Positions 1 to 64,000 of a stretch of 64,000 nucleotides of DNA are shown here, piece by piece. The position numbers and the translations under genes are program-made. Position 1 is the stretch's first letter. Every line of letters starts with the position of its first letter. The stretch spans positions 2,464,001-2,528,000 of the forward strand of contig OZ250165.1 in the NCBI GenBank assembly GCA_965238005.1. Reading direction: 5' to 3'. The stretch is from Longimicrobiales bacterium (GTDB lineage: Bacteria; Gemmatimonadota; Gemmatimonadetes; Longimicrobiales; Gaopeijiaceae). The notes below the pieces were generated by a model. The model was not told the DNA's origin and did not search any database. It was given only the letters and a program-made list of their open reading frames with translations.

Positions 1-1174
1 TCTGGCGCTCGAGGTCGTATGTGACGGTCTTGGCGTCGATGGCGCCTCCCATGCCACGGTTCACCGCCTCGGCTGCTTCGTTCCAGCCCAGATGCTCGAG
101 CATCATCACGGCTGAGAGGATCAGCGAACCGGGGTTCACCTTGTCCAAGTTGGTGTACTTGGGGGCCGTTCCGTGAGTCGCCTCGAAGAGCGCCACCTCG
201 TCGCCGACGTTGGCCCCGGGCGCCATGCCGAGACCGCCGACCTGTGCGGCGCACGCATCGGAGAGATAGTCGCCGTTGAGATTCGGGGTCACGATGACGT
301 CGTACTCGTCCGGTCGTAGAAGCACCTGCTGGAACATGGCATCGGCGATACGATCGTTGACGAGCAGCTTGCCGGCGGGATCGGCGCCGTCCCAGACTTC
401 CGACTCGGCGATCGTGGCATCCGCAAACTCTTCCTGAGCCACCTCGTATCCCCAGTCCCTGAAGGCCCCTTCGGTGAACTTCATGATGTTCCCCTTGTGG
501 ACCAGCGTCACGGCCCTGCGGTTCCGATCGAGGGCGTATCGGATGGCGGCGGCCACGTGTCTTTTCGTCCCAAAGGGGCTGATCGGCTTGATCCCGATGC
601 CACTCTCCTCGCGGATGGACGAGCCCATCTCGTCGACCAGGAACGCCCGTACACGCCGTGCCTCGGCGCTGCCGGAAGCCCATTCGATTCCGGCGTAGAC
701 GTCCTCCGTGCTCTCACGGTAGATGACCACGTCGAGCCTCTCGGGCTCCTTCATCGGTGAGGGCACTCCTTCGATCCACCGGACCGGTCGGATGCAGGAG
801 TAGAGGTCGAGAACCTGTCGAAGGGTAACGCTCAGCGAGCGGATGCCTCCACCCACGGGTGTGGTCAAGGGTCCTTTGATCCCAACTTTGAACTCCCGGA
901 GAGCCTCGAAGGTCTCCTCCGGCAGCCACTCGCCGGTCTTCTCGCTTGCCTTCTCGCCCGAGTAGATCTCCATCCACGCGATCCGGCGCTCGCCGCCGTA
1001 CACCTTCGCAACGGAGGCATCGACGACGGCCTGGGTGGCACGCCAGATGTCGGGACCGATCCCGTCTCCCTCGATGAACGGGATGATCGGTTGGGCCGGT
1101 ACGACCGGCTTGCCACGCTCTATCGTGATCCGCTCGCCATCCGCCGGTACGGTGGCGTAGCTGTATTCGGTCAC
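1..1174 (-). CDS. icd: NADP-dependent isocitrate dehydrogenase (3' end runs off the window)
   Basis: Manual translation from GTG at 1174 (GGAG RBS upstream): [10 protein letters not shown]...[16 protein letters not shown]...[18 protein letters not shown]...[11 protein letters not shown]...[10 protein letters not shown]...KVNPGS...VTYDLERQ. Absent from the ORF track because there is no stop in the window. Confidence 0.95.
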
Positions 1175-1368
1175 GGAACGCTCCGCTGCGGTGTCGTGGA
1201 CTGTGGAATCGGGCAGGCCCGGCCTGGAAAAGAGGGCCCTGGTGGAACCCTAAAGATACCTGGGTAGCTAAGAGGGCGCCAATCGACCGCCCCCCCCCGG
1301 ATATTCCTGCGCGCCGTCCTGCGCGCCGTCACTTGCCTGGTTGGTCCCCAGGGTCGATCTTCCAAAGG

Positions 1369-1393
1369 CTAGTTGAGATTCGTTCTCAACTAG
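1369..1393. promoter_or_regulatory. Fur-like operator upstream of the iron ABC transporter
   Basis: Perfect inverted repeat CTAGTTGAGA-ttcgt-TCTCAACTAG with a 7-1-7 core TGAGATT-c-GTTCTCA, about 60 bp upstream of the Fe3+-binding protein start. Confidence 0.7.
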
Positions 1394-1455
1394 TCGAGAA
1401 TCGAAGGATGATCCCTTGGAATCGTGATTCAACGTCGTCGCAGGGAGGGTTGTGC

Positions 1456-2508
1456 ATGAAGCGGTTGCACGTATCGGGCCTCTGTACCGTCATGGGAGTG
1501 GCCCTCTTGGCCGCCTGCTCCGGAGACGGACAGGCGGAGGGTGCCTCGGAGGATGCCGGCGTCGTCAACGTCTACAGCCATCGGCACTACGACACCGACC
1601 AAGAGCTTTTCCGCCGGTTCACCGAGCTGACCGGCATACAGGTCAACGTTCAGACGGCGTCCGCCGACGAGCTGATCACGCGCCTCGAGACCGAGGGTGC
1701 AAGCACGCGGGCCGACCTGCTGATCACGGTGGATGCCGGTCGTCTGCAGCGGGCCAAGAAGCGAAACCTGCTGCGCAGCGCCTCCTCCGAGGTACTGCAG
1801 TCGAACGTACCCGCGCATCTGAGGGATCCGGAGGGCTACTGGTACGGACTCACGCAGAGGGCCCGCGTCATCGCCTACTCGCTGGATCGAGTGTCCGCCG
1901 ACGAGCTGTCGACGTATGAGGATCTGGCCGACCCCAAGTGGCGAGGCCGCATTCTCGTGCGCAGCTCCGAGAACATCTACAACCAGTCGCTCCTGGCATC
2001 CATGATCGCCGTTCACGGCGAGGACGCGGCGGACGAATGGGCGCGCGGCGTGGTGCTGAACATGGCCCGGGCCCCCCAGGGCGGGGACCGCGATCAGGTC
2101 AAGGACTTGGCGGCCGGGGTCGGCGATGTGGCCATCACGAATACGTACTACGTCGGGCTGCTTCTCAACGGGGACGATGAGAGTGATCGCGAGCTGGCTC
2201 AGAAGGTGGGAATCTTCTTTCCCAATCAGGACGATCGGGGCGCTCACGTGAACGTGAGTGGGGCGGGAGTGACGGCACACTCGCCCAATCCGGAAAACGC
2301 CCTGAGGCTCCTGGAATTCCTCACCGACTCGGAAGCGCAGACCGGATACGCGGAGGCGAACTTCGAGTACCCGGTAAAACCGGGCATCGCATGGGCGGAG
2401 ACGCTTCAGGAGTGGGGCGAGTTCCGGCCCGACACGCTCAACCTATCCGTTCTCGGGGAGCTCAACGCCCGCGCCGTGATCATCTTCGACCGGGCCGGGT
2501 GGCGATAA
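1456..2508 (+). CDS. fbpA: Fe(3+) ABC transporter substrate-binding lipoprotein (FbpA/FutA family)
   Basis: Lipobox LAAC; VNVYSHRHY, ADLLITVDAGRL, YNQSL, NTYY and HVNVSGAGV motifs; RBS GGAGG before ATG 1456. Confidence 0.92.
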   Translation: MKRLHVSGLCTVMGVALLAACSGDGQAEGASEDAGVVNVYSHRHYDTDQELFRRFTELTGIQVNVQTASADELITRLETEGASTRADLLITVDAGRLQRAKKRNLLRSASSEVLQSNVPAHLRDPEGYWYGLTQRARVIAYSLDRVSADELSTYEDLADPKWRGRILVRSSENIYNQSLLASMIAVHGEDAADEWARGVVLNMARAPQGGDRDQVKDLAAGVGDVAITNTYYVGLLLNGDDESDRELAQKVGIFFPNQDDRGAHVNVSGAGVTAHSPNPENALRLLEFLTDSEAQTGYAEANFEYPVKPGIAWAETLQEWGEFRPDTLNLSVLGELNARAVIIFDRAGWR

Positions 2509-2528
2509 GGGCTGCTTAGGGGCTGGTC

Positions 2529-4265
2529 ATGGCCACGGCCATTCGTTCGAGGGCCCGGAGCGCATGGAGCGCCCTCCGGGCTTTCTGGCGTCAATCGCGT
2601 AGCGAGTTCCGAGGCGGGCTCACCCCCTGGAGCGTGTCGGCGCTGGTGGTGGTGGCTCTCACGACCCTCCCCCTGCTGGTGATCACCGTGGGGGTCTTCG
2701 GGCCCCGTACCGAGATCTGGCAGCACTTGGCCAGTACCGTTCTCCCGGTGTACGTGGGAAACTCGGCGTTGCTCATGGTGGGGGTGGGCGTGTTGGCTCT
2801 TTTCCTCGGGCTGGCGCCGGCCTGGCTCGTGTCGGCCTACGAGTTCCCCGGACGGCGCACCTTCGAGTGGAGCCTGGTCCTGCCGTTGGCCATCCCCACC
2901 TACATCATCGCCTACACCTACGCCGGCGTCTTCGAGTACGGGAGCGCCATGTCGGGCGTGCTGAGTGCTCTCTGGCCCGGGGCCGAGACGTGGCGGGTCC
3001 GATCGGCGATCATGTCCCGCGGAGGTGTCACCGTCATGATGGCCCTGGTGCTCTACCCGTACGTGTACGTCATCGCCCGGGCCTCCTTCCTCCGACAGTC
3101 GGGCGCCGTGCTGGAGACCGCGCGCAGTCTGGGGCGGGGACCGTGGAACACGTTCTTCCGGGTGGCCCTTCCCATGTCACGTCCAGCGGTCGTAGGCGGG
3201 TTGACGCTGGTGCTCATGGAGGTGCTCAACGAGTACGGAGCCGTGAAGTACTTCGGTGTGCCCACGTTCACGACGGGGATCTTCCGGGCCTGGTTCCCGT
3301 TGAACGACCCCACGTCAGCCATGCGCCTTTCGGGTATCCTGCTCCTTTTCGTCTTCTCGCTCATCGTCTTCGAGCGGGCACAGAGAGGCCGGGCCCGTTT
3401 CGATGATGGCGCAAGGGGGTACCGACCCAGCGAGAGGCAGAGGCTGGGAAGGCGGGGGCGATGGCTCTCGTTTGCCGCATGCCTCCTACCGTTGACGCTG
3501 GGCTTCCTGGTTCCGGTCCTCCAGCTCCTGGAGTGGGCGACCCGGGCCGGGTTCGGAGCGCTGGACGCACGCTTTGTGGAGCTCACGCTCCACAGCTTTA
3601 CACTGGCCCTCACCGCCGCGCTTCTGGCGGTCCTTGCGGCCCTGCTCATCGCGTACGCCGTACGGCTGAGCCCCACCCCCTTCCTCCGCCTCGCCTCGAA
3701 GGTGGCGGTCCTGGGCTATTCGATTCCGGGAGCCGTCATCGCAGTGGGCGTCTTCATCCCGTTCGTGTGGGTGGACCGACACGTGGACGCGTTCATGAGA
3801 GCGTCCTTCGGCCTCCCCACGGGGCTCCTGCTGAGCGGAACACTGGTGGCTCTCGTCGTCGCGTACGTGGTGCGCTTCCTGGCCGTGGCGCTCAACCCCC
3901 TCGAGTCGGGCTTCAAGCGCCTGTGCGGCAATCTCGACGAGAGCTCGAGATCGCTGGGAGTTCCGCCGCTCAACACGCTCTGGAGGGTGGACCTGCCTTT
4001 GCTCAAGGGCACCCTTCTGAGCGCCGCCCTTCTGGTCTTCGTGGACGTGCTCAAGGAGCTGCCCCTCACCCTGATTCTCCGCCCGTTCAACTTCGACACC
4101 CTGGCCACCCGGGCCTTCCAACTCGCCACCGACGAGCAGCTGACCCAGTCGGCCGTGCCCGCGCTGCTCATCGTCACCGTGGGTCTGGTGCCCGTGATCG
4201 TGCTGAACAAGCTTATCGGGAGGGGCGGCCCCGGGGACGGCGGAGGCGGTTCGAGCGGCAAGTAG
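2529..4265 (+). CDS. fbpB: Fe(3+) ABC transporter permease (FbpB/FutB family)
   Basis: Two ABC permease halves with EAA-like loops (ETARSLG, ESSRSLG), LPLAIPTYIIAY and KELPLTLILRPFNFDTLA. Confidence 0.92.
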   Translation: MATAIRSRARSAWSALRAFWRQSRSEFRGGLTPWSVSALVVVALTTLPLLVITVGVFGPRTEIWQHLASTVLPVYVGNSALLMVGVGVLALFLGLAPAWLVSAYEFPGRRTFEWSLVLPLAIPTYIIAYTYAGVFEYGSAMSGVLSALWPGAETWRVRSAIMSRGGVTVMMALVLYPYVYVIARASFLRQSGAVLETARSLGRGPWNTFFRVALPMSRPAVVGGLTLVLMEVLNEYGAVKYFGVPTFTTGIFRAWFPLNDPTSAMRLSGILLLFVFSLIVFERAQRGRARFDDGARGYRPSERQRLGRRGRWLSFAACLLPLTLGFLVPVLQLLEWATRAGFGALDARFVELTLHSFTLALTAALLAVLAALLIAYAVRLSPTPFLRLASKVAVLGYSIPGAVIAVGVFIPFVWVDRHVDAFMRASFGLPTGLLLSGTLVALVVAYVVRFLAVALNPLESGFKRLCGNLDESSRSLGVPPLNTLWRVDLPLLKGTLLSAALLVFVDVLKELPLTLILRPFNFDTLATRAFQLATDEQLTQSAVPALLIVTVGLVPVIVLNKLIGRGGPGDGGGGSSGK

Positions 4266-4308
4266 CGCAGGATCCCCACGAAATCAATCCAACCACATCG
4301 AGGTCCGC

Positions 4309-4362
4309 TTGCCCTTCTTTACTCTTCGACGTATCTTGACTTTCGGTTTTTATTCGGTATCC
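4309..4362 (+). promoter_or_regulatory. sigma70-like promoter plus candidate SOS operator of imuB
   Basis: TTGCCC(4309)-17 nt-TATCTT(4332), followed by CTTTCGGTTTTTATTCGGT at 4340-4358. Confidence 0.65.
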
Positions 4363-4381
4363 GTTCAAGGCCTTTTTGTCC

Positions 4382-5731
4382 ATGTCCGAGCCCCGTTCGC
4401 GTGTGTACAGTGGTCCTACCCACCCAGCCGTTCGAGGGTGGGAGACCAGGGGCGCCACCACCACCCAGCGACGAGGAAGCCGCCAAGCACTCTGCGCCTG
4501 GCTGCCCACCTTCGAGCTTCGACTGGAGCTGGTCCGGAGCCCGGAGCTGGACGCTACGTCCGTAGCCCTTCTCTCCCCCGGCGAGAACACCCGGAGAACG
4601 GTCTGGCAGGTCTCCGAGCGGGCCTCCATCGCCGGCGTACGCCCTGGGCAACTCATCTCTCAGGCCGTCGCCCTCTGCCCTTCCCTCACCCTCCTGGAGC
4701 CCGATCCGGCCCACTACGACGCTGCCCAGGAGGAGCTCCTGGAGACCCTGTCGGGCCTGAGCCCCATCGTGGAGCCTGCCGGCCGCGGAAGGGTCTTCGT
4801 GGGAATGGACGGGCTCGGACGGCTCTACGGCTCACCACCGCGCCAGGTAGACAGAGTTCTCGGAGCGCTCCTCACGATCTTCCCCCGTCCACTGGTGGCC
4901 GCCATGAGAATGGGGTGGGCCTCGGGGAAGTTCGGAGCCTGGGTGGCCGCGGCCGGAGCGGGCCCCGGACGACCCGTGATCGTGGAAGGAGAGGAGCTCC
5001 TCTCCTTCCTGGGCCCCTGCCCCGTCTCCGTGCTTCCGGTCGATACGGTCATGGTCGAGCGGCTCGAGCGGCTCGGCATCGACACCCTGGGCGATCTGAT
5101 CCGTCTCCCGACCCCAGCCTTGATCGGTCAGTTCGGATCCGACGGGCAAAGGGCTCGGGCCTGGGCCACGGGCGAGCGGATCGATTCCGTCCAGCCGTAC
5201 CATCGACCTCGACCGATCCGATCTTCACTCGACTTCCACACTCCCGTGGGGCAGGTGGAAACGCTCCACGGGGCACTGGACCGGCTCCTGGAACGAGCGT
5301 TGGCGCGTCCGGAGCGTCAGGGCAGGAGCATACAGGGTGTGGGTCTGGCCGCTCGCCTGGAGGGTGAGGGCTCGTGGGCCCTGAAGACGGTCCTTCGGGA
5401 GCCCACGGCGCATCGCGAGCGAATCGCCTTCGTCCTTCGCGCCCGGATGGCCCTGTCACCTCCCCCTCGGGCCGTGGAAGCCCTGACCGTGGAGTTCTTC
5501 CAGTTCGGCCCTGCCACGTCTCAGAACGACCTCTTCGACCGGGGGGAGTCCAGTGGCAGAGAAGAGTGCGGGCGGGAGCTGTCCGAGGGCACCGTCCCCT
5601 CCGCCCTCAGGGAGGCCGTTCAGGAATTGAAGCTGAAGCTCGGCCACTCACCACTCTATCGCGTCGTAGAGGTGGACCCCTGGTCCCGGATCCCCGAGCG
5701 GAGACATGCGCTGCTGAATTTCGAGCCGTGA
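4382..5731 (+). CDS. imuB: ImuB-like catalytically inactive Y-family DNA polymerase
   Basis: Y-family layout (GVRPGQLISQAVALCP, LSPIVE, LERLGIDTLGDL, FG) without the catalytic DE motif; C-terminal SRIPERR. Start codon uncertain. Confidence 0.85.
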   Translation: MSEPRSRVYSGPTHPAVRGWETRGATTTQRRGSRQALCAWLPTFELRLELVRSPELDATSVALLSPGENTRRTVWQVSERASIAGVRPGQLISQAVALCPSLTLLEPDPAHYDAAQEELLETLSGLSPIVEPAGRGRVFVGMDGLGRLYGSPPRQVDRVLGALLTIFPRPLVAAMRMGWASGKFGAWVAAAGAGPGRPVIVEGEELLSFLGPCPVSVLPVDTVMVERLERLGIDTLGDLIRLPTPALIGQFGSDGQRARAWATGERIDSVQPYHRPRPIRSSLDFHTPVGQVETLHGALDRLLERALARPERQGRSIQGVGLAARLEGEGSWALKTVLREPTAHRERIAFVLRARMALSPPPRAVEALTVEFFQFGPATSQNDLFDRGESSGREECGRELSEGTVPSALREAVQELKLKLGHSPLYRVVEVDPWSRIPERRHALLNFEP

Positions 5732-5763
5732 TTTAACATTTGATCAAGGACACGGCGATAGAG

Positions 5764-6120
5764 ATGACCGAGATCCCACTCAAGCTCACCATCCTGCTGG
5801 TGGTCGCGGCAGCCGGCTGCTCGGACGGAAGCAGTAGCCAGGGATCGTCGAACCGGACACCGCCAGCGGACCCGTCAACGGACGCATCATCATCTCCGAG
5901 CTCCTGGGTGGAGAGTGCGGGACTTCGTCCCGGATCATCAGCTACGCCCCCGACGAGACCGATCCCCTGGTCCTGGTCGCTTCCGGTTCGAACATCATGT
6001 CACAAGATCGTCTTTGGCCGCGGGGGACCCGAGCAACCGCGGTCCATGTGGGTGATAGACCTCGCCACCAGAGACGAGTCGGAGATTCTTACCGGCGTGC
6101 AGTGGGCCGTTGCCATAAGG
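5764..6120 (+). pseudogene. Probable degraded lipoprotein or TolB-like propeller fragment
   Basis: Lipobox-like AAGC at the N-terminus and a later IVFGRGG...MWVIDLATRDESEI segment; the sequence between them looks scrambled. Confidence 0.3.
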
Positions 6121-6541
6121 CCGGGGGCCTGTATACGTATCATTCTTGAACTTTTATACGTATACGCTAGGCGAGCGCATGGTAATGACCGGACTGGTCA
6201 CGGGCAGCGGGGAATCTCCTCGGCCTCGGCGAGCTGGGCGGCAGTCAGGGAGCCCCGATAGGGGGCCAGACCGGAGCGCCACACACCCTGTGCGTCCTCC
6301 GCCAACGCTGGTGCAACGCTGGTGGGCCGTTTCCTCCACAGGAGGCCCTGAGCGTCGGCTGATTCGGAGGCCTTCCGCCGTGTCGTGGCTACGGATTTTC
6401 GGTCCCGGGTCCTCCGGTCGCGCCCCGTGCCGTCGAACTTCGGTGTGGCGATTCTTCGTCGTCGCAAGTGCCCCGCCGAACGCGTAAATTACGTAATACC
6501 AGCTACATGACAGACGGCCGTATCCGTCGGAAGGCCGGACG

Positions 6542-7114
6542 ATGCCAGGTTCCGATGTAGTCACGGTCGAGTTCGAGTTCACCCCCGAAGACTGGGTCAG
6601 GGCCAACGCCACGCACTCGTGGAACTCGGAGTTGACGAAGAAGGCGCTCAAACAGATGCAGGTGCTTTTCGCCATGATCGTCGGGCTCATGGCCCTGCTC
6701 ATGCTCCTTGGCGGATCGGCAGTGGGTGCCATCGCCATGTTGCTCGCCGGCACGGTCTTGGTGGGTGTGCTCAAGCCTCTCGTCCGCATCTCCCAGCGGC
6801 GCCAGATCAAGAAGGTCGCCGACCTCGGCCTCATCAACGGCATCTTCGGACCGCATCGCGTGGAGCTGCGGGACGAAGGCATCTTGGATTCCACCACCGG
6901 ATACGAATTCCTCGTGAGATGGAGCGCCATCGAGGACATCAAGGAGTCGGACGGCTCCTTCCTCATCTACTCGGGCGCCAACTCCTTCCTGACCATCCCA
7001 TCCTCGGCGTTCCCCGACGCCGAGACGCTGCGAGCGTTCGGCGATCGCTTCTTCGAGCGTCTCAGCCAAACAGAGACGCCGGCGTTGCCCGATGAGGGAG
7101 AGCGCGGGGACTAG
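6542..7114 (+). CDS. YcxB-like membrane protein
   Basis: Two TM helices followed by VRWSAIEDIKESDGSFLIY...FLTIPSSAF, typical of the YcxB C-terminal domain. Confidence 0.75.
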   Translation: MPGSDVVTVEFEFTPEDWVRANATHSWNSELTKKALKQMQVLFAMIVGLMALLMLLGGSAVGAIAMLLAGTVLVGVLKPLVRISQRRQIKKVADLGLINGIFGPHRVELRDEGILDSTTGYEFLVRWSAIEDIKESDGSFLIYSGANSFLTIPSSAFPDAETLRAFGDRFFERLSQTETPALPDEGERGD

Positions 7115-7189
7115 CGGACACCGGCCGTCCCGTCGGTTGGCCCTCCATCAGACGGGGTGACGTCAAGGAGCGGACATCCCATTCCTGAA

Positions 7190-7249
7190 TTGCATCGCCC
7201 ATCCTTTCGGTTTATATTCGGTTTCCGTGGAAACCCCATAGACCGAAAT
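7190..7249 (+). promoter_or_regulatory. sigma70-like promoter plus candidate SOS operator of the DUF6504-recX operon
   Basis: TTGCAT(7190)-17 nt-TATATT(7213); CTTTCGGTTTATATTCGGT at 7204-7222 overlaps the -10; inverted half-site ACCGAAA at 7242-7248. Confidence 0.7.
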
Positions 7250-7252
7250 GTG

Positions 7253-7561
7253 ATGAGCCCTCCGACCCCGTCATCCAACGGCGCCAACAACAGCCGGCCC
7301 AGCAGGCTTCAACGGCAAAGGCTTCGCCCGTTGAAGTCCCCCTCCCCCGTCCAGGTCCGGACCGACGCCGACGGGTTGCCCACCGAGCTGCACCGATGTG
7401 GGAAGCGGTTTCGGGTGGCGGCGGTACGCGAGCGCTGGAGGATCGACGATGAGTGGTGGCGGAATCCCATCTCAAGGGAGTACTTCGCCCTGGTTCTGGA
7501 GGACGGGCGCCCCATCATCCTCTTCCGGGACCTCGTCGCCGGGGGATGGTACGGACAGTGA
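7253..7561 (+). CDS. Stand-alone ImuB C-terminal-like domain protein (DUF6504-like)
   Basis: PVQVRTDADGLP...RVAAVRERWRIDDEWWR..ISREYFALVLEDG...LFRDL..GGWY resembles the W..D..WW/R.Y signature of ImuB C-termini. Confidence 0.75.
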   Translation: MSPPTPSSNGANNSRPSRLQRQRLRPLKSPSPVQVRTDADGLPTELHRCGKRFRVAAVRERWRIDDEWWRNPISREYFALVLEDGRPIILFRDLVAGGWYGQ

Positions 7562-8247
7562 AGATCCTCCGGATCCACCTCGCCCCCCGTAGCAGAAACA
7601 GGGTGCTGGTGCACCTCGAGGACCTGGACCCGCTGGAGATCGCCCTGGACGTCATGGACCGGTCCGGGGTTCACGTGGGCTCCGAGCTCGAGCCCGCGGA
7701 TCTCGCCCACCTGCGGGAAGACGACACGAAATGGCGCGTTCGTCAGGTCGCCCTCCACCTCCTCTCCTCTCGCCCCCGTGGGGAGCAGGAGCTCCGCACC
7801 CGTCTCCGGGCGAAGAGCTTCCCCCCTGCCCTGGTGGAGTGGTGCATCCACCTCCTCAGAGAGCAGGGGCTCCTGGACGATCATGCCTTCGCTTCGGCAT
7901 ACGTGCGAAGCCGCATTCGCCTCCGCCCGCGGGGGCGCTTTCGTCTGAGCCAAGAATTGCGACAGAAGGGGGTGGCTGTCGAAGTCGTCGAGAAAGCGAT
8001 CGAGGACGCCTTCCTCGATGAAGCAACGTCGGAGCACAAGCTGGCCAGGGAGGCCGCTCAGAGGTGGGTGCAGCGCCAGAGCCGGACGGTGGCCAAGGCG
8101 CTCGCGGCGCATGACCGTTCCCCGGAGCGTGAGCGGGGCCGACGACGTCTGCACGCTTTCCTGAACCGCCGGGGCTTCGCACCCGACGCCATTCGCGCCG
8201 CTCTAACGGCCGCGTTGGAGAGGGCCGCCGATCTCTGTGCGCCCTAG
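7558..8247 (+). CDS. recX: Regulatory protein RecX
   Basis: ALHLLSSRPRGEQELRTRL, GLLDDHAFA, RGRFRLSQELRQKGV, FLNRRGF; GTGA overlap with the upstream stop indicates translational coupling. Confidence 0.9.
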   Translation: MKILRIHLAPRSRNRVLVHLEDLDPLEIALDVMDRSGVHVGSELEPADLAHLREDDTKWRVRQVALHLLSSRPRGEQELRTRLRAKSFPPALVEWCIHLLREQGLLDDHAFASAYVRSRIRLRPRGRFRLSQELRQKGVAVEVVEKAIEDAFLDEATSEHKLAREAAQRWVQRQSRTVAKALAAHDRSPERERGRRRLHAFLNRRGFAPDAIRAALTAALERAADLCAP

Positions 8248-8249
8248 TT

Positions 8250-11200
8250 CTAGCTGGCCCGGGCGTCCGAGTCCTCGTCGCGCATCTCCTTCAGCGCGTC
8301 GTGGATTCCCTGGGTCAGGTCTCGCTCCTGGCGTAGCGCAACGAGGAGCCGCTCGGCCTCCTTGGCCTCGTAAGTGAGCTGTCCGGAAGTCACGATGACC
8401 TGGTCCACGACCGCCTTCTGACTGCCCAGTGATTCCAGTCCCGCCCGGATATCCATGAGCAGACCGTCGGCACGGGCGAGACGCCCCTCGGCGTTCTCGA
8501 TCTGCCGTTGCCGCTCGTCGATGCTCGCAAGCACCTCGGTCATCTCCTCCGCCTTGGCCCGCACCACCTCAAGGTTCTCGCTCGCGGTTTGCACCTCGTC
8601 GGTCGCCGCGGAGATGGCCCGCACATCCTCCAGGGTGCGCTCCGCCCGGGCGAAGAGGTCCTGGACCTCTTCGCGAACCTGATCGATGCTCCCCTGCCTT
8701 GCCGCCAGCGTCTCGATGGAGCGGCCGAGCTCCTGCTCGACCTTGTCGAGGTCGGCGAGCTTCTCCTCGAACTGGGTGATGCGCTTCTCCGCGAAGCGCA
8801 GGCTGCCGGCCCGCGCCTCGAGGCGCTCGGCTCGCATGCCGACCTTCTCGGACTGCTCCTCCGCAGCGACCAAGTGCTCGGTAACGGAGCGGAGCTGATC
8901 CTCCAGTGCCTGGAGGTCCGTGGCCGTCTCCTGGCGCAAGGTGGCCACTCGATCGAGATGCTCGGTGGCCTTGTCCAGAGCCTGCTGGCGTTGGGCGATA
9001 TCGGCGGCGACCCGATCCACTCGCTCCGACAGCGACGTGATGTACTCCGAGCGCTCCACTGCCGCGTCCACTCCCTCGCCCAGCTCCGCCATGTGGTCTT
9101 CGGCCTTGCGTACGGCGGCGGTCACGTCTTCGATGACGGCCCGTACCTTGTCGGCCGCCTCGGCCTGCGCGGACACCGCCTCGAAGCGACGATCGGCGTC
9201 GGCGAGGCTGACCAGCAGATTGCTCGTGCGCTCGTCGAGCTGAGTCCCGGTCTCCCTCAGCTCCGACATGCGATTGTCGAGCTCCGTCAGCGACGGCTCG
9301 CGCGCTTCCAGATGTGAGGCGGCCGCCAAGACCCGGTCGGCGTTCTGCCGCATGTGGTCGAGGTTGGCGGTCAGGTCGTCGAGCTGCGTGATCCGCGGGC
9401 GGAGCTCGCGGATGGACTCCTGCGTGGTGGCTAGCCACGCGCCGGTCTCGAGTTGTCCGGCCTGCATCCGCTCGATCTCCGCGCGGGTGGCCCGCAGACG
9501 CTCCATGGCGTTGACGACCTCCTCTCGCGATCCCCTGAGGGTGGTGAGATCACGAATGGCGTCCTGGACCTCGGACTGTCGAGCCTCGATCCGCTCGAGG
9601 CGGTTGGCCGCCTCGACGGCCGACGCCTCAGCTCTCGACATCCCGTCCCGCATCCCGGTGACCAGCTCCACCTGCTCACTGAGTTGATCGAGCTGAGACG
9701 ACAACGACGTCGAGCGAGCAGACAGGTGGTCACCGCTGCGGGTGGCCTCACTGACCCGCTGGCTCGCGTCGTCGAGGGCACGGAAGCGATTCTCGAACTC
9801 CGTCACTCCCGTGCGCAGATCCACGATCCGCTGATCGATGGCCCCCAGGCTGGCCCGCCCGAGCTCGAAGCTCTGCGTGCTGCGCCGTACCTCCTCCCGC
9901 AGCCCGGCCAGCGTCGACCGCAACTCCTCGTCTTCCCTCCGGATATTCGCCTGTCCGGCCCGGAGCTCGGTAAATTGCTCGGTCACCTTGGCGTTCAGGG
10001 CGCGGAGCGCCTCGACGCTCGTGTTGACCTTCTTCACCTCCTTGACCTGCGCCCGGGCTTCCTTGAGCTTCGACTCCAGCTCCCAGTGGAGGTCCGTGAG
10101 GGCCCGTGCCTGTGCCTCCGTTCGATCGATGGCCTCTCGCTGGCGCTCCAGAGCGGCAGTCTTCTGGCTCACGTGATCGGACAGTCCACGCAACGCGTTC
10201 AACTGCCGCTCGGTGCGACCCGCCAGCTCCTCGGCCTTGGTGAGGTCCTGCATCGTGTTCTCGACCGAGGCCACACGACTGGTTGCGTATTCCACGCCCT
10301 GATCCACGGCGTCCATCCTGGTCCGGATCTCTTTGTACCGGGAAAGGAGGGCTTCCTGCGAGCTCCGGGTGTCCGCCTGATCCTCCCGGATGCGAGCGAC
10401 ATCCTGGCTGTAGTCGAGGAACTGGGCTCTCGCCTCTTCCACCTGTGTGCGGAGCTTCGAGAGGGCCCCCTTCGGTCCGGAGAGCTCGGCGATCTCCTGC
10501 CTGGCCACGGACACCGACTGTACCCCCTCGCGGAGATCGGAGACGTTCGAGTCCAGATCCTTGACCTCCTTGGAGGCCGACTGGATCGCGTCGAGGGCCT
10601 TCCGCTGATTCTCGGCCACCGCGTCGGCCTGCTGGGCGATGGCCGCCATCTGTGCCTCAAGCTGGCCAAGATCGAGTGTGCGGCCCTCGATGCGGCTGAG
10701 CTCCTCCTTGAGCTTCCCGAGATCATCCCGAACCGCAGAGAGGTCTCCCTTGGGGCCGAGCAGCTCCGCCATGGCCGTCCTGGCGTCGGCCACGGCGTCC
10801 ACCTGAGCGTGTAGGGAGGTCACCTGGCCCTCGAGCTTGTCGGCCGAGCTCGTGCTCCGCTCCAGCGACCCGGAGAGCTCATTCTGGGATTCGGCGATCT
10901 CTTCGATCCGCCTCTCGACGACGTCGAGCTGAGCGAAGGACTCCCTCAGTCCGGTCCCGCGATCCTGCATCTGCTGGATCTCCTCGCGGATCACGTTCAC
11001 CCTCTTGAGCAGGGTGGCGACGGTACCGGAGGGCCCGAGCAGGTCCGCCATGGCCGTCCTGGCATCGGCCACCGCCTCCACCTGAGCGTGCAGGGTGGTC
11101 ACCTGGCCCTCGAGCTTGTCGGCCGAGCTCGAGCTTCGCTCCAGGGATCCGGCGAGCTCATCCTGAGATGCGGAGACCCCTTTGATCCGCCTCTCGACGA

Positions 11201-12305
11201 CGTCAAGCTGAGCGACGGTCTCCTTCAGTCCGGTCCCGCGATCCTGCATCTCCCGAAGCTCCTCACGAAGAACGCTCACCTGCGTGAGCAGGGTGGCGAC
11301 GGTACCGGAGGGCCCGAGCAGGTCCGCCATGGCCGTCCTGGCATCGGCCACGGCGTCCACCTGCGAATGTAGGGAGGTCACCTGGCCCTCGAGCTTGTCG
11401 GCCGAGCTCGAGCTTCGCTCCAGGGATCCGGCGAGCTCATCCTGAGATGCGGAGACCCCTTTGATCCGCCTCTCGACGACGTCAAGCTGAGCGACGGTCT
11501 CCTTCAGTCCGGTCCCGCGATCCTGCATCTCCCGAAGCTCCTCACGAAGAACGCTCACCTGCGTGAGCAGGGTGGCGACGGTACCGGAGGGGCCGAGCAG
11601 CTCCGCCATGGCCGTCCTGGCGTCGGCCACGGCGTCCACCTGCGAATGTAGGGAGGTCACCTGGCCCTCGAGCTTGTCGGCCGAGCTCGTGCTCCGTTCC
11701 AGCGACCCGGCGAGCTCATTCTGGGATTCGGCGATCTCTTCGATCCGCCTCTCGACGATGTCGAGCTGAGCGAAGGACTCCTTCAGTCCGGTCCCGCGAT
11801 CCTGCATCTGCTGAAGCTCCTCGCGGAGCACGTTCACCCTCTTGAGCAGTGTGGCGACCGTACCGTAGGGCCCGGCCATCTCCGTGATGTCGCCCGTGGC
11901 CGTGCCGACCTCGTCTACCATGGACCGGATGTCCCGGACCTGCATGTTCAGATCGCTGACCCTCCGAGACGCGTCGTCCAACGTGGTGGTGGCTTTGCTC
12001 TGCGACTCCGTGAGCTCCTTCGCCCGCTGCTCGACCGAGTCGACCTGGGCCGAGATGTCGGTGAACGAGTCGACCCGCGTCTGGAGCTCGGTGACCTGCT
12101 GGCTCATGGCCTCCGTGCTGGCCTGGACGGCGGCCAATGGGCCAGAGGCGTCGTGGAGGATCTGTTGCGCCTCCTCCGACCGCTTCACGAGGTCCCGGAG
12201 CGCTTTCCGGTCCCTCTTGGCCTGGGCGAATATCTTTTGGAGCTCTTCGGGGAGCTCTGTGATCTCACCGCTGCCACCGAAGAACGACTTGATCCAGGAA
12301 GCCAT
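8250..12305 (-). CDS. Very large (~1350 aa) coiled-coil protein with internal 93-aa repeats, function unknown
   Basis: Almost entirely helical heptad-like sequence, no TM segment or Walker motif seen; starts MASWIKSFFGG after a GAGG RBS. Confidence 0.85.
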   Translation of the reverse strand: MASWIKSFFGGSGEITELPEELQKIFAQAKRDRKALRDLVKRSEEAQQILHDASGPLAAVQASTEAMSQQVTELQTRVDSFTDISAQVDSVEQRAKELTESQSKATTTLDDASRRVSDLNMQVRDIRSMVDEVGTATGDITEMAGPYGTVATLLKRVNVLREELQQMQDRGTGLKESFAQLDIVERRIEEIAESQNELAGSLERSTSSADKLEGQVTSLHSQVDAVADARTAMAELLGPSGTVATLLTQVSVLREELREMQDRGTGLKETVAQLDVVERRIKGVSASQDELAGSLERSSSSADKLEGQVTSLHSQVDAVADARTAMADLLGPSGTVATLLTQVSVLREELREMQDRGTGLKETVAQLDVVERRIKGVSASQDELAGSLERSSSSADKLEGQVTTLHAQVEAVADARTAMADLLGPSGTVATLLKRVNVIREEIQQMQDRGTGLRESFAQLDVVERRIEEIAESQNELSGSLERSTSSADKLEGQVTSLHAQVDAVADARTAMAELLGPKGDLSAVRDDLGKLKEELSRIEGRTLDLGQLEAQMAAIAQQADAVAENQRKALDAIQSASKEVKDLDSNVSDLREGVQSVSVARQEIAELSGPKGALSKLRTQVEEARAQFLDYSQDVARIREDQADTRSSQEALLSRYKEIRTRMDAVDQGVEYATSRVASVENTMQDLTKAEELAGRTERQLNALRGLSDHVSQKTAALERQREAIDRTEAQARALTDLHWELESKLKEARAQVKEVKKVNTSVEALRALNAKVTEQFTELRAGQANIRREDEELRSTLAGLREEVRRSTQSFELGRASLGAIDQRIVDLRTGVTEFENRFRALDDASQRVSEATRSGDHLSARSTSLSSQLDQLSEQVELVTGMRDGMSRAEASAVEAANRLERIEARQSEVQDAIRDLTTLRGSREEVVNAMERLRATRAEIERMQAGQLETGAWLATTQESIRELRPRITQLDDLTANLDHMRQNADRVLAAASHLEAREPSLTELDNRMSELRETGTQLDERTSNLLVSLADADRRFEAVSAQAEAADKVRAVIEDVTAAVRKAEDHMAELGEGVDAAVERSEYITSLSERVDRVAADIAQRQQALDKATEHLDRVATLRQETATDLQALEDQLRSVTEHLVAAEEQSEKVGMRAERLEARAGSLRFAEKRITQFEEKLADLDKVEQELGRSIETLAARQGSIDQVREEVQDLFARAERTLEDVRAISAATDEVQTASENLEVVRAKAEEMTEVLASIDERQRQIENAEGRLARADGLLMDIRAGLESLGSQKAVVDQVIVTSGQLTYEAKEAERLLVALRQERDLTQGIHDALKEMRDEDSDARAS
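10758..11873 (-). repeat. Four tandem 279-bp intragenic repeats in A-B-B-A arrangement
   Basis: The anchor ggtaccggagg recurs at 11022, 11301 and 11580, with a variant at ~11859 (period 279). Units 2 and 3 are near-identical; units 1 and 4 resemble each other. Confidence 0.95.
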
Positions 12306-12544
12306 GATTCCTCTCGATCGGGGTTTCCGAGAAAATGTCACCCGGTCCCGGAAAATACCATGTGGCCTCCCTTCCCGGCGAGCGTGCTGGAGTGAAGGCT
12401 AGCATCCACTCCAATTGCTGGACTCCATGGCTGTGGCGCAAGTGGATCAGGTCTTGGCGCATCTTTTTCAACCCGATGCGGTAATAGGCCTGGGCATTTC
12501 CTCTGGCGACACGGGCGTGATCGGGGGGACCAGGAGGGGAGACA

Positions 12545-13153
12545 GTGGAAGCACTCGTATACGAATTCGGCGCCTGGCTCGAGTCCATCGGAGTGTGGGC
12601 GTACTTCCTGGCGCCACTGGCCATGGCCCTCGTCGCCATCCTTCCCATCCCCGCCGAATTCCCGGCGGTCCTGAACGGAATGATGTTCGGCCCCGTGCTC
12701 GGGACCGTCTTCACCTGGGGTGGAGCCTTGGCCGGCGCTCAGGTCAGCTTCGAGCTGGCACGGAAGCTCGGACGGCCTCTCGCGGAGCGATTCGTCCCCG
12801 AGAAGTCCCTGGAGAAAGCCGATCAGATCGTCCTCAATGCCGACTGGTGGGGCTTGCTTCTTCCGCGATTCATCCCGCTCATCGCGTTCACCGCCCTCAA
12901 CTGGGGCGCCGGACTCACGCCGGTGCCGCGTGGCCGGTTCTTCTGGACGACGGCCGTTGGCATCTTTCCCGGTGCGCTTGTGCTCACCGCATCGGGAGCC
13001 GGTCTTCCCTTCCTCCTCGAGCGCTTCCCGGTCACGACTTGGGCGATCGCCGGGTTGATCACGGCATACGGGGGGTACCGTCTCTACCGGAGAAACACGC
13101 CGCGCCGATCCCAGGCCCCGAAGGTCGGCTCCACGACCGCATCGGCCGGCTAG
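12545..13153 (+). CDS. TVP38/TMEM64 (VTT/DedA-superfamily) membrane protein
   Basis: PIPAE...GMMFGPVLG...F.LARKLGR...LPRFIPLIAF..LNWGAGLT..FFWTTAVGIFPG. Confidence 0.88.
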   Translation: MEALVYEFGAWLESIGVWAYFLAPLAMALVAILPIPAEFPAVLNGMMFGPVLGTVFTWGGALAGAQVSFELARKLGRPLAERFVPEKSLEKADQIVLNADWWGLLLPRFIPLIAFTALNWGAGLTPVPRGRFFWTTAVGIFPGALVLTASGAGLPFLLERFPVTTWAIAGLITAYGGYRLYRRNTPRRSQAPKVGSTTASAG

Positions 13154-13247
13154 GAGCCGCCCCACCCTATTCCCGGACGGGCTCCTAGTCTAGGGAGGGA
13201 TCGGCCAGACAGAGCCCACATAGCGGGGGCCCGGTAACCGGAGTCGT

Positions 13248-14075
13248 CTACCCGTCTCCGCTGAGGGACGTCCAACCTCTGGCGTAGAGGCCCACGGGCC
13301 GAGCCAGGTATCCGGGGTACCCCTCGGCCGCTTCCCCGGCGCTGCGGGCATCCAGCTCCACGACGGCCAGCGGATCCGTCCCCTCGTAAAGGACCTCACC
13401 GTCGGGAGCCACGGCCAGCGAAGGCCCACCGATGTCCACGTCGAACTCCGGCCGGGGCCGGTTCACGGAGAGCAGGTACGCATCCGCCATGACCGCGTTG
13501 GCCCGGAGCACCAGCCGCCAGCGCTCGTACGTCGCATTGGGGGTCGCGCGGGGCACCAGGAGCACCTCCGCCCCCTGGCTCCGGAGCAGCTGCGACCCCT
13601 GAGGGCGGTTGATGTCGGAGCAGATCTGAACCCCGACGGTGATCCCGGGTCCAGGCATGGCCCGGGGCGGCTCCGTGCCCGGCACGTAGTGCGACGTTTC
13701 CCAGTAGCCCTCCTCCTCCGGCAGATGGACCTTCCGGTACCGGCCCAGCTCCCGCCCCCGGGCGTCGAACAGGATGGCGGTGTTGTGCCGCTGGCCGGTC
13801 TCCGGGTCGAGCACAATCGCTCCGCCGAGCAGTGCGATGCCCGCATCGCGGGCCGCCTCCGCCAGGATGCTCTGCCGCGGACCCCCCGGGGGCTCGGCGT
13901 CCTCCGTCTGAGCTTGCTTGGTGGCGGGCGACCAGGGGTTGAGCGGGAGCTCCGGAAGGACGGCCAGGCGGGCACCCAGTGCACGAGCCTCACCCAGGCG
14001 CTCTCGCAGTCGGGCGCGGTCCTCATCCGTGTGAAAGACGTCCGTCACCAGCGCTATGACCACTAGGTCATCCAC
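13248..14075 (-). CDS. Carbon-nitrogen hydrolase (nitrilase family)
   Basis: E-K-C triad motifs LPEL, YRKVHLP, QICSD; GTG start with GGAG RBS. Confidence 0.9.
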   Translation of the reverse strand: MDDLVVIALVTDVFHTDEDRARLRERLGEARALGARLAVLPELPLNPWSPATKQAQTEDAEPPGGPRQSILAEAARDAGIALLGGAIVLDPETGQRHNTAILFDARGRELGRYRKVHLPEEEGYWETSHYVPGTEPPRAMPGPGITVGVQICSDINRPQGSQLLRSQGAEVLLVPRATPNATYERWRLVLRANAVMADAYLLSVNRPRPEFDVDIGGPSLAVAPDGEVLYEGTDPLAVVELDARSAGEAAEGYPGYLARPVGLYARGWTSLSGDG

Positions 14076-14110
14076 CCACACTCTCCAGATTCTCAGATGG
14101 CTCACCGAAA

Positions 14111-14136
14111 GAGGGGCGGCCCGAGGGCCGCCCCTC
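14111..14136. terminator. GC-rich hairpin downstream of ggt
   Basis: GAGGGGCGGCC-loop-GGCCGCCCCTC, followed by a short U run on the minus strand. Confidence 0.6.
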
Positions 14137-14162
14137 TGGCTCGACGCGCTGCGCAGACCGTG

Positions 14163-16037
14163 CTACCAGGCTATGCCGTAGTCGTCACCGTGGTGGCTAG
14201 AGCCTCCCCAGAAGGTCCCGTGCTCCCAGTCGAAGAAGATGGCGTTGATGGGTCCGGAAGTCCTCTCCGAGAACGTCAGGCTGTACCCCATGCGCCTCAG
14301 GTCGGCCTGCACCCAGGGCGGCGTGGCCTGCTGAACCAGCATGCGACCGGGGCTACTCTCGTGGTCGCCGAACGAGCCGCGCATCTGGAAGCTGTTGATG
14401 TTGGCCGCTTCGGCCGCCTGCTGCACGTTCATGTCGAACTCGACGATGTTCAGGAAGAACTGGAGCAGGTTCTGGTCCTGGCCGTCTCCACCCTGGACCG
14501 CGAACGACATGAAGGGCTTGCCGTCCTTCACGGCCAGGCTGGGCGTGAGCGTGGCTCGGGGCCTCTTGCCGGGCTCCACGACGTTGTAGGGGTTGTCCTC
14601 CTCGTTGACGATGAAGCTCTGCATGCGCTGGCTCAGGCCTACCCCGGTCTGGCCGGCGACCACGGCCGGGATCCACCCGCCGCTGGGCGTGATCGAGACC
14701 ACCCAGCCCTCCTCGTCGGCGGCCTGGATCGACGTGGTGCCCAGGTAGAAGTCGTCCTCGAAGTCCGCCATGGCCTGGGATCCGGCCGCCTCGGTCACGG
14801 TGCGGCCCTTCTCGTTCCACTGCTCCAGGTACCGCAAGAACGGGTTGGTCCCGCCCTGGAAGGGATAGGGGTCGCCGGGGCCCAGGTTCGGGTCGTTCTT
14901 CTCCCAGTCGACCTGGCCGGCCCTCTGCTTGGCATAGTCCTTGGAGAGCAGTCCCTCGAGGGGTTCCTCCGGCGGGTAGTAGGGATCGCCATAGTAGAAG
15001 TCGCGATCCGCGAAGGCCAGGTTCATGGTCTGGTACAGGGCGTGGATGTAGCGGCTACTGTTATAGCCCATGGCCTTGAGGTCGAAGTTCTCGAGGATGT
15101 TCAACGCCTGCAGCAGGACGGGTCCCTGCACCCAGGTCGTCAGCTTGTAGACGTCGATGCCCTTGTAGCTCGTCTTCACCGGCTCCTCGAGGTAAACCTG
15201 CCAGTTGGCCAGATCCTCCATGGTGATGAGCCCCCCCTGTTCCTGGGTGCCCCTCACGAGCTCCTGGGCGATATCCCCCTTGTAGAAGCGATCGTACGCG
15301 GCGTAGATGGCCTCCCTGCGGCCCTTGCCCTGGGCCAGCGCATCGCGCTCGGCCTCGACCAGTTTTTCGAGCGTGCGCTTGAGGTCGGGCTGGCGGAAGA
15401 TCTCACCCTCCCTGGGCGCCGGGTTCTCGGCGTCGTCGGGGTGCGTCAGGTAGACCGCACGGGAGTAGGGCCACTCGCGGATGCGGTCGATCTGGCCGTG
15501 GATGCCTCGCACGGCGCCGGCCTCGATGGCGTAGCCGTCGGCCATCTGGATGGCCGGCTCGAGCACCTCGGCCAGGCTCAGCGTGCCGAACTCGGCCAGC
15601 ATGGTCATCAGCCCGCCCGGCGTGCCCGGAGTCACCGCCGCCAAGGGCCCGTACTGGGGCGGAAAGTCCATCCCCTTCTCACGGAAGAAGTCCACCGTGG
15701 CGCCCGTCGGCGCGACGCCCAGCGCGTTGACGCCGATGACCTTGCCGGTGTTCGGGTTGTATATGAGTGCCTGGGTCTCTCCGCCCCAGCTCAGAACGTC
15801 CCACATGGTAGCGGTGGCGGCGAGCATGGCGCTGGCGGCGTCCACCGCGTTTCCGCCCTTCTGGAAGATCATGGCGCCGGCGGTGGCCCCGAGGGGCTTG
15901 CCGGTGATGGCCACCCAGTGCGTGCCGTGCAGGACCGGCTTCTGCGTCCGCTGCGCCTCCAGGACCCAAGGGCTCAGCGCGAAGATCAGCATGAGTGCGA
16001 GGCTCAGCCGAAGCAGGACCCTCGTTCGTGCCCTCAT
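14163..16037 (-). CDS. ggt: Gamma-glutamyltransferase family protein (secreted)
   Basis: Signal peptide; GGNAVDAA, PGTPGG, LAFADRD, catalytic GTTS, PGKRPRATLTP; RBS GGAGGA. Confidence 0.92.
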   Translation of the reverse strand: MRARTRVLLRLSLALMLIFALSPWVLEAQRTQKPVLHGTHWVAITGKPLGATAGAMIFQKGGNAVDAASAMLAATATMWDVLSWGGETQALIYNPNTGKVIGVNALGVAPTGATVDFFREKGMDFPPQYGPLAAVTPGTPGGLMTMLAEFGTLSLAEVLEPAIQMADGYAIEAGAVRGIHGQIDRIREWPYSRAVYLTHPDDAENPAPREGEIFRQPDLKRTLEKLVEAERDALAQGKGRREAIYAAYDRFYKGDIAQELVRGTQEQGGLITMEDLANWQVYLEEPVKTSYKGIDVYKLTTWVQGPVLLQALNILENFDLKAMGYNSSRYIHALYQTMNLAFADRDFYYGDPYYPPEEPLEGLLSKDYAKQRAGQVDWEKNDPNLGPGDPYPFQGGTNPFLRYLEQWNEKGRTVTEAAGSQAMADFEDDFYLGTTSIQAADEEGWVVSITPSGGWIPAVVAGQTGVGLSQRMQSFIVNEEDNPYNVVEPGKRPRATLTPSLAVKDGKPFMSFAVQGGDGQDQNLLQFFLNIVEFDMNVQQAAEAANINSFQMRGSFGDHESSPGRMLVQQATPPWVQADLRRMGYSLTFSERTSGPINAIFFDWEHGTFWGGSSHHGDDYGIAW

Positions 16038-16145
16038 CGTTCCTCCTAGGCTTCGTACGATTGACGACCGTGGTTGCGTAGCGATCAAGGTACTTGGAGA
16101 GGTTCGACCACGCACCAGATGCGGTTTCCCGGGTGCTCGCCCCGC

Positions 16146-17354
16146 TCAGAAGAAGTGGGTCAACGACAGGTATAGCACGGTGGGCGTGGGCCCGAACTCG
16201 GAGCCGATGCTAGTGTCCAGCGCGAACGCGTCGTCCCCCACGCCGATGAAAAAGCCCCCACGCAGGCTCGAGTTGGAGCCGAAGCCCCACGTTCCGCCGC
16301 CCGACAGGAGGACGCTGCCATCCGAAAGGCTGGTGAGGGCCAGAAGGTCCGCAGCCCACAGCGGATGGATCTGGTACGAGGCCTGGGTGGCCAGGGCGTC
16401 GCGTGCCAGCAACTGAAGCTCGCCCCGTTGGAACGCAGAGGAGAGAGTCGTCTGGAAGAGCTCGTCGGAATCCGCGGCACCGAAGCCGTCCCGCTGATAC
16501 TCGACGATCAAGTACAGATCCCGACGGTACACAGCCACCCGCCGGTCGACCCCCACCGTGCCCCTGAGCACGGCTCCGACCCCCCCGTCCCGGACCGAGA
16601 CCTCGGTGCGAACGGCCCACCCGGCCAACTCCCCCACGGCGCTCACCGCCCCCGCCGCGTCGTCGAACAGCACGCCACCCCATGCCGCGACATCCCATCC
16701 CCGCCAGTTGGTCTTGCCCCGCACGAGGGCCGTCAGCTGGTCTCCACCCGGCGACGACGTGGGGCGTACCACCAGCTCCACCTCGCTGAAGGCTCCCGGA
16801 TAGGCACGAACCCGGACGCCGTCGATGCCGACCCGATACTCACGGAACGGATCGGCCGGGTCGAACGGCGCGAAGGGATCGGCAGGTGTGAGGATCAGGG
16901 TGCTTGCCCACGAAACGACCTGTCTCCCCACAGAGAGCTCAACCGACTCACCCACGGGGAGAGTGAGGGCCAGACGATCCACACGATGTCGCCACAAGAC
17001 CTGGTCGCTCGCCTCCGCCGTCCAGTCGAGCTCCAGCCAGTTGACCCCGGCGCTCGGGACCACAGCAACCGCCCCGGTGCCGAGCACATCTTCACCGCTG
17101 ACCTGGAGGGTGTGCCCGTACGCGAAGTCCAGGCCGAAGGGCCCCACGGAGGGAGCCCACATGACACGGAAGCGTTGGAAATCGGTGAGTCCCGAATCGC
17201 TTACCGGGCTTTCGCCCGAGCGGCTGAAGAGGTTCAGGTAGTAGGCGGAGAGGTCGGGCACTTGAGCGTCGAGCACGGCCGCACCGAACGCCAGGTACAG
17301 GACCGATACGATCAGTCCCCGTCGCAGTCCCCGCCGGGGCTCTGCTCCCCTCAC
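16146..17354 (-). CDS. Probable outer-membrane beta-barrel protein of the LolA-like/ABC operon
   Basis: Signal peptide, GRQVVSW, G.DGVR, C-terminal Phe; last gene of the operon. Confidence 0.65.
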   Translation of the reverse strand: MRGAEPRRGLRRGLIVSVLYLAFGAAVLDAQVPDLSAYYLNLFSRSGESPVSDSGLTDFQRFRVMWAPSVGPFGLDFAYGHTLQVSGEDVLGTGAVAVVPSAGVNWLELDWTAEASDQVLWRHRVDRLALTLPVGESVELSVGRQVVSWASTLILTPADPFAPFDPADPFREYRVGIDGVRVRAYPGAFSEVELVVRPTSSPGGDQLTALVRGKTNWRGWDVAAWGGVLFDDAAGAVSAVGELAGWAVRTEVSVRDGGVGAVLRGTVGVDRRVAVYRRDLYLIVEYQRDGFGAADSDELFQTTLSSAFQRGELQLLARDALATQASYQIHPLWAADLLALTSLSDGSVLLSGGGTWGFGSNSSLRGGFFIGVGDDAFALDTSIGSEFGPTPTVLYLSLTHFF

Positions 17355-17369
17355 CTGTCAAGCGATCCT

Positions 17370-18083
17370 TTACTGCCTCTCGTCCGATGTGACCTGCCCG
17401 TCGACGAGGCGCACGCGGCGGCGCGCCCGCTCCATCACGCGGGGGTCGTGGGTCGAGAAGAGGAACGTGGTGCGGTGCTCCCGGTTCAGCCGCTCCATGA
17501 CGTCCAGAAGCGCGTCGCTGGTATGGGAGTCGAGATTGGCCGTGGGCTCGTCCGCGAGGACGAGTGTGGGCTCGCCTACCACGGCCCGGGCGACCGCTAC
17601 CCGCTGTTGCTGGCCACCGGAGAGCTTTCCGGGCTTTCGGTCCTCCAAGCCCTCGAGGCCGATCTCCTGGAAGAGCTCCCCCACTCGCCGGTGGCGCTCC
17701 TCGGTGGGCACTCCCCTCAGCAGGAGCGAGAACTCCGCATTCTCCAGAGCCGACAGCACGGGGAGCAGGTTGAAGGCCTGGAAGACGAAGCCGATGCTCT
17801 CGAGCCGGAGCCGGGCCAGCTCCTTGTCGGAGAACTCGGTGATCTCCTGCTCGCCTACCCAGATCCGCCCTCGGGTGGGGCGGGTCAGCCCTCCGAGCAG
17901 GTTGAGAAGGGTCGTCTTCCCGGACCCGGAAGGGCCGGCCATGGCCATGAAGTCTCCTTCGTGGATCTCCAGGGTGACACCACGGACCGCTTCCACTTCC
18001 TCGGGCTCCTGGGGATAGACCTTCCAGAGATCCTCGGTGCGCACGGCTACCTCGGTGGCCAAGGACGGGTTCTCGTTCGTCAT
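17370..18083 (-). CDS. ABC transporter ATP-binding protein (LolD/MacB-type)
   Basis: GPSGSGKT, LSGGQQQRVAVARA, LADEPTANLD, STHD. Confidence 0.93.
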   Translation of the reverse strand: MTNENPSLATEVAVRTEDLWKVYPQEPEEVEAVRGVTLEIHEGDFMAMAGPSGSGKTTLLNLLGGLTRPTRGRIWVGEQEITEFSDKELARLRLESIGFVFQAFNLLPVLSALENAEFSLLLRGVPTEERHRRVGELFQEIGLEGLEDRKPGKLSGGQQQRVAVARAVVGEPTLVLADEPTANLDSHTSDALLDVMERLNREHRTTFLFSTHDPRVMERARRRVRLVDGQVTSDERQ

Positions 18084-19339
18084 TCGAATTTCAGGGCCTC
18101 CGCCACGTCGATCCTGGTGGCCTGGATGGCGGGATAGATGGATGCGGTGATTCCCACTACGGCGATGGACACGACGCTCTGGAGGACCTGAACGGCCCGA
18201 AACTCGGGAACGATGACCGGATCCATGACGATGCCCGAGAAGGTGAAGTCGTTGTCCATGAGGAAGGAGAAGTCCAAACCGTCGCGGAAGAAGATCCACG
18301 TCAGCGCGAAGCCGGCGATCATGCCCACCACGCCGGCCAGCGCCGTGAGGAGAACTCCCTCGAGGAAGATGACGACTCCCGTCTCTTTCGGCGTGAGGCC
18401 GAGAGCCTGGAGCACGCCGAACTCACGCCTCCGATAGAGGACCGACATGAGGATGGTGTTGAGCACGGCAAGGGCGACGATGGCGAACAGAATCGAGTGG
18501 AAGACGAAGTCGCCGTAGTCGTCGATGCGCACGGCGCTATGGAGCTGCGGGTACGCTTCGGTCCAGCTCACGACCCGGATCCCGTCACCGTCCAGGCCCT
18601 CCTCCAGAGCTTGGATGGCATCGGGCACGACCCGGCTCCCCGGAAGGATGGCCCCCACCGTGGTGACGGCCCCCTCGGCGTCCAGCCAGGCACGGGCCGT
18701 GGTGATGGGAATGTGAACCAGGCCCTCGTCCACCTCCGGGAGACCGCTCCTGAAAACGCCCACCACACGGACGAGCTGCCCTTCGATCTCACCGTCCGTC
18801 GACTGGGCCGTTAGGACGAAGCGCGAGCCGAGCCTGAGGCCGAGGCGCTCGGCCAACCCGGTGCCCACGTAAGCGGCCAGGCGGTCATCGACCTCGAGGT
18901 ATCGTCCCTCCACGACCTGCTCCGCCACGTGCGAGAAGTCGGACTCCGCCGCCGGATCCACGCCCTCGATCCCCACGGGCACGGCGGACGTCGTGGAGCT
19001 GGCGAGGCCGTTCGTCGAGAGCCGGATCGTGGTGGCCAGGGGGGCCATGGTAGCCGTCAGGTCGCCGAGAGCCGCGAGCGCGGCCTCGGCCTCGAGCCCC
19101 TCGAGTCGGTCGTCGAGGCTTCCGCTCTCCAAGTGGTCCGGAGCCTGAAGAAGAACGTGCCCGGCGCCCATGCGCACGCCGGCGTTGATCCAGTCCTCGT
19201 GTCCACCGTCGGCCAGTGATCGCGAGAACATGAGGAGTGCCAGGCCCAGGGCCATGGCCGAGGCCGTGAGGAGGCTCCTCCGGGTCTCCCGCCAAACACC
19301 TCGCCCGGCGAGGCGCATCAGGATCAGCGTGCGCCTCAT
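18080..19339 (-). CDS. ABC transporter permease (LolC/E, MacB-PCD/FtsX-like)
   Basis: N-terminal RRSLLT helix, periplasmic domain, NTILMSVLYRRREFGVLQALG, YPA. Confidence 0.9.
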   Translation of the reverse strand: MRRTLILMRLAGRGVWRETRRSLLTASAMALGLALLMFSRSLADGGHEDWINAGVRMGAGHVLLQAPDHLESGSLDDRLEGLEAEAALAALGDLTATMAPLATTIRLSTNGLASSTTSAVPVGIEGVDPAAESDFSHVAEQVVEGRYLEVDDRLAAYVGTGLAERLGLRLGSRFVLTAQSTDGEIEGQLVRVVGVFRSGLPEVDEGLVHIPITTARAWLDAEGAVTTVGAILPGSRVVPDAIQALEEGLDGDGIRVVSWTEAYPQLHSAVRIDDYGDFVFHSILFAIVALAVLNTILMSVLYRRREFGVLQALGLTPKETGVVIFLEGVLLTALAGVVGMIAGFALTWIFFRDGLDFSFLMDNDFTFSGIVMDPVIVPEFRAVQVLQSVVSIAVVGITASIYPAIQATRIDVAEALKFE

Positions 19340-20604
19340 GTGTCCGCCAGTGCGTCGGCCGGTGGGATCTTCACCGCCCGATACGCAGGGTAGAACGCCG
19401 CCAGGATCGAGGTCACCAGGAGGCCGACGGCACTGTACAGGGGACCTTCAAGGGTATACTCCGCCCTGAGAACGGGTCGGACGACGGCCCCCGCCATCGT
19501 GAAGTCTCCGAACATGCGCGAGAGGTCCGGCGGATAGTTGTGAAGCCAATACAGCACGGGCAGTGAGATGGCGACCCCGACGGCGAGGGCCAGAGTGCCG
19601 AGGATGAGCCCCTCGTAGACCACGGTTCGCGCCACGCTCATGGGCTGTGTGCCCAAGGCCCGTACCACCGCGAACTCGCGACGCCGCTCGTACGTACTGA
19701 GGAGCATGGTGTTGGCCACCCCGAACATGGCCATCACGAAGACGATCCCCACGATGATGGCGTTCACGGCCTTGGCGAGATTGGCGTACTCCGCCAACTC
19801 CGCCCGGAAGATCGTCCAGGGCCGAGGGGCGATCGGATACCCAAGGTCCTGGGCTGACAGGGCGGACGCCAGGGAATCCCCCACGGCCACGGCGCTCCAG
19901 GGATCGTCCAGTGAAGCGGCGATCTCGTGTACGCGATTGGGCGGCATCGCCATCAGATCCTGAAGAGCTCCGATGGGAAGCACCGCCAGGGACCCGTCCA
20001 GCGCCGGCATCCCGGTGTCGAAGACTCCGCTGATCCTATACAGATCGTTGCCCAGGGAGCCGTCGGTGGCCGGCACCACGAGGACGACCTCATCGCCGGG
20101 CCCGACATCGAGGATCGCGGCCATCTCGCTCCCGACCAGGATCTCCCGCTCTCCGGCTCTGGGCGGGCGCCCCTCCAGCGGCATAGCGAGAAGACGGGTG
20201 ACCCGGGGTTCCCGCTCGGGGTCCACACCCACCAGGACTCCGGCCACCGTCTCCCGCCCGGAGCTCACGAGGCCGCCCCCGTAGACGCGAGGCGCCGCGG
20301 CCGTCACTCCAGGAAGCGCCATCGTGGCGCGCACCAGCCCCTCGACGTCGATCCCGTCTCGACCACCGAGGGTCGAGTACATGCTTCGCTCGGGGTAGTA
20401 GTCTGGGGCGTGCACCTGGAGCTGCCCCGAGACCAGATTGGTCCCCGTCTCGATCATCTCGGCAATCATGCCGTGCCAGGTTCCGATCATGGTCACGGAC
20501 GCGAGATACCCGAAGGCGAGGGCCGAGGCGGTGATGAGCGTGCGCTTCCAATTGCGCCAGAGGTTCCGCCACGCCAGGCGCCACCACACCCACCGATCTC
20601 CCAT
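19336..20604 (-). CDS. ABC transporter permease (LolC/E, MacB-PCD/FtsX-like)
   Basis: LAWRNLWRNWKRTLIT, NTMLLSTYERRREFAVVRALG, YPAYRA. Confidence 0.9.
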   Translation of the reverse strand: MGDRWVWWRLAWRNLWRNWKRTLITASALAFGYLASVTMIGTWHGMIAEMIETGTNLVSGQLQVHAPDYYPERSMYSTLGGRDGIDVEGLVRATMALPGVTAAAPRVYGGGLVSSGRETVAGVLVGVDPEREPRVTRLLAMPLEGRPPRAGEREILVGSEMAAILDVGPGDEVVLVVPATDGSLGNDLYRISGVFDTGMPALDGSLAVLPIGALQDLMAMPPNRVHEIAASLDDPWSAVAVGDSLASALSAQDLGYPIAPRPWTIFRAELAEYANLAKAVNAIIVGIVFVMAMFGVANTMLLSTYERRREFAVVRALGTQPMSVARTVVYEGLILGTLALAVGVAISLPVLYWLHNYPPDLSRMFGDFTMAGAVVRPVLRAEYTLEGPLYSAVGLLVTSILAAFYPAYRAVKIPPADALADT

Positions 20605-20790
20605 CTAGTGTCCCGTCCCAGAAGTTCGCTGGCATTCGGGCGCCGATGCATCCATCCTAGCGGCGTTGCTCCTCCTCGGACCACGGCCTTCGGCCGCGGT
20701 GCCCGCGCTGCTATTCCTCGTCGTCGCGCCTTGCCAGGACGGCGCCTCGGCACCCTCGGTTCGGACCGAACTTCTGGGACGGGACACCAG
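20605..20790. mobile_element. MITE-like non-autonomous element (~185 bp)
   Basis: Perfect 21-bp terminal inverted repeats GTGTCCCGTCCCAGAAGTTCG (20608-20628) and CGAACTTCTGGGACGGGACAC (20767-20787), bounded by CTAG and CCAG; no transposase inside. Confidence 0.8.
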
Positions 20791-21591
20791 CTACCTTTGG
20801 CGACGGAGGTTGCGTAGCGAGAAGAACTCCTCGTCCACGCCGATGTCGAACTCCAGCTCATGGTACTGGATAACCGTGACCTCGCCGGGATCGTCCGCCG
20901 GCTCCACGGTCATGACGGTGGGAACCAACCGGCCGCCCATCACCAGGTGACCGCTGAAGGTCATGGTGCGGATCAGCTCATCGGACTCGTCGTAATATCG
21001 AGCCCAGGTGGGCATCAGGTCGTCCCGTCGCACCTGGTAGCGAATCTTGCCCCAGACCACGGGAGCCTCGGGGCGAGGGAGCAGGAGAAACTCCCAGACG
21101 TCCATGCCGTCCCTGGCCCCCTCGAACTCGATCTCGATCTCGTAGTCGTCGGCGAGCGTGCTCTCCTTCACGAGGTCATCGTTGGTGAAGTGCGAGCCCA
21201 TCCACGAGCCCATCATCATGGACGACGGCACCTTGATGGTGCGGTCCACCCTGGGCAGGTAGTTCCAGACCTCCTGCCCCGCCTTCAGGGTGGCTATGCC
21301 GGCCTCCTTGGCCGGTGTCTCCACCCGGACGAGCGCGTATTCGGTCCCCAGGGACCAGGCGCGGAGCGTGAGGGAGCGCTCCCAGTGCTCGGTCCGGATG
21401 TCCATGGTAAAGCGAGCCTCGCTGGACTCGCCTCTGAGCAGGCGGTCCACCTGATCGATGATCTCCCGGGCCGACTGAGCCCGGGCCGCCTGAGCCTGAG
21501 CCGCCTGAACTCGGGCCGGAAAAGGTGTCAGAACGCAAAGAAAAGCGGCCAACAGTGTCGCGACTGCGGGCCAGGGCCGAAAGGAAGTCAT
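20791..21591 (-). CDS. Outer-membrane lipoprotein-sorting protein (LolA-like)
   Basis: Signal peptide; WNYLPRVDRTIKVPSSMMMGSWMGSHFTNDDL and FFSLRNL family motifs. Confidence 0.88.
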   Translation of the reverse strand: MTSFRPWPAVATLLAAFLCVLTPFPARVQAAQAQAARAQSAREIIDQVDRLLRGESSEARFTMDIRTEHWERSLTLRAWSLGTEYALVRVETPAKEAGIATLKAGQEVWNYLPRVDRTIKVPSSMMMGSWMGSHFTNDDLVKESTLADDYEIEIEFEGARDGMDVWEFLLLPRPEAPVVWGKIRYQVRRDDLMPTWARYYDESDELIRTMTFSGHLVMGGRLVPTVMTVEPADDPGEVTVIQYHELEFDIGVDEEFFSLRNLRRQR

Positions 21592-22007
21592 GGTCCGTCA
21601 GGGGGTGGGCCCTCGAACGTGTAGCACCACGCCTCACCCTCGAGGACCGTCTCCCCATCCTTTCGCCGCACCGTGACGGCCAAGTTGGTCACCGGCTTCG
21701 TCTCGTGGACGCTCAGGACCACCGCCTCGGCGGTTATGGTATCACCGATGAAGACGGGGGCGGTGAACTTCCACTCCTGGCTCATGAACACAGTGCCGGG
21801 ACCCGGCATGTCCATGGCGACGAGGGCATGCAACAGGCCCGTCGTCAGGCCCCCCTGCACCACCAACTTGCCGAACGGCGTGGCGGCCACGAACTCCTCG
21901 TCGAAGTGGAGGGGGTTGTGGTCCCCGCTCAGAGCGGCGAACTGGGCTACGTGTGTGGATGTGAGCGTGATACTGCGAGAAGCTCGGTCGCCAACGCGCA
22001 CGTTCAT
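21588..22007 (-). CDS. MaoC-family dehydratase
   Basis: FAALSGDHNPLHFD, PGPGTVFMSQ, FTAPVFIGDTITA; ATGA overlap with the LolA-like gene. Confidence 0.9.
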   Translation of the reverse strand: MNVRVGDRASRSITLTSTHVAQFAALSGDHNPLHFDEEFVAATPFGKLVVQGGLTTGLLHALVAMDMPGPGTVFMSQEWKFTAPVFIGDTITAEAVVLSVHETKPVTNLAVTVRRKDGETVLEGEAWCYTFEGPPPDGP

Positions 22008-22183
22008 GGGCTTGGTCCGGTCGCGGTTTCCAGGTGCCTCGAAAGCTAGTCGAGTGCCCCGTTCCAGGGCAGTTAGCCACCAATATCGGATAAGGCACGC
22101 TCTTGAACTCGGCCATGAATGGGGGCATCCTGGAGACACAACCGCCTGACCTCCCTTGGATCGAACCGAGTGGAATAACCGTC

Positions 22184-23275
22184 ATGAGGCTCAAGACCAG
22201 CCCGGCCATCGAGGAAGCCCTGATCGCGATCGGCTTGCTAGGCGCCGCGATCTACCTGTATTACGTCATAGCGTTCTGGGGCATGGCCGATCGCTTTCAA
22301 CCAGGCGTGTTCAGAGACTACGTCACGGGGGCGGGGATGCAGGTGGAGATGTTCGTGGTGTGGGTCGGCTTCGGGGTCGCCGTCGCGGCCACCAACGCGT
22401 GGCTGGAATCCCCGCGCCTTCGTGAGCGTCCCTTCGGGCAGATCATTCTGATCAGAAGTGGGGTTTATCTGGCGGCGTTCTTTGTCGTCAGCGGTGCCAT
22501 TCACGTGATCCTGGGACTCTTCGTCCTCTCGGAGGCGGACCACATGGCGTTGATGGCCACTCTCAGCGGTCGGTTCGTCGTGTCGGCCTCGAGCTCGCTC
22601 GTTCTGAGCGTCGTCGGAGTCAACTTCCTCCTCGAGGTCCGCCGCAAGGTTGGTCCCGGCAACCTGATCGCTCTTCTCACGGGGCGTTATCACCGACCGA
22701 AAGATGAGGAGAGGTTGTTCCTGTTCCTGGATCTCAAGGACTCGACCGCGATCGCGGAGTCGTTGGGGCACAATGCGTACAGCCAGTTCCTGCGGTCCTG
22801 CTTTCAGGATCTCACGGCATTTGTGCTCCGGTACGGAGCCCAGATCTATCAGTACGTGGGAGACGAGGTGGTCCTCACGTGGGCGAGCACTAAGCCGCAC
22901 TCGAAAGAGAGCTGCCTCCAGACGTTCTTCGCCTTCCAAAACGAGCTCGAGCGGAAGAGCCACTGGTACCTCTCCAAGTTCGGCCTCGCACCGGAGTTCC
23001 GGGCTGGGGTGGATATGGGGACCGTCACTGTTGCAGAGGTCGGAGACGTAAAGCGGGAGATCGCCTACCACGGCGACCCCCTCAACACGGCCGCCCGGCT
23101 TCTGGAGCTCTGCAAGCAGTTCGGTCGCAGCATTCTGATCACCGGAGAGGTCGAAAAGGCGATATCGCGATCTCCGGACTTTCTCACGGAATGGCAGGGG
23201 GAACTCACTCTCAGGGGGAAGTCGGAGGACGTCGCCGTCTACGGAGTCTCCCTGCAGGTGGCGCCGAGCGCGTAG
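22184..23275 (+). CDS. Membrane-anchored adenylate/guanylate cyclase domain protein
   Basis: Four TM segments followed by FLDLKDST, YVGDE, GDPLNTAARL, LRGK. Confidence 0.88.
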   Translation: MRLKTSPAIEEALIAIGLLGAAIYLYYVIAFWGMADRFQPGVFRDYVTGAGMQVEMFVVWVGFGVAVAATNAWLESPRLRERPFGQIILIRSGVYLAAFFVVSGAIHVILGLFVLSEADHMALMATLSGRFVVSASSSLVLSVVGVNFLLEVRRKVGPGNLIALLTGRYHRPKDEERLFLFLDLKDSTAIAESLGHNAYSQFLRSCFQDLTAFVLRYGAQIYQYVGDEVVLTWASTKPHSKESCLQTFFAFQNELERKSHWYLSKFGLAPEFRAGVDMGTVTVAEVGDVKREIAYHGDPLNTAARLLELCKQFGRSILITGEVEKAISRSPDFLTEWQGELTLRGKSEDVAVYGVSLQVAPSA

Positions 23276-23342
23276 CAGGGATCGTCCCGACGGGCGCGCC
23301 GTGGGAGCCCTCGGTCAGCCCACCTCGCGCCTCACCTAATCG

Positions 23343-23401
23343 TTGCACAACAGCTACTTTCGGTTTACATGCGGTTCCTTGCCCCAAACAAAAACCGAAA
23401 G
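23343..23401 (+). promoter_or_regulatory. Promoter plus candidate SOS operator(s) of dnaE2
   Basis: TTGCAC(23343)-17 nt-TACATG; CTTTCGGTTTACATGCGGT at 23357-23375, and an inverted degenerate copy CCCAAACAAAAACCGAAAG at 23383-23401. Confidence 0.68.
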
Positions 23402-23403
23402 TC

Positions 23404-26400
23404 GTGTCCATACCTCCCTATATCGAGCTCCACTGTCACTCCGGCTTCTCCTTCCTGGACGGGGCCTCCCATCCCGAGGAGCTGGTCTTTCGGGCCCTGG
23501 AGCTGGGCTATCCGGCCCTGGCCCTCACCGATCACAACGGACTGTACGGCTCCATGGAGTTCGCGCAGACAGCCCGGGCCGAGGGGCTCCAGCCCATCAC
23601 GGGTGCCGAGGTCACCGTGGCCCTGGACATCCCGGGGATCCCCCAAGGCCTGGACGGACTCGACGCGGCGGACCCGGACGGTGATCCGCTGATCCGTGGC
23701 TGTCACATGACCCTCCTGGCCGAGACCCCGGCCGGGTATGCCAACCTGTGCCGGCTCCTGAGCGAGGCGCATCTGGAGAGTGAGCGCGGCCGCCCCACCC
23801 TTCCCCTCTCCTCCCTCTTCGCCCGCACGGAGGGCCTCATCGCCCTCACCGGGTGCCGGCAAGGTCCCCTCCTGGTCGCCCTGGAAGACAGCGTGGCCAC
23901 CGCGGAGCTCCTGGCCCGGCGCCTTCAGGGCGCTTTCGGATTTGGGCGGCTCTTCGTGGAGCTCCAGGACAACCAGGAAAAGGGGGACGACTACCGGAAC
24001 CGGAGCCTTGGCCGCCTGGCCGATCGTCTCGGGATTCCCGTGGTGGCCACCGGCAACGTCCACTACCACCGCCTCGAGCGGCATCGGCTGCAGGACGTCT
24101 TCGTGTCGATCCGGAACCGGACCACCCTGAACGGATCTCACGCGCAGAGGCGCTCCAACGCGCGCTTCTACCTGGCCTCCCCGGAAGAGATGGCGAGCCG
24201 CTTCCAGGGCCGCCCCGACGCCCTGTCCCACACCCTGGACATCGCCGCGCGGTGCGCCACCTTCGACCTCACCAAGGATCTCGGCTACACCTTCCCCGAC
24301 TTCCAGGGGAGCGACCGGGAAGGAGCCCTGGAGACCCTGGCGGCCGTCTGTCTGGCGAAGCTGGACGAGCGCTATGGCGGCTCGAAGTTGGAAGACGAAG
24401 CACGGGAGCGGCTCCATCAGGAGCTCAGGCTCGTGGATCTACACTGCCTGGCCGGTTTCTTCCTCGTCTACCGCGACATCATGGAGCTGGCCCGCGAGGT
24501 GGCCGGCGAGATCCGGGGAACCGCGCCGCGTGCTCACGCAGGACTGCCGCCGGGACGGGGTCGAGGATCGTCGGTTTCATCCATCATCTGCTATCTCATC
24601 GGCCTGTCCCACGTGGATCCGGTGCAGACGAACCTCTTCCTTGGGCGCTTCCTGAACGAAGCGATGCGGAGCGTCCCCGACATCGACCTCGACTTCCCAC
24701 GGGACATCCGGGAAGAGCTGATCCTGCGGGTCTACCAGCGCTACGGGAACGAGCACGCCGGCCTCGTGTGCGCCTTCCCCACGTACCGGATCCGCTCCAC
24801 GCTCCGGGAGATCGGCAAAGCCTTGGATCTACCCATGGGCGACCTGGAGAAGCTCTCGAAGCTGGCGGAGCGTCGCTCGGGCGGAGGCCTCATGGACGAG
24901 CTCCAGCGCTTGCCGGAATTCCGCGAAAAGGCCGAGTCGCCCTCGTGGAAGGCGCTCTGTGAGCTGGCCGACGACATCAAGGGCCTTCCCCGCCACATCT
25001 CCCAGCACGTGGGAGGAATGATCATCTCTAGCAGACCTCTCGTGGAGATCGTCCCCCTGGAGCCGGCGGCGTGGGAAGGTCGGGTTCTCTGCCAGTGGGA
25101 CAAGGACTCCTGCGACGACGCGGGATTCATTAAGATCGACTTCCTGGCCCTGGGCATGCTCTCGCTGGTGGAAGAGGCGGTGGACCTCATCGCGGAGCGC
25201 CACGGCCAGGCTCCGGACCTGTCCCGCATCGACTTCGCCGACCAGGCGGTCTACGATCGCATCTGCTCGGGCGACACCATCGGCATGTTCCAGGTGGAGA
25301 GCCGGGCCCAGATACAGATGCTTCGGCGCGTCCAGCCCCGGAATCTGAAGGATCTGGCGGTCCAGGTGGCCATCGTCCGGCCCGGCCCCATCGTCGGAGG
25401 CGCGGTCAACCCGTACGTGCGACGCAGGGAGCTCCTGCGCGAAGACCCCGACTTCCGGGTGCCGTACGACCATCCTCTACTGGAGGAGGCCCTGGGTGAG
25501 ACGCTGGGCGTCATCATCTTCCAGGATCAGGTCCTCAAGGTCTGCCAGGCCCTGGCGGGGTTTTCCGACGGCCAGGCGGAGAGCCTGCGGCGCTCCATGA
25601 GCCGTAAGCGCTCCAAGGAGGCCATGGACTCGCACTGGGACGCCTTCCGGGACGGGACACGGGCACGAGGAGTCGACGAGGTCACGGCCCAGAAGGTCTT
25701 CCAGCAGGTGACGGCCTTCAGCGAGTTCGGCTTTCCCAAGTCGCACGCGGCGGCGTTCGGCCTCCTGGCCTATCAGTCGGCGTGGCTCCGCTACTATTAC
25801 GGCCCCGAGTTCTACGTGGGCCTCTTCAACAACCAGCCCATGGGCTTCTACTCCCTGGACACCCTGGGCCGGGACGCACGGCGCCACGGTATCGGAATCC
25901 GTCTTCCGGACGTGAATCGAAGCCGGGTGAAGTGCACGGCCGAAGACGACGATCTGAGGGTCGGCCTGGGGTTCGTCCGGGGCTGGGGCACCGACATCGC
26001 CGAGCGTGTCGTGGAGGAGCGGGAGCGGAACGGGCCTTTCCTGTCGCTCTCTGACTTCCTCCGACGGACGCCGGCGACCCTGAAGAGGCCCGCGGTGGAG
26101 AACCTGATCTGGGTGGGAGGCTTCGAGAGCTTCGGCCTCACGCGGAGGGAGCTCCTATGGCAGGCCGGCCTCTGGCTCGGTCCCGAGGACGATGCTGAGC
26201 GGAGCGGTGGACGGGACGACCACCCCCAGGCCGAGCTCGGCCTGGATGATCCGTACGCACGCATCGCGTTTTCCGACCTCGAGGACACGGAGCGGATGGT
26301 GGCGGAGTACCGCATGCTCCGCTTCTCCACAAAGCTCCATCCCCTGGCCCTGCTCCGGGGCGAGCTTCCTTCCGAGACCGTCACCGGCGATCGATTCCCA

Positions 26401-26802
26401 GACCTTCCGAACCACTCCACCGTGACGGTGGCGGGCATCGTGGTGGCACGCCAAAGGCCCTCAACGGCAAACGGCTATGTCTTTGTCCTGATGGAAGATG
26501 AGTGCGTCCCTATAAACGTGATTGTGAAGCCCAAAGTTTACGACGAATGCCGCACGACGGTGCGGATGGAGCCCTTCTTGGTGGTTCGGGGGCGCCTGCA
26601 GAAGGACGGGCTGACCATGAACGTGATCGCGTTCGACGTGAAGGCGGTACGAGTGCGTGAGACCGCCCAGCCCGAGGAGCTCCACCCTACCCTTCCCGGA
26701 GTGCTGGAGTGGTGGGCCGAGCCGGAGCGCGGAGTCCGGACTCCTTTCCGGTATCTGACGGCGCTGAGACAGTCCCCCCCAGGGGTGAAAAACTTCGGAT
26801 GA
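23404..26802 (+). CDS. dnaE2: Error-prone DNA polymerase III alpha subunit DnaE2 (ImuC)
   Basis: YIELHCHSGFSFLDGASHPEEL, GRGSSVSS, PDIDLDF, PRHISQHVGG, QWDKD, KIDFLALG, GFPKSHA, NNQPMGFY and OB-fold RQRPSTA; short C-terminus without a tau-binding domain. Confidence 0.93.
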   Translation: MSIPPYIELHCHSGFSFLDGASHPEELVFRALELGYPALALTDHNGLYGSMEFAQTARAEGLQPITGAEVTVALDIPGIPQGLDGLDAADPDGDPLIRGCHMTLLAETPAGYANLCRLLSEAHLESERGRPTLPLSSLFARTEGLIALTGCRQGPLLVALEDSVATAELLARRLQGAFGFGRLFVELQDNQEKGDDYRNRSLGRLADRLGIPVVATGNVHYHRLERHRLQDVFVSIRNRTTLNGSHAQRRSNARFYLASPEEMASRFQGRPDALSHTLDIAARCATFDLTKDLGYTFPDFQGSDREGALETLAAVCLAKLDERYGGSKLEDEARERLHQELRLVDLHCLAGFFLVYRDIMELAREVAGEIRGTAPRAHAGLPPGRGRGSSVSSIICYLIGLSHVDPVQTNLFLGRFLNEAMRSVPDIDLDFPRDIREELILRVYQRYGNEHAGLVCAFPTYRIRSTLREIGKALDLPMGDLEKLSKLAERRSGGGLMDELQRLPEFREKAESPSWKALCELADDIKGLPRHISQHVGGMIISSRPLVEIVPLEPAAWEGRVLCQWDKDSCDDAGFIKIDFLALGMLSLVEEAVDLIAERHGQAPDLSRIDFADQAVYDRICSGDTIGMFQVESRAQIQMLRRVQPRNLKDLAVQVAIVRPGPIVGGAVNPYVRRRELLREDPDFRVPYDHPLLEEALGETLGVIIFQDQVLKVCQALAGFSDGQAESLRRSMSRKRSKEAMDSHWDAFRDGTRARGVDEVTAQKVFQQVTAFSEFGFPKSHAAAFGLLAYQSAWLRYYYGPEFYVGLFNNQPMGFYSLDTLGRDARRHGIGIRLPDVNRSRVKCTAEDDDLRVGLGFVRGWGTDIAERVVEERERNGPFLSLSDFLRRTPATLKRPAVENLIWVGGFESFGLTRRELLWQAGLWLGPEDDAERSGGRDDHPQAELGLDDPYARIAFSDLEDTERMVAEYRMLRFSTKLHPLALLRGELPSETVTGDRFPDLPNHSTVTVAGIVVARQRPSTANGYVFVLMEDECVPINVIVKPKVYDECRTTVRMEPFLVVRGRLQKDGLTMNVIAFDVKAVRVRETAQPEELHPTLPGVLEWWAEPERGVRTPFRYLTALRQSPPGVKNFG

Positions 26803-26811
26803 CGAAGGATC

Positions 26812-27033
26812 CTAAGGGTCGCCCCTCCACGTGTTGTTCGTGCGGTCCACGTCGGGGAAGAACATCCCGGGGTCGATGTCCACCCGGACCACAGCCCCAT
26901 CGACTCCGGTATCACGATCTCGAAGTCCGTCTCCCCGCTGAGGTGGCACCACCGGGCCCAGGATGGGACGCTCGATCTTCACGGTGGCCTGGGTCTCGAT
27001 GACCTGAGCGCCAGCGGAGGTGGGTCCGGCCAA
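26812..27033 (-). pseudogene. Possible C-terminal relic of an M1-type aminopeptidase
   Basis: VVRVDIDPGMFFPDVDRTNNTW resembles the V.IDP...PD.DR.NN.W tail of such proteins; no N-terminal part is present. Confidence 0.45.
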
Positions 27034-27071
27034 GCCGGTGAGGATGACCTATACACAAATCCGTCCACGTC

Positions 27072-27962
27072 TCACGCTGATCGATCCGCCCTTTCGAGGT
27101 ACAACCTCATGCCGTCCCAGTCGCCGGCCGCGGTGAACGCGTCGAAATACCCGTCGATCTCGTCTCTCGGCCGGAACTCGGCGAGCTCCTCCCGCACCTC
27201 CGACTCGAAGACCGCCCGGTCGCTGTCGTCACCGGTGGCCATCGCCTCCTTCACCCGCTCCTGGAGCGCAAGCAGCCGCTGCCGCATCTGTCGCACGCGA
27301 CCGGCGAAATCCTCATGCAAGCCGAAGTGCGCCAGGCCGCTGAGGTCGGGCCCGATGGGCTCGATCTCGTCCAGGGTCTCGAGCCACGCAGGCACGCTCA
27401 GGCCGGGTGGGGGCGTCGGTGGATGCGTCGGTGCGCCGGGGGCGAGAATGACGCCCAGTGCGTCACCCGCCAGGAAGATTCCGTCCCGCTCGGCCAGGTA
27501 CGACACATGATGTCCGATATGACCTGGAGTCGGGAACACACGCACTCCTGGGACCGGGAGCCGAGTGGACGGCTCCCAGGCACGGATGCGCTCCTTGGGC
27601 ACAGGAAGCACCTCGCCCCAGAGGCGGTCATGGTGGTCCCCGAAGCTCCGTCGGGTGCTGGACACTAGCCGCTCAGGATCCACCATGTGCGGCGCACCAT
27701 CGACGTGGACGTGGACGACGAGTTGAGGATAGCGCTCGACCAGGTGTCCGGTGCCACCGGCGTGGTCCAGGTGCACGTGCGTGAGCAGCAGATGACGGAC
27801 GTCCGCCATCCCCAGGCCCTGCTCTTCGAGACCTGCTTCGAGTCCCTGGATGGACGTGCTGGGACCCGGATCCACTACGGCCGGCTCGGTCCCGTCGATC
27901 CAGTACGACGAGATCACCCCGGGCTGACCGAGGTGCACGAGGTCAATGGGGACGACCGACAT
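27072..27962 (-). CDS. MBL-fold metallo-hydrolase
   Basis: THVHLDHAGG, TPGH..HH, GDA, HFG. Confidence 0.92.
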   Translation of the reverse strand: MSVVPIDLVHLGQPGVISSYWIDGTEPAVVDPGPSTSIQGLEAGLEEQGLGMADVRHLLLTHVHLDHAGGTGHLVERYPQLVVHVHVDGAPHMVDPERLVSSTRRSFGDHHDRLWGEVLPVPKERIRAWEPSTRLPVPGVRVFPTPGHIGHHVSYLAERDGIFLAGDALGVILAPGAPTHPPTPPPGLSVPAWLETLDEIEPIGPDLSGLAHFGLHEDFAGRVRQMRQRLLALQERVKEAMATGDDSDRAVFESEVREELAEFRPRDEIDGYFDAFTAAGDWDGMRLYLERADRSA

Positions 27963-28000
27963 GCTTCCCTCTCTATCGCCGACCGTCGGAGTCCATCGGA

Positions 28001-29308
28001 CTACCGATCTTCGATGGGTACGAAGTCCCTCCTGCTATTCCCCGTGAAGATCTGCCTGGGACGGGAGATGCGCTGTTCCTCGTCCTCCAACATCTCCTCC
28101 CACTGGGCGAGCCATCCAACGGTCCGCGGTATGGCGAAGAGCACGGGAAACATCTCCACCGGAAATCCCAGCGCCTGGTAGATGAGCCCGGAGTAGAAGT
28201 CGACGTTGGGATACAGGTTCCGGGATACGAAGTAGTCGTCCTCCAGGGCGATCCTCTCGAGCTCGAGGGCGATGTCCAGGAGGGGATTCCGTCCCGTGAT
28301 CTCGAACACCTCGTCCGCGGTCCGCTTGATGATGCTGGCCCGCGGATCATAGGCCTTGTACACGCGGTGCCCGAAGCCCATAAGGCGCTCTTCCTTGTTC
28401 TTCACGCCTTCCATGAAGGCGGGGATGTTGTCCATGGAGCGGATCCGCCCCAGCATCCTCAAAACCGCCTCGTTCGCTCCACCGTGAAGCGGCCCGAAAA
28501 GGGCGCCCATGGCACCGGCAAGGGCCGAGTAGGGATCCGCCTCGGCGCTGCCGATGACGCGCATCGTAGTCGCAGAGCAGTTCTGCTCGTGGTCCGCATG
28601 CAGGATGAAGAGCACGTCCAGGGCCCGCTCCAGGACCGGGTTGGGCTTGTACTCCCGCACGCCGATGCGGAAGAGCATGTTCAGGAAGTTCGCCGTGTAG
28701 GACAACTCGTTCTCGGGATAGACGGCGGGCAGCCCCCGGTGATGCCGGTAGGCGAGCCCCGCCAGGGTCGGCATCTTGGCCACCAGACGCTGGATCTGAA
28801 GCCACCGGTGTTCCGGATCCCGGATGTTCCTGCCGGCGGGGTAGAAGGTGTTTAGCGCCGCCACGCCGCTGATGACCATGCTCATGGCGTGCGCGTCGTA
28901 GCGGAAGCCGTTCATCACCGTGCGGAAGTTCTCGTGCACGTACGTGTGGGTCGTGATGCTCTCCGTGAAGTCGTCCAGCTCAGACTTGGTGGGGAGCTCA
29001 CCTCTCAGGATGAGGTAGCCCACCTCCAGGAAGGTGCTCCGCTCGGCGAGCTGCTCGATGGGATATCCACGGTACTCCAGGATTCCCTTCCCACCGTCGA
29101 TGAACGTGATCGAGCTTCGGGTTGAGGCAGTGTTCGAAAAGGCGGGATCGTACGACATCATGCCGAAGTCGTCGTCGTTGACCTTGATTTGGCGGAGATC
29201 CATGGCCCTGATGACATCACCCTCGTGAATATCGATCTCGTACTCACGATCCGTGCGGTTGTCCCGGATCGTCAGTGTGTTCTTTCCATCACTCTCGTTG
29301 TCGCCCAT
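28001..29308 (-). CDS. gltA: Citrate synthase
   Basis: YDPAFSNTAS, LHADHEQNCS, GPLHGGANE, LMGFGHRVYK, YPNVDFYSG; likely start MGDNES at 29308. Confidence 0.95.
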   Translation of the reverse strand: MGDNESDGKNTLTIRDNRTDREYEIDIHEGDVIRAMDLRQIKVNDDDFGMMSYDPAFSNTASTRSSITFIDGGKGILEYRGYPIEQLAERSTFLEVGYLILRGELPTKSELDDFTESITTHTYVHENFRTVMNGFRYDAHAMSMVISGVAALNTFYPAGRNIRDPEHRWLQIQRLVAKMPTLAGLAYRHHRGLPAVYPENELSYTANFLNMLFRIGVREYKPNPVLERALDVLFILHADHEQNCSATTMRVIGSAEADPYSALAGAMGALFGPLHGGANEAVLRMLGRIRSMDNIPAFMEGVKNKEERLMGFGHRVYKAYDPRASIIKRTADEVFEITGRNPLLDIALELERIALEDDYFVSRNLYPNVDFYSGLIYQALGFPVEMFPVLFAIPRTVGWLAQWEEMLEDEEQRISRPRQIFTGNSRRDFVPIEDR

Positions 29309-29465
29309 TTCGTCTCCGATGCCGGCCAAAACTTCCCGATCGAGCCCGGAAATGCCCTTGATTCTTGGATTCCTGAGAGTGTCCCCATAAGGGGGGACAA
29401 CATTTAAAGTTAAGGAATTATGCACTGCCGATGAAGGTGCTCTTTCGCGCGATTCTGCGCGGAAC

Positions 29466-29765
29466 TCAGGTGCGGCGTACCACGAGAGTGTCGACGGGGA
29501 CCGCCCGATCCGGATAGGCGAAGGTTGGGTTGAGCTCGACCTCCATGATGGAGGGATCTTGCTGGACCTAGCGGGCCACGGACCGCGCCAATTCCGACAC
29601 CGCCTCCAAGCTCGCCGGGGGCCTCCCTCGGTCGCCCGAGAGCACGGGCGCGATCCGAAGCTCCAACAGCATCTCGGCGACCTCGTCGGAGTGAGGCGGA
29701 AGGACGCGGCGCGACACGTCCTCGAGAGCCTCTGTCCGGGTGCCCCCCGCCCCGACCGTGAGCAC
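29466..29765 (-). pseudogene. Fragment of an acyl-CoA synthetase (NDP-forming) ATP-grasp domain
   Basis: LTVGAGGTRTEALEDVS...LSGDRGRPPASLEAV...VAR*VQQDPSIMEVELNP...VPVDTLV, with an in-frame TAG at 29568-29570 and the N-terminus missing. Confidence 0.7.
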
Positions 29766-29950
29766 ACAGTGTACCGGTCGTGAAGGGCGGGTCGGCGCTG
29801 ATAGGCTGGCTGTTCTAGCCACATCGAGATCATTCCCACGGTCCACCTCCTGGAAACGAGAAACGACCACTCCCGCAAGATGGGGTGGTGGTGGTGGGGC
29901 GAGCCGCCGTGAATGGCTCTACGGGAATCGACAAGACAGTCGCCCCTATT

Positions 29951-30564
29951 CTAAGCTTCTTCGTCCTGCTGCTCTGTGCGTGTGGCCGCGGGCAGCGCTG
30001 TTAAAACATCACCACTGGGGAGAAGGTCGTCGCGCACACCGAACGCAAGATCGTCCTCTTCCACTGGGCCCAGCCACATCATCCGCTCCTCGAGCCAACC
30101 AGCCAAATGCCTCTCAAAGCGGTCCATTAGGTCCTTCAGCGAGAGGCCGAAGCCAGCGTCGACGACCTGAAGCACAAAGAACACGGCCAGAACGACCGGA
30201 ACGAGGTACTGCACCCAGGCAGCGGAGAACTGTGGGAAGTTCCACGGGAACATCAGTACGACCCCGGCAATCAACAGGAGGAGGAAACCGAAACGGGGCA
30301 CGTACATCAGGTAGTGCGCGATGTCTCGGGCGGTGAGGGCTGTTCGTTCGCGTTGGATCTGGGCTCGCAAGGCTCCGCGCCTGTCGCGACGTCTGATCTC
30401 CTCCCAAGCGCGGCGAGATCCCCCTCCAGTCGACCCCGTCGCTCTGTCTCGTCTGCGAGCGCGAGTTCGAGATCCGCGCGTACATTGGCCTCTGCTCGGC
30501 GAAGCACCTCGCGGATGGTCCCCTCAGTGAACGCGTGGGGCTCTCCCAGCGTCAGATCCATCAC
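29951..30564 (-). pseudogene. Frameshifted C-terminal fragment of a hypothetical membrane protein
   Basis: ORFs 30307-30564 and 29951-30370 join into a coiled-coil plus 2-TM protein if a single frameshift near 30400 is assumed. Confidence 0.45.
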
Positions 30565-30807
30565 CGCTCCTTACCGGCCTGTTTCTCTTCGACGAGGTGT
30601 TGAAGAGCACGGCCCGGGAGAGCGGCTAGAGAGCGATCGGAGTGGCCGGGCGGGTCGTATGCCCTGCATCCCAGTCCCCGGCTGGAAGAGATCTCCACAT
30701 CGGGACGTCTCGTTCTCCTCACCCACATGAAGTCTTATCTTCATAGTGCGGGCCCGCCATGGCCGGGGGCGACAGGCGGTACGTCCATCTACTATCGGAC
30801 TGTAGGG

Positions 30808-31206
30808 ATGCACGATCTGATCTTCTACGACGGCGACTGCGGGTTCTGCGACTTCTATATGCGCGTGCTGGCTCAGCGGGACCGCCAAGGGCTTCTCTTC
30901 CGATTCGCTCCGCTGGGAGGAAGCGCGTACCAGGAAGCGTTCACTCCTGCCGATCAGGCCGCCTTGCCCGAGTCCATCGTGGTGTTGATGCCCGACGGTT
31001 CGACGCTAGTGCGGTCCAGAGCGATAGCCCACCTGTCCCGCCGGCTCGATGGCTACTGGAACCTCGCCTATTGGGCCATCACGCTCACACCGCGCCTGAT
31101 CGCGGATCCCGTGTACGACCTGATCGCGGCGGTGCGCAAGTTCCTGCCCCAGCGACGCACCTGCGCCCTCCTTCCGTCGGAGGTACAGGCGAGGTTCTTG
31201 GACTGA
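30808..31206 (+). CDS. DCC1-like thiol-disulfide oxidoreductase (DUF393)
   Basis: IFYDGDCGFC, FAPL, RSRA, YDLIA..R and C-terminal RFL. Confidence 0.88.
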   Translation: MHDLIFYDGDCGFCDFYMRVLAQRDRQGLLFRFAPLGGSAYQEAFTPADQAALPESIVVLMPDGSTLVRSRAIAHLSRRLDGYWNLAYWAITLTPRLIADPVYDLIAAVRKFLPQRRTCALLPSEVQARFLD

Positions 31207-31236
31207 CCGACTTCAACAGACGGGACCTTCGGGTCG

Positions 31237-32715
31237 TCAGTTCAAATCTTCGGCTAGAGGGCGCGCGCTGCTGTCGTCCGGCGGCGAGAGTGGCACGATC
31301 AGAGGAAGTACCCAGTCCGCCGGCGCCGTATACCGTTCCACTGCTGCAAGGTCGACGCGGGGGTCGATCAGCCTCTGCTGGGCGCGACCGTTCAGAGAGG
31401 CCTGCGCGTTGGCGTACACCTCGACCTCTTCCATGCCCTGCTCTCGATATTGATCGCGGAGCCAGTGCGCGAACTGCAGAATCATGTGGGGCTTTTGAAC
31501 CATCTTGGCGTACTGCCGGGGTCCAAGGTACGGCCTCGGGTTGATCGTGGCCTCGACTCCGGAAACGGGGTCTTTGACGATGTACGTTACTGTGCCCCTC
31601 TTCGTACGAAGCATCATGTGCCACGAGAACATTCCGCCTTCTTCCGTCCAGTGCACGGTCCCCGGGTAGACGAGATGCCGAAAGGGGAAAAGCAGCTGGA
31701 ACGAGAAGTACGCTATCAGCCCTCCGGCGAGCAGCCGTTGACGGGATCTGAACGAAGTGGGCTGACGAACGGCGTCTAGCCCTCCGGAATGCTTCCGCCT
31801 GCCCGGCTTTGAGCCGGCCTTCAGTCGCGAGGAAACGAACCTCACCAGGGCTCGGGGCCAGTCCGGATCCAAGAAGAGAGTCGTTGCCGCAATCATGAAC
31901 CACGGGAAGATCCCGATGGCGAACATCTGGGAGTTCATCAGGTTGAACGAGACGGCGATCAGCAGGCCGAGCCACCGAGTCTTCCGCCACAAGAGCAGCG
32001 GGACGACCGCCAGTTCGACCGCAAGACCGGCATAACTAAGGAAGAGCGCCACCCACCGTTCTCCAGCGTATAGCCTCAGGCCGGGCACGGCCCGCAATGG
32101 CCTCGACATCGCCAGCGGATAACCCTGCAGCCAATCCGGGGTCAGCTTGGCAATGCCTCCATAGAAGTAAACCAGCCCGATCTGCAATCGGAGCGTCCAG
32201 AGAGCCCATTGGCCTATCTGGGGTCCGGGCTCCGAAAGGAATGGCCACGCGGGAAACCGGGCCTTCAGATAAGCATCGAGCGAGAGTTGCCGATGCGCCG
32301 GGATCAGGACCATCAGTCCGGAGATGAGCACGACCAGGTAGATGTGATTGAGGTAGTTGCTCTGGTCGAGCAGGAGGACATATCCGATCGTGAGAAACAT
32401 GCCCAGCGCGGCGAGGCGGTAACACAGCCCGAGCGCGACCATCACCGCCAACACCCCGATCAGGATGAAGTGGAGCTCCATCAGGGTCTGGCTTGGCCAC
32501 GGCCGTACCCAGGAAAAGCCCGGGAACGTGAAGTACAGGTTCAGCCCCGTGTACATCAGCCGGATCCAATCATTCAGCCAGTACCGGAAGACCTCCCAGA
32601 GCAGGATCGAGCCGAATGCGATGCGGAAGAACGTCACGGAGCTCGCGTCCAGCGGCGTGTACATCCATCGCAACAGCCGCTGAGTGCGGTCGGAATTCGC
32701 TGGTTGATCCACCAT
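31237..32715 (-). CDS. HTTM-domain protein, vitamin K-dependent gamma-carboxylase-like
   Basis: FRIAFG, YLNHIYL, YFYGGIAKL..DWL.G, IGIFPW, WTEEG..FSW.MML, ASLNGR....IDP.VDL. Start uncertain (32715 or 32784). Confidence 0.88.
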   Translation of the reverse strand: MVDQPANSDRTQRLLRWMYTPLDASSVTFFRIAFGSILLWEVFRYWLNDWIRLMYTGLNLYFTFPGFSWVRPWPSQTLMELHFILIGVLAVMVALGLCYRLAALGMFLTIGYVLLLDQSNYLNHIYLVVLISGLMVLIPAHRQLSLDAYLKARFPAWPFLSEPGPQIGQWALWTLRLQIGLVYFYGGIAKLTPDWLQGYPLAMSRPLRAVPGLRLYAGERWVALFLSYAGLAVELAVVPLLLWRKTRWLGLLIAVSFNLMNSQMFAIGIFPWFMIAATTLFLDPDWPRALVRFVSSRLKAGSKPGRRKHSGGLDAVRQPTSFRSRQRLLAGGLIAYFSFQLLFPFRHLVYPGTVHWTEEGGMFSWHMMLRTKRGTVTYIVKDPVSGVEATINPRPYLGPRQYAKMVQKPHMILQFAHWLRDQYREQGMEEVEVYANAQASLNGRAQQRLIDPRVDLAAVERYTAPADWVLPLIVPLSPPDDSSARPLAEDLN

Positions 32716-33126
32716 CGCTAGCTGGTGCAGTCGGAGTAGATCGGTCGAACGGCTGCCGGACGGGGTGCCGAGGTCATTCGGCAATGTAGCAGGCCGGTAC
32801 TCGCAGGCGGAAGTCCGTCTACGCGCGCGGAATTACCGTCTACCGGTCGGGTCGGCCGTGGACGTCCCTTCCTTCAGACGGCACCTTCCGCCTCGTCTTG
32901 CTCGCCGACCATAAGGCGAGGACGGTCACCGCCAGAAGCGAGAGCCTCAATGGCCAACGCGGGAAACCCAGTTCTCGCCAGATCACCGACATCTGTTCCG
33001 CTTCCTTCTGTCCCGTCGCACAGTATCTTGTCGTGGTCCCGTCACCACGTTCACGTGATCGAGGGCAGACCACCGGAGACGGGTCCATCCGTCCGCCGTC
33101 CGCATAAATCGTTGTGGTACAACCAG

Positions 33127-33210
33127 TGCCGGGAGGGGGACTCGAACCCCCAAGGGCCGAAGCCCGCCGGATTTTGAGTCCGGTGCGTCTACCAATTCCA
33201 CCATCCCGGC
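33127..33210 (-). tRNA. tRNA-Leu(CAA), CCA not encoded
   Basis: GCCGGGATGGTGGAATTGGTAGACGCACCGGACTCAAAATCCGGCGGGCTTCGGCCCTTGGGGGTTCGAGTCCCCCTCCCGGCA folds as a cloverleaf with a long variable arm; extended -10 TGaTAGAAT just upstream. Confidence 0.97.
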
Positions 33211-33483
33211 AAGTGCTTATTCTATCAGCCTAAAGTGCCTCCCCCGACTGTCTGTTTCGTGCCTTCGGTAACAATCCCGGTAACGTATGGGTAACGCATT
33301 AGTCCAGTGCATCTAGGCGGTGACGTGCGCGCACAGATGTGCCGGAACATGATTCGCGATTCTCCTGCGCGGTCGCGATGCCGACCCGGCGCGGTGCCGT
33401 AAGCTGCCGCGGCGCCGGCGCGAGCCAGACGTGCCAGCGGGTGTCCTCCCGACCTGTTCCAAGGGGCACCGGCCCGGATCGCG

Positions 33484-34527
33484 CTAGGCACCGGTCGTGA
33501 CCCCCTTCACGAGCGGAATCACCTCCTCGGCGAACCGCTCCATCTCTTCATGTTGGGGCGAGAACTGAAGGAGAAGCAGGTCAAGACCGGCCGTCTCGAA
33601 CTCCATGATCCGTTCGGCCACCTGCTCCGGTGTGCCCACGAGTCCGCTTTGAAGCCCTCGGTTCGATACCGAGTAGTCCTCCAGGCTCACTCGGCGCTCG
33701 AGCTCGGTGTTGCCGATCCAGTCCTGATAGTTGGCGTATCCCTTGGCGCTCTGACGAACATCCGTGATTCTGCTCACCTCCTGGCGAGCTTCGTCCTCGC
33801 TGGCTCGTACGACGACGAAGCCCGCGGCACCGAACGCCATCGGCGGTAGTCCCAGGCGATCACGACGGGCTCGCATGTCGGTCACCTTGTCTGCGATCAC
33901 GTGCGGAGGATCACCGTGCGTCAGCCAGGCGTCACACTTCTCCGAGATCAGAGCCTTCCCCGCTGGAGACTCGCCGCCCGCGTACAACGTGGGGCGCGGC
34001 CGCTGGACCGGCTTCGGCTCGAGGATCGCCTCTTCGACCGAATAGAACTCGCCCGAGAACGAGAACACCGGCTCCGTCCACATGCCGTCCACTACCGGCA
34101 GCCACTCTCTTGTGCACTCATACCGCCTGTCGTGCTCGTCGAATCGGACGCCGTACTTGCGTGCCTCGGTTGCCCACCAGGACGACACGACGTTGAGGGA
34201 CAGCCGTCCGCCGCTGATCCGGTCGATGTTGGCCGCCTGTTTGGCCAGGAGGGCCGGCGCGTGAAAGGTCGGCCGCACGGCGACCATGATCTCGAGTCGC
34301 TCCGTCACCGCGGCCAGAGCCGCCGCAGTGCTCCACGCATCGAGGGACGGGGCGTCCATGCCCTTGATGTCATTGAGGTTGAGCTCTGCTACCAGCGTGA
34401 GATCGAAGCCGATCTCTTCGCTGCGGCAGGCGAGGCGACTGGTGTAGTCCCAAGTCGCCTCCATGCCTTCGTCATCGACGTTACGGAGCCACCCCCCGAA
34501 AACCGGCAGCCAGTAGCCGAACCTCAT
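33484..34527 (-). CDS. LLM-class flavin-dependent oxidoreductase (SfnG/SsuD-like)
   Basis: FGYWLPVFGG, LAAVTERLEIMVAVRP, IDRISGGRLSLNVV, YAGGES, LVGTPEQVAERI. Confidence 0.88.
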   Translation of the reverse strand: MRFGYWLPVFGGWLRNVDDEGMEATWDYTSRLACRSEEIGFDLTLVAELNLNDIKGMDAPSLDAWSTAAALAAVTERLEIMVAVRPTFHAPALLAKQAANIDRISGGRLSLNVVSSWWATEARKYGVRFDEHDRRYECTREWLPVVDGMWTEPVFSFSGEFYSVEEAILEPKPVQRPRPTLYAGGESPAGKALISEKCDAWLTHGDPPHVIADKVTDMRARRDRLGLPPMAFGAAGFVVVRASEDEARQEVSRITDVRQSAKGYANYQDWIGNTELERRVSLEDYSVSNRGLQSGLVGTPEQVAERIMEFETAGLDLLLLQFSPQHEEMERFAEEVIPLVKGVTTGA

Positions 34528-35510
34528 CGCACACCGCCCGCTAGTGTGGACACAAGCCCGGCCTCCTGTTCGAGCCAGTCGGCCAGCTTCGCGAACGCGT
34601 CGAACCCGACGACCCTCGGCGCGTCGGCGACGAAGTTCGAGAGCGCGTTGATATCGTAGTAGTAGAGCTGGCCGTCCCGGTCATCGATCATGTACTCGAC
34701 GCCCCCGATCTCGATTCCGGAGGCCGTCATGATCCGCTCGACCTGCGAGACGATCTCGACGGGAGGCTCGTAGCCCTCCACCCGGAGGCTGTTTTCAGCG
34801 GCATCGGCCGAACAGGCGGAGCGCTCCAACTGGGTTCCATCCATGTCCAGGCTGACGTCGGCGGGGCAGAGATTGAAGTCAGTACCGTCCGTGTAGATAC
34901 GAATCGCGTAAAGGAACCGGCCGTCCAGTATCTCGACGCGGACGATGCGCCCGCCCTCGGCCGGAATGTGCTCCTGTACCAGGGCCGTGCGGTCGATCCC
35001 CAGATCCAGCTCGTCCACCGCGCTCTGGAGCTCTGCCAGCGTCTCGAAGCGGCGAACGCCGGCTCCGCTCCCGCCGATATTGGGCTTGACCACTATGGGG
35101 AAGCGGAGCCCACGAGCCGCGCCAGGCGCACCGGCGGCGTCGTGGATCACTTTCGCCCTCGGATAGGTCAGGTCCAGGCGCTCGAGCACCGAGAGCTGAT
35201 AGGCCTTGGAGATCTCCGTCTGCCATGCCTGCCATCCGTTGATGACGCGTACGCCCGATTGATGCAGGTGGGCCAGGTAATGCGATGTGTAGAGAATCGC
35301 GCTGCCCGCGTCCCTCAGGTACGCGGATGGGCTCATCCGGTTGAACACCAGGGAGTATGGTACCTCGGTGTCGCCCGGGTCGTAGCTCAGCGTGGCGGCG
35401 TCCAGCTTGACAAACGGTATCCCGCGTCGGTCCAGCTCTTCGAAGAGCGGCCTGAACCAGTAGGGATGCTCGAAGTAGATCGCGAGGGATCGTTCGTCAG
35501 CGATGGGCAT
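34524..35510 (-). CDS. ATP-grasp ligase (RimK/GshB-like)
   Basis: VINGW, SKAYQ, PIVVKPNIGGSGAGV, LVQEHIP, GGVEY, YDINALSNF; ATGA overlap with the LLM gene. Confidence 0.85.
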   Translation of the reverse strand: MPIADERSLAIYFEHPYWFRPLFEELDRRGIPFVKLDAATLSYDPGDTEVPYSLVFNRMSPSAYLRDAGSAILYTSHYLAHLHQSGVRVINGWQAWQTEISKAYQLSVLERLDLTYPRAKVIHDAAGAPGAARGLRFPIVVKPNIGGSGAGVRRFETLAELQSAVDELDLGIDRTALVQEHIPAEGGRIVRVEILDGRFLYAIRIYTDGTDFNLCPADVSLDMDGTQLERSACSADAAENSLRVEGYEPPVEIVSQVERIMTASGIEIGGVEYMIDDRDGQLYYYDINALSNFVADAPRVVGFDAFAKLADWLEQEAGLVSTLAGGVR

Positions 35511-35650
35511 GATGGGTACCTCCCGTCCCGGTTTGGAGCCTCGCTGCGCTGCTCGTGCCCGCGGCGAATGCAATCGCCTCGAGGGCGCTCCGTTCGACAC
35601 GCTCGACGAGGGCCGGGTCCGCCCGTTCGTTCGTCATTCGACCGACAGGC

Positions 35651-35690
35651 AACAAAAAACCCGGCCCCTCTCCGCGGAGAGAAGCCGGGT
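35651..35690 (-). terminator. Intrinsic terminator (possibly an attenuator of the ATP-grasp/LLM operon)
   Basis: On the minus strand ACCCGGCTTCTCTCC-gc-GGAGAGGGGCCGGGT followed by TTTTTGTT. Confidence 0.75.
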
Positions 35691-36667
35691 AATACAATGA
35701 CAGTTTAAGGGTTCGCAGGCCAGGGTATGACTGGACGGGAGGAGAACCGGAATATATCCGCTGCGGCTAGAACTTCGCCGCGAACGTCAGCTCCGTCAGT
35801 CGCTGGTGTCGGAAACCAACGCTTGGACTCTCACCGTTGGTGTATTTGAGAGACACGCCAGCCCGCCTCCCGGCAGCCGTTCGCACGAACCACACGTTCG
35901 CGTTCACCTTCACGAGCCCGTGACCGGGGGTTAGCCGATCAGGATCGGCACGGTCTATCAAGTCGTAGACGTAGGAGTACTCGACGTTCAGTTCGAGCCG
36001 TTCTGACAACTGCGAAGGCAGCGGAAGCAGCTCCGCCCGCACCCGAGTGACTGCCCGGACGACGGAGCCTTCCAGAGAATCGACCGCCGCGCTCAGCACG
36101 CCCTCGTGCTCGAGACCGATGTACGGGCTGTAGGTGAACTGCATCGCCGTGCCGAAGCGCGTCGGGACATTCGGGAGAAACAGAGTTCGGAGAACGCCGC
36201 CCCGGCCGCGCGCTACCGGCGTGAAGAGCAGGTTCGTCTGCATCGCCTTGGTGGAGCGAACGAAGTCGTTCTTGTAGTTGGCGCGCAAAACCAGGACAGC
36301 ACTCCACGGTTGCTCTTCCGCCTCCGCATCCTGAGTCTGCCAGTCCATCGCCAGCCCCAGCATAAAGACATTCTGCCGCTTCTTGATGTTCGTGTGCCGT
36401 CGGTATTCGACCTACGGGCCGATATCGACCTTCCGGCCCAAACTCCCGAAACCGAGGTCGACCCGCATGGCTGCCCGGATGCTGTACGAAGGGGTGGTAT
36501 CACCTGGTAGGAGGACGCTAAACGACGCCGGCCGAGATCGTCCCAGCTTGCCCGAGAACGATTCCCGGAAGCTGAGACGCTCCCAGATCTTCTTCCCCTT
36601 TTAGCGCCCACGGTTTCTCTGGACAGTAGATTGGCAAAGAGAGCGGGTCCAGAGAGAAAGGGACGTG

Positions 36668-37027
36668 ATGGCCCAGAAGCCGAGGGAAAAGAAGGCGACC
36701 GAAGGTCGTGAGAAGGTACCCGAGCGGTGGAGCGCACAGCATAAGACGGAGGTGGTGCTGCGCCTGCTGCGGGGGGAGGATCTGGTGGAGGTCAGCCGCG
36801 AGGTGCAGGTCTCACCACCGGAGTTGGAGGAATGGCGGCGGGTGTTTCTGGAGACCGGTCAGCAGGGGCTGAGGCGCCGGGGCCGGGACCCTGGAGAACG
36901 AGAGCTGACCCGGACCCAGGCGAAGCTGGGAGAGTTGACGATGCGACTGGAGCTTGCGAGAGAGCTCCTGGAAAAAAGGGGGTACGGGGACGAGCTACGG
37001 ACGCTCTTGAAGCGTGGACGCGAGTGA
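36668..37027 (+). CDS. IS3-family transposase OrfA (HTH)
   Basis: RWSAQHKTEVVLRLLRGEDLVEVSREVQV...LEEWRRVF...KLGELTM. Confidence 0.85.
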   Translation: MAQKPREKKATEGREKVPERWSAQHKTEVVLRLLRGEDLVEVSREVQVSPPELEEWRRVFLETGQQGLRRRGRDPGERELTRTQAKLGELTMRLELARELLEKRGYGDELRTLLKRGRE

Positions 37028-37907
37028 GTCCGGGGACCGGGCGGCCCTACCCTCTGACGATGATCTGCGAGGCCTGGCGGGTGGGGCGCTCGACGGTCTA
37101 TGCGGCCCGGGATCGAGAAGAGAGCGAGGGGCCGGCAGAGCCGAAGAAACGAGGACCGAAGACGAAGCTGAGCGACGAGGAGTTGGTAGAGGAGATCCGA
37201 CAGGTGCTGAAGCAGAGCGACTTCCTGGGCGAGGGTCATCGAAAGGTGAGGGCGCGCCTGAGGCCGAAGGGGATCCATGTGGGCAAGAACCGCGTGCTCA
37301 GGCTGATGCGGGAGAATGGGCTGCTGGCCCCTGTACGACGCGGGAAGCATCCGCATGGGGACCGGAGCCACAGTGGCCGGATCACGACGGACGTGCCGAA
37401 CGAGCTGTGGGGCACGGACGCGACGCGGTTCTACACGAAGGAGGATGGGTGGTGCTGGTTTTCGTGGCGGTGGATCACTGCGTCACGGACGTGGTGGGCT
37501 GGCACGTGGCGAAGAAGGGCGATCGGTGGGCAGCGCTCGAGCCGATCCGCCAGGGCGTACGGACCCACATGGACGACTACGCGCCCAAGATCGCTCTGGG
37601 GCTCGGCCTACGGCACGACTGGGGACCGCAGTACACGGCGCATCAGTTCCAGGGGGAGCTGGCCTGGCTCGGGATCCGCTCGACGGCCTCGTACGTGGGA
37701 GAGCCGGAGTGCAACGGCGTCGCAGAGCGCTTCATGCGGACGCTGAAGGAGGAGTGCTTGTACCTCCACGACTTCAAGAGTCTCGAGGAGGCCAGACAGG
37801 AGATCGACGCGTTTATCGAACGCTACAACCGCGGGTGGCTCCTAGAGCGGCATGGGTATCGGACCCCGGCCCAGGTCCGTCAGGAGCTCACCCTGAAGGC
37901 GGCTTGA
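37024..37907 (+). pseudogene. IS3-family transposase OrfB with an internal frameshift
   Basis: GHRKV..RL, WGTDAT in one frame and VAVDHC, RHDWGPQY, NGVAERFMRTLKEE in another; 1-nt loss at TGGTTTTCGTG (~37460). Confidence 0.85.
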
Positions 37908-38173
37908 TTAGGCCGCCGACTTGTCCAGCAAACCGGAACCGGTACACCCTGGCCCAGGGCTTCTGTGCTGGAGCACAGTACTAGGGCCAAGACGATGAGT
38001 AGCGTCGGTCTCGCCATGGGTCGGGTCAGCTATCGGACTATATCGGACTCGATGCGCACACGCCAGTCAATTTCCAGCTCTTCACAAACCTGAAGTTAAC
38101 GCCGCGCTAGCCAAAACTAGCCAAAACCGTAAGGCTTCCGCGGCGTCCCTCCTGCCGAAGGCACGACGTAGAG

Positions 38174-38290
38174 TTGCTGATTGGGAGTGGAAGGGGGGTC
38201 GGGCTGAGGTCTTTGGAAGACGACGGCGGAACGACCTGGGACGCCGTGACCGACGGACAGATCAACAGCGCCTCGGTCGGCGCCGTCAGG
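38174..38290 (+). pseudogene. Short relic of a BNR/VPS10-type glycosyl hydrolase
   Basis: DDGGTTWDAVTDGQINSASVGAV is an Asp-box segment like the N-terminus of the intact homologue at 46698-49094. Confidence 0.45.
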
Positions 38291-38427
38291 TATGCGAGGC
38301 CAAACCTGGCGCCGCTCCGCCAGCTCAACGAGCAGGTGGCCAACTCGTGGATGTAGAGGAGATCGGACGGGCAGCCGCCGCCGTCCGGGCGCGTTTCGCC
38401 CGAGACCTCCTAAGATCGCACGCCGCC

Positions 38428-38817
38428 TTACCGGGTCCGGACCATGATGATCCCGCCCGGGTGCCCCGACCCGTACCGCATCTCTGCCTCAGATCGATCG
38501 AGGAACTGCATCTGCTGGACCGTGGAGGCGATGATCTGCCGCAGGATTTCGGGGCCGTTTCCGTAGTGCAACTCGTCCACGTAGACCTGGGGAACGCTCG
38601 CTCTCGCATTACCGATGTCGATCGTTCCGCGGGCCTGGAGCCAGAGCGGCCGTAAAATCCGCACCAACTCGTACGCTTCAGTAACATTGTCCACCGTCCT
38701 GATCTCCTCGAAGGTGATCAGGCTCCGCCTCCCGCCGGCTCCCCCACCACCCACACCGCCGCTGGCGCAGGCGGTGAGGCCGGTGTTCAGAGCCAGGGCC
38801 AGGATGAGATATCGCAT
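38428..38817 (-). CDS. Small lipoprotein resembling a stand-alone TonB-receptor plug domain
   Basis: Lipobox LTAC; ITFEEI...AYELVRILRPLWL...VYVD...RYGSGHPGGIIMVRTR. Confidence 0.7.
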   Translation of the reverse strand: MRYLILALALNTGLTACASGGVGGGGAGGRRSLITFEEIRTVDNVTEAYELVRILRPLWLQARGTIDIGNARASVPQVYVDELHYGNGPEILRQIIASTVQQMQFLDRSEAEMRYGSGHPGGIIMVRTR

Positions 38818-38921
38818 GATGTTCCGTGGTGCCCTTTCCCGAGAGGCGGTGGAGGCGAACGTCCCGGACGCCCGCCCAGAAGAGCCACCGCCCCTCAGCG
38901 TCGAAGCCGGATGCTCGCCCA

Positions 38922-39770
38922 TCACCACTGATTGTCCAGGACGTTGGTGACCTTGGTATTCCCCGGGCCCGGAGTGGCACTGAAGCCGGTGCTCTGCACG
39001 ATGAACGAGCGAACCTCGCCTGCGCCGAGTGAGACTGTCCCCGTCCACAGCATGGTCCCGTCGTCACGCCACATCGTCAGCGTATAACTTCCCGGCGGAG
39101 GATTGACGAAGGCGCTGGTGTCGCGGTAGTCTACCGGATCGGTGTCATCGTCCGCGGTGAACGTTTGCGCCCCCACGAAAGTCGCGGAGATCCCGGCTCC
39201 CCCTCCGTCCGCACTCGCAAAGGGCGCGGCGTTGATCATCTTTACGCGGGCCATACCGGAAACCGGCTCGAACTGGTCGTCGGGAAACCACTCAAACGGG
39301 AAAGAACCAGCTGGCGTCCGGCCCGTGGGCGGCGCAATACCCGCGACTATTATCGTGTGGGGTATGGGCGTGACGTATAGCGTCACCGTATACGGCGCAA
39401 ATTCGTTTTGATAGAGTGAGTTGGTAGTGCCGGTTATTCGCGAAAGGAAGGTGTGGACGGCTTCCTCCACCGCCGAGTAGCCCGCCGATGATGCCCTGCC
39501 TGCGGGGAAGCCGGCTGTACCGGTCGTCATGGAGTTGGGCGCTATGGTGGCCGCGCCGGGCACCGAGGTCGACTCGTCGACCAGAAAATCAATCGACACC
39601 GGGACAGCCGTTGCGGCGTCCGCTCCTTGATAAGCGGAGTTGACGACGCGGATCCGTGATGAATGGCCCTCATCCTCCGGCGTAATGTCCTGGTTGCATG
39701 CGACGGTGGTGAAGCTGGCCAATAGCGCAACCAGCGAAGAGGTGCGCCAAGCAAACGTCAATCTGAACAT
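38922..39770 (-). CDS. DUF4397-like lipoprotein
   Basis: Lipobox TVAC; two RIRVVNS and RVKMINAAP beta-sandwich starts. Confidence 0.6.
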   Translation of the reverse strand: MFRLTFAWRTSSLVALLASFTTVACNQDITPEDEGHSSRIRVVNSAYQGADAATAVPVSIDFLVDESTSVPGAATIAPNSMTTGTAGFPAGRASSAGYSAVEEAVHTFLSRITGTTNSLYQNEFAPYTVTLYVTPIPHTIIVAGIAPPTGRTPAGSFPFEWFPDDQFEPVSGMARVKMINAAPFASADGGGAGISATFVGAQTFTADDDTDPVDYRDTSAFVNPPPGSYTLTMWRDDGTMLWTGTVSLGAGEVRSFIVQSTGFSATPGPGNTKVTNVLDNQW

Positions 39771-39885
39771 GTCAAGCCTCCCTGTATTTATAGGTCCCGG
39801 GTGAGCGCCTCAAGAGGACGACACCGAGTGCGACATCATATGAGGGCAACGCGAATCGAACATTGCGTCCTTACGTATCTGGCGA

Positions 39886-39932
39886 TGGTCGCGAGCGCGC
39901 TGGTTTACCAAACCAAGTAGCGCTCGCGACCA
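39886..39932. other. Intercistronic stem-loop without a U-tract
   Basis: 13-bp stem TGGTCGCGAGCGC / GCGCTCGCGACCA plus an inner TGGTTT/AAACCA stem. Confidence 0.7.
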
Positions 39933-39936
39933 ACGC

Positions 39937-39990
39937 GCAGTCCTATAAGAACTTGCAGTCCTATAAGAACTTGCAGTCCTATAAGAACTT
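39937..39990. repeat. Three perfect 18-bp tandem repeats
   Basis: GCAGTCCTATAAGAACTT x3, with no spacers. Confidence 0.95.
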
Positions 39991-40008
39991 ATAGATCCGC
40001 TTTACTTC

Positions 40009-42528
40009 TTACTTCAAGCGGATGCGGGTACCAATGGTCGACACCCGCCCCATGACCGGCCTACTGGTCAATGCCCGGGCCTCGTCGGGCGTTCGGTTGT
40101 TGAACACGTTCGAGACCTGGAGATACAACTTGACCGTCGGCGAGATCTCACGCTGGACGTTGAGCTCGGCCGCAAAGTATGAGTCAAGTAATATCCACTG
40201 CGGGACCTCCGGCGGGTTCGGCTCCAGGGGCAGCCTTTGGGAGTTCTGACGGACGGCCTCCAGACCCCTAAATCCCCTCGTCCTGCGATCCCCAATCCAC
40301 GATCCACTCAAGATCACGTCCGTCCCACCCTCCCTATAGGTAATTGATGCTCCCCCAAACTTCTCAGGCACGTCCGGGATTCGATCACCCTCTTCGAATC
40401 CCGAAAATTGGGCGATGTCCTGCCTGAGTCCGAGGTCCGTCAGGCGGCTCCGCATCCACGAGTACGTTATGTTGAAGTCAAACGGACCGGTGCCCGTGCG
40501 GAGTTGAAATTCCAATCCCTTGTTGTTCATCTCGGCGAAGTTCGCGGCCTGTTGGCGGAACAAGGGGGGCCCCGTGCCGGAGAGTGGCAGGACGCTGTCG
40601 ACGAGGACCCGAGCAACCCAATCCTCGACCGTCTGGTCATAGAACGTGACCGTGAACAAATTCCGCCCCTGATAGATTTCAAATCCGACCTCCGGGCCAT
40701 GCTGTGAGCCGGGCTTGAGATCGTCGGGTGGAAATCTGCACCACGTTAGAGGTCCATACTCCTCAATTACGTCTGGGTTGCAAGGGCTCCCAAAACCGTC
40801 ATTCCGCTTCGGCTGAAGGACGGATTTCGCCCAGGCGCCCCGAAGCTTCGCTTGCGCTGAGCCGATGTCTGTCACATAGCTGAGGCCGAAACGCGGATTC
40901 CATATGGCGTCGTTCTGGGACTCGAAGTTCCGGTTTTGATCGAGCCGAATCCCCGCTGTGAGGAAGAGCTGGTCCGCGATCTCCAATACCTCCTGGGCGA
41001 AGGTCCCGTAGTGGTTCTGGTTCGTTCGCAGCGCGAGGACGGTAAAGGTTCTAGGGCGGTCAGGGCTACGAGCAGACCAAAGACCCTCTTTTTCGTTATG
41101 CCCGAAGACTTGGGAGGCGGTGGAGAGGTAATGCCACCACTCGGCGCCGATCGTGAACACCGAACGCACGTTGTCATTGAGTGCTCGGTCAATCGTGGTG
41201 TTGTAGGCGACGGTCGTACGCGTATACGGATCGCTCCAATATGAGAATCCGGTGTCGTTAACCCTTCTGAAACGGCGATTTTTAGGCGCGTTTAAGTCCT
41301 CTGCATGATCGCGACCGAGCGTCAGCTTGTGCGACCACCACGACGTGGGGGCGTACGTAAAATTGAAGCCTATTGTATTGCCGGACTGTTCGTAGTCACC
41401 CCGGACTGTAGGCACCAGGCCCGTGCCGTTGCCCACATCAAATTCGCCGGTAAGGCGTCTTGAATTGAAATACTGGGCCTGGCCACGGCTTGACAGGCGC
41501 TGGAACCCTCTCACGTTGAGGTCCGCGGTAAACGGCCCCTCGTGGAGGCGCACACTGGCAGCGCCGCTGTTCACGTCCTGGAAATACTTTCTGAACCAGG
41601 CACCCTCGTGCGTACGCGACACGGTCCCACCATACGATAGGCGTCCGTCACTCGATGACCCCTGGACCCCGAACGAGACGTCGTACCGCGGAGCGACGGT
41701 GCTGTTATACGGGCCCTCAATTATACCAGTTGAGGCCTGCAGGTTCATTTTTACCAGGTCCGCTCCTGGCGCACCGCGCTTGGTATAGATCTGGATGATA
41801 CCGCTCGCGGCATTTGCCCCGTATATGGTGGACGCCTGCGGTCCGGGAATGATCTCCACCCGCTCGATCGATTGGGGGTCGACATTGTTGAGCCAAGCGA
41901 CAAACATGGTACCAACCATCTCAATGCCATCGATGTACGTCGTGACCCCCTGCTGCCCCCACCCGGTGCTTACATCTCCTCGCATGTATACCTCGGCTTG
42001 GCCGTACCAGTTAGCTGCGGTATTCAGTGCGATGGCTCCAGGGACCTCACCCCGAAGCAACTGACCGAGCTGCGTAATCGATCTCTCTTCGATCATCTGG
42101 GCGTCGATCAGCGTCACGGTGGTGGGAACCGCCTTCTGCGTTGATATCACTCCCGTCGCGCTCACCACGATCTCATCCAGAAAAAGGGCCGACACTTCCA
42201 ACTCAAAGTCGACAACCGCGGCGCCGCTGCTAACCGTCACGGATCTCCGCGCGTCGACATACCCGAGCCGCTCCACTACCACCGTGTACGTCCCCGCAGG
42301 AACGTTAGTGATGGTATAGCGACCGTAGTTGTCCGCGTTCCCGTCGTAGGAGGTCCCTTCTAGGAACGCTCTGGCCGCGCCCAGGAATTCTCCCGTCGAG
42401 GCGTCCGTGATTTGGCCCGTGACCGAGCCGGCTCCCTGGGCGTGGGCCACCGGCACCAGGGGTGGAAACACGAACGCGAAGAGCAAGGCGGCGAGGCCCA
42501 CTTTTCGGACGATGGTCTTCATACTCAT
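40009..42528 (-). CDS. SusC/RagA-like TonB-dependent receptor
   Basis: Signal peptide, carboxypeptidase-regulatory-like N-domain, LDEIVVSA TonB box, IERVEIIPGPQASTIYGANAASGIIQIYTKRG plug signature, barrel. Confidence 0.9.
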   Translation of the reverse strand: MSMKTIVRKVGLAALLFAFVFPPLVPVAHAQGAGSVTGQITDASTGEFLGAARAFLEGTSYDGNADNYGRYTITNVPAGTYTVVVERLGYVDARRSVTVSSGAAVVDFELEVSALFLDEIVVSATGVISTQKAVPTTVTLIDAQMIEERSITQLGQLLRGEVPGAIALNTAANWYGQAEVYMRGDVSTGWGQQGVTTYIDGIEMVGTMFVAWLNNVDPQSIERVEIIPGPQASTIYGANAASGIIQIYTKRGAPGADLVKMNLQASTGIIEGPYNSTVAPRYDVSFGVQGSSSDGRLSYGGTVSRTHEGAWFRKYFQDVNSGAASVRLHEGPFTADLNVRGFQRLSSRGQAQYFNSRRLTGEFDVGNGTGLVPTVRGDYEQSGNTIGFNFTYAPTSWWSHKLTLGRDHAEDLNAPKNRRFRRVNDTGFSYWSDPYTRTTVAYNTTIDRALNDNVRSVFTIGAEWWHYLSTASQVFGHNEKEGLWSARSPDRPRTFTVLALRTNQNHYGTFAQEVLEIADQLFLTAGIRLDQNRNFESQNDAIWNPRFGLSYVTDIGSAQAKLRGAWAKSVLQPKRNDGFGSPCNPDVIEEYGPLTWCRFPPDDLKPGSQHGPEVGFEIYQGRNLFTVTFYDQTVEDWVARVLVDSVLPLSGTGPPLFRQQAANFAEMNNKGLEFQLRTGTGPFDFNITYSWMRSRLTDLGLRQDIAQFSGFEEGDRIPDVPEKFGGASITYREGGTDVILSGSWIGDRRTRGFRGLEAVRQNSQRLPLEPNPPEVPQWILLDSYFAAELNVQREISPTVKLYLQVSNVFNNRTPDEARALTSRPVMGRVSTIGTRIRLK

Positions 42529-42750
42529 GATCTCCTCCAAAGTTGATTGGCACACGTCTTCACGGACTACGTTTCGTGGCCCGTGATGTGTCTCTCCCTC
42601 CGTTCCTACCTCGGTTCCTAAGCATCACCCTCCCAAGAGTAAAAGGAATGACATGTTGAAGGGGACGGCCCCCTCCGAAAGGTTGATTACTTATACGATG
42701 GTTGACCCAATCCGTCAAGAGGGGCGAATGGAAGGTGCGTATCATCGAGG

Positions 42751-45045
42751 TCACCTCCCGCCGGGCGGGAGATGCTCGAGCCAATACCGTGACATGAGCC
42801 GGAAGAGATGCGGCCGGGTCTCTTCTCCTTCCCTCATCCCATGATTGCGGTTGGGGTACAATACGTACTCGAACGGCTTGCCTAGCTCGATGAGCCGATT
42901 CACCAGATGCTCGATGATCTGAATATGGGTGTTGGTCTCGCCCGAGCCGGTCACGATGAGGAGGCGCCCCTTCAACCCTTCGGCATAGTAGAGCGGAGCG
43001 GCGACGCGGTACCCCTCGGGATTCTCCTCGGGCGTCCGCATGAAGATCTCCTGGTACCACGCGTTGTACAGATCTGCTTGTGGCTTCGGCACGACGGCGA
43101 TGCCGACGTGATACTGATCCGGCTTTCTGAAGAGCGCGTTCAAGGTGTTCGTGCCGCCGCCGCTCCACCCCCAGATCCCCACGCGTGACAAATCGACGTA
43201 AGAGCGCGTGCGGCCCAGCTCGCGAAGTCCGTCCGCCTGTTCTTCCGTCGACAGCGGACCCAAGCTTCCGAAGACCGCCCGGCGCCATGCCGCACCCTTG
43301 GGCGCGGGCGTTCCCCGATTGTCTATCGAGACCACGAGGTACCCTTCGTCGGCGAGGGAACGGTGGTAGAGGCTGTGGCCCTGCTGACCTCTTCCCCAGT
43401 CATCCAGGACTGTCTGCCCCGCAGGCTCTCCGTAGACGAAGACGACCACGGGGTATTTCTTGCCCGCATCGAAGTCCCGGGGCTTGATCATCAGCGCGTC
43501 CATCACGACACCGTTCCCGATGTCCAGCGTGAAGAACTCGGTCGGGCCGGCGATCCACGCTTTCAACTTCTCACGAAGCGCGGCGTTGTCCTCCAGCACG
43601 CGCACGGTGCGGTGCGCCGGCAGCTCGATCAGCTCGAACACCGGCGGCGTGTCGAAGGTCGAGTATGTATGGACGGCAAAGCGGGCGTCGGGTGAGAAAT
43701 CGTAGCTGTGCGTTCCGGGCTGATCTTCCGGCGTCACCCGCTCAGCGTCTCCAGTCGCATCCAGGCGCACGCGATAGAGATACCTCTGGGCGCCGTCGTC
43801 GGGTGACGCATGGTAATAGAGCCAGCCGCCCTCCTCGTCGATCGTTCCCTTCCCGCGCGTCACGATGTCGTGCGCACCGCGAGTGAGCAGCGTCTCCTTC
43901 CTGCCGTCGCGCGAGATGAGATACGCATGCCGCCAGCCATCCTTCTCGCTCACCAGCACGAACGCCTGCCCGTCGCCCAACCAGTCGATGCCGCCGTTCG
44001 TCTGGTCGCTGCTGTCCACCCAAGCCGAGTCGGCTTCTTGGTAGGCACTACTGACCCTGCCGGTTCGAACGTTGGCGAACAGCACATTGCGCCGATCGCG
44101 CGCTCGGGATAGCTGCTCCACGACGAGCTCCTCCGAGTTCGCCGCCCAATCGAGACCTCTGAGGTAGAACGTTCCCGGCTGGCCTGGAAGAGCCATCCAA
44201 CGGGTCGGGCCGCCGTCGGCGCTCACCACACCCAGGCGCAGTTTCGCGATCGGAGTTCCCACCTTCGGAAAGCGCAAATACTCTGCAACCGGATACAGGC
44301 TCTCCGTATAGTTGATGCGCGGGAACATCCCGACCTCGCGCGAGTCCACCTGAATGTAGGCGATCTGCTCGCTGTCAGGGCTCCAGCGCACACCGCCTCC
44401 AGGCCCCCAGTCGCTGACGCCATTGCCCAACGATCCGGGCATCCCGTCGTGCGTGAGTCTGGTATTCCGGCCACTCGACACGTCATGGACGTACAGATTG
44501 TGCCCATGGATGTAGAGGACACGCCGGCCATCGGGAGAAAGCGCATCCCCCACCCGGCAGGACGCGACTCCGGACAGGACCATCCGCAATTCTGTGGACT
44601 CCAGATCGAGCAACCAACAATCGCTGACCGGGCCGCCGTCTGGCAGCTCACGCGTGTTCGCTTGGAGAAGTAGGCGCCGCCCATTCGGCGAGAGCCCGAA
44701 ATCTTCGATGACGAGGGGCCCGGATGTGCCGGATGGGACTAGCTGCGACGAGGACCGGATCACCTCGCGTGTGCCGCTGGCGGCATCATAGCGCACGAGC
44801 TCCTGCGCCCCGTCGGAGGTGGGCTCGAGCACGAGAAGGCCGGATCCATCCGGAAGCCAAAGCGCCGATGGACGTTTGGCCTGCATCTCGTTCGTCTCAT
44901 AGATCGCACGGATCCGTGCATCCAGCTCCGCAGGCAGCTCGGGAGAAGGAACGATCGCCGGTGATCCGCCGCCGCACGCGAGGAGAAGAGAGCAGCACGA
45001 CAGCACGAACGCGGTCAGCGTGGTCCTGCGGGGACATGGGGACAT
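42751..45045 (-). CDS. S9B dipeptidyl peptidase IV-like lipoprotein
   Basis: Lipobox LLAC, DPPIV N-terminal propeller, GWSGGG nucleophile, YPNRNH. Confidence 0.9.
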   Translation of the reverse strand: MSPCPRRTTLTAFVLSCCSLLLACGGGSPAIVPSPELPAELDARIRAIYETNEMQAKRPSALWLPDGSGLLVLEPTSDGAQELVRYDAASGTREVIRSSSQLVPSGTSGPLVIEDFGLSPNGRRLLLQANTRELPDGGPVSDCWLLDLESTELRMVLSGVASCRVGDALSPDGRRVLYIHGHNLYVHDVSSGRNTRLTHDGMPGSLGNGVSDWGPGGGVRWSPDSEQIAYIQVDSREVGMFPRINYTESLYPVAEYLRFPKVGTPIAKLRLGVVSADGGPTRWMALPGQPGTFYLRGLDWAANSEELVVEQLSRARDRRNVLFANVRTGRVSSAYQEADSAWVDSSDQTNGGIDWLGDGQAFVLVSEKDGWRHAYLISRDGRKETLLTRGAHDIVTRGKGTIDEEGGWLYYHASPDDGAQRYLYRVRLDATGDAERVTPEDQPGTHSYDFSPDARFAVHTYSTFDTPPVFELIELPAHRTVRVLEDNAALREKLKAWIAGPTEFFTLDIGNGVVMDALMIKPRDFDAGKKYPVVVFVYGEPAGQTVLDDWGRGQQGHSLYHRSLADEGYLVVSIDNRGTPAPKGAAWRRAVFGSLGPLSTEEQADGLRELGRTRSYVDLSRVGIWGWSGGGTNTLNALFRKPDQYHVGIAVVPKPQADLYNAWYQEIFMRTPEENPEGYRVAAPLYYAEGLKGRLLIVTGSGETNTHIQIIEHLVNRLIELGKPFEYVLYPNRNHGMREGEETRPHLFRLMSRYWLEHLPPGGR

Positions 45046-45165
45046 CGCTAGGCACCTCCCTCACGACAGATGGGCAGCAAAGCTTTCGGCGGCCAGCGAC
45101 CCGGCCGCGCCGTCGCTGTCAGAATAGCTCGAGGTATGTAACGGCCGCTTTGCGGCCGCATGCTT

Positions 45166-46554
45166 TCAGATTTCCAGGAGGGCCCACTCCTTTGTCAGGT
45201 TCGGCACGCTTCCCTGAACCCAGCCCTTCTCCGTTCCTACCACCACGAGATCCGAGGGGTTGTAACCGTAGCCGCCCTCGGGATTGAAGAGGCCAGGCTC
45301 CATGGAGAAGGTCATGTTCTCTTCGAGTAAGGTGGTCTCGCCCAGTGAGATGAACGGCTCCTGATGGCCCTCCATGCCCTCGCCGTGCGCCACACGCTGA
45401 TACAGGTACTTCTGCATTCCGTTCTCGACCTGATATTCGTGGATCGCCTTCGCGACGTCCTGGCAGGGTGTGCCGGCCTTGGACAGCTCGATCTGCATAC
45501 GCGAGCCTTCGGCCATGACCTCCCATACTTTCTCCCAATCCGGATTCCAGGGCGCGATGTGATAAGGGCAATAGAGCTCCCCGCCAACGCCTCCGAGCCT
45601 CACGCCACCGGAGACTTGAAGAGAGTCTCCTTTCCTGACCGGGTTGTGATGAAACTGGTTGGGATGTGGGTAGGCCGTGCCGATACCGGTCCGGCAGCCG
45701 ATACGGACACTGATCCCCACCGCGGTGTGGGGGTGGCCGTCGCGTTTGATGTCTCTCATGACCAAATCGGTCCCATACTCCGTCGCCGCCATCCCGATCT
45801 TGAAATCGGTGAGGTCGGTACCGTGTTCGAGGATGTAGTCGCGGGTCCAGGCATGGATCTGGCTGAAATAGTTGTAGGCCCTTTGTGAGAGCACGAGCTC
45901 CTCGGGTGTCTTGACCCGGCGCATCTTGATGCAGATGTCGCCCACGTCCTCGAAGGCCGCCCTGGGAAGAACCTCGGTCATGCGCTTCAAGCGCCCGACC
46001 GAGGGCGAGGCGCTGAGGCCGATCTTCTTGTCCCCGAAGCCTCGCCCTGCAATTCCCTTGAGCGCCCACTCGACGAGGTCCACGGGCGGCCCCGTGGCCA
46101 CTTTGCCCTGGTCGGGGTAGCCGTCCGCTGACGGCGGGTAGTCGAAGTAGTAGTCCGCCCCGTCAGACCACCAGCTTCGTACGATCTCCATGTCGAGGCC
46201 CGGGTGAAACCAATAGACCGCGAGCTCGTTCGTGGGAATGAAGCAGGAAAAGGGCCGCTCCGTCGTCGAGTGGAAGAGCCCGGTAAAGTAGATGATGTTC
46301 CAGCGATCGGTGATCCAGATTCCGTCGAGGCCTCGCTCGCCAAGCTTCTCTTGAAGACGTTGCACGGTTGCCTGATGCCATTCGAGCGGTAGGCGGTCGA
46401 CGGTCGCCGGCTCCAGGTGCTCGGGACGGCTGACGAGCATGGCCGCCGACCCGGCCCCGCCCGCCGATTGGCCGCCGGGCGCACAAGAAGCACCGACGGC
46501 CGCGCTCAGGCTCATCGCGCCCGATTGTTTGAAGAACTCTCTCCGTGTGGTCAT
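45166..46554 (-). CDS. Tat-exported M24-fold (creatinase/Xaa-Pro peptidase-like) hydrolase
   Basis: TRREFFK Tat motif, NIIYFTG, RRVKTPEE, HGEGMEGH, SMEPG. Confidence 0.85.
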   Translation of the reverse strand: MTTRREFFKQSGAMSLSAAVGASCAPGGQSAGGAGSAAMLVSRPEHLEPATVDRLPLEWHQATVQRLQEKLGERGLDGIWITDRWNIIYFTGLFHSTTERPFSCFIPTNELAVYWFHPGLDMEIVRSWWSDGADYYFDYPPSADGYPDQGKVATGPPVDLVEWALKGIAGRGFGDKKIGLSASPSVGRLKRMTEVLPRAAFEDVGDICIKMRRVKTPEELVLSQRAYNYFSQIHAWTRDYILEHGTDLTDFKIGMAATEYGTDLVMRDIKRDGHPHTAVGISVRIGCRTGIGTAYPHPNQFHHNPVRKGDSLQVSGGVRLGGVGGELYCPYHIAPWNPDWEKVWEVMAEGSRMQIELSKAGTPCQDVAKAIHEYQVENGMQKYLYQRVAHGEGMEGHQEPFISLGETTLLEENMTFSMEPGLFNPEGGYGYNPSDLVVVGTEKGWVQGSVPNLTKEWALLEI

Positions 46555-46697
46555 GATGCACTCCTCACTATAATTTGCGTTAGATATAAGCTCTCCACCT
46601 TCTCTACCGCAACAGGCATCCGTGCGGTCTTCGCCGCTGTTCGCCGCGCTCGCCCAAGACCTCCATCACCCGCGAGTCCGGAGGCCCGGTCTGCGCG

Positions 46698-49094
46698 TCA
46701 TTCGCGCTCGAGTTCTCGAACCGGCGCCAAGTCAGCGACGAAGATGCTTCGGCCGTGTGTTCCGATGGCGATCTCCCCGTCCCGCCGATGGACCTCCAAA
46801 TCGTGCACCGGCGTTGTGGGGAGGTTCGCGCAGAGCGAGTGCCACGTTCCGCCGCTGTCGAGTGAGACGTACACCCCCAGATCCGTACCCACGTACAGGA
46901 TGTCCGCGTAGCGCGGGTCCTCACCGATCACGTTGACCGACTCCGCGGGCAGATTCGCCGCGATCGATGTCCAGCTCTCGCCGAAATCCCTCGATACATA
47001 GAGGTACGTTCCAAAGTCGTCCTCCCGATACCCGGTCTGTGCCACGTATACCGTGCCGATCTCATGATCGGACGCGACCACACGGCTCACCCATTTCCTT
47101 GGAAGTCCATCGCTGACCTTAGACCAGGTGGCTCCATCGTCCCGGGTGAGCCACACGCTTCCCCCCTCCGTCCCCACATAGATCAGTCCCTGCCGAAACC
47201 GGGACTCAGAGATCATCGTGATGGTACCGAACGGCACGGCGGCGCGCTGGCCTCCGGCCGGATCCGAAAGGTCCGGACTGATAGGGTGCCAATCCGCGCT
47301 GCGATTGGTCGATTTCAGCAGACGGTCCGCGCCGACGTACAGCGTTCGTGGATTGTGGTGCGAGATCACGAACGGAGTATACCATCCGAAGCGCCACGGT
47401 GGCTGTCCCTCGGGGGCGCGTGGGCGGATGCTCTCCGAGTCCGGCCCGTTGCTGAGCACGGAGTCGCCCGTGATGACCATGCGCCGCATGTTGCCGTGCT
47501 GGTGCTCGTAGTAGACGAGCGTGCTGTCGGTGGGATCCACGTAAGTGTCGTAGGAGTCTCCTCCCGTCCACCGATCCAGGTAGACATTCTCCCACGGGTC
47601 GTCCGTCGCGTCCTCAAGGGCCACGTTACTCGGGCCGTACAGGGCCGCGTTGTCCTGGGTGCCGCCGTAGATCCGGTAGGGCACGGCCATATCCATGGAG
47701 ATGGAGTAAAACTCCGCCGCAGGGATGTTGTTGATGTGCAGCCAGCTCTCGCCGCGGTCGTAGGACTGAAAGAGCCCTCCGTCGTTGCCCAACAACACCC
47801 GATCCGGATTCAGCGGATCGATCCAAATTTCGTGATGATCCAGATGCATCACGAGCCCACGGGTGTCGTGCATCCGGATGATCTTCTCACCAACGCGCTG
47901 GTACGTTCGGCCGCCATCGGTCGAATGGAACGCGCGATTCCCCAAAATGAAGAGGTCGTCCTCGTTTTCAGGAGACACGCGAACGTCCATGAATTTCCAC
48001 CCATAGACGGTGAACACCGAGTAGAGGTCCTCCTCGTTGGCCCTGCGCCACGTCTCGCCCTTGTCGTCGGAGCGGTACACCTCTCCGCCCACAATCTCGC
48101 GGCGGCGCTGCTCAGAGTCCTGCTCGCCGGTGTATTCGGCCCAGTTGTCGACAAACGCGTAGACGACGTTCGGATTACCGGGAGCCACGTCCAAGCCGAT
48201 GCGGCCGAGAGGGCCTGAGGGCAGACCGACGGTGAGCTCGCTCCAGCTGTGGCCGCCGTCGGTAGTCCGGTAGATGCCGCTCTCCTCACCGCTCTCGGCG
48301 GGCGTGCCGCTCACCGCCTGCCAGAGCGCCGCATAGAGAACGCGCGGGTCAGACGGATCCATGACCAGGTCAACCGCCCCCGTTCGCTCGCTCACGTACA
48401 GCACCTTCTCCCAGCTCTCGCCGCCGTCATTCGTTCGGAACACACCCCGATCTTCGTTTCGGGACCAGAAATGGCCGAGGGCCGCCACGTAGACCACATC
48501 GGGATCGCGGGGATGAATCAGGACCTTGCCGATGTGATGCGTATCATGAAGGCCCATGTTGCGCCATGTACTCCCCGCGTCGGTCGACTTGAAGACGCCC
48601 GTGCCCGCAAAGGAGTAACCGCTATGCCGCGGTTGTGTCTCTCCCGTCCCAACCCACACGACATTCGGATTCGAGGTCGAGACCGCGACGTCGCCGATGG
48701 TGAACGTGGACTGCTTCTCGAAAATGGCACGCCATGTAAGCCCGTTGTTCTCGGTCTTCCAGAGATTGCCTGAACCCACGCCGACGTAAATGGTCCCGTG
48801 ATTTCCCCGAGGCACGGCGATCGCCTCGACTCTGGCTCCCGCCTGCTTGGGTCCCACGACCCGCCACTGGAAATCCTTGAACGGCGACTCGCGCTCGAGG
48901 CGGACATGTTGCTCCCAGGACGTCTTGCGCGTCGCCGGGTCGGTGGCCTGGGCGGCCACATCGGATACGGCGATGATTCCAGGAATGCCCGGCAGGCTTA
49001 CAATCCATGCGATAAGGGCTGAACGCCACGCTTTGCGGTTTCCGTAGACATGGCCTCCAATGCCGCGAGACCTACAGGATTTGTGCTCGGTCAT
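46698..49094 (-). CDS. VPS10/sortilin-like BNR-repeat protein
   Basis: Many S/T-x-D-x-G-x-T/S-W Asp-boxes, GNDGG, GGTQDN, THGRS. Start uncertain. Confidence 0.85.
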   Translation of the reverse strand: MTEHKSCRSRGIGGHVYGNRKAWRSALIAWIVSLPGIPGIIAVSDVAAQATDPATRKTSWEQHVRLERESPFKDFQWRVVGPKQAGARVEAIAVPRGNHGTIYVGVGSGNLWKTENNGLTWRAIFEKQSTFTIGDVAVSTSNPNVVWVGTGETQPRHSGYSFAGTGVFKSTDAGSTWRNMGLHDTHHIGKVLIHPRDPDVVYVAALGHFWSRNEDRGVFRTNDGGESWEKVLYVSERTGAVDLVMDPSDPRVLYAALWQAVSGTPAESGEESGIYRTTDGGHSWSELTVGLPSGPLGRIGLDVAPGNPNVVYAFVDNWAEYTGEQDSEQRRREIVGGEVYRSDDKGETWRRANEEDLYSVFTVYGWKFMDVRVSPENEDDLFILGNRAFHSTDGGRTYQRVGEKIIRMHDTRGLVMHLDHHEIWIDPLNPDRVLLGNDGGLFQSYDRGESWLHINNIPAAEFYSISMDMAVPYRIYGGTQDNAALYGPSNVALEDATDDPWENVYLDRWTGGDSYDTYVDPTDSTLVYYEHQHGNMRRMVITGDSVLSNGPDSESIRPRAPEGQPPWRFGWYTPFVISHHNPRTLYVGADRLLKSTNRSADWHPISPDLSDPAGGQRAAVPFGTITMISESRFRQGLIYVGTEGGSVWLTRDDGATWSKVSDGLPRKWVSRVVASDHEIGTVYVAQTGYREDDFGTYLYVSRDFGESWTSIAANLPAESVNVIGEDPRYADILYVGTDLGVYVSLDSGGTWHSLCANLPTTPVHDLEVHRRDGEIAIGTHGRSIFVADLAPVRELERE

Positions 49095-49168
49095 GTGTGA
49101 ATCCGGCGTCGAAAGACGGAGAATAGGTCTGAATCCCAAGCGGGGCGCCACTCACCAACGCGCATTCC

Positions 49169-52100
49169 CTACCGCTTCCCTTTGTTCGGCCACACCTCGT
49201 CCATCGTGTCTCCCTCCCACATCACGCCGGCCTTCATCACGTAGCGAATCGAGTTGGTGTTCCTGAGGTCCACCAGCGGATTCCGATCGAGGACCATTAG
49301 GTCCGCGATCTTTCCGGGCTCCAGCGAGCCGAGGTCGTCCTTCATCCCCATGGCCTCCGCGCCGGTGAGGGTCGCGCTCCGGAGCGCCTCGAACGGAGTT
49401 AATCCGCCGCTCGCCATCGCCCAGACCTCCCAGTGGGAGCCGAGCCCCTGCACCTGACCGTGCGAGCCCATCCCGACCTTCCCGCCGGCACGCACTAGGT
49501 CGCGAACAACCTCGGACCGCCACGTGGGGAGCTCGTGCGGCATCAGCCACTGGTTGTGACCCTGCACCTCCCTGTCGAGGAAGACGTGAGGAATGAAGCG
49601 CCGCAACTTCTCATCGTCATGTGGACTGGTCGTAGTCACGAAATAGGATTCGAATCCGCCGGAAACCAGCGTCGGGACGTAGAAGGCGCCGGTCCGGGCG
49701 AACAGCTCGATCACGTCCTTCTTCGCCGGTGCTGCCGCGTAGACGTGCTCGAGGCTCGTCGCGCCGTCCATCAACGGCCGGATTTCGCGCCGCGGGCCAC
49801 GCGCCGGATCCTCCACCACCTGGAGCCCCTCCTCGCGGCTCGCCTGGATGATCCATTGCACCTGGTCGCGCCTCGGCACCGTGTGGTCCTTGATGGAGGT
49901 GGCGCCGAGCGCCTTCTGGTTCCGCACGAGGCGGCGCGCCTCCTCGAGGTCGTTCGGCACTCCGCAGCAGTGGTTCTTCACGTGCATGAAGATGTCCCCA
50001 GTCCCGTGCATCCGTGGGCCGAGGGCGGTCCCGGCCTCCACCAGCTCGGCCATTCCGAAGAGCGTCTGGCTGCGGATGGAGGGGTCTCTCCACGTCGTGA
50101 CGCCATAGGCGAGGTTGGCCATCAGGAAGGGGTTCCGCTGGAGGTAGAGGTGCCCCTGCGCCTGTGACCCGCTACAGCAGATGAGGTGGGCGTGGAGATC
50201 GATGAATCCCGGGATGATCGTCTTGCCGGAGAGGTCCATCGTGGTAGCGCTCACCGGCGCCTCGACCTGCCCCGCCGGTCCTACGGCGGCGATGCGCCCG
50301 TTCGAGACGAGAATGTCGCCGCTCTCAAGGACCTCGTCGCCTTTCATGGTGATCAGGCGGGCGTTTCTGAGCAGCAGGTGGCCCTCCCCCTGGACGCGGG
50401 GGAGCTCGAACGAAACGTCCGTGACCTGGGGCGCTACCCTCTCGCCGCTGGACGCGGAGGCGAGGTCCACCTGGTACACCTTCGGGCCCCAGCTCCACAG
50501 CAGCCTCTTCCCGCCGTCCATCCAGTACAGGTAATCGCCCTGTGGGCCGAGTAGATAGACCGGGAACGCGCCGCCACCCGACTGGACGAGGGTCGGGTCC
50601 TTGCCGGGGGGCGGGAGCGCCGCCAGGTAGACGTTTTGCCTCTCCGTATAGAGGACCCACCTACCGTCGGGTGAGGGCATCAGCTCGTCGGCGAACTCGA
50701 AGTGGGCGATGCACTGGCGGTCGGCCCCGTCGAGAGTCACGGAGCAGACCCGGACGGCGAGAGGCATGTAGCCGGAAGCTGGAGCGCCTGGCGCAGCGTA
50801 GGGGACCGTGTAGTAGATCCGCTCGCCGCTTTCGTCGAACGTCGCCCGTTGGGGCGGCTTCCGCCAGTTCCCTCTCGCCGTCACCGAGGTGATGATGTGG
50901 AGCTCACCGCCACTCTCCGCGTCCAGCCAGTGGAAATGGTAGTCCTGCTCCGTGTAGCCGTCGGCCTCCATCCGCTGCTCGGAGACGACCAGCTTCTTCC
51001 CGTCGAGCGACCAGGAGATGTTCTGGTAACGCCCGGGGCGCACGCCGAGCGACGTTCCCGGTCCTCCGGCCGCCGGGGCTCTCATGAGCCGCCCGCCAAT
51101 CGAGTCGTCCCAATCGACGTACGCGACCCATTGCCCATCGGGGGACACCGCGGGCGCGTACTGGAGGCCGGGGCCGTTGGCGAAGGGGGTCGCCCGCCGT
51201 GACTTGGTATCGTATCGGTAGAGCTTTCCGGCAGCGCCCAAGATCAGCTCGTTCGCCCCGAGCGCCTGGACCCAGTGCAGCACCTTCGGGCTGAAGGGAC
51301 CGTCGGAGAGCGTGTGCTTGGGGTTCAACGTCTCGGTGACGGTTAGCTCGACGTCGGCCGTGAACGGGATCACCGTCATGGCGCCCGAGGCCAGGTCGAC
51401 CCGCCGGAACTTGCCGTCGGCGGTGAAGACGATCGCCCGCTCGTCGGGCGTGAAGGCGTAGCCGGGAAGGTCATCGAGGTCTCCGGACCCGGAGCGCCTT
51501 GTGTAGTCGAGGCCGCTGTACAGGATGCGGTCGCGGCCGCTGTCGAGGTCCCGCAGGATGAGGCGCGGCACCGCGTCGATGGTCGTCGCGAAGGAGAGGA
51601 GGCGACCGCTCGGGCTGATCGCGGGCCGGCTTACATCGGCGTACCCGGAGACGACCGTCGTCTTCTCGCCGGTGCGCCGGTCGAGCCGCTCGATGCGATT
51701 GTCGAGAGTGTAATAGAGCCAGCGCCCATCCGCCGAAGCCACCAGGCCCGCAGCGCCGTCCTCTGCGACGGGCGTGCCGGACCCGCCCTGGTGGTGCATC
51801 ATCACGTATTCCCCCAGCCGGCTGAAGGGGAGCTCCTCGCGCGCTGTGAAAATGAACTGCCCGCTCGGATCCCATGAGGGCGACCCGTACTGATAGCCGC
51901 CCCCACTTGAGGGCGCCCCGTACCGATAGTTGCCATCCTTGGTGATCATGGTCGGCGTGCCACCCTCCACGGGAATGACCCAGAGCTGATCCGAGCCGGA
52001 TGGATCGGAGGCGAACAGCACGCGCCTGCCGTCGGGAGAGAACCGCGGGGTCGCGTCCCAGCGCGTGCCGCTGGTGAACCGCGTGGCCTTCCCGCCGGCG

Positions 52101-52327
52101 ATCGGCAGCGTGTAGAGGTCGCCCAGCAGGTCGAAGATCAGCGTCCGCCCGTCGGGCGACACATCCACCGACATCCAGGTCCCCTCGTCCACCGTGTATT
52201 TGAGGTCGAGCGCCGGCCCGTGGATCTCTTCGACTGACCAGGGCTTCGCGGGCGCCTGCGCGCTCGCCGGTCCTGGGAGAAGAAGCAGGCCCAGGAGCAA
52301 CGCCACTGAGGGTATGATAGCGGTCAC
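49169..52327 (-). CDS. Secreted amidohydrolase with N-terminal TolB/PD40 propeller
   Basis: EGTWMSVDVSPDG, PGFIDLHAH, GSLEPGKIADL; GTG start with GGAGG RBS. Confidence 0.88.
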   Translation of the reverse strand: MTAIIPSVALLLGLLLLPGPASAQAPAKPWSVEEIHGPALDLKYTVDEGTWMSVDVSPDGRTLIFDLLGDLYTLPIAGGKATRFTSGTRWDATPRFSPDGRRVLFASDPSGSDQLWVIPVEGGTPTMITKDGNYRYGAPSSGGGYQYGSPSWDPSGQFIFTAREELPFSRLGEYVMMHHQGGSGTPVAEDGAAGLVASADGRWLYYTLDNRIERLDRRTGEKTTVVSGYADVSRPAISPSGRLLSFATTIDAVPRLILRDLDSGRDRILYSGLDYTRRSGSGDLDDLPGYAFTPDERAIVFTADGKFRRVDLASGAMTVIPFTADVELTVTETLNPKHTLSDGPFSPKVLHWVQALGANELILGAAGKLYRYDTKSRRATPFANGPGLQYAPAVSPDGQWVAYVDWDDSIGGRLMRAPAAGGPGTSLGVRPGRYQNISWSLDGKKLVVSEQRMEADGYTEQDYHFHWLDAESGGELHIITSVTARGNWRKPPQRATFDESGERIYYTVPYAAPGAPASGYMPLAVRVCSVTLDGADRQCIAHFEFADELMPSPDGRWVLYTERQNVYLAALPPPGKDPTLVQSGGGAFPVYLLGPQGDYLYWMDGGKRLLWSWGPKVYQVDLASASSGERVAPQVTDVSFELPRVQGEGHLLLRNARLITMKGDEVLESGDILVSNGRIAAVGPAGQVEAPVSATTMDLSGKTIIPGFIDLHAHLICCSGSQAQGHLYLQRNPFLMANLAYGVTTWRDPSIRSQTLFGMAELVEAGTALGPRMHGTGDIFMHVKNHCCGVPNDLEEARRLVRNQKALGATSIKDHTVPRRDQVQWIIQASREEGLQVVEDPARGPRREIRPLMDGATSLEHVYAAAPAKKDVIELFARTGAFYVPTLVSGGFESYFVTTTSPHDDEKLRRFIPHVFLDREVQGHNQWLMPHELPTWRSEVVRDLVRAGGKVGMGSHGQVQGLGSHWEVWAMASGGLTPFEALRSATLTGAEAMGMKDDLGSLEPGKIADLMVLDRNPLVDLRNTNSIRYVMKAGVMWEGDTMDEVWPNKGKR

Positions 52328-52632
52328 TTGAACCTCCGTGATCGAGGAGAGAGGGAGGATGAGAATTCCAAACGCCGTTTTTGCGTGGGCGTGCAGTGTA
52401 GAACGGGGAGGGTGGACCGTCAAGAAGGCGCAGGCTGCCCGGATGCGACGCTTGATCTCTCCGTGCAGCCGCTCGAGTCCGTCGGTCGTCCTTGGCTGCA
52501 GATGCTCCTTTTTGTGCGCTGGGCGAGTTCACAATACGTTCAGTGTCGTAGCGCCAGTGACCGGGTCGCCGACCGCTGATTTGCAGAGTCGTTAGCAGCC
52601 CGAGAAGAACCGTCACCCGCTGAAGGAGCCGA

Positions 52633-54447
52633 ATGATGAAACTTACATACTCTAAAGTTTTCTTGTTCGTTGGAATCGGGATGATCTCTTTTACGTCTCG
52701 CGTATGGGCGCAAGATGCAGGCGTCGAGATTAGGGTAGACCGAAAGATCCCGATGCGTGATGGGGTGCAATTGTCGGCGATCATCTGGAAACCCGCCAAC
52801 CAGCAAGAACCCCTACCGGTTGTACTTGTCAAGACGCCTTATATCGCCGATGGAGACCATCACCTGGCCCTCAAATTTGTTGACAATGGATACGTCTACG
52901 TCAGCGTAGACCGTCGGGGGCGAGGGAATTCAGAGGGTGAATTCAATCCCTTAGAAGACAGTGGACTAGATGGCTATGATGTGATTGCCTGGTTGGCAAA
53001 ACAGCCTTGGAGCAATGGACAGATTGCGATGCGCGGGGGATCGTACCGGGGTATGGTGCAGTGGAAAATTATGGCCGAGCATCCCCAGCAACTAATCTCG
53101 ACAGTTCCGACTGCCCCCGTATATCCAGGGCATACCTTTCCTAAGACCAAAAACATCTTCATGAGTTATATGGCTGCCTGGTTGGCTTTTACCAACACAC
53201 GCACAGGCAACACCGAATTATTTGGGGCAAGACAATATTGGTCTGAGAAATACCAAGAAATGTATACGGAGCATCTTCCTTTCCGTAAGCTCGATAGCCT
53301 TACGGCAACCAATTCCCGCATCTTTCACCGGTGGTTGGACCATCCCAGTCATGATGCGTACTGGCAGAGCCTAACTCCCTCAGCTGAAGACTATGCCGGC
53401 ATCAACATGCCTATCTTGACCATCACCGGCCATTTTGACGCAGATCAACCGGGGGCCATGCGTTATTACCGAGAGCATATGCAGTATGCCTCGTCCGAAG
53501 CTCGTGACCAACATTACCTTCTCATGGGACCTTGGAGCCATGGAGGGACACGCAATCCTGAAAAAGAGTTGGGCGGGTTTACCTTTGGGGATAATAGTGT
53601 CTTAGATATGGATCAACTTCAGATCGATTGGTTTGATTGGGTGCTGAAAAGGGGCGAAAAACCTGAGATCCTGAAGGATAGAGTCAATTTCTATGTGATG
53701 GGCGATCAACAGTGGCGGCATGTGAATACGCTGGGGGAGATGCACAACGATACACGCACGTTCTATCTAACATCGGAAAACAGTGGCGCGAACGATGTAT
53801 TTCACTCCGGTACCCTAAGTGAAAGTATTCCACCCGAGCAAAATCCCGACGCCTTCGTCTACGACCCCTTAGATACATCTGCCGTCGTATCGACACCGCA
53901 GGGTTTCTCGAATCGGTCTTATCTAAGTCAGACCGTTGCGTTTGATGAGAATGTGCTTGTTTACCACAGTTCACCGTTAGCGGTAGAAACAACGCTTTCA
54001 GGAGTTATCAAGTTCACAGCCTATCTCTCGATGGATGTACCTGACACCGATTTGCTGGCTAGCTTATACGCTATCCTGCCCGACGGGATGAGCTACTACC
54101 TGGGCAACGATATGGTTCGGGCACGGTACCGTAAGAGTTTGTCACAAGCCGAGTTGGTCGCATCTGATCAGACAGAGGAGTACATTTTTGATGGATTCTA
54201 CCTCACGGTGCGCACGCTGCCTAAGGGTACCCGTTTACGGCTAATTCTTGGCTCTGTGAATTCAGCTAACTGGCAGAAAAACTACAACTCAGGTGGCGAG
54301 ATCAGCGAGGAAACGGCAAAGGATGCCCGTACAGCAACGATCAAGGTTCATATGGGGGGGACTCATGCCAGTTTTTTAGAATTGCCCATCTTGCGTTCAC
54401 AGAAAGAACCGGAGCATGCTACAGAAACACTTGGTAATCAAAGATAG
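52633..54447 (+). CDS. CocE/NonD family hydrolase (peptidase S15)
   Basis: IPMRDGVQL, TPY, RGRGNSEG, GGSYRG nucleophile, GPWSH. Confidence 0.9.
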   Translation: MMKLTYSKVFLFVGIGMISFTSRVWAQDAGVEIRVDRKIPMRDGVQLSAIIWKPANQQEPLPVVLVKTPYIADGDHHLALKFVDNGYVYVSVDRRGRGNSEGEFNPLEDSGLDGYDVIAWLAKQPWSNGQIAMRGGSYRGMVQWKIMAEHPQQLISTVPTAPVYPGHTFPKTKNIFMSYMAAWLAFTNTRTGNTELFGARQYWSEKYQEMYTEHLPFRKLDSLTATNSRIFHRWLDHPSHDAYWQSLTPSAEDYAGINMPILTITGHFDADQPGAMRYYREHMQYASSEARDQHYLLMGPWSHGGTRNPEKELGGFTFGDNSVLDMDQLQIDWFDWVLKRGEKPEILKDRVNFYVMGDQQWRHVNTLGEMHNDTRTFYLTSENSGANDVFHSGTLSESIPPEQNPDAFVYDPLDTSAVVSTPQGFSNRSYLSQTVAFDENVLVYHSSPLAVETTLSGVIKFTAYLSMDVPDTDLLASLYAILPDGMSYYLGNDMVRARYRKSLSQAELVASDQTEEYIFDGFYLTVRTLPKGTRLRLILGSVNSANWQKNYNSGGEISEETAKDARTATIKVHMGGTHASFLELPILRSQKEPEHATETLGNQR

Positions 54448-54845
54448 AAGAACTGCAATCTTGGCATGAGTTGCCAGAGACACGTCCGTTGGGGTCGCTA
54501 AACCGAGCGTATGCAGCCGACCCCAAACTCAGTCCCTGCCCGACTAGACACAGCCCGCCGGAATGGCCCGTCCCGGACCCGGGGTCGGGTCCGTCGGCAT
54601 CCCTTGACCATCCAACGCATCCGCTCGTCGCGTCCTTATTCACCGGCCATCTTTATCGGGAAGGAGAGCGTCTCGCTGTCGCCCAACGTCTCCTGGGGGC
54701 GACGGGGTTCCACGAGAAGCGCCCACCCCTGTTCTCTTGACGAGCACCGCACGCCATTGCGCCCGCCCATCTCTCGACAACGGGCAACGCCGGATGACCA
54801 GAGGGACCCAATAACCCTTTGCAACTTTCTACTGGAGACGAATTC

Positions 54846-56672
54846 ATGATCTATCGCAGAGTAGCGGATGTTCCATTCTGTTCTAAGTTGCTTTTCGCGG
54901 TGCTACTCATGATGCCGCACGGCCTGCGGGCGCAGAATGCGGAGATAGACTTGCCCACGGGCTGGGAGGGTGATGCGCCGGTGCTCTCTTCGCTCGTCAA
55001 TTTTGCTCGCAGTGAGAGCAATCTGCGAGTAGCCGTGAAGCGCTATGTGGAAGACAAGGCGTCCATCGAACGGCGTTATGAAGTGCTCTACTCACCCGCC
55101 CGCAACCAGCGCCTGAACACCTTCCACCGGGCTTGGCTGCAGCGCCTCGAGGAACTTGACTTCGATGCCCTGAATCACGAAGGCCAGATCGATTACATCG
55201 CGCTTCGCAACCGCGTCGAATATGACCTTGAGACACTGCATCTTGCCGAACGACAAGCGAAGGAGATGGTGCCGCTGCTCCCATTCGGAGATCAGCTCCG
55301 CTTGTTGCAGGAAGATCGGCACGACCGGAAACGGGTCGATCCGCAGACAGCAGCCACGACACTGGACGAGGTCACGCAGCAGGTGACCGGTCTGACGCGC
55401 GCGCTTGTTGCGGAGGCGCGGGAAGCAGGAGGTTTGGTAACGCGAAGCGGCATTTCGCCCGTAATCGCCTGGCGGGCCGCCAGACAGATCGAGCATCTTC
55501 GCACCGTGCTGGCGGATTGGAACACGTTTTACGATGGCTATGACCCGATCTATTCCTGGTGGGTACGTGAACCCTATGGCCGGGTGGACGCCGCCTTGCA
55601 GGATTACGTCGGCGCCATCGACGAACATCTAGTAGATATCAAACCGGGCGGAAAAGCACCCATCATCGGTGACCCGGTCCTGGCCGACGGCCTGCGCGTC
55701 GAGCTGGACGTACAGATGATCCCGTACACTCCGGAGGAACTGATCGCCATCGGCCAACGGGAGTTTGATTGGATCGAAAACCAGTTCAGGATCGTATCCC
55801 GGGAGATGGGCTATGGCGACGACTGGAAAGCCGCGCTTGAGTATGCCAAGAGCCTCGCACCGCCGCCCGGTGAGAAGCCGTGGCTCATCTTCGAAATTCA
55901 AGAATACTCGGAAGACTTCGTCGCGAAGCTCGATATGATCACCTTGCCGCCGCTCACGCGGGAGGTCTGGCGTCTCGCAATGCAGACGCCGGAGAGGCAG
56001 ATCATCAATCCGTTCTTCAGTGGGGGTGAGGTCACGCGGGTCTCCTATCCGACGGACGGGATGGCCCATCAGGACAAGCTGATGAGTATGCGCGGCAACT
56101 CGCCGCACCTCAACTTTGGCAGCGTGCAGCATGAGCTCGTTCCCGGTCATTACATGCAGGGGTTCCTGACCCGTCGTTTCAATCCACATCGAGGTGAGCT
56201 TCTGCGCACTCCGTTTTGGGGCGAAGGCTGGGCGCAGTATTGGGAGTTTCAGCTCTTGCCGCGGGATTTTCCGCGCAACAACCCGGACAAGGTCGGCATG
56301 CTGTTTTGGCGATTGCATCGCGCTTCGCGAATCATCTTTTCGCTCAACTATCAGCTCGGCAACTGGACCCCAAAACAGGCGGTCGATTTTCTTGTGGAAC
56401 GGGGCGGGCACGAGCGCGCGAATGCGGAGGCAGAGGTACGCCGCAGCGCCATGGCTTCGCCGCTTTACCAGGCGGGCTATATGATTGGCGCGCTCCAGTT
56501 TCGCTCACTCTACCAGGAACTGGTCGAGTCCGGCCGGATGAGCGCGACGCAATTTCATGACGCCATCATGTTGGGCGGTCGTTTGCCCGTCGAACTGGTA
56601 CGCGCTCGGCTAACCAATCAACCACTCACCCGAAACTACAGGAGTCAGTGGCGTTTCGACAGCCTACCCTAA
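54846..56672 (+). CDS. DUF885 family protein (putative metallopeptidase)
   Basis: HELVPGH, EGWAQYWE, WRLHRASRI, EAEVRR, YQAGYMIG, FHDA. Confidence 0.88.
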   Translation: MIYRRVADVPFCSKLLFAVLLMMPHGLRAQNAEIDLPTGWEGDAPVLSSLVNFARSESNLRVAVKRYVEDKASIERRYEVLYSPARNQRLNTFHRAWLQRLEELDFDALNHEGQIDYIALRNRVEYDLETLHLAERQAKEMVPLLPFGDQLRLLQEDRHDRKRVDPQTAATTLDEVTQQVTGLTRALVAEAREAGGLVTRSGISPVIAWRAARQIEHLRTVLADWNTFYDGYDPIYSWWVREPYGRVDAALQDYVGAIDEHLVDIKPGGKAPIIGDPVLADGLRVELDVQMIPYTPEELIAIGQREFDWIENQFRIVSREMGYGDDWKAALEYAKSLAPPPGEKPWLIFEIQEYSEDFVAKLDMITLPPLTREVWRLAMQTPERQIINPFFSGGEVTRVSYPTDGMAHQDKLMSMRGNSPHLNFGSVQHELVPGHYMQGFLTRRFNPHRGELLRTPFWGEGWAQYWEFQLLPRDFPRNNPDKVGMLFWRLHRASRIIFSLNYQLGNWTPKQAVDFLVERGGHERANAEAEVRRSAMASPLYQAGYMIGALQFRSLYQELVESGRMSATQFHDAIMLGGRLPVELVRARLTNQPLTRNYRSQWRFDSLP

Positions 56673-56820
56673 GCCAAATTACCCTAAGCCAACTAATGTG
56701 AGAATGCGCCAAAAAGAGCTTGCCGCCGCTGGCTTCGCCACACCAGCCCTCCTCCGACCGCACCCCGACTCGGGTCCGCCGAGTCCCTAAAGTCGAGCGG
56801 CCCGCTGAGTGGAGAGAACA

Positions 56821-58296
56821 ATGAAATTCGAAGGAATTATCCCACCGGTCACAACACCGTTTGGAAAGGACGGTTCGGTGGACGCAGCTCGCCTCTTCCC
56901 GCCTAGACCGACCAAACGCCGACGTCTCTGGGTCGCTGTGACTCTGGCGACAGCCGTGGCGTTCTTCGAACCTGGGGCCACCGCGTCCGCGGAAACTCGT
57001 CCGCCCGTCGTGGCACCCCTCTCCACCGGCCAACAGGCAGGCTCGGCTCTGGAACGCACTCTCCGGGAATGGGAGGTCAAGAAGGAGAAGATGGAGCTTC
57101 ACCTCCGGCCCGCCATGCGCCGTCACGGCATCGGCATGTGGATCCTCATGAGCCGGGAGTTTCACCCGGATCCAGTTCTCGATCTGTTCGGCGGCCACGG
57201 CATCTCGGGCTGGTACGGGCATCGCAACGCCTACATCTTCCGCGATCCGGGCGGCGACCGCCCTCTGGAGAGCGTGATTCTCGGCACTCACCAGAGTGAG
57301 CACATGCATCGCTTCTTCGAGCGCATCGAGAGCTACGGGGAAGAGGGACTGGCACCGCACTTGCGTGAATACGTGCAGCAAGCGGATCCGGGGCGCATCG
57401 CCATCAACCGGTCAAGGACGGTAGCGATGGCCGACGGCATCACTGCCGCGTTGCTTGCGTACCTCGAGGAGGCTGTCGGCCCGGAGTATTCATCGCGGCT
57501 CGTGTCGTCAGAACCGCTGGTGATCGACTATGTGAGCCGCCGCACGCCTGCGGAGCTGGCAATCGAGACCGAGGCGAGCTGGCGCACATGGAACATCCTT
57601 CGCCGGGCTTTCTCCAATGAGGTCATCACACCGGGTCGCACCCGTCTGATGGAGGTCTGGGGATGGATCGTCGACGAATGGAAATCCCAGCACCTGGATT
57701 TCAACTTCGCGCCCGGCCTGACTATCTACCGGCGTGGCGAGCCCGAGGGCATCGACGACTCCGCCGATCCAGTCATCGAGCCGGGGGACCTGCTTCACGT
57801 CGACTTCGGCGTTCGGCTGATGGGCCTGGTCACCGACCAGCAGCACCTCGCCTACGTGCTGCGCCCGGGCGAAACGGAGCCGCCCGCGGGCTTGCAAGAC
57901 GTCTTCCAGCAGTCGGTACGGGTGGCGGAGATCTATGCGGAGGAGCTGAAGCCGGGCCGGGCGGGTCACGAAGTCAAGGACATCGCCGAGCGCCGTGCCC
58001 GCCAGGAAGGGATCGATGCCTTGCTCTACGGGCACACGCAAGGCAACTGGGTGCACGGCGTGGGGGCCCGCACCGTGTTTGACTGGCCAGAGCGTTACGG
58101 CATCTTTCCGCGGGAGCCGGTGCGAATCGGAGAGTTCTGGTCGATCGAGTTCCGGGTGAGGGCGCCGGTGCCGGAATGGGATGGTCAGGTCGTGCCCATT
58201 CCCCGAGAGGAGGACGCCTGGATCGATTCCGATGGCACGGCCCGCTTCCTGACGGGCCCACAAACAGAGCTCTGGATCGTTCGCAGCGGTGGTTGA
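56821..58296 (+). CDS. M24 family aminopeptidase with a DapA-like N-terminal 21 residues
   Basis: Metal ligands HVDFG, TDQQH, H..G..VH, SIE and REED are present; begins MKFEGIIPPVTTPFGKDGSVD. Confidence 0.85.
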   Translation: MKFEGIIPPVTTPFGKDGSVDAARLFPPRPTKRRRLWVAVTLATAVAFFEPGATASAETRPPVVAPLSTGQQAGSALERTLREWEVKKEKMELHLRPAMRRHGIGMWILMSREFHPDPVLDLFGGHGISGWYGHRNAYIFRDPGGDRPLESVILGTHQSEHMHRFFERIESYGEEGLAPHLREYVQQADPGRIAINRSRTVAMADGITAALLAYLEEAVGPEYSSRLVSSEPLVIDYVSRRTPAELAIETEASWRTWNILRRAFSNEVITPGRTRLMEVWGWIVDEWKSQHLDFNFAPGLTIYRRGEPEGIDDSADPVIEPGDLLHVDFGVRLMGLVTDQQHLAYVLRPGETEPPAGLQDVFQQSVRVAEIYAEELKPGRAGHEVKDIAERRARQEGIDALLYGHTQGNWVHGVGARTVFDWPERYGIFPREPVRIGEFWSIEFRVRAPVPEWDGQVVPIPREEDAWIDSDGTARFLTGPQTELWIVRSGG

Positions 58297-58341
58297 GACG
58301 GTCGTGCGACAGAATCCACAAACCGAAACAGGAGGTCCGAG

Positions 58342-59961
58342 ATGGGATACACGAGTAGAGCCAACAAGCTGACACGATGCCTTCTTGTGTCGGTTTCACT
58401 GCTGGCCGTGTGTGCAGTGCTGTTCTCGAGCGAAGAGGCAACCGCGCAGACTGGAGATTTCGGCAACCTGGCAGATGGGCCTTACGACAGGCTGGTCATC
58501 CTCAATGCCATGGTCCTTCCGGGCCATGGGGGTCCGCCGGTGGGCCCGTACGACATCGTCATCGAGGGGAATCGGATCACCGACATGACCATATTCGATC
58601 CGGTGACGGTTGGGCGCCGGGGCGATGCGACGCGTGCCACCGGTGATCGCGTCATCGATGCCGAAGGCATGTACGTGATGCCGGGCATGATCGATCTGCA
58701 TATGCATCTGCGACAGTTGCCGATGGAGCTCGAGTATGTGTACTACCTCAAACTGGCTCATGGCGCGACGACGATGGTTGTGGCTCCAGACCGGGGTCTC
58801 GAGCAGGCTATCGAGGAGGCGCAACGGAGCGCCGACAACGACATACTAGCCCCAAGAATGTTTCCCATCTTCGGTTGGGGTGCCGGCACCGACTACGACC
58901 GTGAATTTCTCGAGAATCCAGCGAACGCTCAGACGGTGGCGACGGAAATGGTCGCCGCCGGGGCGCACGTGGTCACTGTCGGCCCGCTCGGCTGGAATCC
59001 GGAGCTACTGGGCGCGGTCTGCAAGGCCGTTTATGACGCTGGAGGCATCACGACATATCACATTCCCCCCAGCACGACCCCCGTCACCAACGCGGTCGAT
59101 GCCGCCCGATTGGGCGTAACGATGATCGAGCACCATTATGCCTATGCCGAATCCTCACTGGACCGGACGGTGCAGGATTACCCGAGAGACTACAGCTACA
59201 ACGACGAGGACGCCCGCTTCCGCCATGCCGGAAAGGTATGGACAGAGGCCAACAAAGACCGACTCCTGAACGAGGTCGCAGATGCTCTCGTGGAATCCGG
59301 CGTACACATGCTCCCCACACGCGTCACTTATGAGGCCAATCGCGACTGGCTCCGAAAGATCAGCCGCCCTTGGCACGAGAAGTACACCCATCAGGCCCTG
59401 ATCGACTGGAGCGTGCCAAACCCTAACCTGCACGCCGTCTTTCATTATGACTGGACCTCCGACGACGAGTACTACTGGTACTATGCGTTCGATCTGTGGG
59501 GAGACTTGATCTTCGAGTTCAACAAACGCGGTGGCCACGTCTCCTATGGCACAGATGACAACTACACATGGGGCACCCCTGGCTTTTCAAATATCCGTGA
59601 GCTGCAGCTGCTCAGAGAAACCGGTATGCATACGCTGGAAGTACTCCGCGCGGCGACCCACTACAGTGCCCAGACCCTGCGCCAGGACAGACTCGGCCTG
59701 GTACGTCCCGGCTATATTGCTGATCTGCTCATCGTGGACGGCAGTCCCGTTTATAACCTGCGGTTCCTGTATTCGTTCGGTGCGCTGACCCTGGATGAGA
59801 ACGGCCAGATGTATCGCACGAAGGGAATCGTACATACCATCAAAGATGGAATCGTTATCAATAACGACAAGTTGATGGAAGAGGTCGCCCGAATGGTCAA
59901 GGAATCAAAAAAGGGTGTCGACCCGGTCAATGCCGTGAATGAGCCGTTTATTGTCAGGTAA
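58342..59961 (+). CDS. Secreted amidohydrolase family protein
   Basis: Signal peptide, YVMPGMIDLHMH, IEH, GTD, G.VRPGYIADLLIVDG. Confidence 0.88.
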   Translation: MGYTSRANKLTRCLLVSVSLLAVCAVLFSSEEATAQTGDFGNLADGPYDRLVILNAMVLPGHGGPPVGPYDIVIEGNRITDMTIFDPVTVGRRGDATRATGDRVIDAEGMYVMPGMIDLHMHLRQLPMELEYVYYLKLAHGATTMVVAPDRGLEQAIEEAQRSADNDILAPRMFPIFGWGAGTDYDREFLENPANAQTVATEMVAAGAHVVTVGPLGWNPELLGAVCKAVYDAGGITTYHIPPSTTPVTNAVDAARLGVTMIEHHYAYAESSLDRTVQDYPRDYSYNDEDARFRHAGKVWTEANKDRLLNEVADALVESGVHMLPTRVTYEANRDWLRKISRPWHEKYTHQALIDWSVPNPNLHAVFHYDWTSDDEYYWYYAFDLWGDLIFEFNKRGGHVSYGTDDNYTWGTPGFSNIRELQLLRETGMHTLEVLRAATHYSAQTLRQDRLGLVRPGYIADLLIVDGSPVYNLRFLYSFGALTLDENGQMYRTKGIVHTIKDGIVINNDKLMEEVARMVKESKKGVDPVNAVNEPFIVR

Positions 59962-60462
59962 GGTCGCTCGAAAGAGGACGTCTCAACACGGTCGTCGCGC
60001 TGGGTCGTGACCAGGACGAGGGGTCGGCTGCGCCACCACCTGCGTGCCCTTCCAAGCCGGCCTCCTCCCCTGACCGCCGCCGGCGTCCCACCCCAGACTG
60101 GGCTCGGATTGAGCTCCGGTTGCCTTCGACAATCCTCGCTCGTCTCGGCGGTCGGCATCGCTCAGTGGTTTACATCTTGGCGCCTCGGCTCGATCAGTCT
60201 TCGGGTTTCGATGCCACGGAGCCGGAGCCGACGCCCGACCACGCTTCGCGCGGTGCCCTCGAGTTCGATCAGCCGCTGCCCGACTGAGACACAGCCCGAC
60301 GGACCCGCCGTCGCGGACCCGGGGGTTCCAAACGCAACCCCATCGTGGAGGGTGGGCGGTAGGCTGGCTGAATTGCGTGCCGCTAAATTGGCTAGCACGC
60401 ATATGAACGGCTCTTCCGGTCCTCCTGCCCAAATCGGGCTAGGATTTCAGCGGCCTCCGGGT

Positions 60463-61104
60463 TTAGGGGTACAAAGACCTGAATGCGCCGCCGTCTGCGG
60501 TGGAGAACGGCGAGGCCTGCCCGATGTCATCCCAGACCTCGAGCTGTTCGCGAAAGCGCATGAAGTAGGCGACGAAGTCACCACCATACTGGAACGAGTA
60601 CATAATGTCCGCGAAAGCACTGGTATGGGGGAGCCCAAACGCATGGCCTAGCTCATGAACACAGGTCAGATAAACGACCGTATCCCTGAAGAGCGGATCC
60701 AGCCTCGCCCTTCGCGCGATGTCCGGCCTAAGACCGTCGGTATCTGGGCGCACGAACACGTCGGCGGCGAGCCGCCCCTCCACTAGTCGTCCTCGCATCT
60801 CACCGTATAGACCCGCGCCCCCGGGCACCCAATAGACGCGAATGGTCGCGGACGCTTCAGGGCCCGGCACCATGTCCACGGGGGGATCGGCCTGCCTGCC
60901 CCACGCCCCTAGCGCCCATTCGGCCAGGGTCCGGTCTCCCTCCTTGAACCCCGATTCGGCCGAGCCTTCCGCAATGAAGTACGTGATGGACTCTGAAGAG
61001 TCCAACCGCCAGACGTCCTGCTGGGAGTAGGCCGCGACCGGGGCGTTGAGGGTCCCGGCCGCGATCGTGAGCGCCCCAACCCAGAGAATGCGCAGTCTCG
61101 CCAT
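60463..61104 (-). CDS. Matrixin-like (metzincin) secreted metalloprotease
   Basis: Signal peptide, HELGHAFGLPH zinc motif and DIMY Met-turn. Confidence 0.85.
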   Translation of the reverse strand: MARLRILWVGALTIAAGTLNAPVAAYSQQDVWRLDSSESITYFIAEGSAESGFKEGDRTLAEWALGAWGRQADPPVDMVPGPEASATIRVYWVPGGAGLYGEMRGRLVEGRLAADVFVRPDTDGLRPDIARRARLDPLFRDTVVYLTCVHELGHAFGLPHTSAFADIMYSFQYGGDFVAYFMRFREQLEVWDDIGQASPFSTADGGAFRSLYP

Positions 61105-61265
61105 AACACCCGAACGTCCGTTACTATGCCTTCCACTGCAAGGTCTTCCGGGCGGAACGAACCAGGATCGCAGTCGATAAGAAAAAGGTAAAGCAGAAGC
61201 TAAGCCGCCGCGCCGAATCACGGCAAACGGTTGTTTGTAAATCACTCATGTGGCAGTGCCAATCT

Positions 61266-61281
61266 TGGCACGGACCTTGTC
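61266..61281 (+). promoter_or_regulatory. sigma54-like -24/-12 promoter
   Basis: TGGCACG-GACC-TTGT against consensus TGGCACR-N4-TTGC, with correct GG to G spacing and a mismatch at -12. Confidence 0.55.
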
Positions 61282-61291
61282 ATAGAAACGG

Positions 61292-61450
61292 ACGTCGGAC
61301 GGAGGAGACGAAGTCCGACCGGAAAACGGCGAATGTGATGATGATGGGGGGACAGTTGAGGAGCCTGGGTGGATGATGTGGGGATGATGTGAATTGGCTC
61401 GACGCCGTAAAAAGCTCGGCAGGGATCGCCCCCCTGCCGAGCTTTTTTTT
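61292..61450 (+). ncRNA. Candidate GGA-rich small RNA
   Basis: Starts at the predicted sigma54 +1 with hairpin GTCGGAC-(GGAGGAGACGAA)-GTCCGAC, has nine GGA triplets and ends in a terminator; no credible ORF. Confidence 0.55.
61409..61450 (+). terminator. Strong intrinsic (bidirectional-looking) terminator
   Basis: AAAAA-GCTCGGCAGGG-atcgccc-CCCTGCCGAGC-TTTTTTTT. Confidence 0.9.
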
Positions 61451-61528
61451 GCACCCCTCCGAAGGATGGGGTAGTCTCCCACCACCACCCATGCCCTCAT
61501 TCCCATAGACTCCACTCCGACGCCGCGC

Positions 61529-62536
61529 GTGAGCCCCGCCCTCGTCGCGCCCGACACCGGGCCCCCGGAGTCGACTCCCTCCCCGACTCTCGTCGTGCTG
61601 GCAGCCGGCCTGTCCACCCGGTATGGGGCCGTGAAGCCACTCGCGTCCGTCGGCCCGCAAGGAGAAGCCCTCATCGACTACGCCCTCTACGATGCCGCCT
61701 GCTCGGGATACGGTGACGCGATCCTGGTGGTGCGCCGGGAGATCGAGGCCGAGGTGTCACTGCATGTCGAGAAGCTCACCGGGGGCTCCTGGCCCTGCCG
61801 CTTCGTTTGCCAGCGCATGGACGACCTCCCCGACGGTGTTGCATTCGCTGGAGGCCGTGCGAAGCCCTGGGGAACCGGCCACGCGGTTTGGACCGCACGG
61901 TATGCCGTCCGGGGATCCTTCGCCGTGGTGAACGCAGACGACCTCTACGGGCGGGCCGCCCTACAGGCGCTGGCAGAGCATCTGCTTGTCGGGGGTGCCC
62001 GGGAGAACCGAGGACCGCAAGACTATGTGGCCATCACGTATCGGCTGGCCGACACCCTCTCCGACACCGCTCGGGTCTCGAGGGCCATCCTCAAGGTCGA
62101 CGCCGACCATCTGGTCCGGGAGATCCGTGAGGTGCTTCGGGTCCACCGTACATCGGCGGGGATCGTCGGTGAGACCCCCGACGGCGTGGTGCTGTCCTTC
62201 TCCGGCGATGAGCCGTCCTCCATGGGCATCTGGGGCTTCAAGCCCACCCTGTTTCCGCTTCTCGAGGACCGCCTCCGCTCCTTCCTCGGACGGCCCGGCG
62301 CCGATGACTCCGCGGAGTTCTACCTGAGCGACACGCTGAACGGGCTCATCGCTTCTGGAGACGCCCGGATCCGTGCGGTGGAGTCCGGTGCATCGGGATT
62401 CGGCGTGACGTTTCCCGACGATCGGTCGGAGGTTCGAGCCCGCATCGATAGGCTCGTTGCCGAGGGTGCTTATCCGGCGGATCTTCGGAGCACATTTCGA
62501 GCGTTGACGAACCCGGGTGGACCTTCAGGAACGTAG
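61529..62536 (+). CDS. Sugar-phosphate nucleotidyltransferase family protein
   Basis: LVVLAAGLSTRYG, R.KPWGTGHA, VNADD.YG, EFYL, GVT. Confidence 0.88.
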   Translation: MSPALVAPDTGPPESTPSPTLVVLAAGLSTRYGAVKPLASVGPQGEALIDYALYDAACSGYGDAILVVRREIEAEVSLHVEKLTGGSWPCRFVCQRMDDLPDGVAFAGGRAKPWGTGHAVWTARYAVRGSFAVVNADDLYGRAALQALAEHLLVGGARENRGPQDYVAITYRLADTLSDTARVSRAILKVDADHLVREIREVLRVHRTSAGIVGETPDGVVLSFSGDEPSSMGIWGFKPTLFPLLEDRLRSFLGRPGADDSAEFYLSDTLNGLIASGDARIRAVESGASGFGVTFPDDRSEVRARIDRLVAEGAYPADLRSTFRALTNPGGPSGT

Positions 62537-62541
62537 CCCTG

Positions 62542-64000
62542 ATGCAGCTTTCGATACTGGACTGGTGGGTCCTGGCCCTCTACGGTGTGACAGCCCTCTC
62601 CGTGGGGCTGGCGTTCGCCCGCCGAGCCGGACGCGGCACCGAAGAATACTTCCTCGCCGGCCGGTCCATGCCGTGGTGGCTTCTCGGGACCTCCATGGTG
62701 GCCACGACATTCTCGACAGACACGCCCAACCTCGTCACCGACCTCGTGCGCACGGGGGGAGTCAGCCAGAACTGGATCTGGTGGGCCTTCCTGATCACCG
62801 GGATGTGCACGGTGTTTTTCTACGCCAAGCTGTGGCGGCGCTCGGGCGTCCTCACCGACATCGGGTTCTACGAGCTCCGCTATGCCGGGCGGCCCGCCGC
62901 CTTCCTCCGGGGGTTCCGCGCCATCTACCTGGGCGTGTTCTTCAACGTCATGATCATGGCCACGGTGACCCTGGCGGCCATCAAGATCGGCAGTGTGCTC
63001 CTGGGGGCGGACAAGTACACGGTAGTGCTGATCGCCGGGACGGCGACGGTCCTCTACTCGGCCACTTCCGGGCTTTGGGGGGTCCTGGTCACGGACCTGC
63101 TGCTCTTCTCGATCTCCATGATCGGCGCCGTGGCTGCGGCGTTCTACGCGCTACGACTCCCCGAGGTGGGTGGGCTCTCCGGCCTCATTTCCAACCCGGC
63201 CGTCGCCGGCAAGCTGTCCTTCCTCCCGGACTTCTCGGATCCCTCCACCGCAGCAGCAGTCTTCATCGTGCCCATCGCCGTTCAGTGGTGGAGTACCTGG
63301 TACCCCGGTGCGGAGCCCGGTGGCGGGGGTTATTCCGCCCAACGCATGCTCGCGGCCAAAGACGAGAAGCACGCCATGCAGGCCACGCTCTGGTTCAACC
63401 TGGCCCATTACGCCCTGAGACCGTGGCCCTGGATCCTGGTGGCCCTGGCTTCGCTCATCGTCTACCCGACCCTCGGCGACCTTCAGGCGGCCTTCCCAAA
63501 CGTGGATCCGTCGGTCATCCGAAATGACCTCGCCTATCCCGCCATGCTGGTCTTCTTGCCTCACGGGCTCCTGGGTCTTGTGGTGGCCTCGCTGGCCGCC
63601 GCCTACATGTCCACGATAAGCACCCACCTCAACTGGGGGGCGTCGTACATCGTAGACGACGTATACCGCCGCTTCGTGGCCCCGGACCGTGAGGAGAAGG
63701 ACTACGTTCGCGTGGCGAGGCTCTCCACCGTCGGACTGATCATCCTCTCGTCCTTCGTAGCGCTGCAGCTAGAGAACGCCATGCAGGCCTTCCAGATCCT
63801 CCTGCAGATCGGAGCCGGAACAGGCCTCGTGTTCCTCCTCCGTTGGTTCTGGTGGCGGGTGAACACCTGGAGTGAGATCTCCGCCATGGTGATTTCGTTC
63901 CTGGTCGCGCTCTACTTCGCGTTCGTGCACACGCGACTGGGGTTCGAGGCCTGGAACCCTTCGACTACCCTGGTAGTGGGCGTGGCGATCACCACGGTCG
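62542..64000 (+). CDS. Sodium:solute symporter family protein (3' end runs off the window)
   Basis: Manual translation from ATG 62542: MQLSILDW...EEYFLAGRSMPWWLLGTSMVATTFSTDTP...QRMLAAKDE...AAYMST. Confidence 0.92.
   Translation, partial: MQLSILDWWVLALYGVTALSVGLAFARRAGRGTEEYFLAGRSMPWWLLGTSMVATTFSTDTPNLVTDLVRTGGVSQNWIWWAFLITGMCTVFFYAKLWRRSGVLTDIGFYELRYAGRPAAFLRGFRAIYLGVFFNVMIMATVTLAAIKIGSVLLGADKYTVVLIAGTATVLYSATSGLWGVLVTDLLLFSISMIGAVAAAFYALRLPEVGGLSGLISNPAVAGKLSFLPDFSDPSTAAAVFIVPIAVQWWSTWYPGAEPGGGGYSAQRMLAAKDEKHAMQATLWFNLAHYALRPWPWILVALASLIVYPTLGDLQAAFPNVDPSVIRNDLAYPAMLVFLPHGLLGLVVASLAAAYMSTISTHLNWGASYIVDDVYRRFVAPDREEKDYVRVARLSTVGLIILSSFVALQLENAMQAFQILLQIGAGTGLVFLLRWFWWRVNTWSEISAMVISFLVALYFAFVHTRLGFEAWNPSTTLVVGVAITTV

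Follow-up and report, generated by a model that had tools for sequence, protein, structure and literature searches.

In a Gemmatimonadota genome (Longimicrobiales), three 19-bp sequences upstream of imuB, recX and dnaE2 share a conserved direct-repeat motif, TTCG(G)-N6-TTCG(G). Sequence comparison indicates that this motif very likely serves as the operator for the phylum's canonical LexA protein. The stretch of DNA analysed, here called the window, is 64,000 nucleotides long. The first-pass annotation had placed the three 19-mers at positions 4340, 7204 and 23357, and all of them lie there on the forward strand (Table 1). Allowing up to three mismatches, we found four matches to the 19-mer in the window, against 0.01 expected from 100 shuffles. 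One of these, the fourth, lies inverted directly before the GTG start of dnaE2 at 23404.

Table 1. Operator sites, predicted promoters and genes. Positions refer to the window, except where prefixed with G000:C1.
Feature	Position	Strand	Remarks
Predicted imuB promoter, sigma70 type	4309..4337	+	-35 TTGCCC at 4309; 17 bp; -10 TATCTT at 4332
Operator 1	4340..4358	+	Core TTCGG-N6-TTCGG at 4342-4357; over the likely imuB transcription start
imuB-like Y-family polymerase homologue	4382..5731	+	Pfam IMS, E 1.8e-12; under the DNA polymerase IV cut-offs
Predicted recX-operon promoter	7190..7218	+	-35 TTGCAT at 7190-7195; 17 bp; -10 TATATT at 7213-7218, inside the box
Operator 2	7204..7222	+	Core at 7206-7221; straddles the predicted -10 of the recX operon
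Small DUF6504-like ORF	7253..7561	+	PF20114, E 0.022, weak match
recX	7546..8247	+	Pfam RecX_HTH1 and HTH2; start codon approximate
Predicted dnaE2 promoter	from 23343	+	-35 TTGCAC at 23343-23348; 17 bp; -10 TACATG at 23366
Operator 3	23357..23375	+	Degenerate, TTCGG-N6-TGCGG; straddles the -10 of the predicted dnaE2 promoter
Operator 3b	23383..23401	-	Inverted degenerate copy, TTCGG-N6-TTTGG; 3 mismatches to the 19-mer
dnaE2, error-prone DNA polymerase III alpha	23404..26802	+	NF004225, 936.5 bits against a cut-off of 939; Pfam domains
LexA (LexA1, L001)	G000:C1:2582226-2582831		TIGR00498 cut-off passed
LexA-like paralogue L002	G000:C1:1551105-1551758		LexA DNA-binding domain PF01726, 70 bits

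The 19-bp consensus itself proved to be over-fitted, and the conserved core is the shorter direct repeat. As a motif, the consensus misses both lexA boxes of the host genome. Its K arises because two changes are private to the dnaE2 site of the host, which reads TACATGCGG versus TATATTCGG in both same-genus relatives, and its T-rich spacer is largely due to the overlap of the sites with the -10. With a matrix trained on lexA sites alone, operators 1 and 2 rank third and fourth in the genome (4.8 Mb scanned), and the forward dnaE2 site falls outside the top 60; the inverted copy beside it has a matrix score of 22.8. At the position of operator 3 the relatives G001 and G002 carry a perfect box, and an inverted box near dnaE2 recurs in G011, G010, G016 and G005. 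A long-spaced palindrome, TTTCGGT...ACCGAAA, was also considered and rejected: at dnaE2 its inverted word is part of the second, inverted direct-repeat box, and at recX it is a lone half-site without score.

The proposed placement of the boxes over the -10 or +1 of sigma70-like promoters with 17-bp spacing holds at imuB, the recX operon and dnaE2, where the promoters are themselves predictions; a stock promoter scan over 4250-7600 with a stricter cut-off passed none. The imuB geometry is repeated in the relative G011. Operator 2 is also present in G001, G002 and G011, and there too the DUF6504-recX unit is detached from imuB. Pfam bears out the assignment of recX, whereas the preceding ORF matches DUF6504 only weakly (E 0.013-0.022, short of the Pfam cut-off), and in relatives this ORF sits between imuB and recX. 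A search for imuA in the host genome with NF033429 matched RecA only.

The lexA gene itself provides a link to LexA. The host lexA promoter carries two tandem boxes; among its relatives, which are not independent samples, at least one box is present in 78 of 79 lexA promoters and two in 72 of 79, and the spectrum of half-site spacings in these promoters peaks at 11 bp (152 pairs). Across a phylum-wide sample, 38 of 40 genomes from 11 families have at least one box at lexA. Pattern alone also leads back to this gene: among 80 metagenomic promoters chosen only by the motif, lexA is no more than 200 bp away in 25, and others are located upstream of IMS polymerases (five), uvrB, a topoisomerase A subunit, DinB-family genes (two) and dprA. 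The host encodes RecA, and its LexA1 retains an intact cleavage site (Ala87-Gly88) and catalytic pair (Ser122/Lys160).

In Alphaproteobacteria, LexA controls lexA, recA and the imuB/dnaE2 genes, among others. The genes carrying the box in Gemmatimonadota form a small set of this kind. Scoring only orthologous promoters that could be scored and requiring an exact box, we found it at 17 of 17 dnaE2, 20 of 20 imuB and 24 of 29 recA promoters, as well as at a SplB-like radical SAM gene (19/27) and a Cho-like nuclease gene (22/28); control windows gave 4 of 568, and 4 of 567 in a control scored with the matrix. Of the five recA loci lacking an exact box, four are in a single family (f3) and the fifth is a second recA copy. 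The box is patchy (11/28) at a topoisomerase A-subunit gene (gyrA/parC-type), which was rejected as a core target. Outside this set, the expectation of boxes at uvrA, ssb and ruvA was not borne out: in the host genome, the promoters of uvrA (two copies), uvrB, ssb (two), ruvA, recN and dinB have no box. The boxes at lexA and recA, the conserved orthologous promoters and the lack of any WYL match described below support the original reading of the sites as SOS operators, with LexA as the predicted binder.

One could instead suppose that an unrelated regulator, be it an activator of the WYL/PafBC or DriD type or a different direct-repeat binder, recognises the box and that lexA is merely one of its targets. 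For a LexA dimer, which is symmetric, a direct repeat is an unusual site, and in 16 of 21 genomes of the host's Longimicrobiales family the box is found at the mraZ/division cluster, with the conserved mraZ boxes placed upstream of the -35, a location typical of activator sites. At lexA, imuB, recX and dnaE2, however, the boxes cover the -10, the spacer or +1 of the predicted promoters, and the doubling at lexA is as expected for an autoregulated repressor. The genome (96% complete) yielded 0 matches to PF13280, the WYL domain, and direct-repeat LexA boxes have already been described (PMC8565304, PMC7739468). We therefore consider an unrelated binder extremely unlikely.

A second candidate is the paralogue L002, binding alone or with LexA1. 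It keeps the LexA DNA-binding domain, and a second, weak match to LexA turns up in most of the 40 relatives. Against this, L002 lacks the Ala-Gly site and both catalytic residues and would therefore not be inducible in the usual way; its helix 3 reads STKTVSEH versus SLATVHEH in LexA1; and there is no box in its own promoter. Across phyla, moreover, the box and its fifth base follow LexA1-type proteins, so that a role for L002 at these sites appears very unlikely, and LexA1 remains the preferred binder.

The genome-wide distribution of the motif bears on a further possibility, namely that a special sigma factor recognises the motif as a promoter element or that the motif arose as a by-product of repeated DNA. 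A matrix score above 20 was reached by 39 sites in the genome versus 1 in a Markov-3 control. Of these top matches, 24 belong to a dispersed, kinase-associated repeat with no link to repair, which carries the box in 28 of its 60 copies; among the 15 top-scoring sites outside it, 8 are at repair genes. The repeat is restricted to 4 of 41 genomes, whereas the box is conserved phylum-wide. As for a sigma element, the box does fill the 17-bp spacer exactly in lexA promoters, but both orientations are found, and the box takes several positions with respect to the -10 and -35. We give almost no credence to either version. Twenty of 41 left flanks of the repeat begin a Ser/Thr kinase gene. An identity of the repeat as an IS91/ISCR end is not supported, with one ISCR fragment near one copy and two other tblastn matches more than 160 kb from any copy; nor is an integron attachment site, and the intI integrase promoter of the host genome has no box.

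We next compared the box with known LexA operators. Sanchez-Osuna, Barbe and Erill (2017) are said to have described the LexA box of Patescibacteria (CPR). A lexA locus named 'Ca. Falkowbacteria' (L460/P0136) has the identical TTCGG-N6-TTCGG together with a helix-3 H-E-H, as do three other low-GC lexA loci without taxon; the differences lie in the host phylum and in the regulon, which in Gemmatimonadota centres on imuB/dnaE2. The Gemmatimonadota box is probably close or identical to the published Patescibacteria consensus, and the motif as such is of an expected kind. For Acidobacterium capsulatum, Mazon et al. (2006) reportedly described GTTC-N7-GTTC, which resembles our box in being a direct repeat with an 11-bp period and in sharing TTC. 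In Gemmatimonadota, by contrast, the conserved letters lie 3' of TTC (TTCGG) and not 5': GTTC-N7-GTTC fits only 11 of 120 distinct sites, and a G before both TTC words is not the rule. Host LexA shares 48-54% identity and the helix SLATVH(K/E)H with LexA proteins of Acidobacteriota (Terriglobales, Acidiferrales), whose promoters carry TTCGC-N6-TTCGC. The suggestion that the box is lineage-specific is thus contradicted by the TTCGG box at the Falkowbacteria-named locus and the TTCGC form at Acidobacteriota lexA.

Table S2 of PMC8565304 counts A. capsulatum among the validated species, and PMC7739468 cites Sanchez-Osuna, Barbe and Erill (2017) in connection with direct-repeat motifs. The alphaproteobacterial box, GTTC-N7-GTTC (PMC8565304, PMC3091678), is a direct repeat in the same register; its leading G is unconserved in Gemmatimonadota, whereas the trailing GG is conserved. 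The Balneolaeota box, TTACACATATTTTWTACATA, is likewise a direct repeat found by comparative genomics and was confirmed by EMSA, with a similar regulon of lexA, recA, translesion polymerases and a radical SAM gene (PMC7739468); its sequence is unrelated to that of Gemmatimonadota. We found no description of a Gemmatimonadota LexA box in the literature searched, including the text and supplement of PMC8565304 and the text of PMC7739468; work on Verrucomicrobia (Erill 2016), on Patescibacteria and by Mazon (2006) may bear on its novelty.

The base following TTCG tracks LexA residue 44, with G accompanying Glu and C accompanying Lys, at 26 of 26 metagenomic loci. Compared with the Acidobacteriota form, Gemmatimonadota have G in place of C and Glu in place of Lys. 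This residue is equivalent to E. coli Glu45, a DNA-contact residue (PMC3091678); a literature search found no paper on an E. coli E45K mutant. The match involves three changes on the tree but only one well-supported independent pair (sign test, p = 1), and is only suggestive as to LexA binding. The recA and Cho-like promoters provide a counter-example, having TTCGC in a first half-site despite Glu44. Among the matches listed, a homologue search with the LexA DNA-binding domain returned close relatives only.

From these features we infer a conventional SOS circuit. LexA bound over the -10 or start site of the imuB, DUF6504-recX and dnaE2 promoters would block RNA polymerase, and would do likewise at lexA, recA, the SplB-like radical SAM gene and the Cho-like nuclease gene. 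Upon DNA damage, RecA filaments would prompt self-cleavage of LexA at Ala87-Gly88 by Ser122/Lys160, and a small regulon with mutagenic repair at its centre would be de-repressed. More tentatively, as a proposition just short of an even chance, Gemmatimonadota, Acidobacteriota, Patescibacteria and some Deltaproteobacteria-labelled lineages may have one LexA sub-family in common, which recognises TTCG(S)-N6-TTCG(S). The fifth base would then be set by a single residue of helix 3 (Glu to G, Lys to C), a natural one-residue code for direct-repeat LexA; in the host's Longimicrobiales family the mraZ/division cluster would likewise fall within the reach of LexA, and recX would have gained a new box on splitting from imuB.

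The pairing of Glu with G and Lys with C may offer a one-residue, one-base handle on the question of how LexA, a symmetric dimer, recognises direct repeats. For a widespread and barely cultured phylum, the box would provide an SOS operator and a small core regulon, and damage-inducible genes would therefore become predictable in Gemmatimonadota genomes.

The three 19-mers that the first-pass annotation proposed as SOS operators at imuB, a DUF6504-recX unit and dnaE2 are present, all on the forward strand, and each overlaps, as had been claimed, the -10 element or probable start site of a promoter-like sequence with 17-bp spacing. Allowing up to three mismatches, the window holds four matches to the 19-mer versus 0.01 expected, the fourth being an inverted copy at dnaE2. 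A stock promoter scan of window positions 4250 to 7600 passed no promoters. The naming of recX held, whereas the ORF upstream of it matches DUF6504 only weakly. Two changes at the forward dnaE2 site are unique to this genome; in both relatives of the same genus the box there is perfect. Between imuB and the recX unit lies ~1.4 kb of DNA with a YcxB-like gene and an ORF of doubtful status, and convergent on recX is a gene for a 1363-aa protein whose Pfam matches are of coiled-coil type only. An NF033429 search of the whole genome gave no match for imuA despite the presence of imuB and dnaE2, a result limited to this query.

Candidate operators and associated loci (G000:C1, contig of the source genome; L numbers, individual loci)
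Feature	Location	Strand	Remark
19-mer at imuB	window 4340	+	downstream: imuB-like Y-family protein
19-mer at recX unit	window 7204	+	downstream: weakly DUF6504-like ORF, then recX
19-mer at dnaE2	window 23357	+	downstream: error-prone dnaE2
Fourth copy at dnaE2	window 23383-23401	inverted	found by 3-mismatch search
Interval with YcxB-like gene and doubtful ORF	window 5740-7114		
1363-aa protein	window 8250-12341	-	
Canonical lexA (L001)	G000:C1:2582226-2582831		
LexA-like paralogue lexA2 (L002)	G000:C1:1551105-1551758		
Repeat copies (examples)	G000:C1 2166042-2166286, 1356739-1356996, 1677797-1678052		
mraZ box (L190)	G000:C1:2643455-2643473		
Topoisomerase A subunit (L194)	G000:C1:4542001		
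DUF5131 gene	L189:1117-1923; G000:C1:4469934	-	
TcmP gene	L189:262-1161	+	
Integron integrase (L208)	G000:C1:3441723-3442649		

The genome contains one recA and two LexA-domain genes. Canonical LexA retains Ala87-Gly88, Ser122 and Lys160 and clears the equivalog cut-off for LexA. That its paralogue L002 binds the box is a weak alternative: a LexA-domain protein, it lacks an equivalog pass, the Ala-Gly cleavage site and the Ser/Lys catalytic pair. The paralogue adjoins gltX- and tadA-like genes (identities read from translations), and most of 40 relatives have a weak second LexA match.

Four TTCGG words make up two boxes in the lexA promoter, the first within the -35/-10 spacer and the second past the -10; a reading of the box as a sigma-factor element is nevertheless weak. 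The best 80 LexA loci bear the titles Longimicrobiales, Gemmatimonadota or uncultured bacterium. Upstream DNA sufficed for scoring in 79 of them: an exact TTCG-N7-TTCG occurs once or more in 78 promoters and twice in 72. At least one lexA-promoter box also occurs in 38 of 40 genomes hand-picked for family spread (38 taken from 116 matches, two from another search), the word being TTCGC in the outlying families f10 to f12. Of the proposed 19-bp consensus, the TTCGG halves alone are fixed in these closest relatives' lexA promoters and the spacers are variable; the suggested likeness to GTTC-N7-GTTC fits in full at just 11 of 120 distinct sites.

Since scoring recA, dnaE2 and imuB with the matrix is circular, we report exact boxes in orthologous promoters, omitting the source genome, duplicate loci and loci with <100 bp upstream. 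Among the matches listed (best 30 per gene at most), the box precedes dnaE2 in 17/17 scorable orthologues (19 relatives matched), imuB in 20/20 (22 matched), recA in 24/29, the Cho-like gene in 22/28, the radical SAM gene in 19/27 and, patchily, the topoisomerase A subunit in 11/28. Control windows gave 4/568 exact boxes and 4/567 matrix matches. The topoisomerase box lies directly 5' of one of two A-subunit paralogues, its orientation varying by family. In families f2 and f3 (16 genomes) these queries found no dnaE2 or imuB match. A separate box precedes the recX unit in all four genomes with the unit detached from imuB (G000 and the relatives G001, G002 and G011) and is lacking in the six that keep imuB, the DUF gene and recX as one contiguous run; we infer that the second site was gained, retaining recX in the regulon.

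As an independent test, we built a matrix from 72 sites in lexA promoters, excluding two relatives that are nearly identical. In the source genome it placed the imuB site 3rd, that of the recX unit 4th, the inverted copy at dnaE2 14th and recA 31st, with the forward dnaE2 site outside the top 60. A broader matrix, which added recA, dnaE2 and imuB sites to those of lexA and left out the own genus, scored 39 sites >20 versus 1 in a Markov-3 genome. Outside a dispersed repeat there are 15 of these. Repair genes account for eight: two at dnaE2 and one each at lexA, recA, imuB, the recX unit, a radical SAM gene of PA0069/SplB-like type and a gene resembling Cho/UvrC. One site each falls at mraZ, at the topoisomerase A subunit and at a DUF5131 gene; the remaining four have no explanation. 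Among the repair genes expected to carry the box, lexA and recA do, whereas uvrA, ssb and ruvA do not: with gene starts from a simple purpose-made caller, no box was found at the promoters of uvrA (two), uvrB, ssb (two), ruvA, recN, dinB, intI or lexA2.

The other 24 sites fall in the repeat, which is ~250 bp long, occupies 60 loci on the contig with a near-perfect box in 28, and is confined to G000, G001, G002 and G011 among 41 genomes. Its copies diverge past GGCCGTTA. Ser/Thr kinase genes, often truncated and read away from the box, start in 20 of 41 left flanks. The repeat boxes could titrate LexA, or bring kinase genes under SOS control.

The mraZ box scores ≥16 in 16/29 orthologues (12 exact) among the matches listed, 16/21 within the family and 0/8 outside it. 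It lies upstream of the -35, a position not classic for a repressor, and relatives show it in either orientation and at one of two distances; a link from SOS to the division cluster is possible. A precedent is known from gut Firmicutes, where mraZ carries LexA sites (PMC3998124). The DUF5131 gene is directly preceded by a strong box and faces a three-Cys-motif partner (TcmP) gene; at metagenome locus L443 a box seemingly precedes a TcmP-like ORF (read by eye, no family match). The integron integrase here is above the TIGR02249 cut-off and has a promoter without the box, in contrast to the SOS-controlled integrases that many other bacteria carry.

The box had been proposed as lineage-specific, a claim that did not survive a metagenome scan for promoters with TTCGS-N6-TTCGS in the spacer, which returned at least 80 loci. 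Among the 80 listed, lexA lies within 200 bp of at least 25 and at 508 bp in one. A look-up recovered 9 of 10 metagenomic LexA proteins, under names that include Terriglobales, Acidiferrales, Ca. Falkowbacteria, Deltaproteobacteria and Gemmatimonadaceae; loci named for the first three carry the box at lexA. Among the matches listed (50 ORFs scanned), other boxes precede IMS polymerases (5), DinB-family genes (2), uvrB, a topoisomerase A subunit, a radical SAM gene and dprA.

The base 3' of TTCG tracks LexA residue 44 in all 26 metagenome loci listed, Glu with G in 11 and Lys with C in 15. Half-sites over 63 proteins, leaving out four short metagenomic rows, gave 133 G and 3 C for Glu and 51 C, 3 T and 0 G for Lys. 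In E. coli the aligned residue is Glu45; replacing it by Lys gives a mutant that favours G at the matching base, although our literature search gave no confirmation of this. Glu45 itself is listed as DNA-contacting (PMC3091678). The match is suggestive, short of proof, because the tree requires three changes yet offers only one independent pair with good support (p = 1), and recA sites of Glu genomes tolerate TTCGC. A WYL-type activator as binder is a weak alternative, with zero WYL matches found in the genome.

Judged from sequence, the sites are real and the box is very likely the LexA operator, a new case of an established general kind. LexA most likely sits on the 11-bp-period repeat across the promoter core and, carrying LexA biology over, RecA-stimulated self-cleavage would free the promoters. 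Direct-repeat LexA boxes are described in Alphaproteobacteria (PMC8565304, PMC3091678) and Balneolaeota (PMC7739468, which cites Patescibacteria and Acidobacterium studies for such recognition). Our literature search, comparing sources other than the original Patescibacteria, Verrucomicrobia and Acidobacterium box papers, found no Gemmatimonadota box, and the accessible part of the PMC8565304 supplement does not mention the phylum. The value of the finding lies in a testable residue-base code and in the details of the regulon.

Follow-up and report, generated by a model that had tools for sequence, protein, structure and literature searches.

Positions 61266-61450 of the window (the whole stretch of DNA that was analysed, 64,000 nt from a Longimicrobiales bacterium) on balance probably form a free-standing gene for a sigma-54-dependent, trans-acting small RNA that belongs to a family not yet described. 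To judge from its sequence, the gene would be free-standing in that it appears to have a promoter and an intrinsic terminator of its own, no conserved reading frame, and a place in two unrelated gene contexts. Comparison between relatives shows the putative promoter, the spacing of its enhancer-like element, one internal stem (P3), the terminator and the two contexts to be conserved. The unit is held in a 424-nt intergenic gap between divergent genes. The gene on the left runs leftward and that on the right starts at 61529, and no coding sequence ends at the terminator, which the initial annotation had rightly described as an orphan. The promoter, a hairpin with a GGAGGAG-type loop (GGAGGAGACGAA), GGATGATGTG repeats, nested stems and the terminator had also been marked there, and all of them were found again where they had been placed. 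The host genome was assembled into one contig of 4.84 Mb, and marker genes put its completeness at 95.85%. The features of the locus are as follows.

60463-61104, minus strand: upstream neighbour, a gene for a secreted M10-like metallopeptidase, divergent from the gene on the right.
61190-61205, no strand assigned: deletion junction, with about 190 nt lost relative to G001 and G002 in alignment A6.
61266-61280, plus strand: sigma-54-type core promoter TGGCACGGACCTTGT, with TGGCAC at -24, a 5-nt spacer and TTGT at -12.
61292-61450, plus strand: predicted transcript of about 157 nt, its start at about 61292 placed by the usual distance from the -12 element.
61294-61319, plus strand: P1, a 5' hairpin with a 7-bp stem GTCGGAC/GTCCGAC (61294-61300 with 61313-61319) and the 12-nt loop GGAGGAGACGAA.
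61326-61331 with 61403-61408, plus strand: P2, a long-range stem ACGGCG/CGCCGT around a G-rich core, from the MFE structure.
61332-61360, plus strand: unpaired G/A/U-rich stretch, GAUGAUGAUG and then a run of G, from the alignments.
61361-61365 with 61396-61400, plus strand: P3, a stem GAGCC/GGCTC with a 30-nt G/U-rich loop, from compensatory changes and RNAalifold.
61414-61450, plus strand: intrinsic terminator, an 11-bp GC-rich stem (61414-61424 with 61432-61442) with an extension of A/U pairs, and eight T (61443-61450).
61449-61454 and 61472-61477, plus strand: promoter-like TTGCAC and TAGTCT with a 17-nt spacer, outside the RNA, recognised by the conserved hexamers and their spacing.
61529-62536, plus strand: downstream neighbour, outside the RNA, a gene for a nucleotidyltransferase-like protein of 335 aa that matches Pfam NTP_transf_3 at 25.4 bits, under the cut-off of 27, and PDB 3pnn with E 6.6e-65.
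From 62542, following the nucleotidyltransferase gene: a sodium:solute symporter gene (Pfam SSF; NCBIfam sodium/solute symporter).

Ten copies of the RNA were found, spread over four genera of a single Longimicrobiales family (Gemmatimonadota) and present in 10 of the 314 genomes searched. They are those of G000 and G002 (genus g1), G053, G173 and G174 (g48), G045 (g40) and G016, G216, G217 and G218 (g15). BLAST recovered the whole unit in G002, of the same genus as the present genome, together with a match in G001 that starts only at the terminator loop. The whole unit is also present upstream of the nearest nucleotidyltransferase orthologue (68% identity, another genus), and BLAST of the 314 family genomes added two further species of that genus. 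A shorter form, predicted at about 110 nt, came from the covariance model R1 in three g15 species, and an exact search with the 15-mer TGGCACGRACYTTGT brought in the last of the four g15 species as well as G045, the representative of the fourth genus. A pattern scan of a genome collection matched only the G002 record, and exact-pattern scans of metagenomes gave no match. Rfam, searched over 60900-61800 with E up to 10, returned no family and only chance-level terminator matches; across the whole window its sole match at gathering score is a tRNA. The description of the unit as an undescribed, self-contained small RNA gene thus holds up, with a sigma-54-type promoter and a terminator of its own conserved in relatives and no counterpart in Rfam.

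Beyond these ten copies the searches yielded weaker material. Of 151 genomes from the order that were searched with model R2, 36 gave weak matches; at the 15 best full-length places inspected, the 150 nt upstream contain no sigma-54-like motif, and for most of them the score came from the terminator alone. Five of ten weak BLAST matches were inspected (L044, L045, L046, L048 and L052) and set aside as coding-like sequence without the unit. The weak R1 matches in G301 and G013 were not convincing when their sequences were read; further weak ones, known from their scores alone, lie in G231, G093, G170, G096 and G183. At L102 (G402:C596, ~3666-3840) the RNA model matched by composition a long tandem array of GGTGTGAT with neither a terminator nor a sigma-54 motif.

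The consensus for sigma-54 promoters is TGGCAC-N5-TTGC, that is, a GG at -24 and a GC at -12 at fixed spacing. The core promoter here fits the spacing and nine of the ten consensus bases, a T replacing the C of the -12 GC. Other sigma-54-like motifs of the host genome carry the usual TTGC at -12, and TGGCAC-N5-TTGT is rare, with three occurrences in the 4.84-Mb genome when both strands are counted. Both partners of such a promoter are represented: rpoN is found with a Sigma54_DBD match of 213.5 bits, and enhancer-binding proteins with ten Sigma54_activat matches above 160 bits. Conservation begins abruptly at TGGCAC, the sequence immediately upstream varying among genera, and the 15-mer TGGCACGRACYTTGT is nearly invariant, being present in nine of the ten family members. 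Its exact search across the 314 family genomes gave 14 matches as compared to 5 for the reversed control; nine of these are at the RNA, one is within an apparent coding sequence and four are before apparent genes, as judged by eye. The latter lie, again by eye, about 40-115 nt ahead of the apparent starts of unrelated genes in three other genera, and the genes behind them may be members of a sigma-54 regulon in the family. At these places (L081, L084 (G236), L082 (G008) and L083 (G252)) the apparent genes are for signal-peptide/lipoprotein-like products. Another sigma-54-like motif of the window, TGGCACCGCACTTGCG, is at ~57350 (genome 2521350, plus strand), within or beside an M24 peptidase-like ORF at 56809-58296.

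Upstream of the promoter, seven of the nine promoter-bearing copies (three genera, both gene contexts) have a palindrome, GGACA..TGTCC, with its start at -101 to -103, and so fixed a spacing between palindrome and promoter is characteristic of the enhancers of sigma-54 activators. A second conserved upstream element, GTAAC, is found at -43 in six of the nine. In genus g15 GGACA occurs again at -82, 21 nt downstream, in all four copies, and this second site is a scored palindrome in three of them; in G045 GGACA is found at -114 and -93. By contrast with these relatives, an activator site about 80-150 nt upstream is absent from this window, GGACA not being found within 260 nt upstream of the promoter in this genome. 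The ~190-nt deletion lies between the peptidase gene and the promoter and removed the enhancer-like palindrome, so that expression in this strain is doubtful: the RNA gene may be silent or weakly expressed here even though the RNA is intact. Elsewhere in the host genome GGACA..TGTCC has 30 sites, none of them clearly placed before other sigma-54-like motifs. The deletion is flanked by short GCT(A/C)A repeats. In genus g48 an opposite-strand tRNA gene abuts the enhancer region (L009:3180-3290 of G053; L041 of G174), a fragment of this tRNA gene is left in G001 (L003:1680-1730), and in no genus has the left flank of the unit escaped rearrangement.

If loss of the enhancer, which relatives carry at -103, has switched the gene off, then the unit in this genome could be a silent remnant, its RNA gene intact and heading for the loss already seen in G001. 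There, a clean deletion of about 215 nt begins ahead of the promoter and reaches the terminator loop (L003:1490-1885), and has taken the RNA with it; in G174 it is the -24 element that has been lost. P1, P3 and the terminator nevertheless show no disrupting change in comparison to G002, and P2 differs only in a C-G as against a U-G pair; furthermore, enhancer-binding proteins can on occasion work with no site close by, and there may be another promoter. Silence of this kind seems to us rather unlikely, would concern this strain only, and is compatible with a small RNA gene as the best explanation for the family. One part of the unit is missing from three of the six genomes in g1 and g48 (the enhancer here, the RNA in G001, the -24 element in G174), which suggests that the unit is dispensable or decaying there. 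The deletions in G001 and in the present genome are independent events in sister species.

The predicted RNA strand folds with -62.2 kcal/mol as compared to -50.7 +/- 4.1 for shuffled sequences (z -2.83), 2 of 200 shuffles being as good. The minus strand has an even better z-score (-5.54), so that folding energy alone does not decide the strand; the plus strand is supported by G-U pairs in P2, P3 and the terminator, which on the opposite strand would turn into A-C mismatches. RNAalifold, unprompted, gives the same two helices, P3 and the terminator. In the ten-sequence alignment A5 the proportion of paired cells is 94.0%, as compared to 83.0 +/- 1.8 for shuffled alignments, a value reached by none of 500 shuffles, which ignore relatedness, and controls in which the pairing partner was slid gave 34-59%. 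Overall, seven of the 19 pairs have changed on both sides. Alignment A7, which includes two reverse-strand matches to the terminator, was left out of the counts.

In P3, both partners of four of the five pairs differ when genus g15 is compared with the other members of alignment A5. All of these compensatory changes separate g15 from the other genera and therefore amount to about one evolutionary event; covariation support for the predicted P3 stem is thus good, though not overwhelming. Its loop carries GGATGATGTG twice, at 61371 and 61382, and across the family it measures 24-47 nt and contains runs like GGUG-N-UGAUGUG in varying number. There are two repeat units here and three in G002, which has an extra unit of 17 nt, and the GGATGATGTG repeats are the fast-evolving part of the RNA. 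All ten family members have a GAUG-N-GGGG(A)-like motif in the unpaired stretch before P3. The core of the RNA (61320-61403) is 11% C and 44% G.

A hairpin is kept at the place of P1 in G002, G053, G173 and G174, where in G174 both partners of two pairs differ (by eye); P1 is absent in genus g15, and is replaced in G045 by a different 12-bp hairpin with a different loop. P2 shows only one-sided changes to U-G (G002, G053), which is weak support, and was not found in G045. No reading frame is conserved in the RNA: indels of 1 nt and 17 nt separate close relatives, and a small protein was rejected as a product, the frames differing among all genera when compared by eye. In DNA contigs of related strains, all four substitutions within 61292-61450 fall at positions unpaired in the predicted fold.

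The terminator shows compensatory changes in three of its 14 pairs and has 92.8% of cells paired. A simple terminator scan did not list the hairpin at 61414-61450, and its assignment therefore rests on the fold, the pairing in the alignment and RNAalifold. The promoter-like TTGCAC-17-TAGTCT that follows is kept, in hexamers and spacing, in G000, G002, G053 and G174, the spacer sequence varying; G173 has TTGCTC and G001 TTTCAC as the upstream hexamer. A promoter consensus scan did not list this element; its pattern is the one expected of a sigma-70-type promoter for the nucleotidyltransferase operon, which it may be. Three species, one of them the RNA-less G001, are nearly identical over the 80 nt from 61449 to the nucleotidyltransferase start (61449-61528). 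Within these 80 nt the leader of the nucleotidyltransferase gene is very C-rich and G-poor, with no Shine-Dalgarno-like sequence before the GTG start, and in genera g1 and g48 the operon leader is 41-47% C. A small hairpin in the promoter-like spacer shows compensated changes. In genus g15 (L060, L061, L062 and L075) a C-rich stretch with a conserved ACGATGAC lies about 50-70 nt beyond the terminator and ahead of the promoter-like element of the PaaX-like gene described below, and echoes the C-rich region that follows the terminator in g1 and g48.

The position of the unit relative to this operon raises the question of whether it is a gene at all, or instead a cis-acting 5' leader or attenuator. 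The sigma-54-type promoter would then drive the operon and the terminator would be a regulated stop, with the short RNA a by-product, or a small RNA that has arisen from a leader. Six of the ten copies, in three genera, do lie directly upstream of the nucleotidyltransferase/symporter pair and on the same strand. The other context, that of the g15 copies, has a divergent Ser/Thr kinase gene on one side and a PaaX-like gene on the other (by Pfam in G217 and G218, the flanks in G016 and G216 being read as DNA only); the PaaX-like gene starts about 200 nt beyond the RNA and has a promoter-like element of its own, TTGCCC-17-TATATT, which speaks against a leader. The same is true of the terminator in this genome, whose 11-bp GC-rich stem and eight U make it very strong, and of the conserved TTGCAC-17-TAGTCT after it in g1 and g48. 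Furthermore, G001 retains the 75 nt after its deletion, which hold the promoter-like region, and the operon, without the RNA, and 26 of 28 other loci searched with a nucleotidyltransferase orthologue lack the RNA; in that search G053 carries it, and the G045 locus L080, which was added, scored as well. No alternative antiterminator pairing was seen on inspection by eye, and there was no match to a cis-regulatory family in Rfam.

It is in G045 that a leader is most easily imagined. A weak hairpin and an interrupted U-tract are separated there by only about 40 nt from the start codon, no separate promoter-like element having been seen, and the RNA of G045 may act as an operon leader. Such a leader may have given rise to the family, or a member of the family to the leader. 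The initial annotation had named an attenuated leader of the nucleotidyltransferase operon as the case that would undo its proposal; the evidence argues against this for the present genus and leaves it plausible for G045. For the family as a whole we consider a leader unlikely, and a small RNA gene remains the preferred reading.

As to how such an RNA might work, the initial annotation had proposed a sponge for CsrA. Sequestration of a protein, be it CsrA or another that recognises GAUG/GGUG motifs, would account for the repeated motifs in unpaired regions whose number varies between relatives, a pattern typical of sponges, and would suit a genome in which the usual pairing chaperones are without a match. 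Like CsrB, RsmY and RsmZ, the RNA is non-coding and terminator-ended and has several GGA triplets, one set of them in a hairpin loop. No protein to be sequestered is at hand, however: CsrA (PF02599) gave no match in the one-contig genome, with positive controls in three named genomes, and neither did Hfq, ProQ or RRM_1, for which the positive controls also matched. The CsrA version is thereby refuted, unless a very divergent homologue exists. The nine GGA triplets of 61292-61450 had been counted correctly, yet dinucleotide shuffles contain 7.7 +/- 1.8 and reach nine in 328 of 1000 cases, so that the count is explained by composition.

Nor is the GGA-loop hairpin a feature of the family, being absent in g15 and changed in G045, and there is no match to CsrB, RsmY, RsmZ or any other Rfam sponge family to E = 10. 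The proposal had looked to csrA and rpoN alike, and to conservation of the unit as a whole; rpoN is present and csrA is not found, and the promoter, P3 and the terminator are conserved while the 5' hairpin is not conserved family-wide. Taken with the lack of a candidate protein, this makes sequestration by the RNA, of CsrA or of anything else, the least probable of the readings considered here.

With no match for CsrA, Hfq, ProQ or RRM, the simplest mechanism for the small RNA gene is direct pairing with C/A-rich RNA. In relatives, an enhancer-binding protein would bind GGACA..TGTCC about 103 nt upstream, accompanied by the second conserved element GTAAC near -43, and switch on the sigma-54-type promoter; transcription would end at the strong intrinsic terminator. 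The resulting RNA would expose two C-poor, G/U/A-rich single-stranded surfaces, the stretch before P3 and the large P3 loop, through which it would base-pair in trans to C/A-rich segments of its targets, independently of Hfq, ProQ and CsrA. Production of the RNA, its start site, its action in trans and the kind of RNA it acts on are what we infer.

The C-rich leader of the neighbouring operon might seem an obvious target, and the RNA does form duplexes with it of -54 to -72 kcal/mol. Shuffled leaders do no worse (z +0.2, -0.44, -1.41, -1.54 and -0.3, with 171, 88, 25, 20 and 113 of 300 shuffles reaching the observed energy), and cognate pairs of RNA and leader are no better than non-cognate ones. 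Since shuffled and non-cognate leaders pair equally well, the complementarity is compositional only and the leader cannot be claimed as a target. Genome-wide, complementarity over 12-mers gave 2108 sites and was uninformative, and over 14-mers 277 clusters with no outstanding site on a crude gene map. As its alternative to a sponge, the initial annotation had offered pairing through the GAUGAUG repeats; these may take part, though they evolve fast and the searches brought up no specific target for them. More tentatively, and as a possibility that we do not hold to be likely, this could be the first riboregulator family of Gemmatimonadota, controlled by sigma-54 and an enhancer, independent of the known global RNA chaperones and with nearly C-free, G/U-rich loops and a repeat number that shifts rapidly from species to species, in which the RNA might act as a multi-site decoy for C-rich RNAs, for example the neighbouring operon leader, or form G-tract structures.

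Small RNAs dependent on sigma-54 are already well known as a kind, and what is new is the narrow RNA family itself. In Pseudomonas, CrcZ and CrcY are sigma-54-driven and titrate a regulator through repeated unpaired motifs, the A-rich motifs of CrcZ being bound by Hfq/Crc. The family here likewise has repeated unpaired motifs, but these are G/U-rich and its host has no Hfq match. Qrr small RNAs act by base pairing and depend on Hfq. With them the family has in common a sigma-54-type promoter and a terminator-ended small RNA, and it differs in the lack of an Hfq match and of any match to Rfam. These Vibrio RNAs are about 100 nt long, terminator-ended and dependent on sigma-54 and an enhancer-binding protein (PMC10162802).

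Our best reading, by analogy, is that the architecture may be closest to that of Qrr and of GlmY/GlmZ. According to PMC3045617, the sigma-54 promoters of GlmY and GlmZ in Enterobacteriaceae need the enhancer-binding response regulator GlrR, which has sites TGTC-N10-GACA, and the glmY and glmZ promoters have a site for the bending protein IHF between enhancer and promoter; sigma-54 dependence has been lost in some species. The family here is similar in having a palindrome of GACA/TGTC half-sites at fixed distance, an element at -43 and lineages that lose parts of the unit, and it is unlike GlmY/GlmZ in that the palindrome is GGACA-N2-4-TGTCC rather than TGTC-N10-GACA. Further differences are that there is no Rfam match in sequence or structure to E = 10, that the phylum is another one, and that the RNA here is C-poor and G/U-rich.

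Gemmatimonadota are a widespread and rarely cultured phylum, Rfam is without a family for this RNA, and a full-text literature search found no paper that links small RNAs with Gemmatimonadota. The unit of enhancer, sigma-54 promoter, RNA and terminator offers an entry to post-transcriptional regulation in a lineage without an Hfq, ProQ, CsrA or RRM match, and the pair of promoter and enhancer is a handle for tracing the regulon of one enhancer-binding protein.

Public sequencing runs, of which 24 were listed and two are of RNA type, were also consulted, and runs X23, X22, X2 and X4 were compared with the region. Contigs of the RNA type cover only coding parts (60900-61040 and from ~61539 onward); as these runs are assembled contigs, they are silent on expression either way. 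In run X4 a DNA contig (depth 4.9) passes directly from 61317 to 61397, leaving out 79 nt, and may come from a relative with a different or shortened core. Just past the right end of the window, at the 3' end of the symporter gene, an ORF on the minus strand (L085:2770-3894) gives a partial match to a group II intron reverse transcriptase/maturase with E 1.3e-12.
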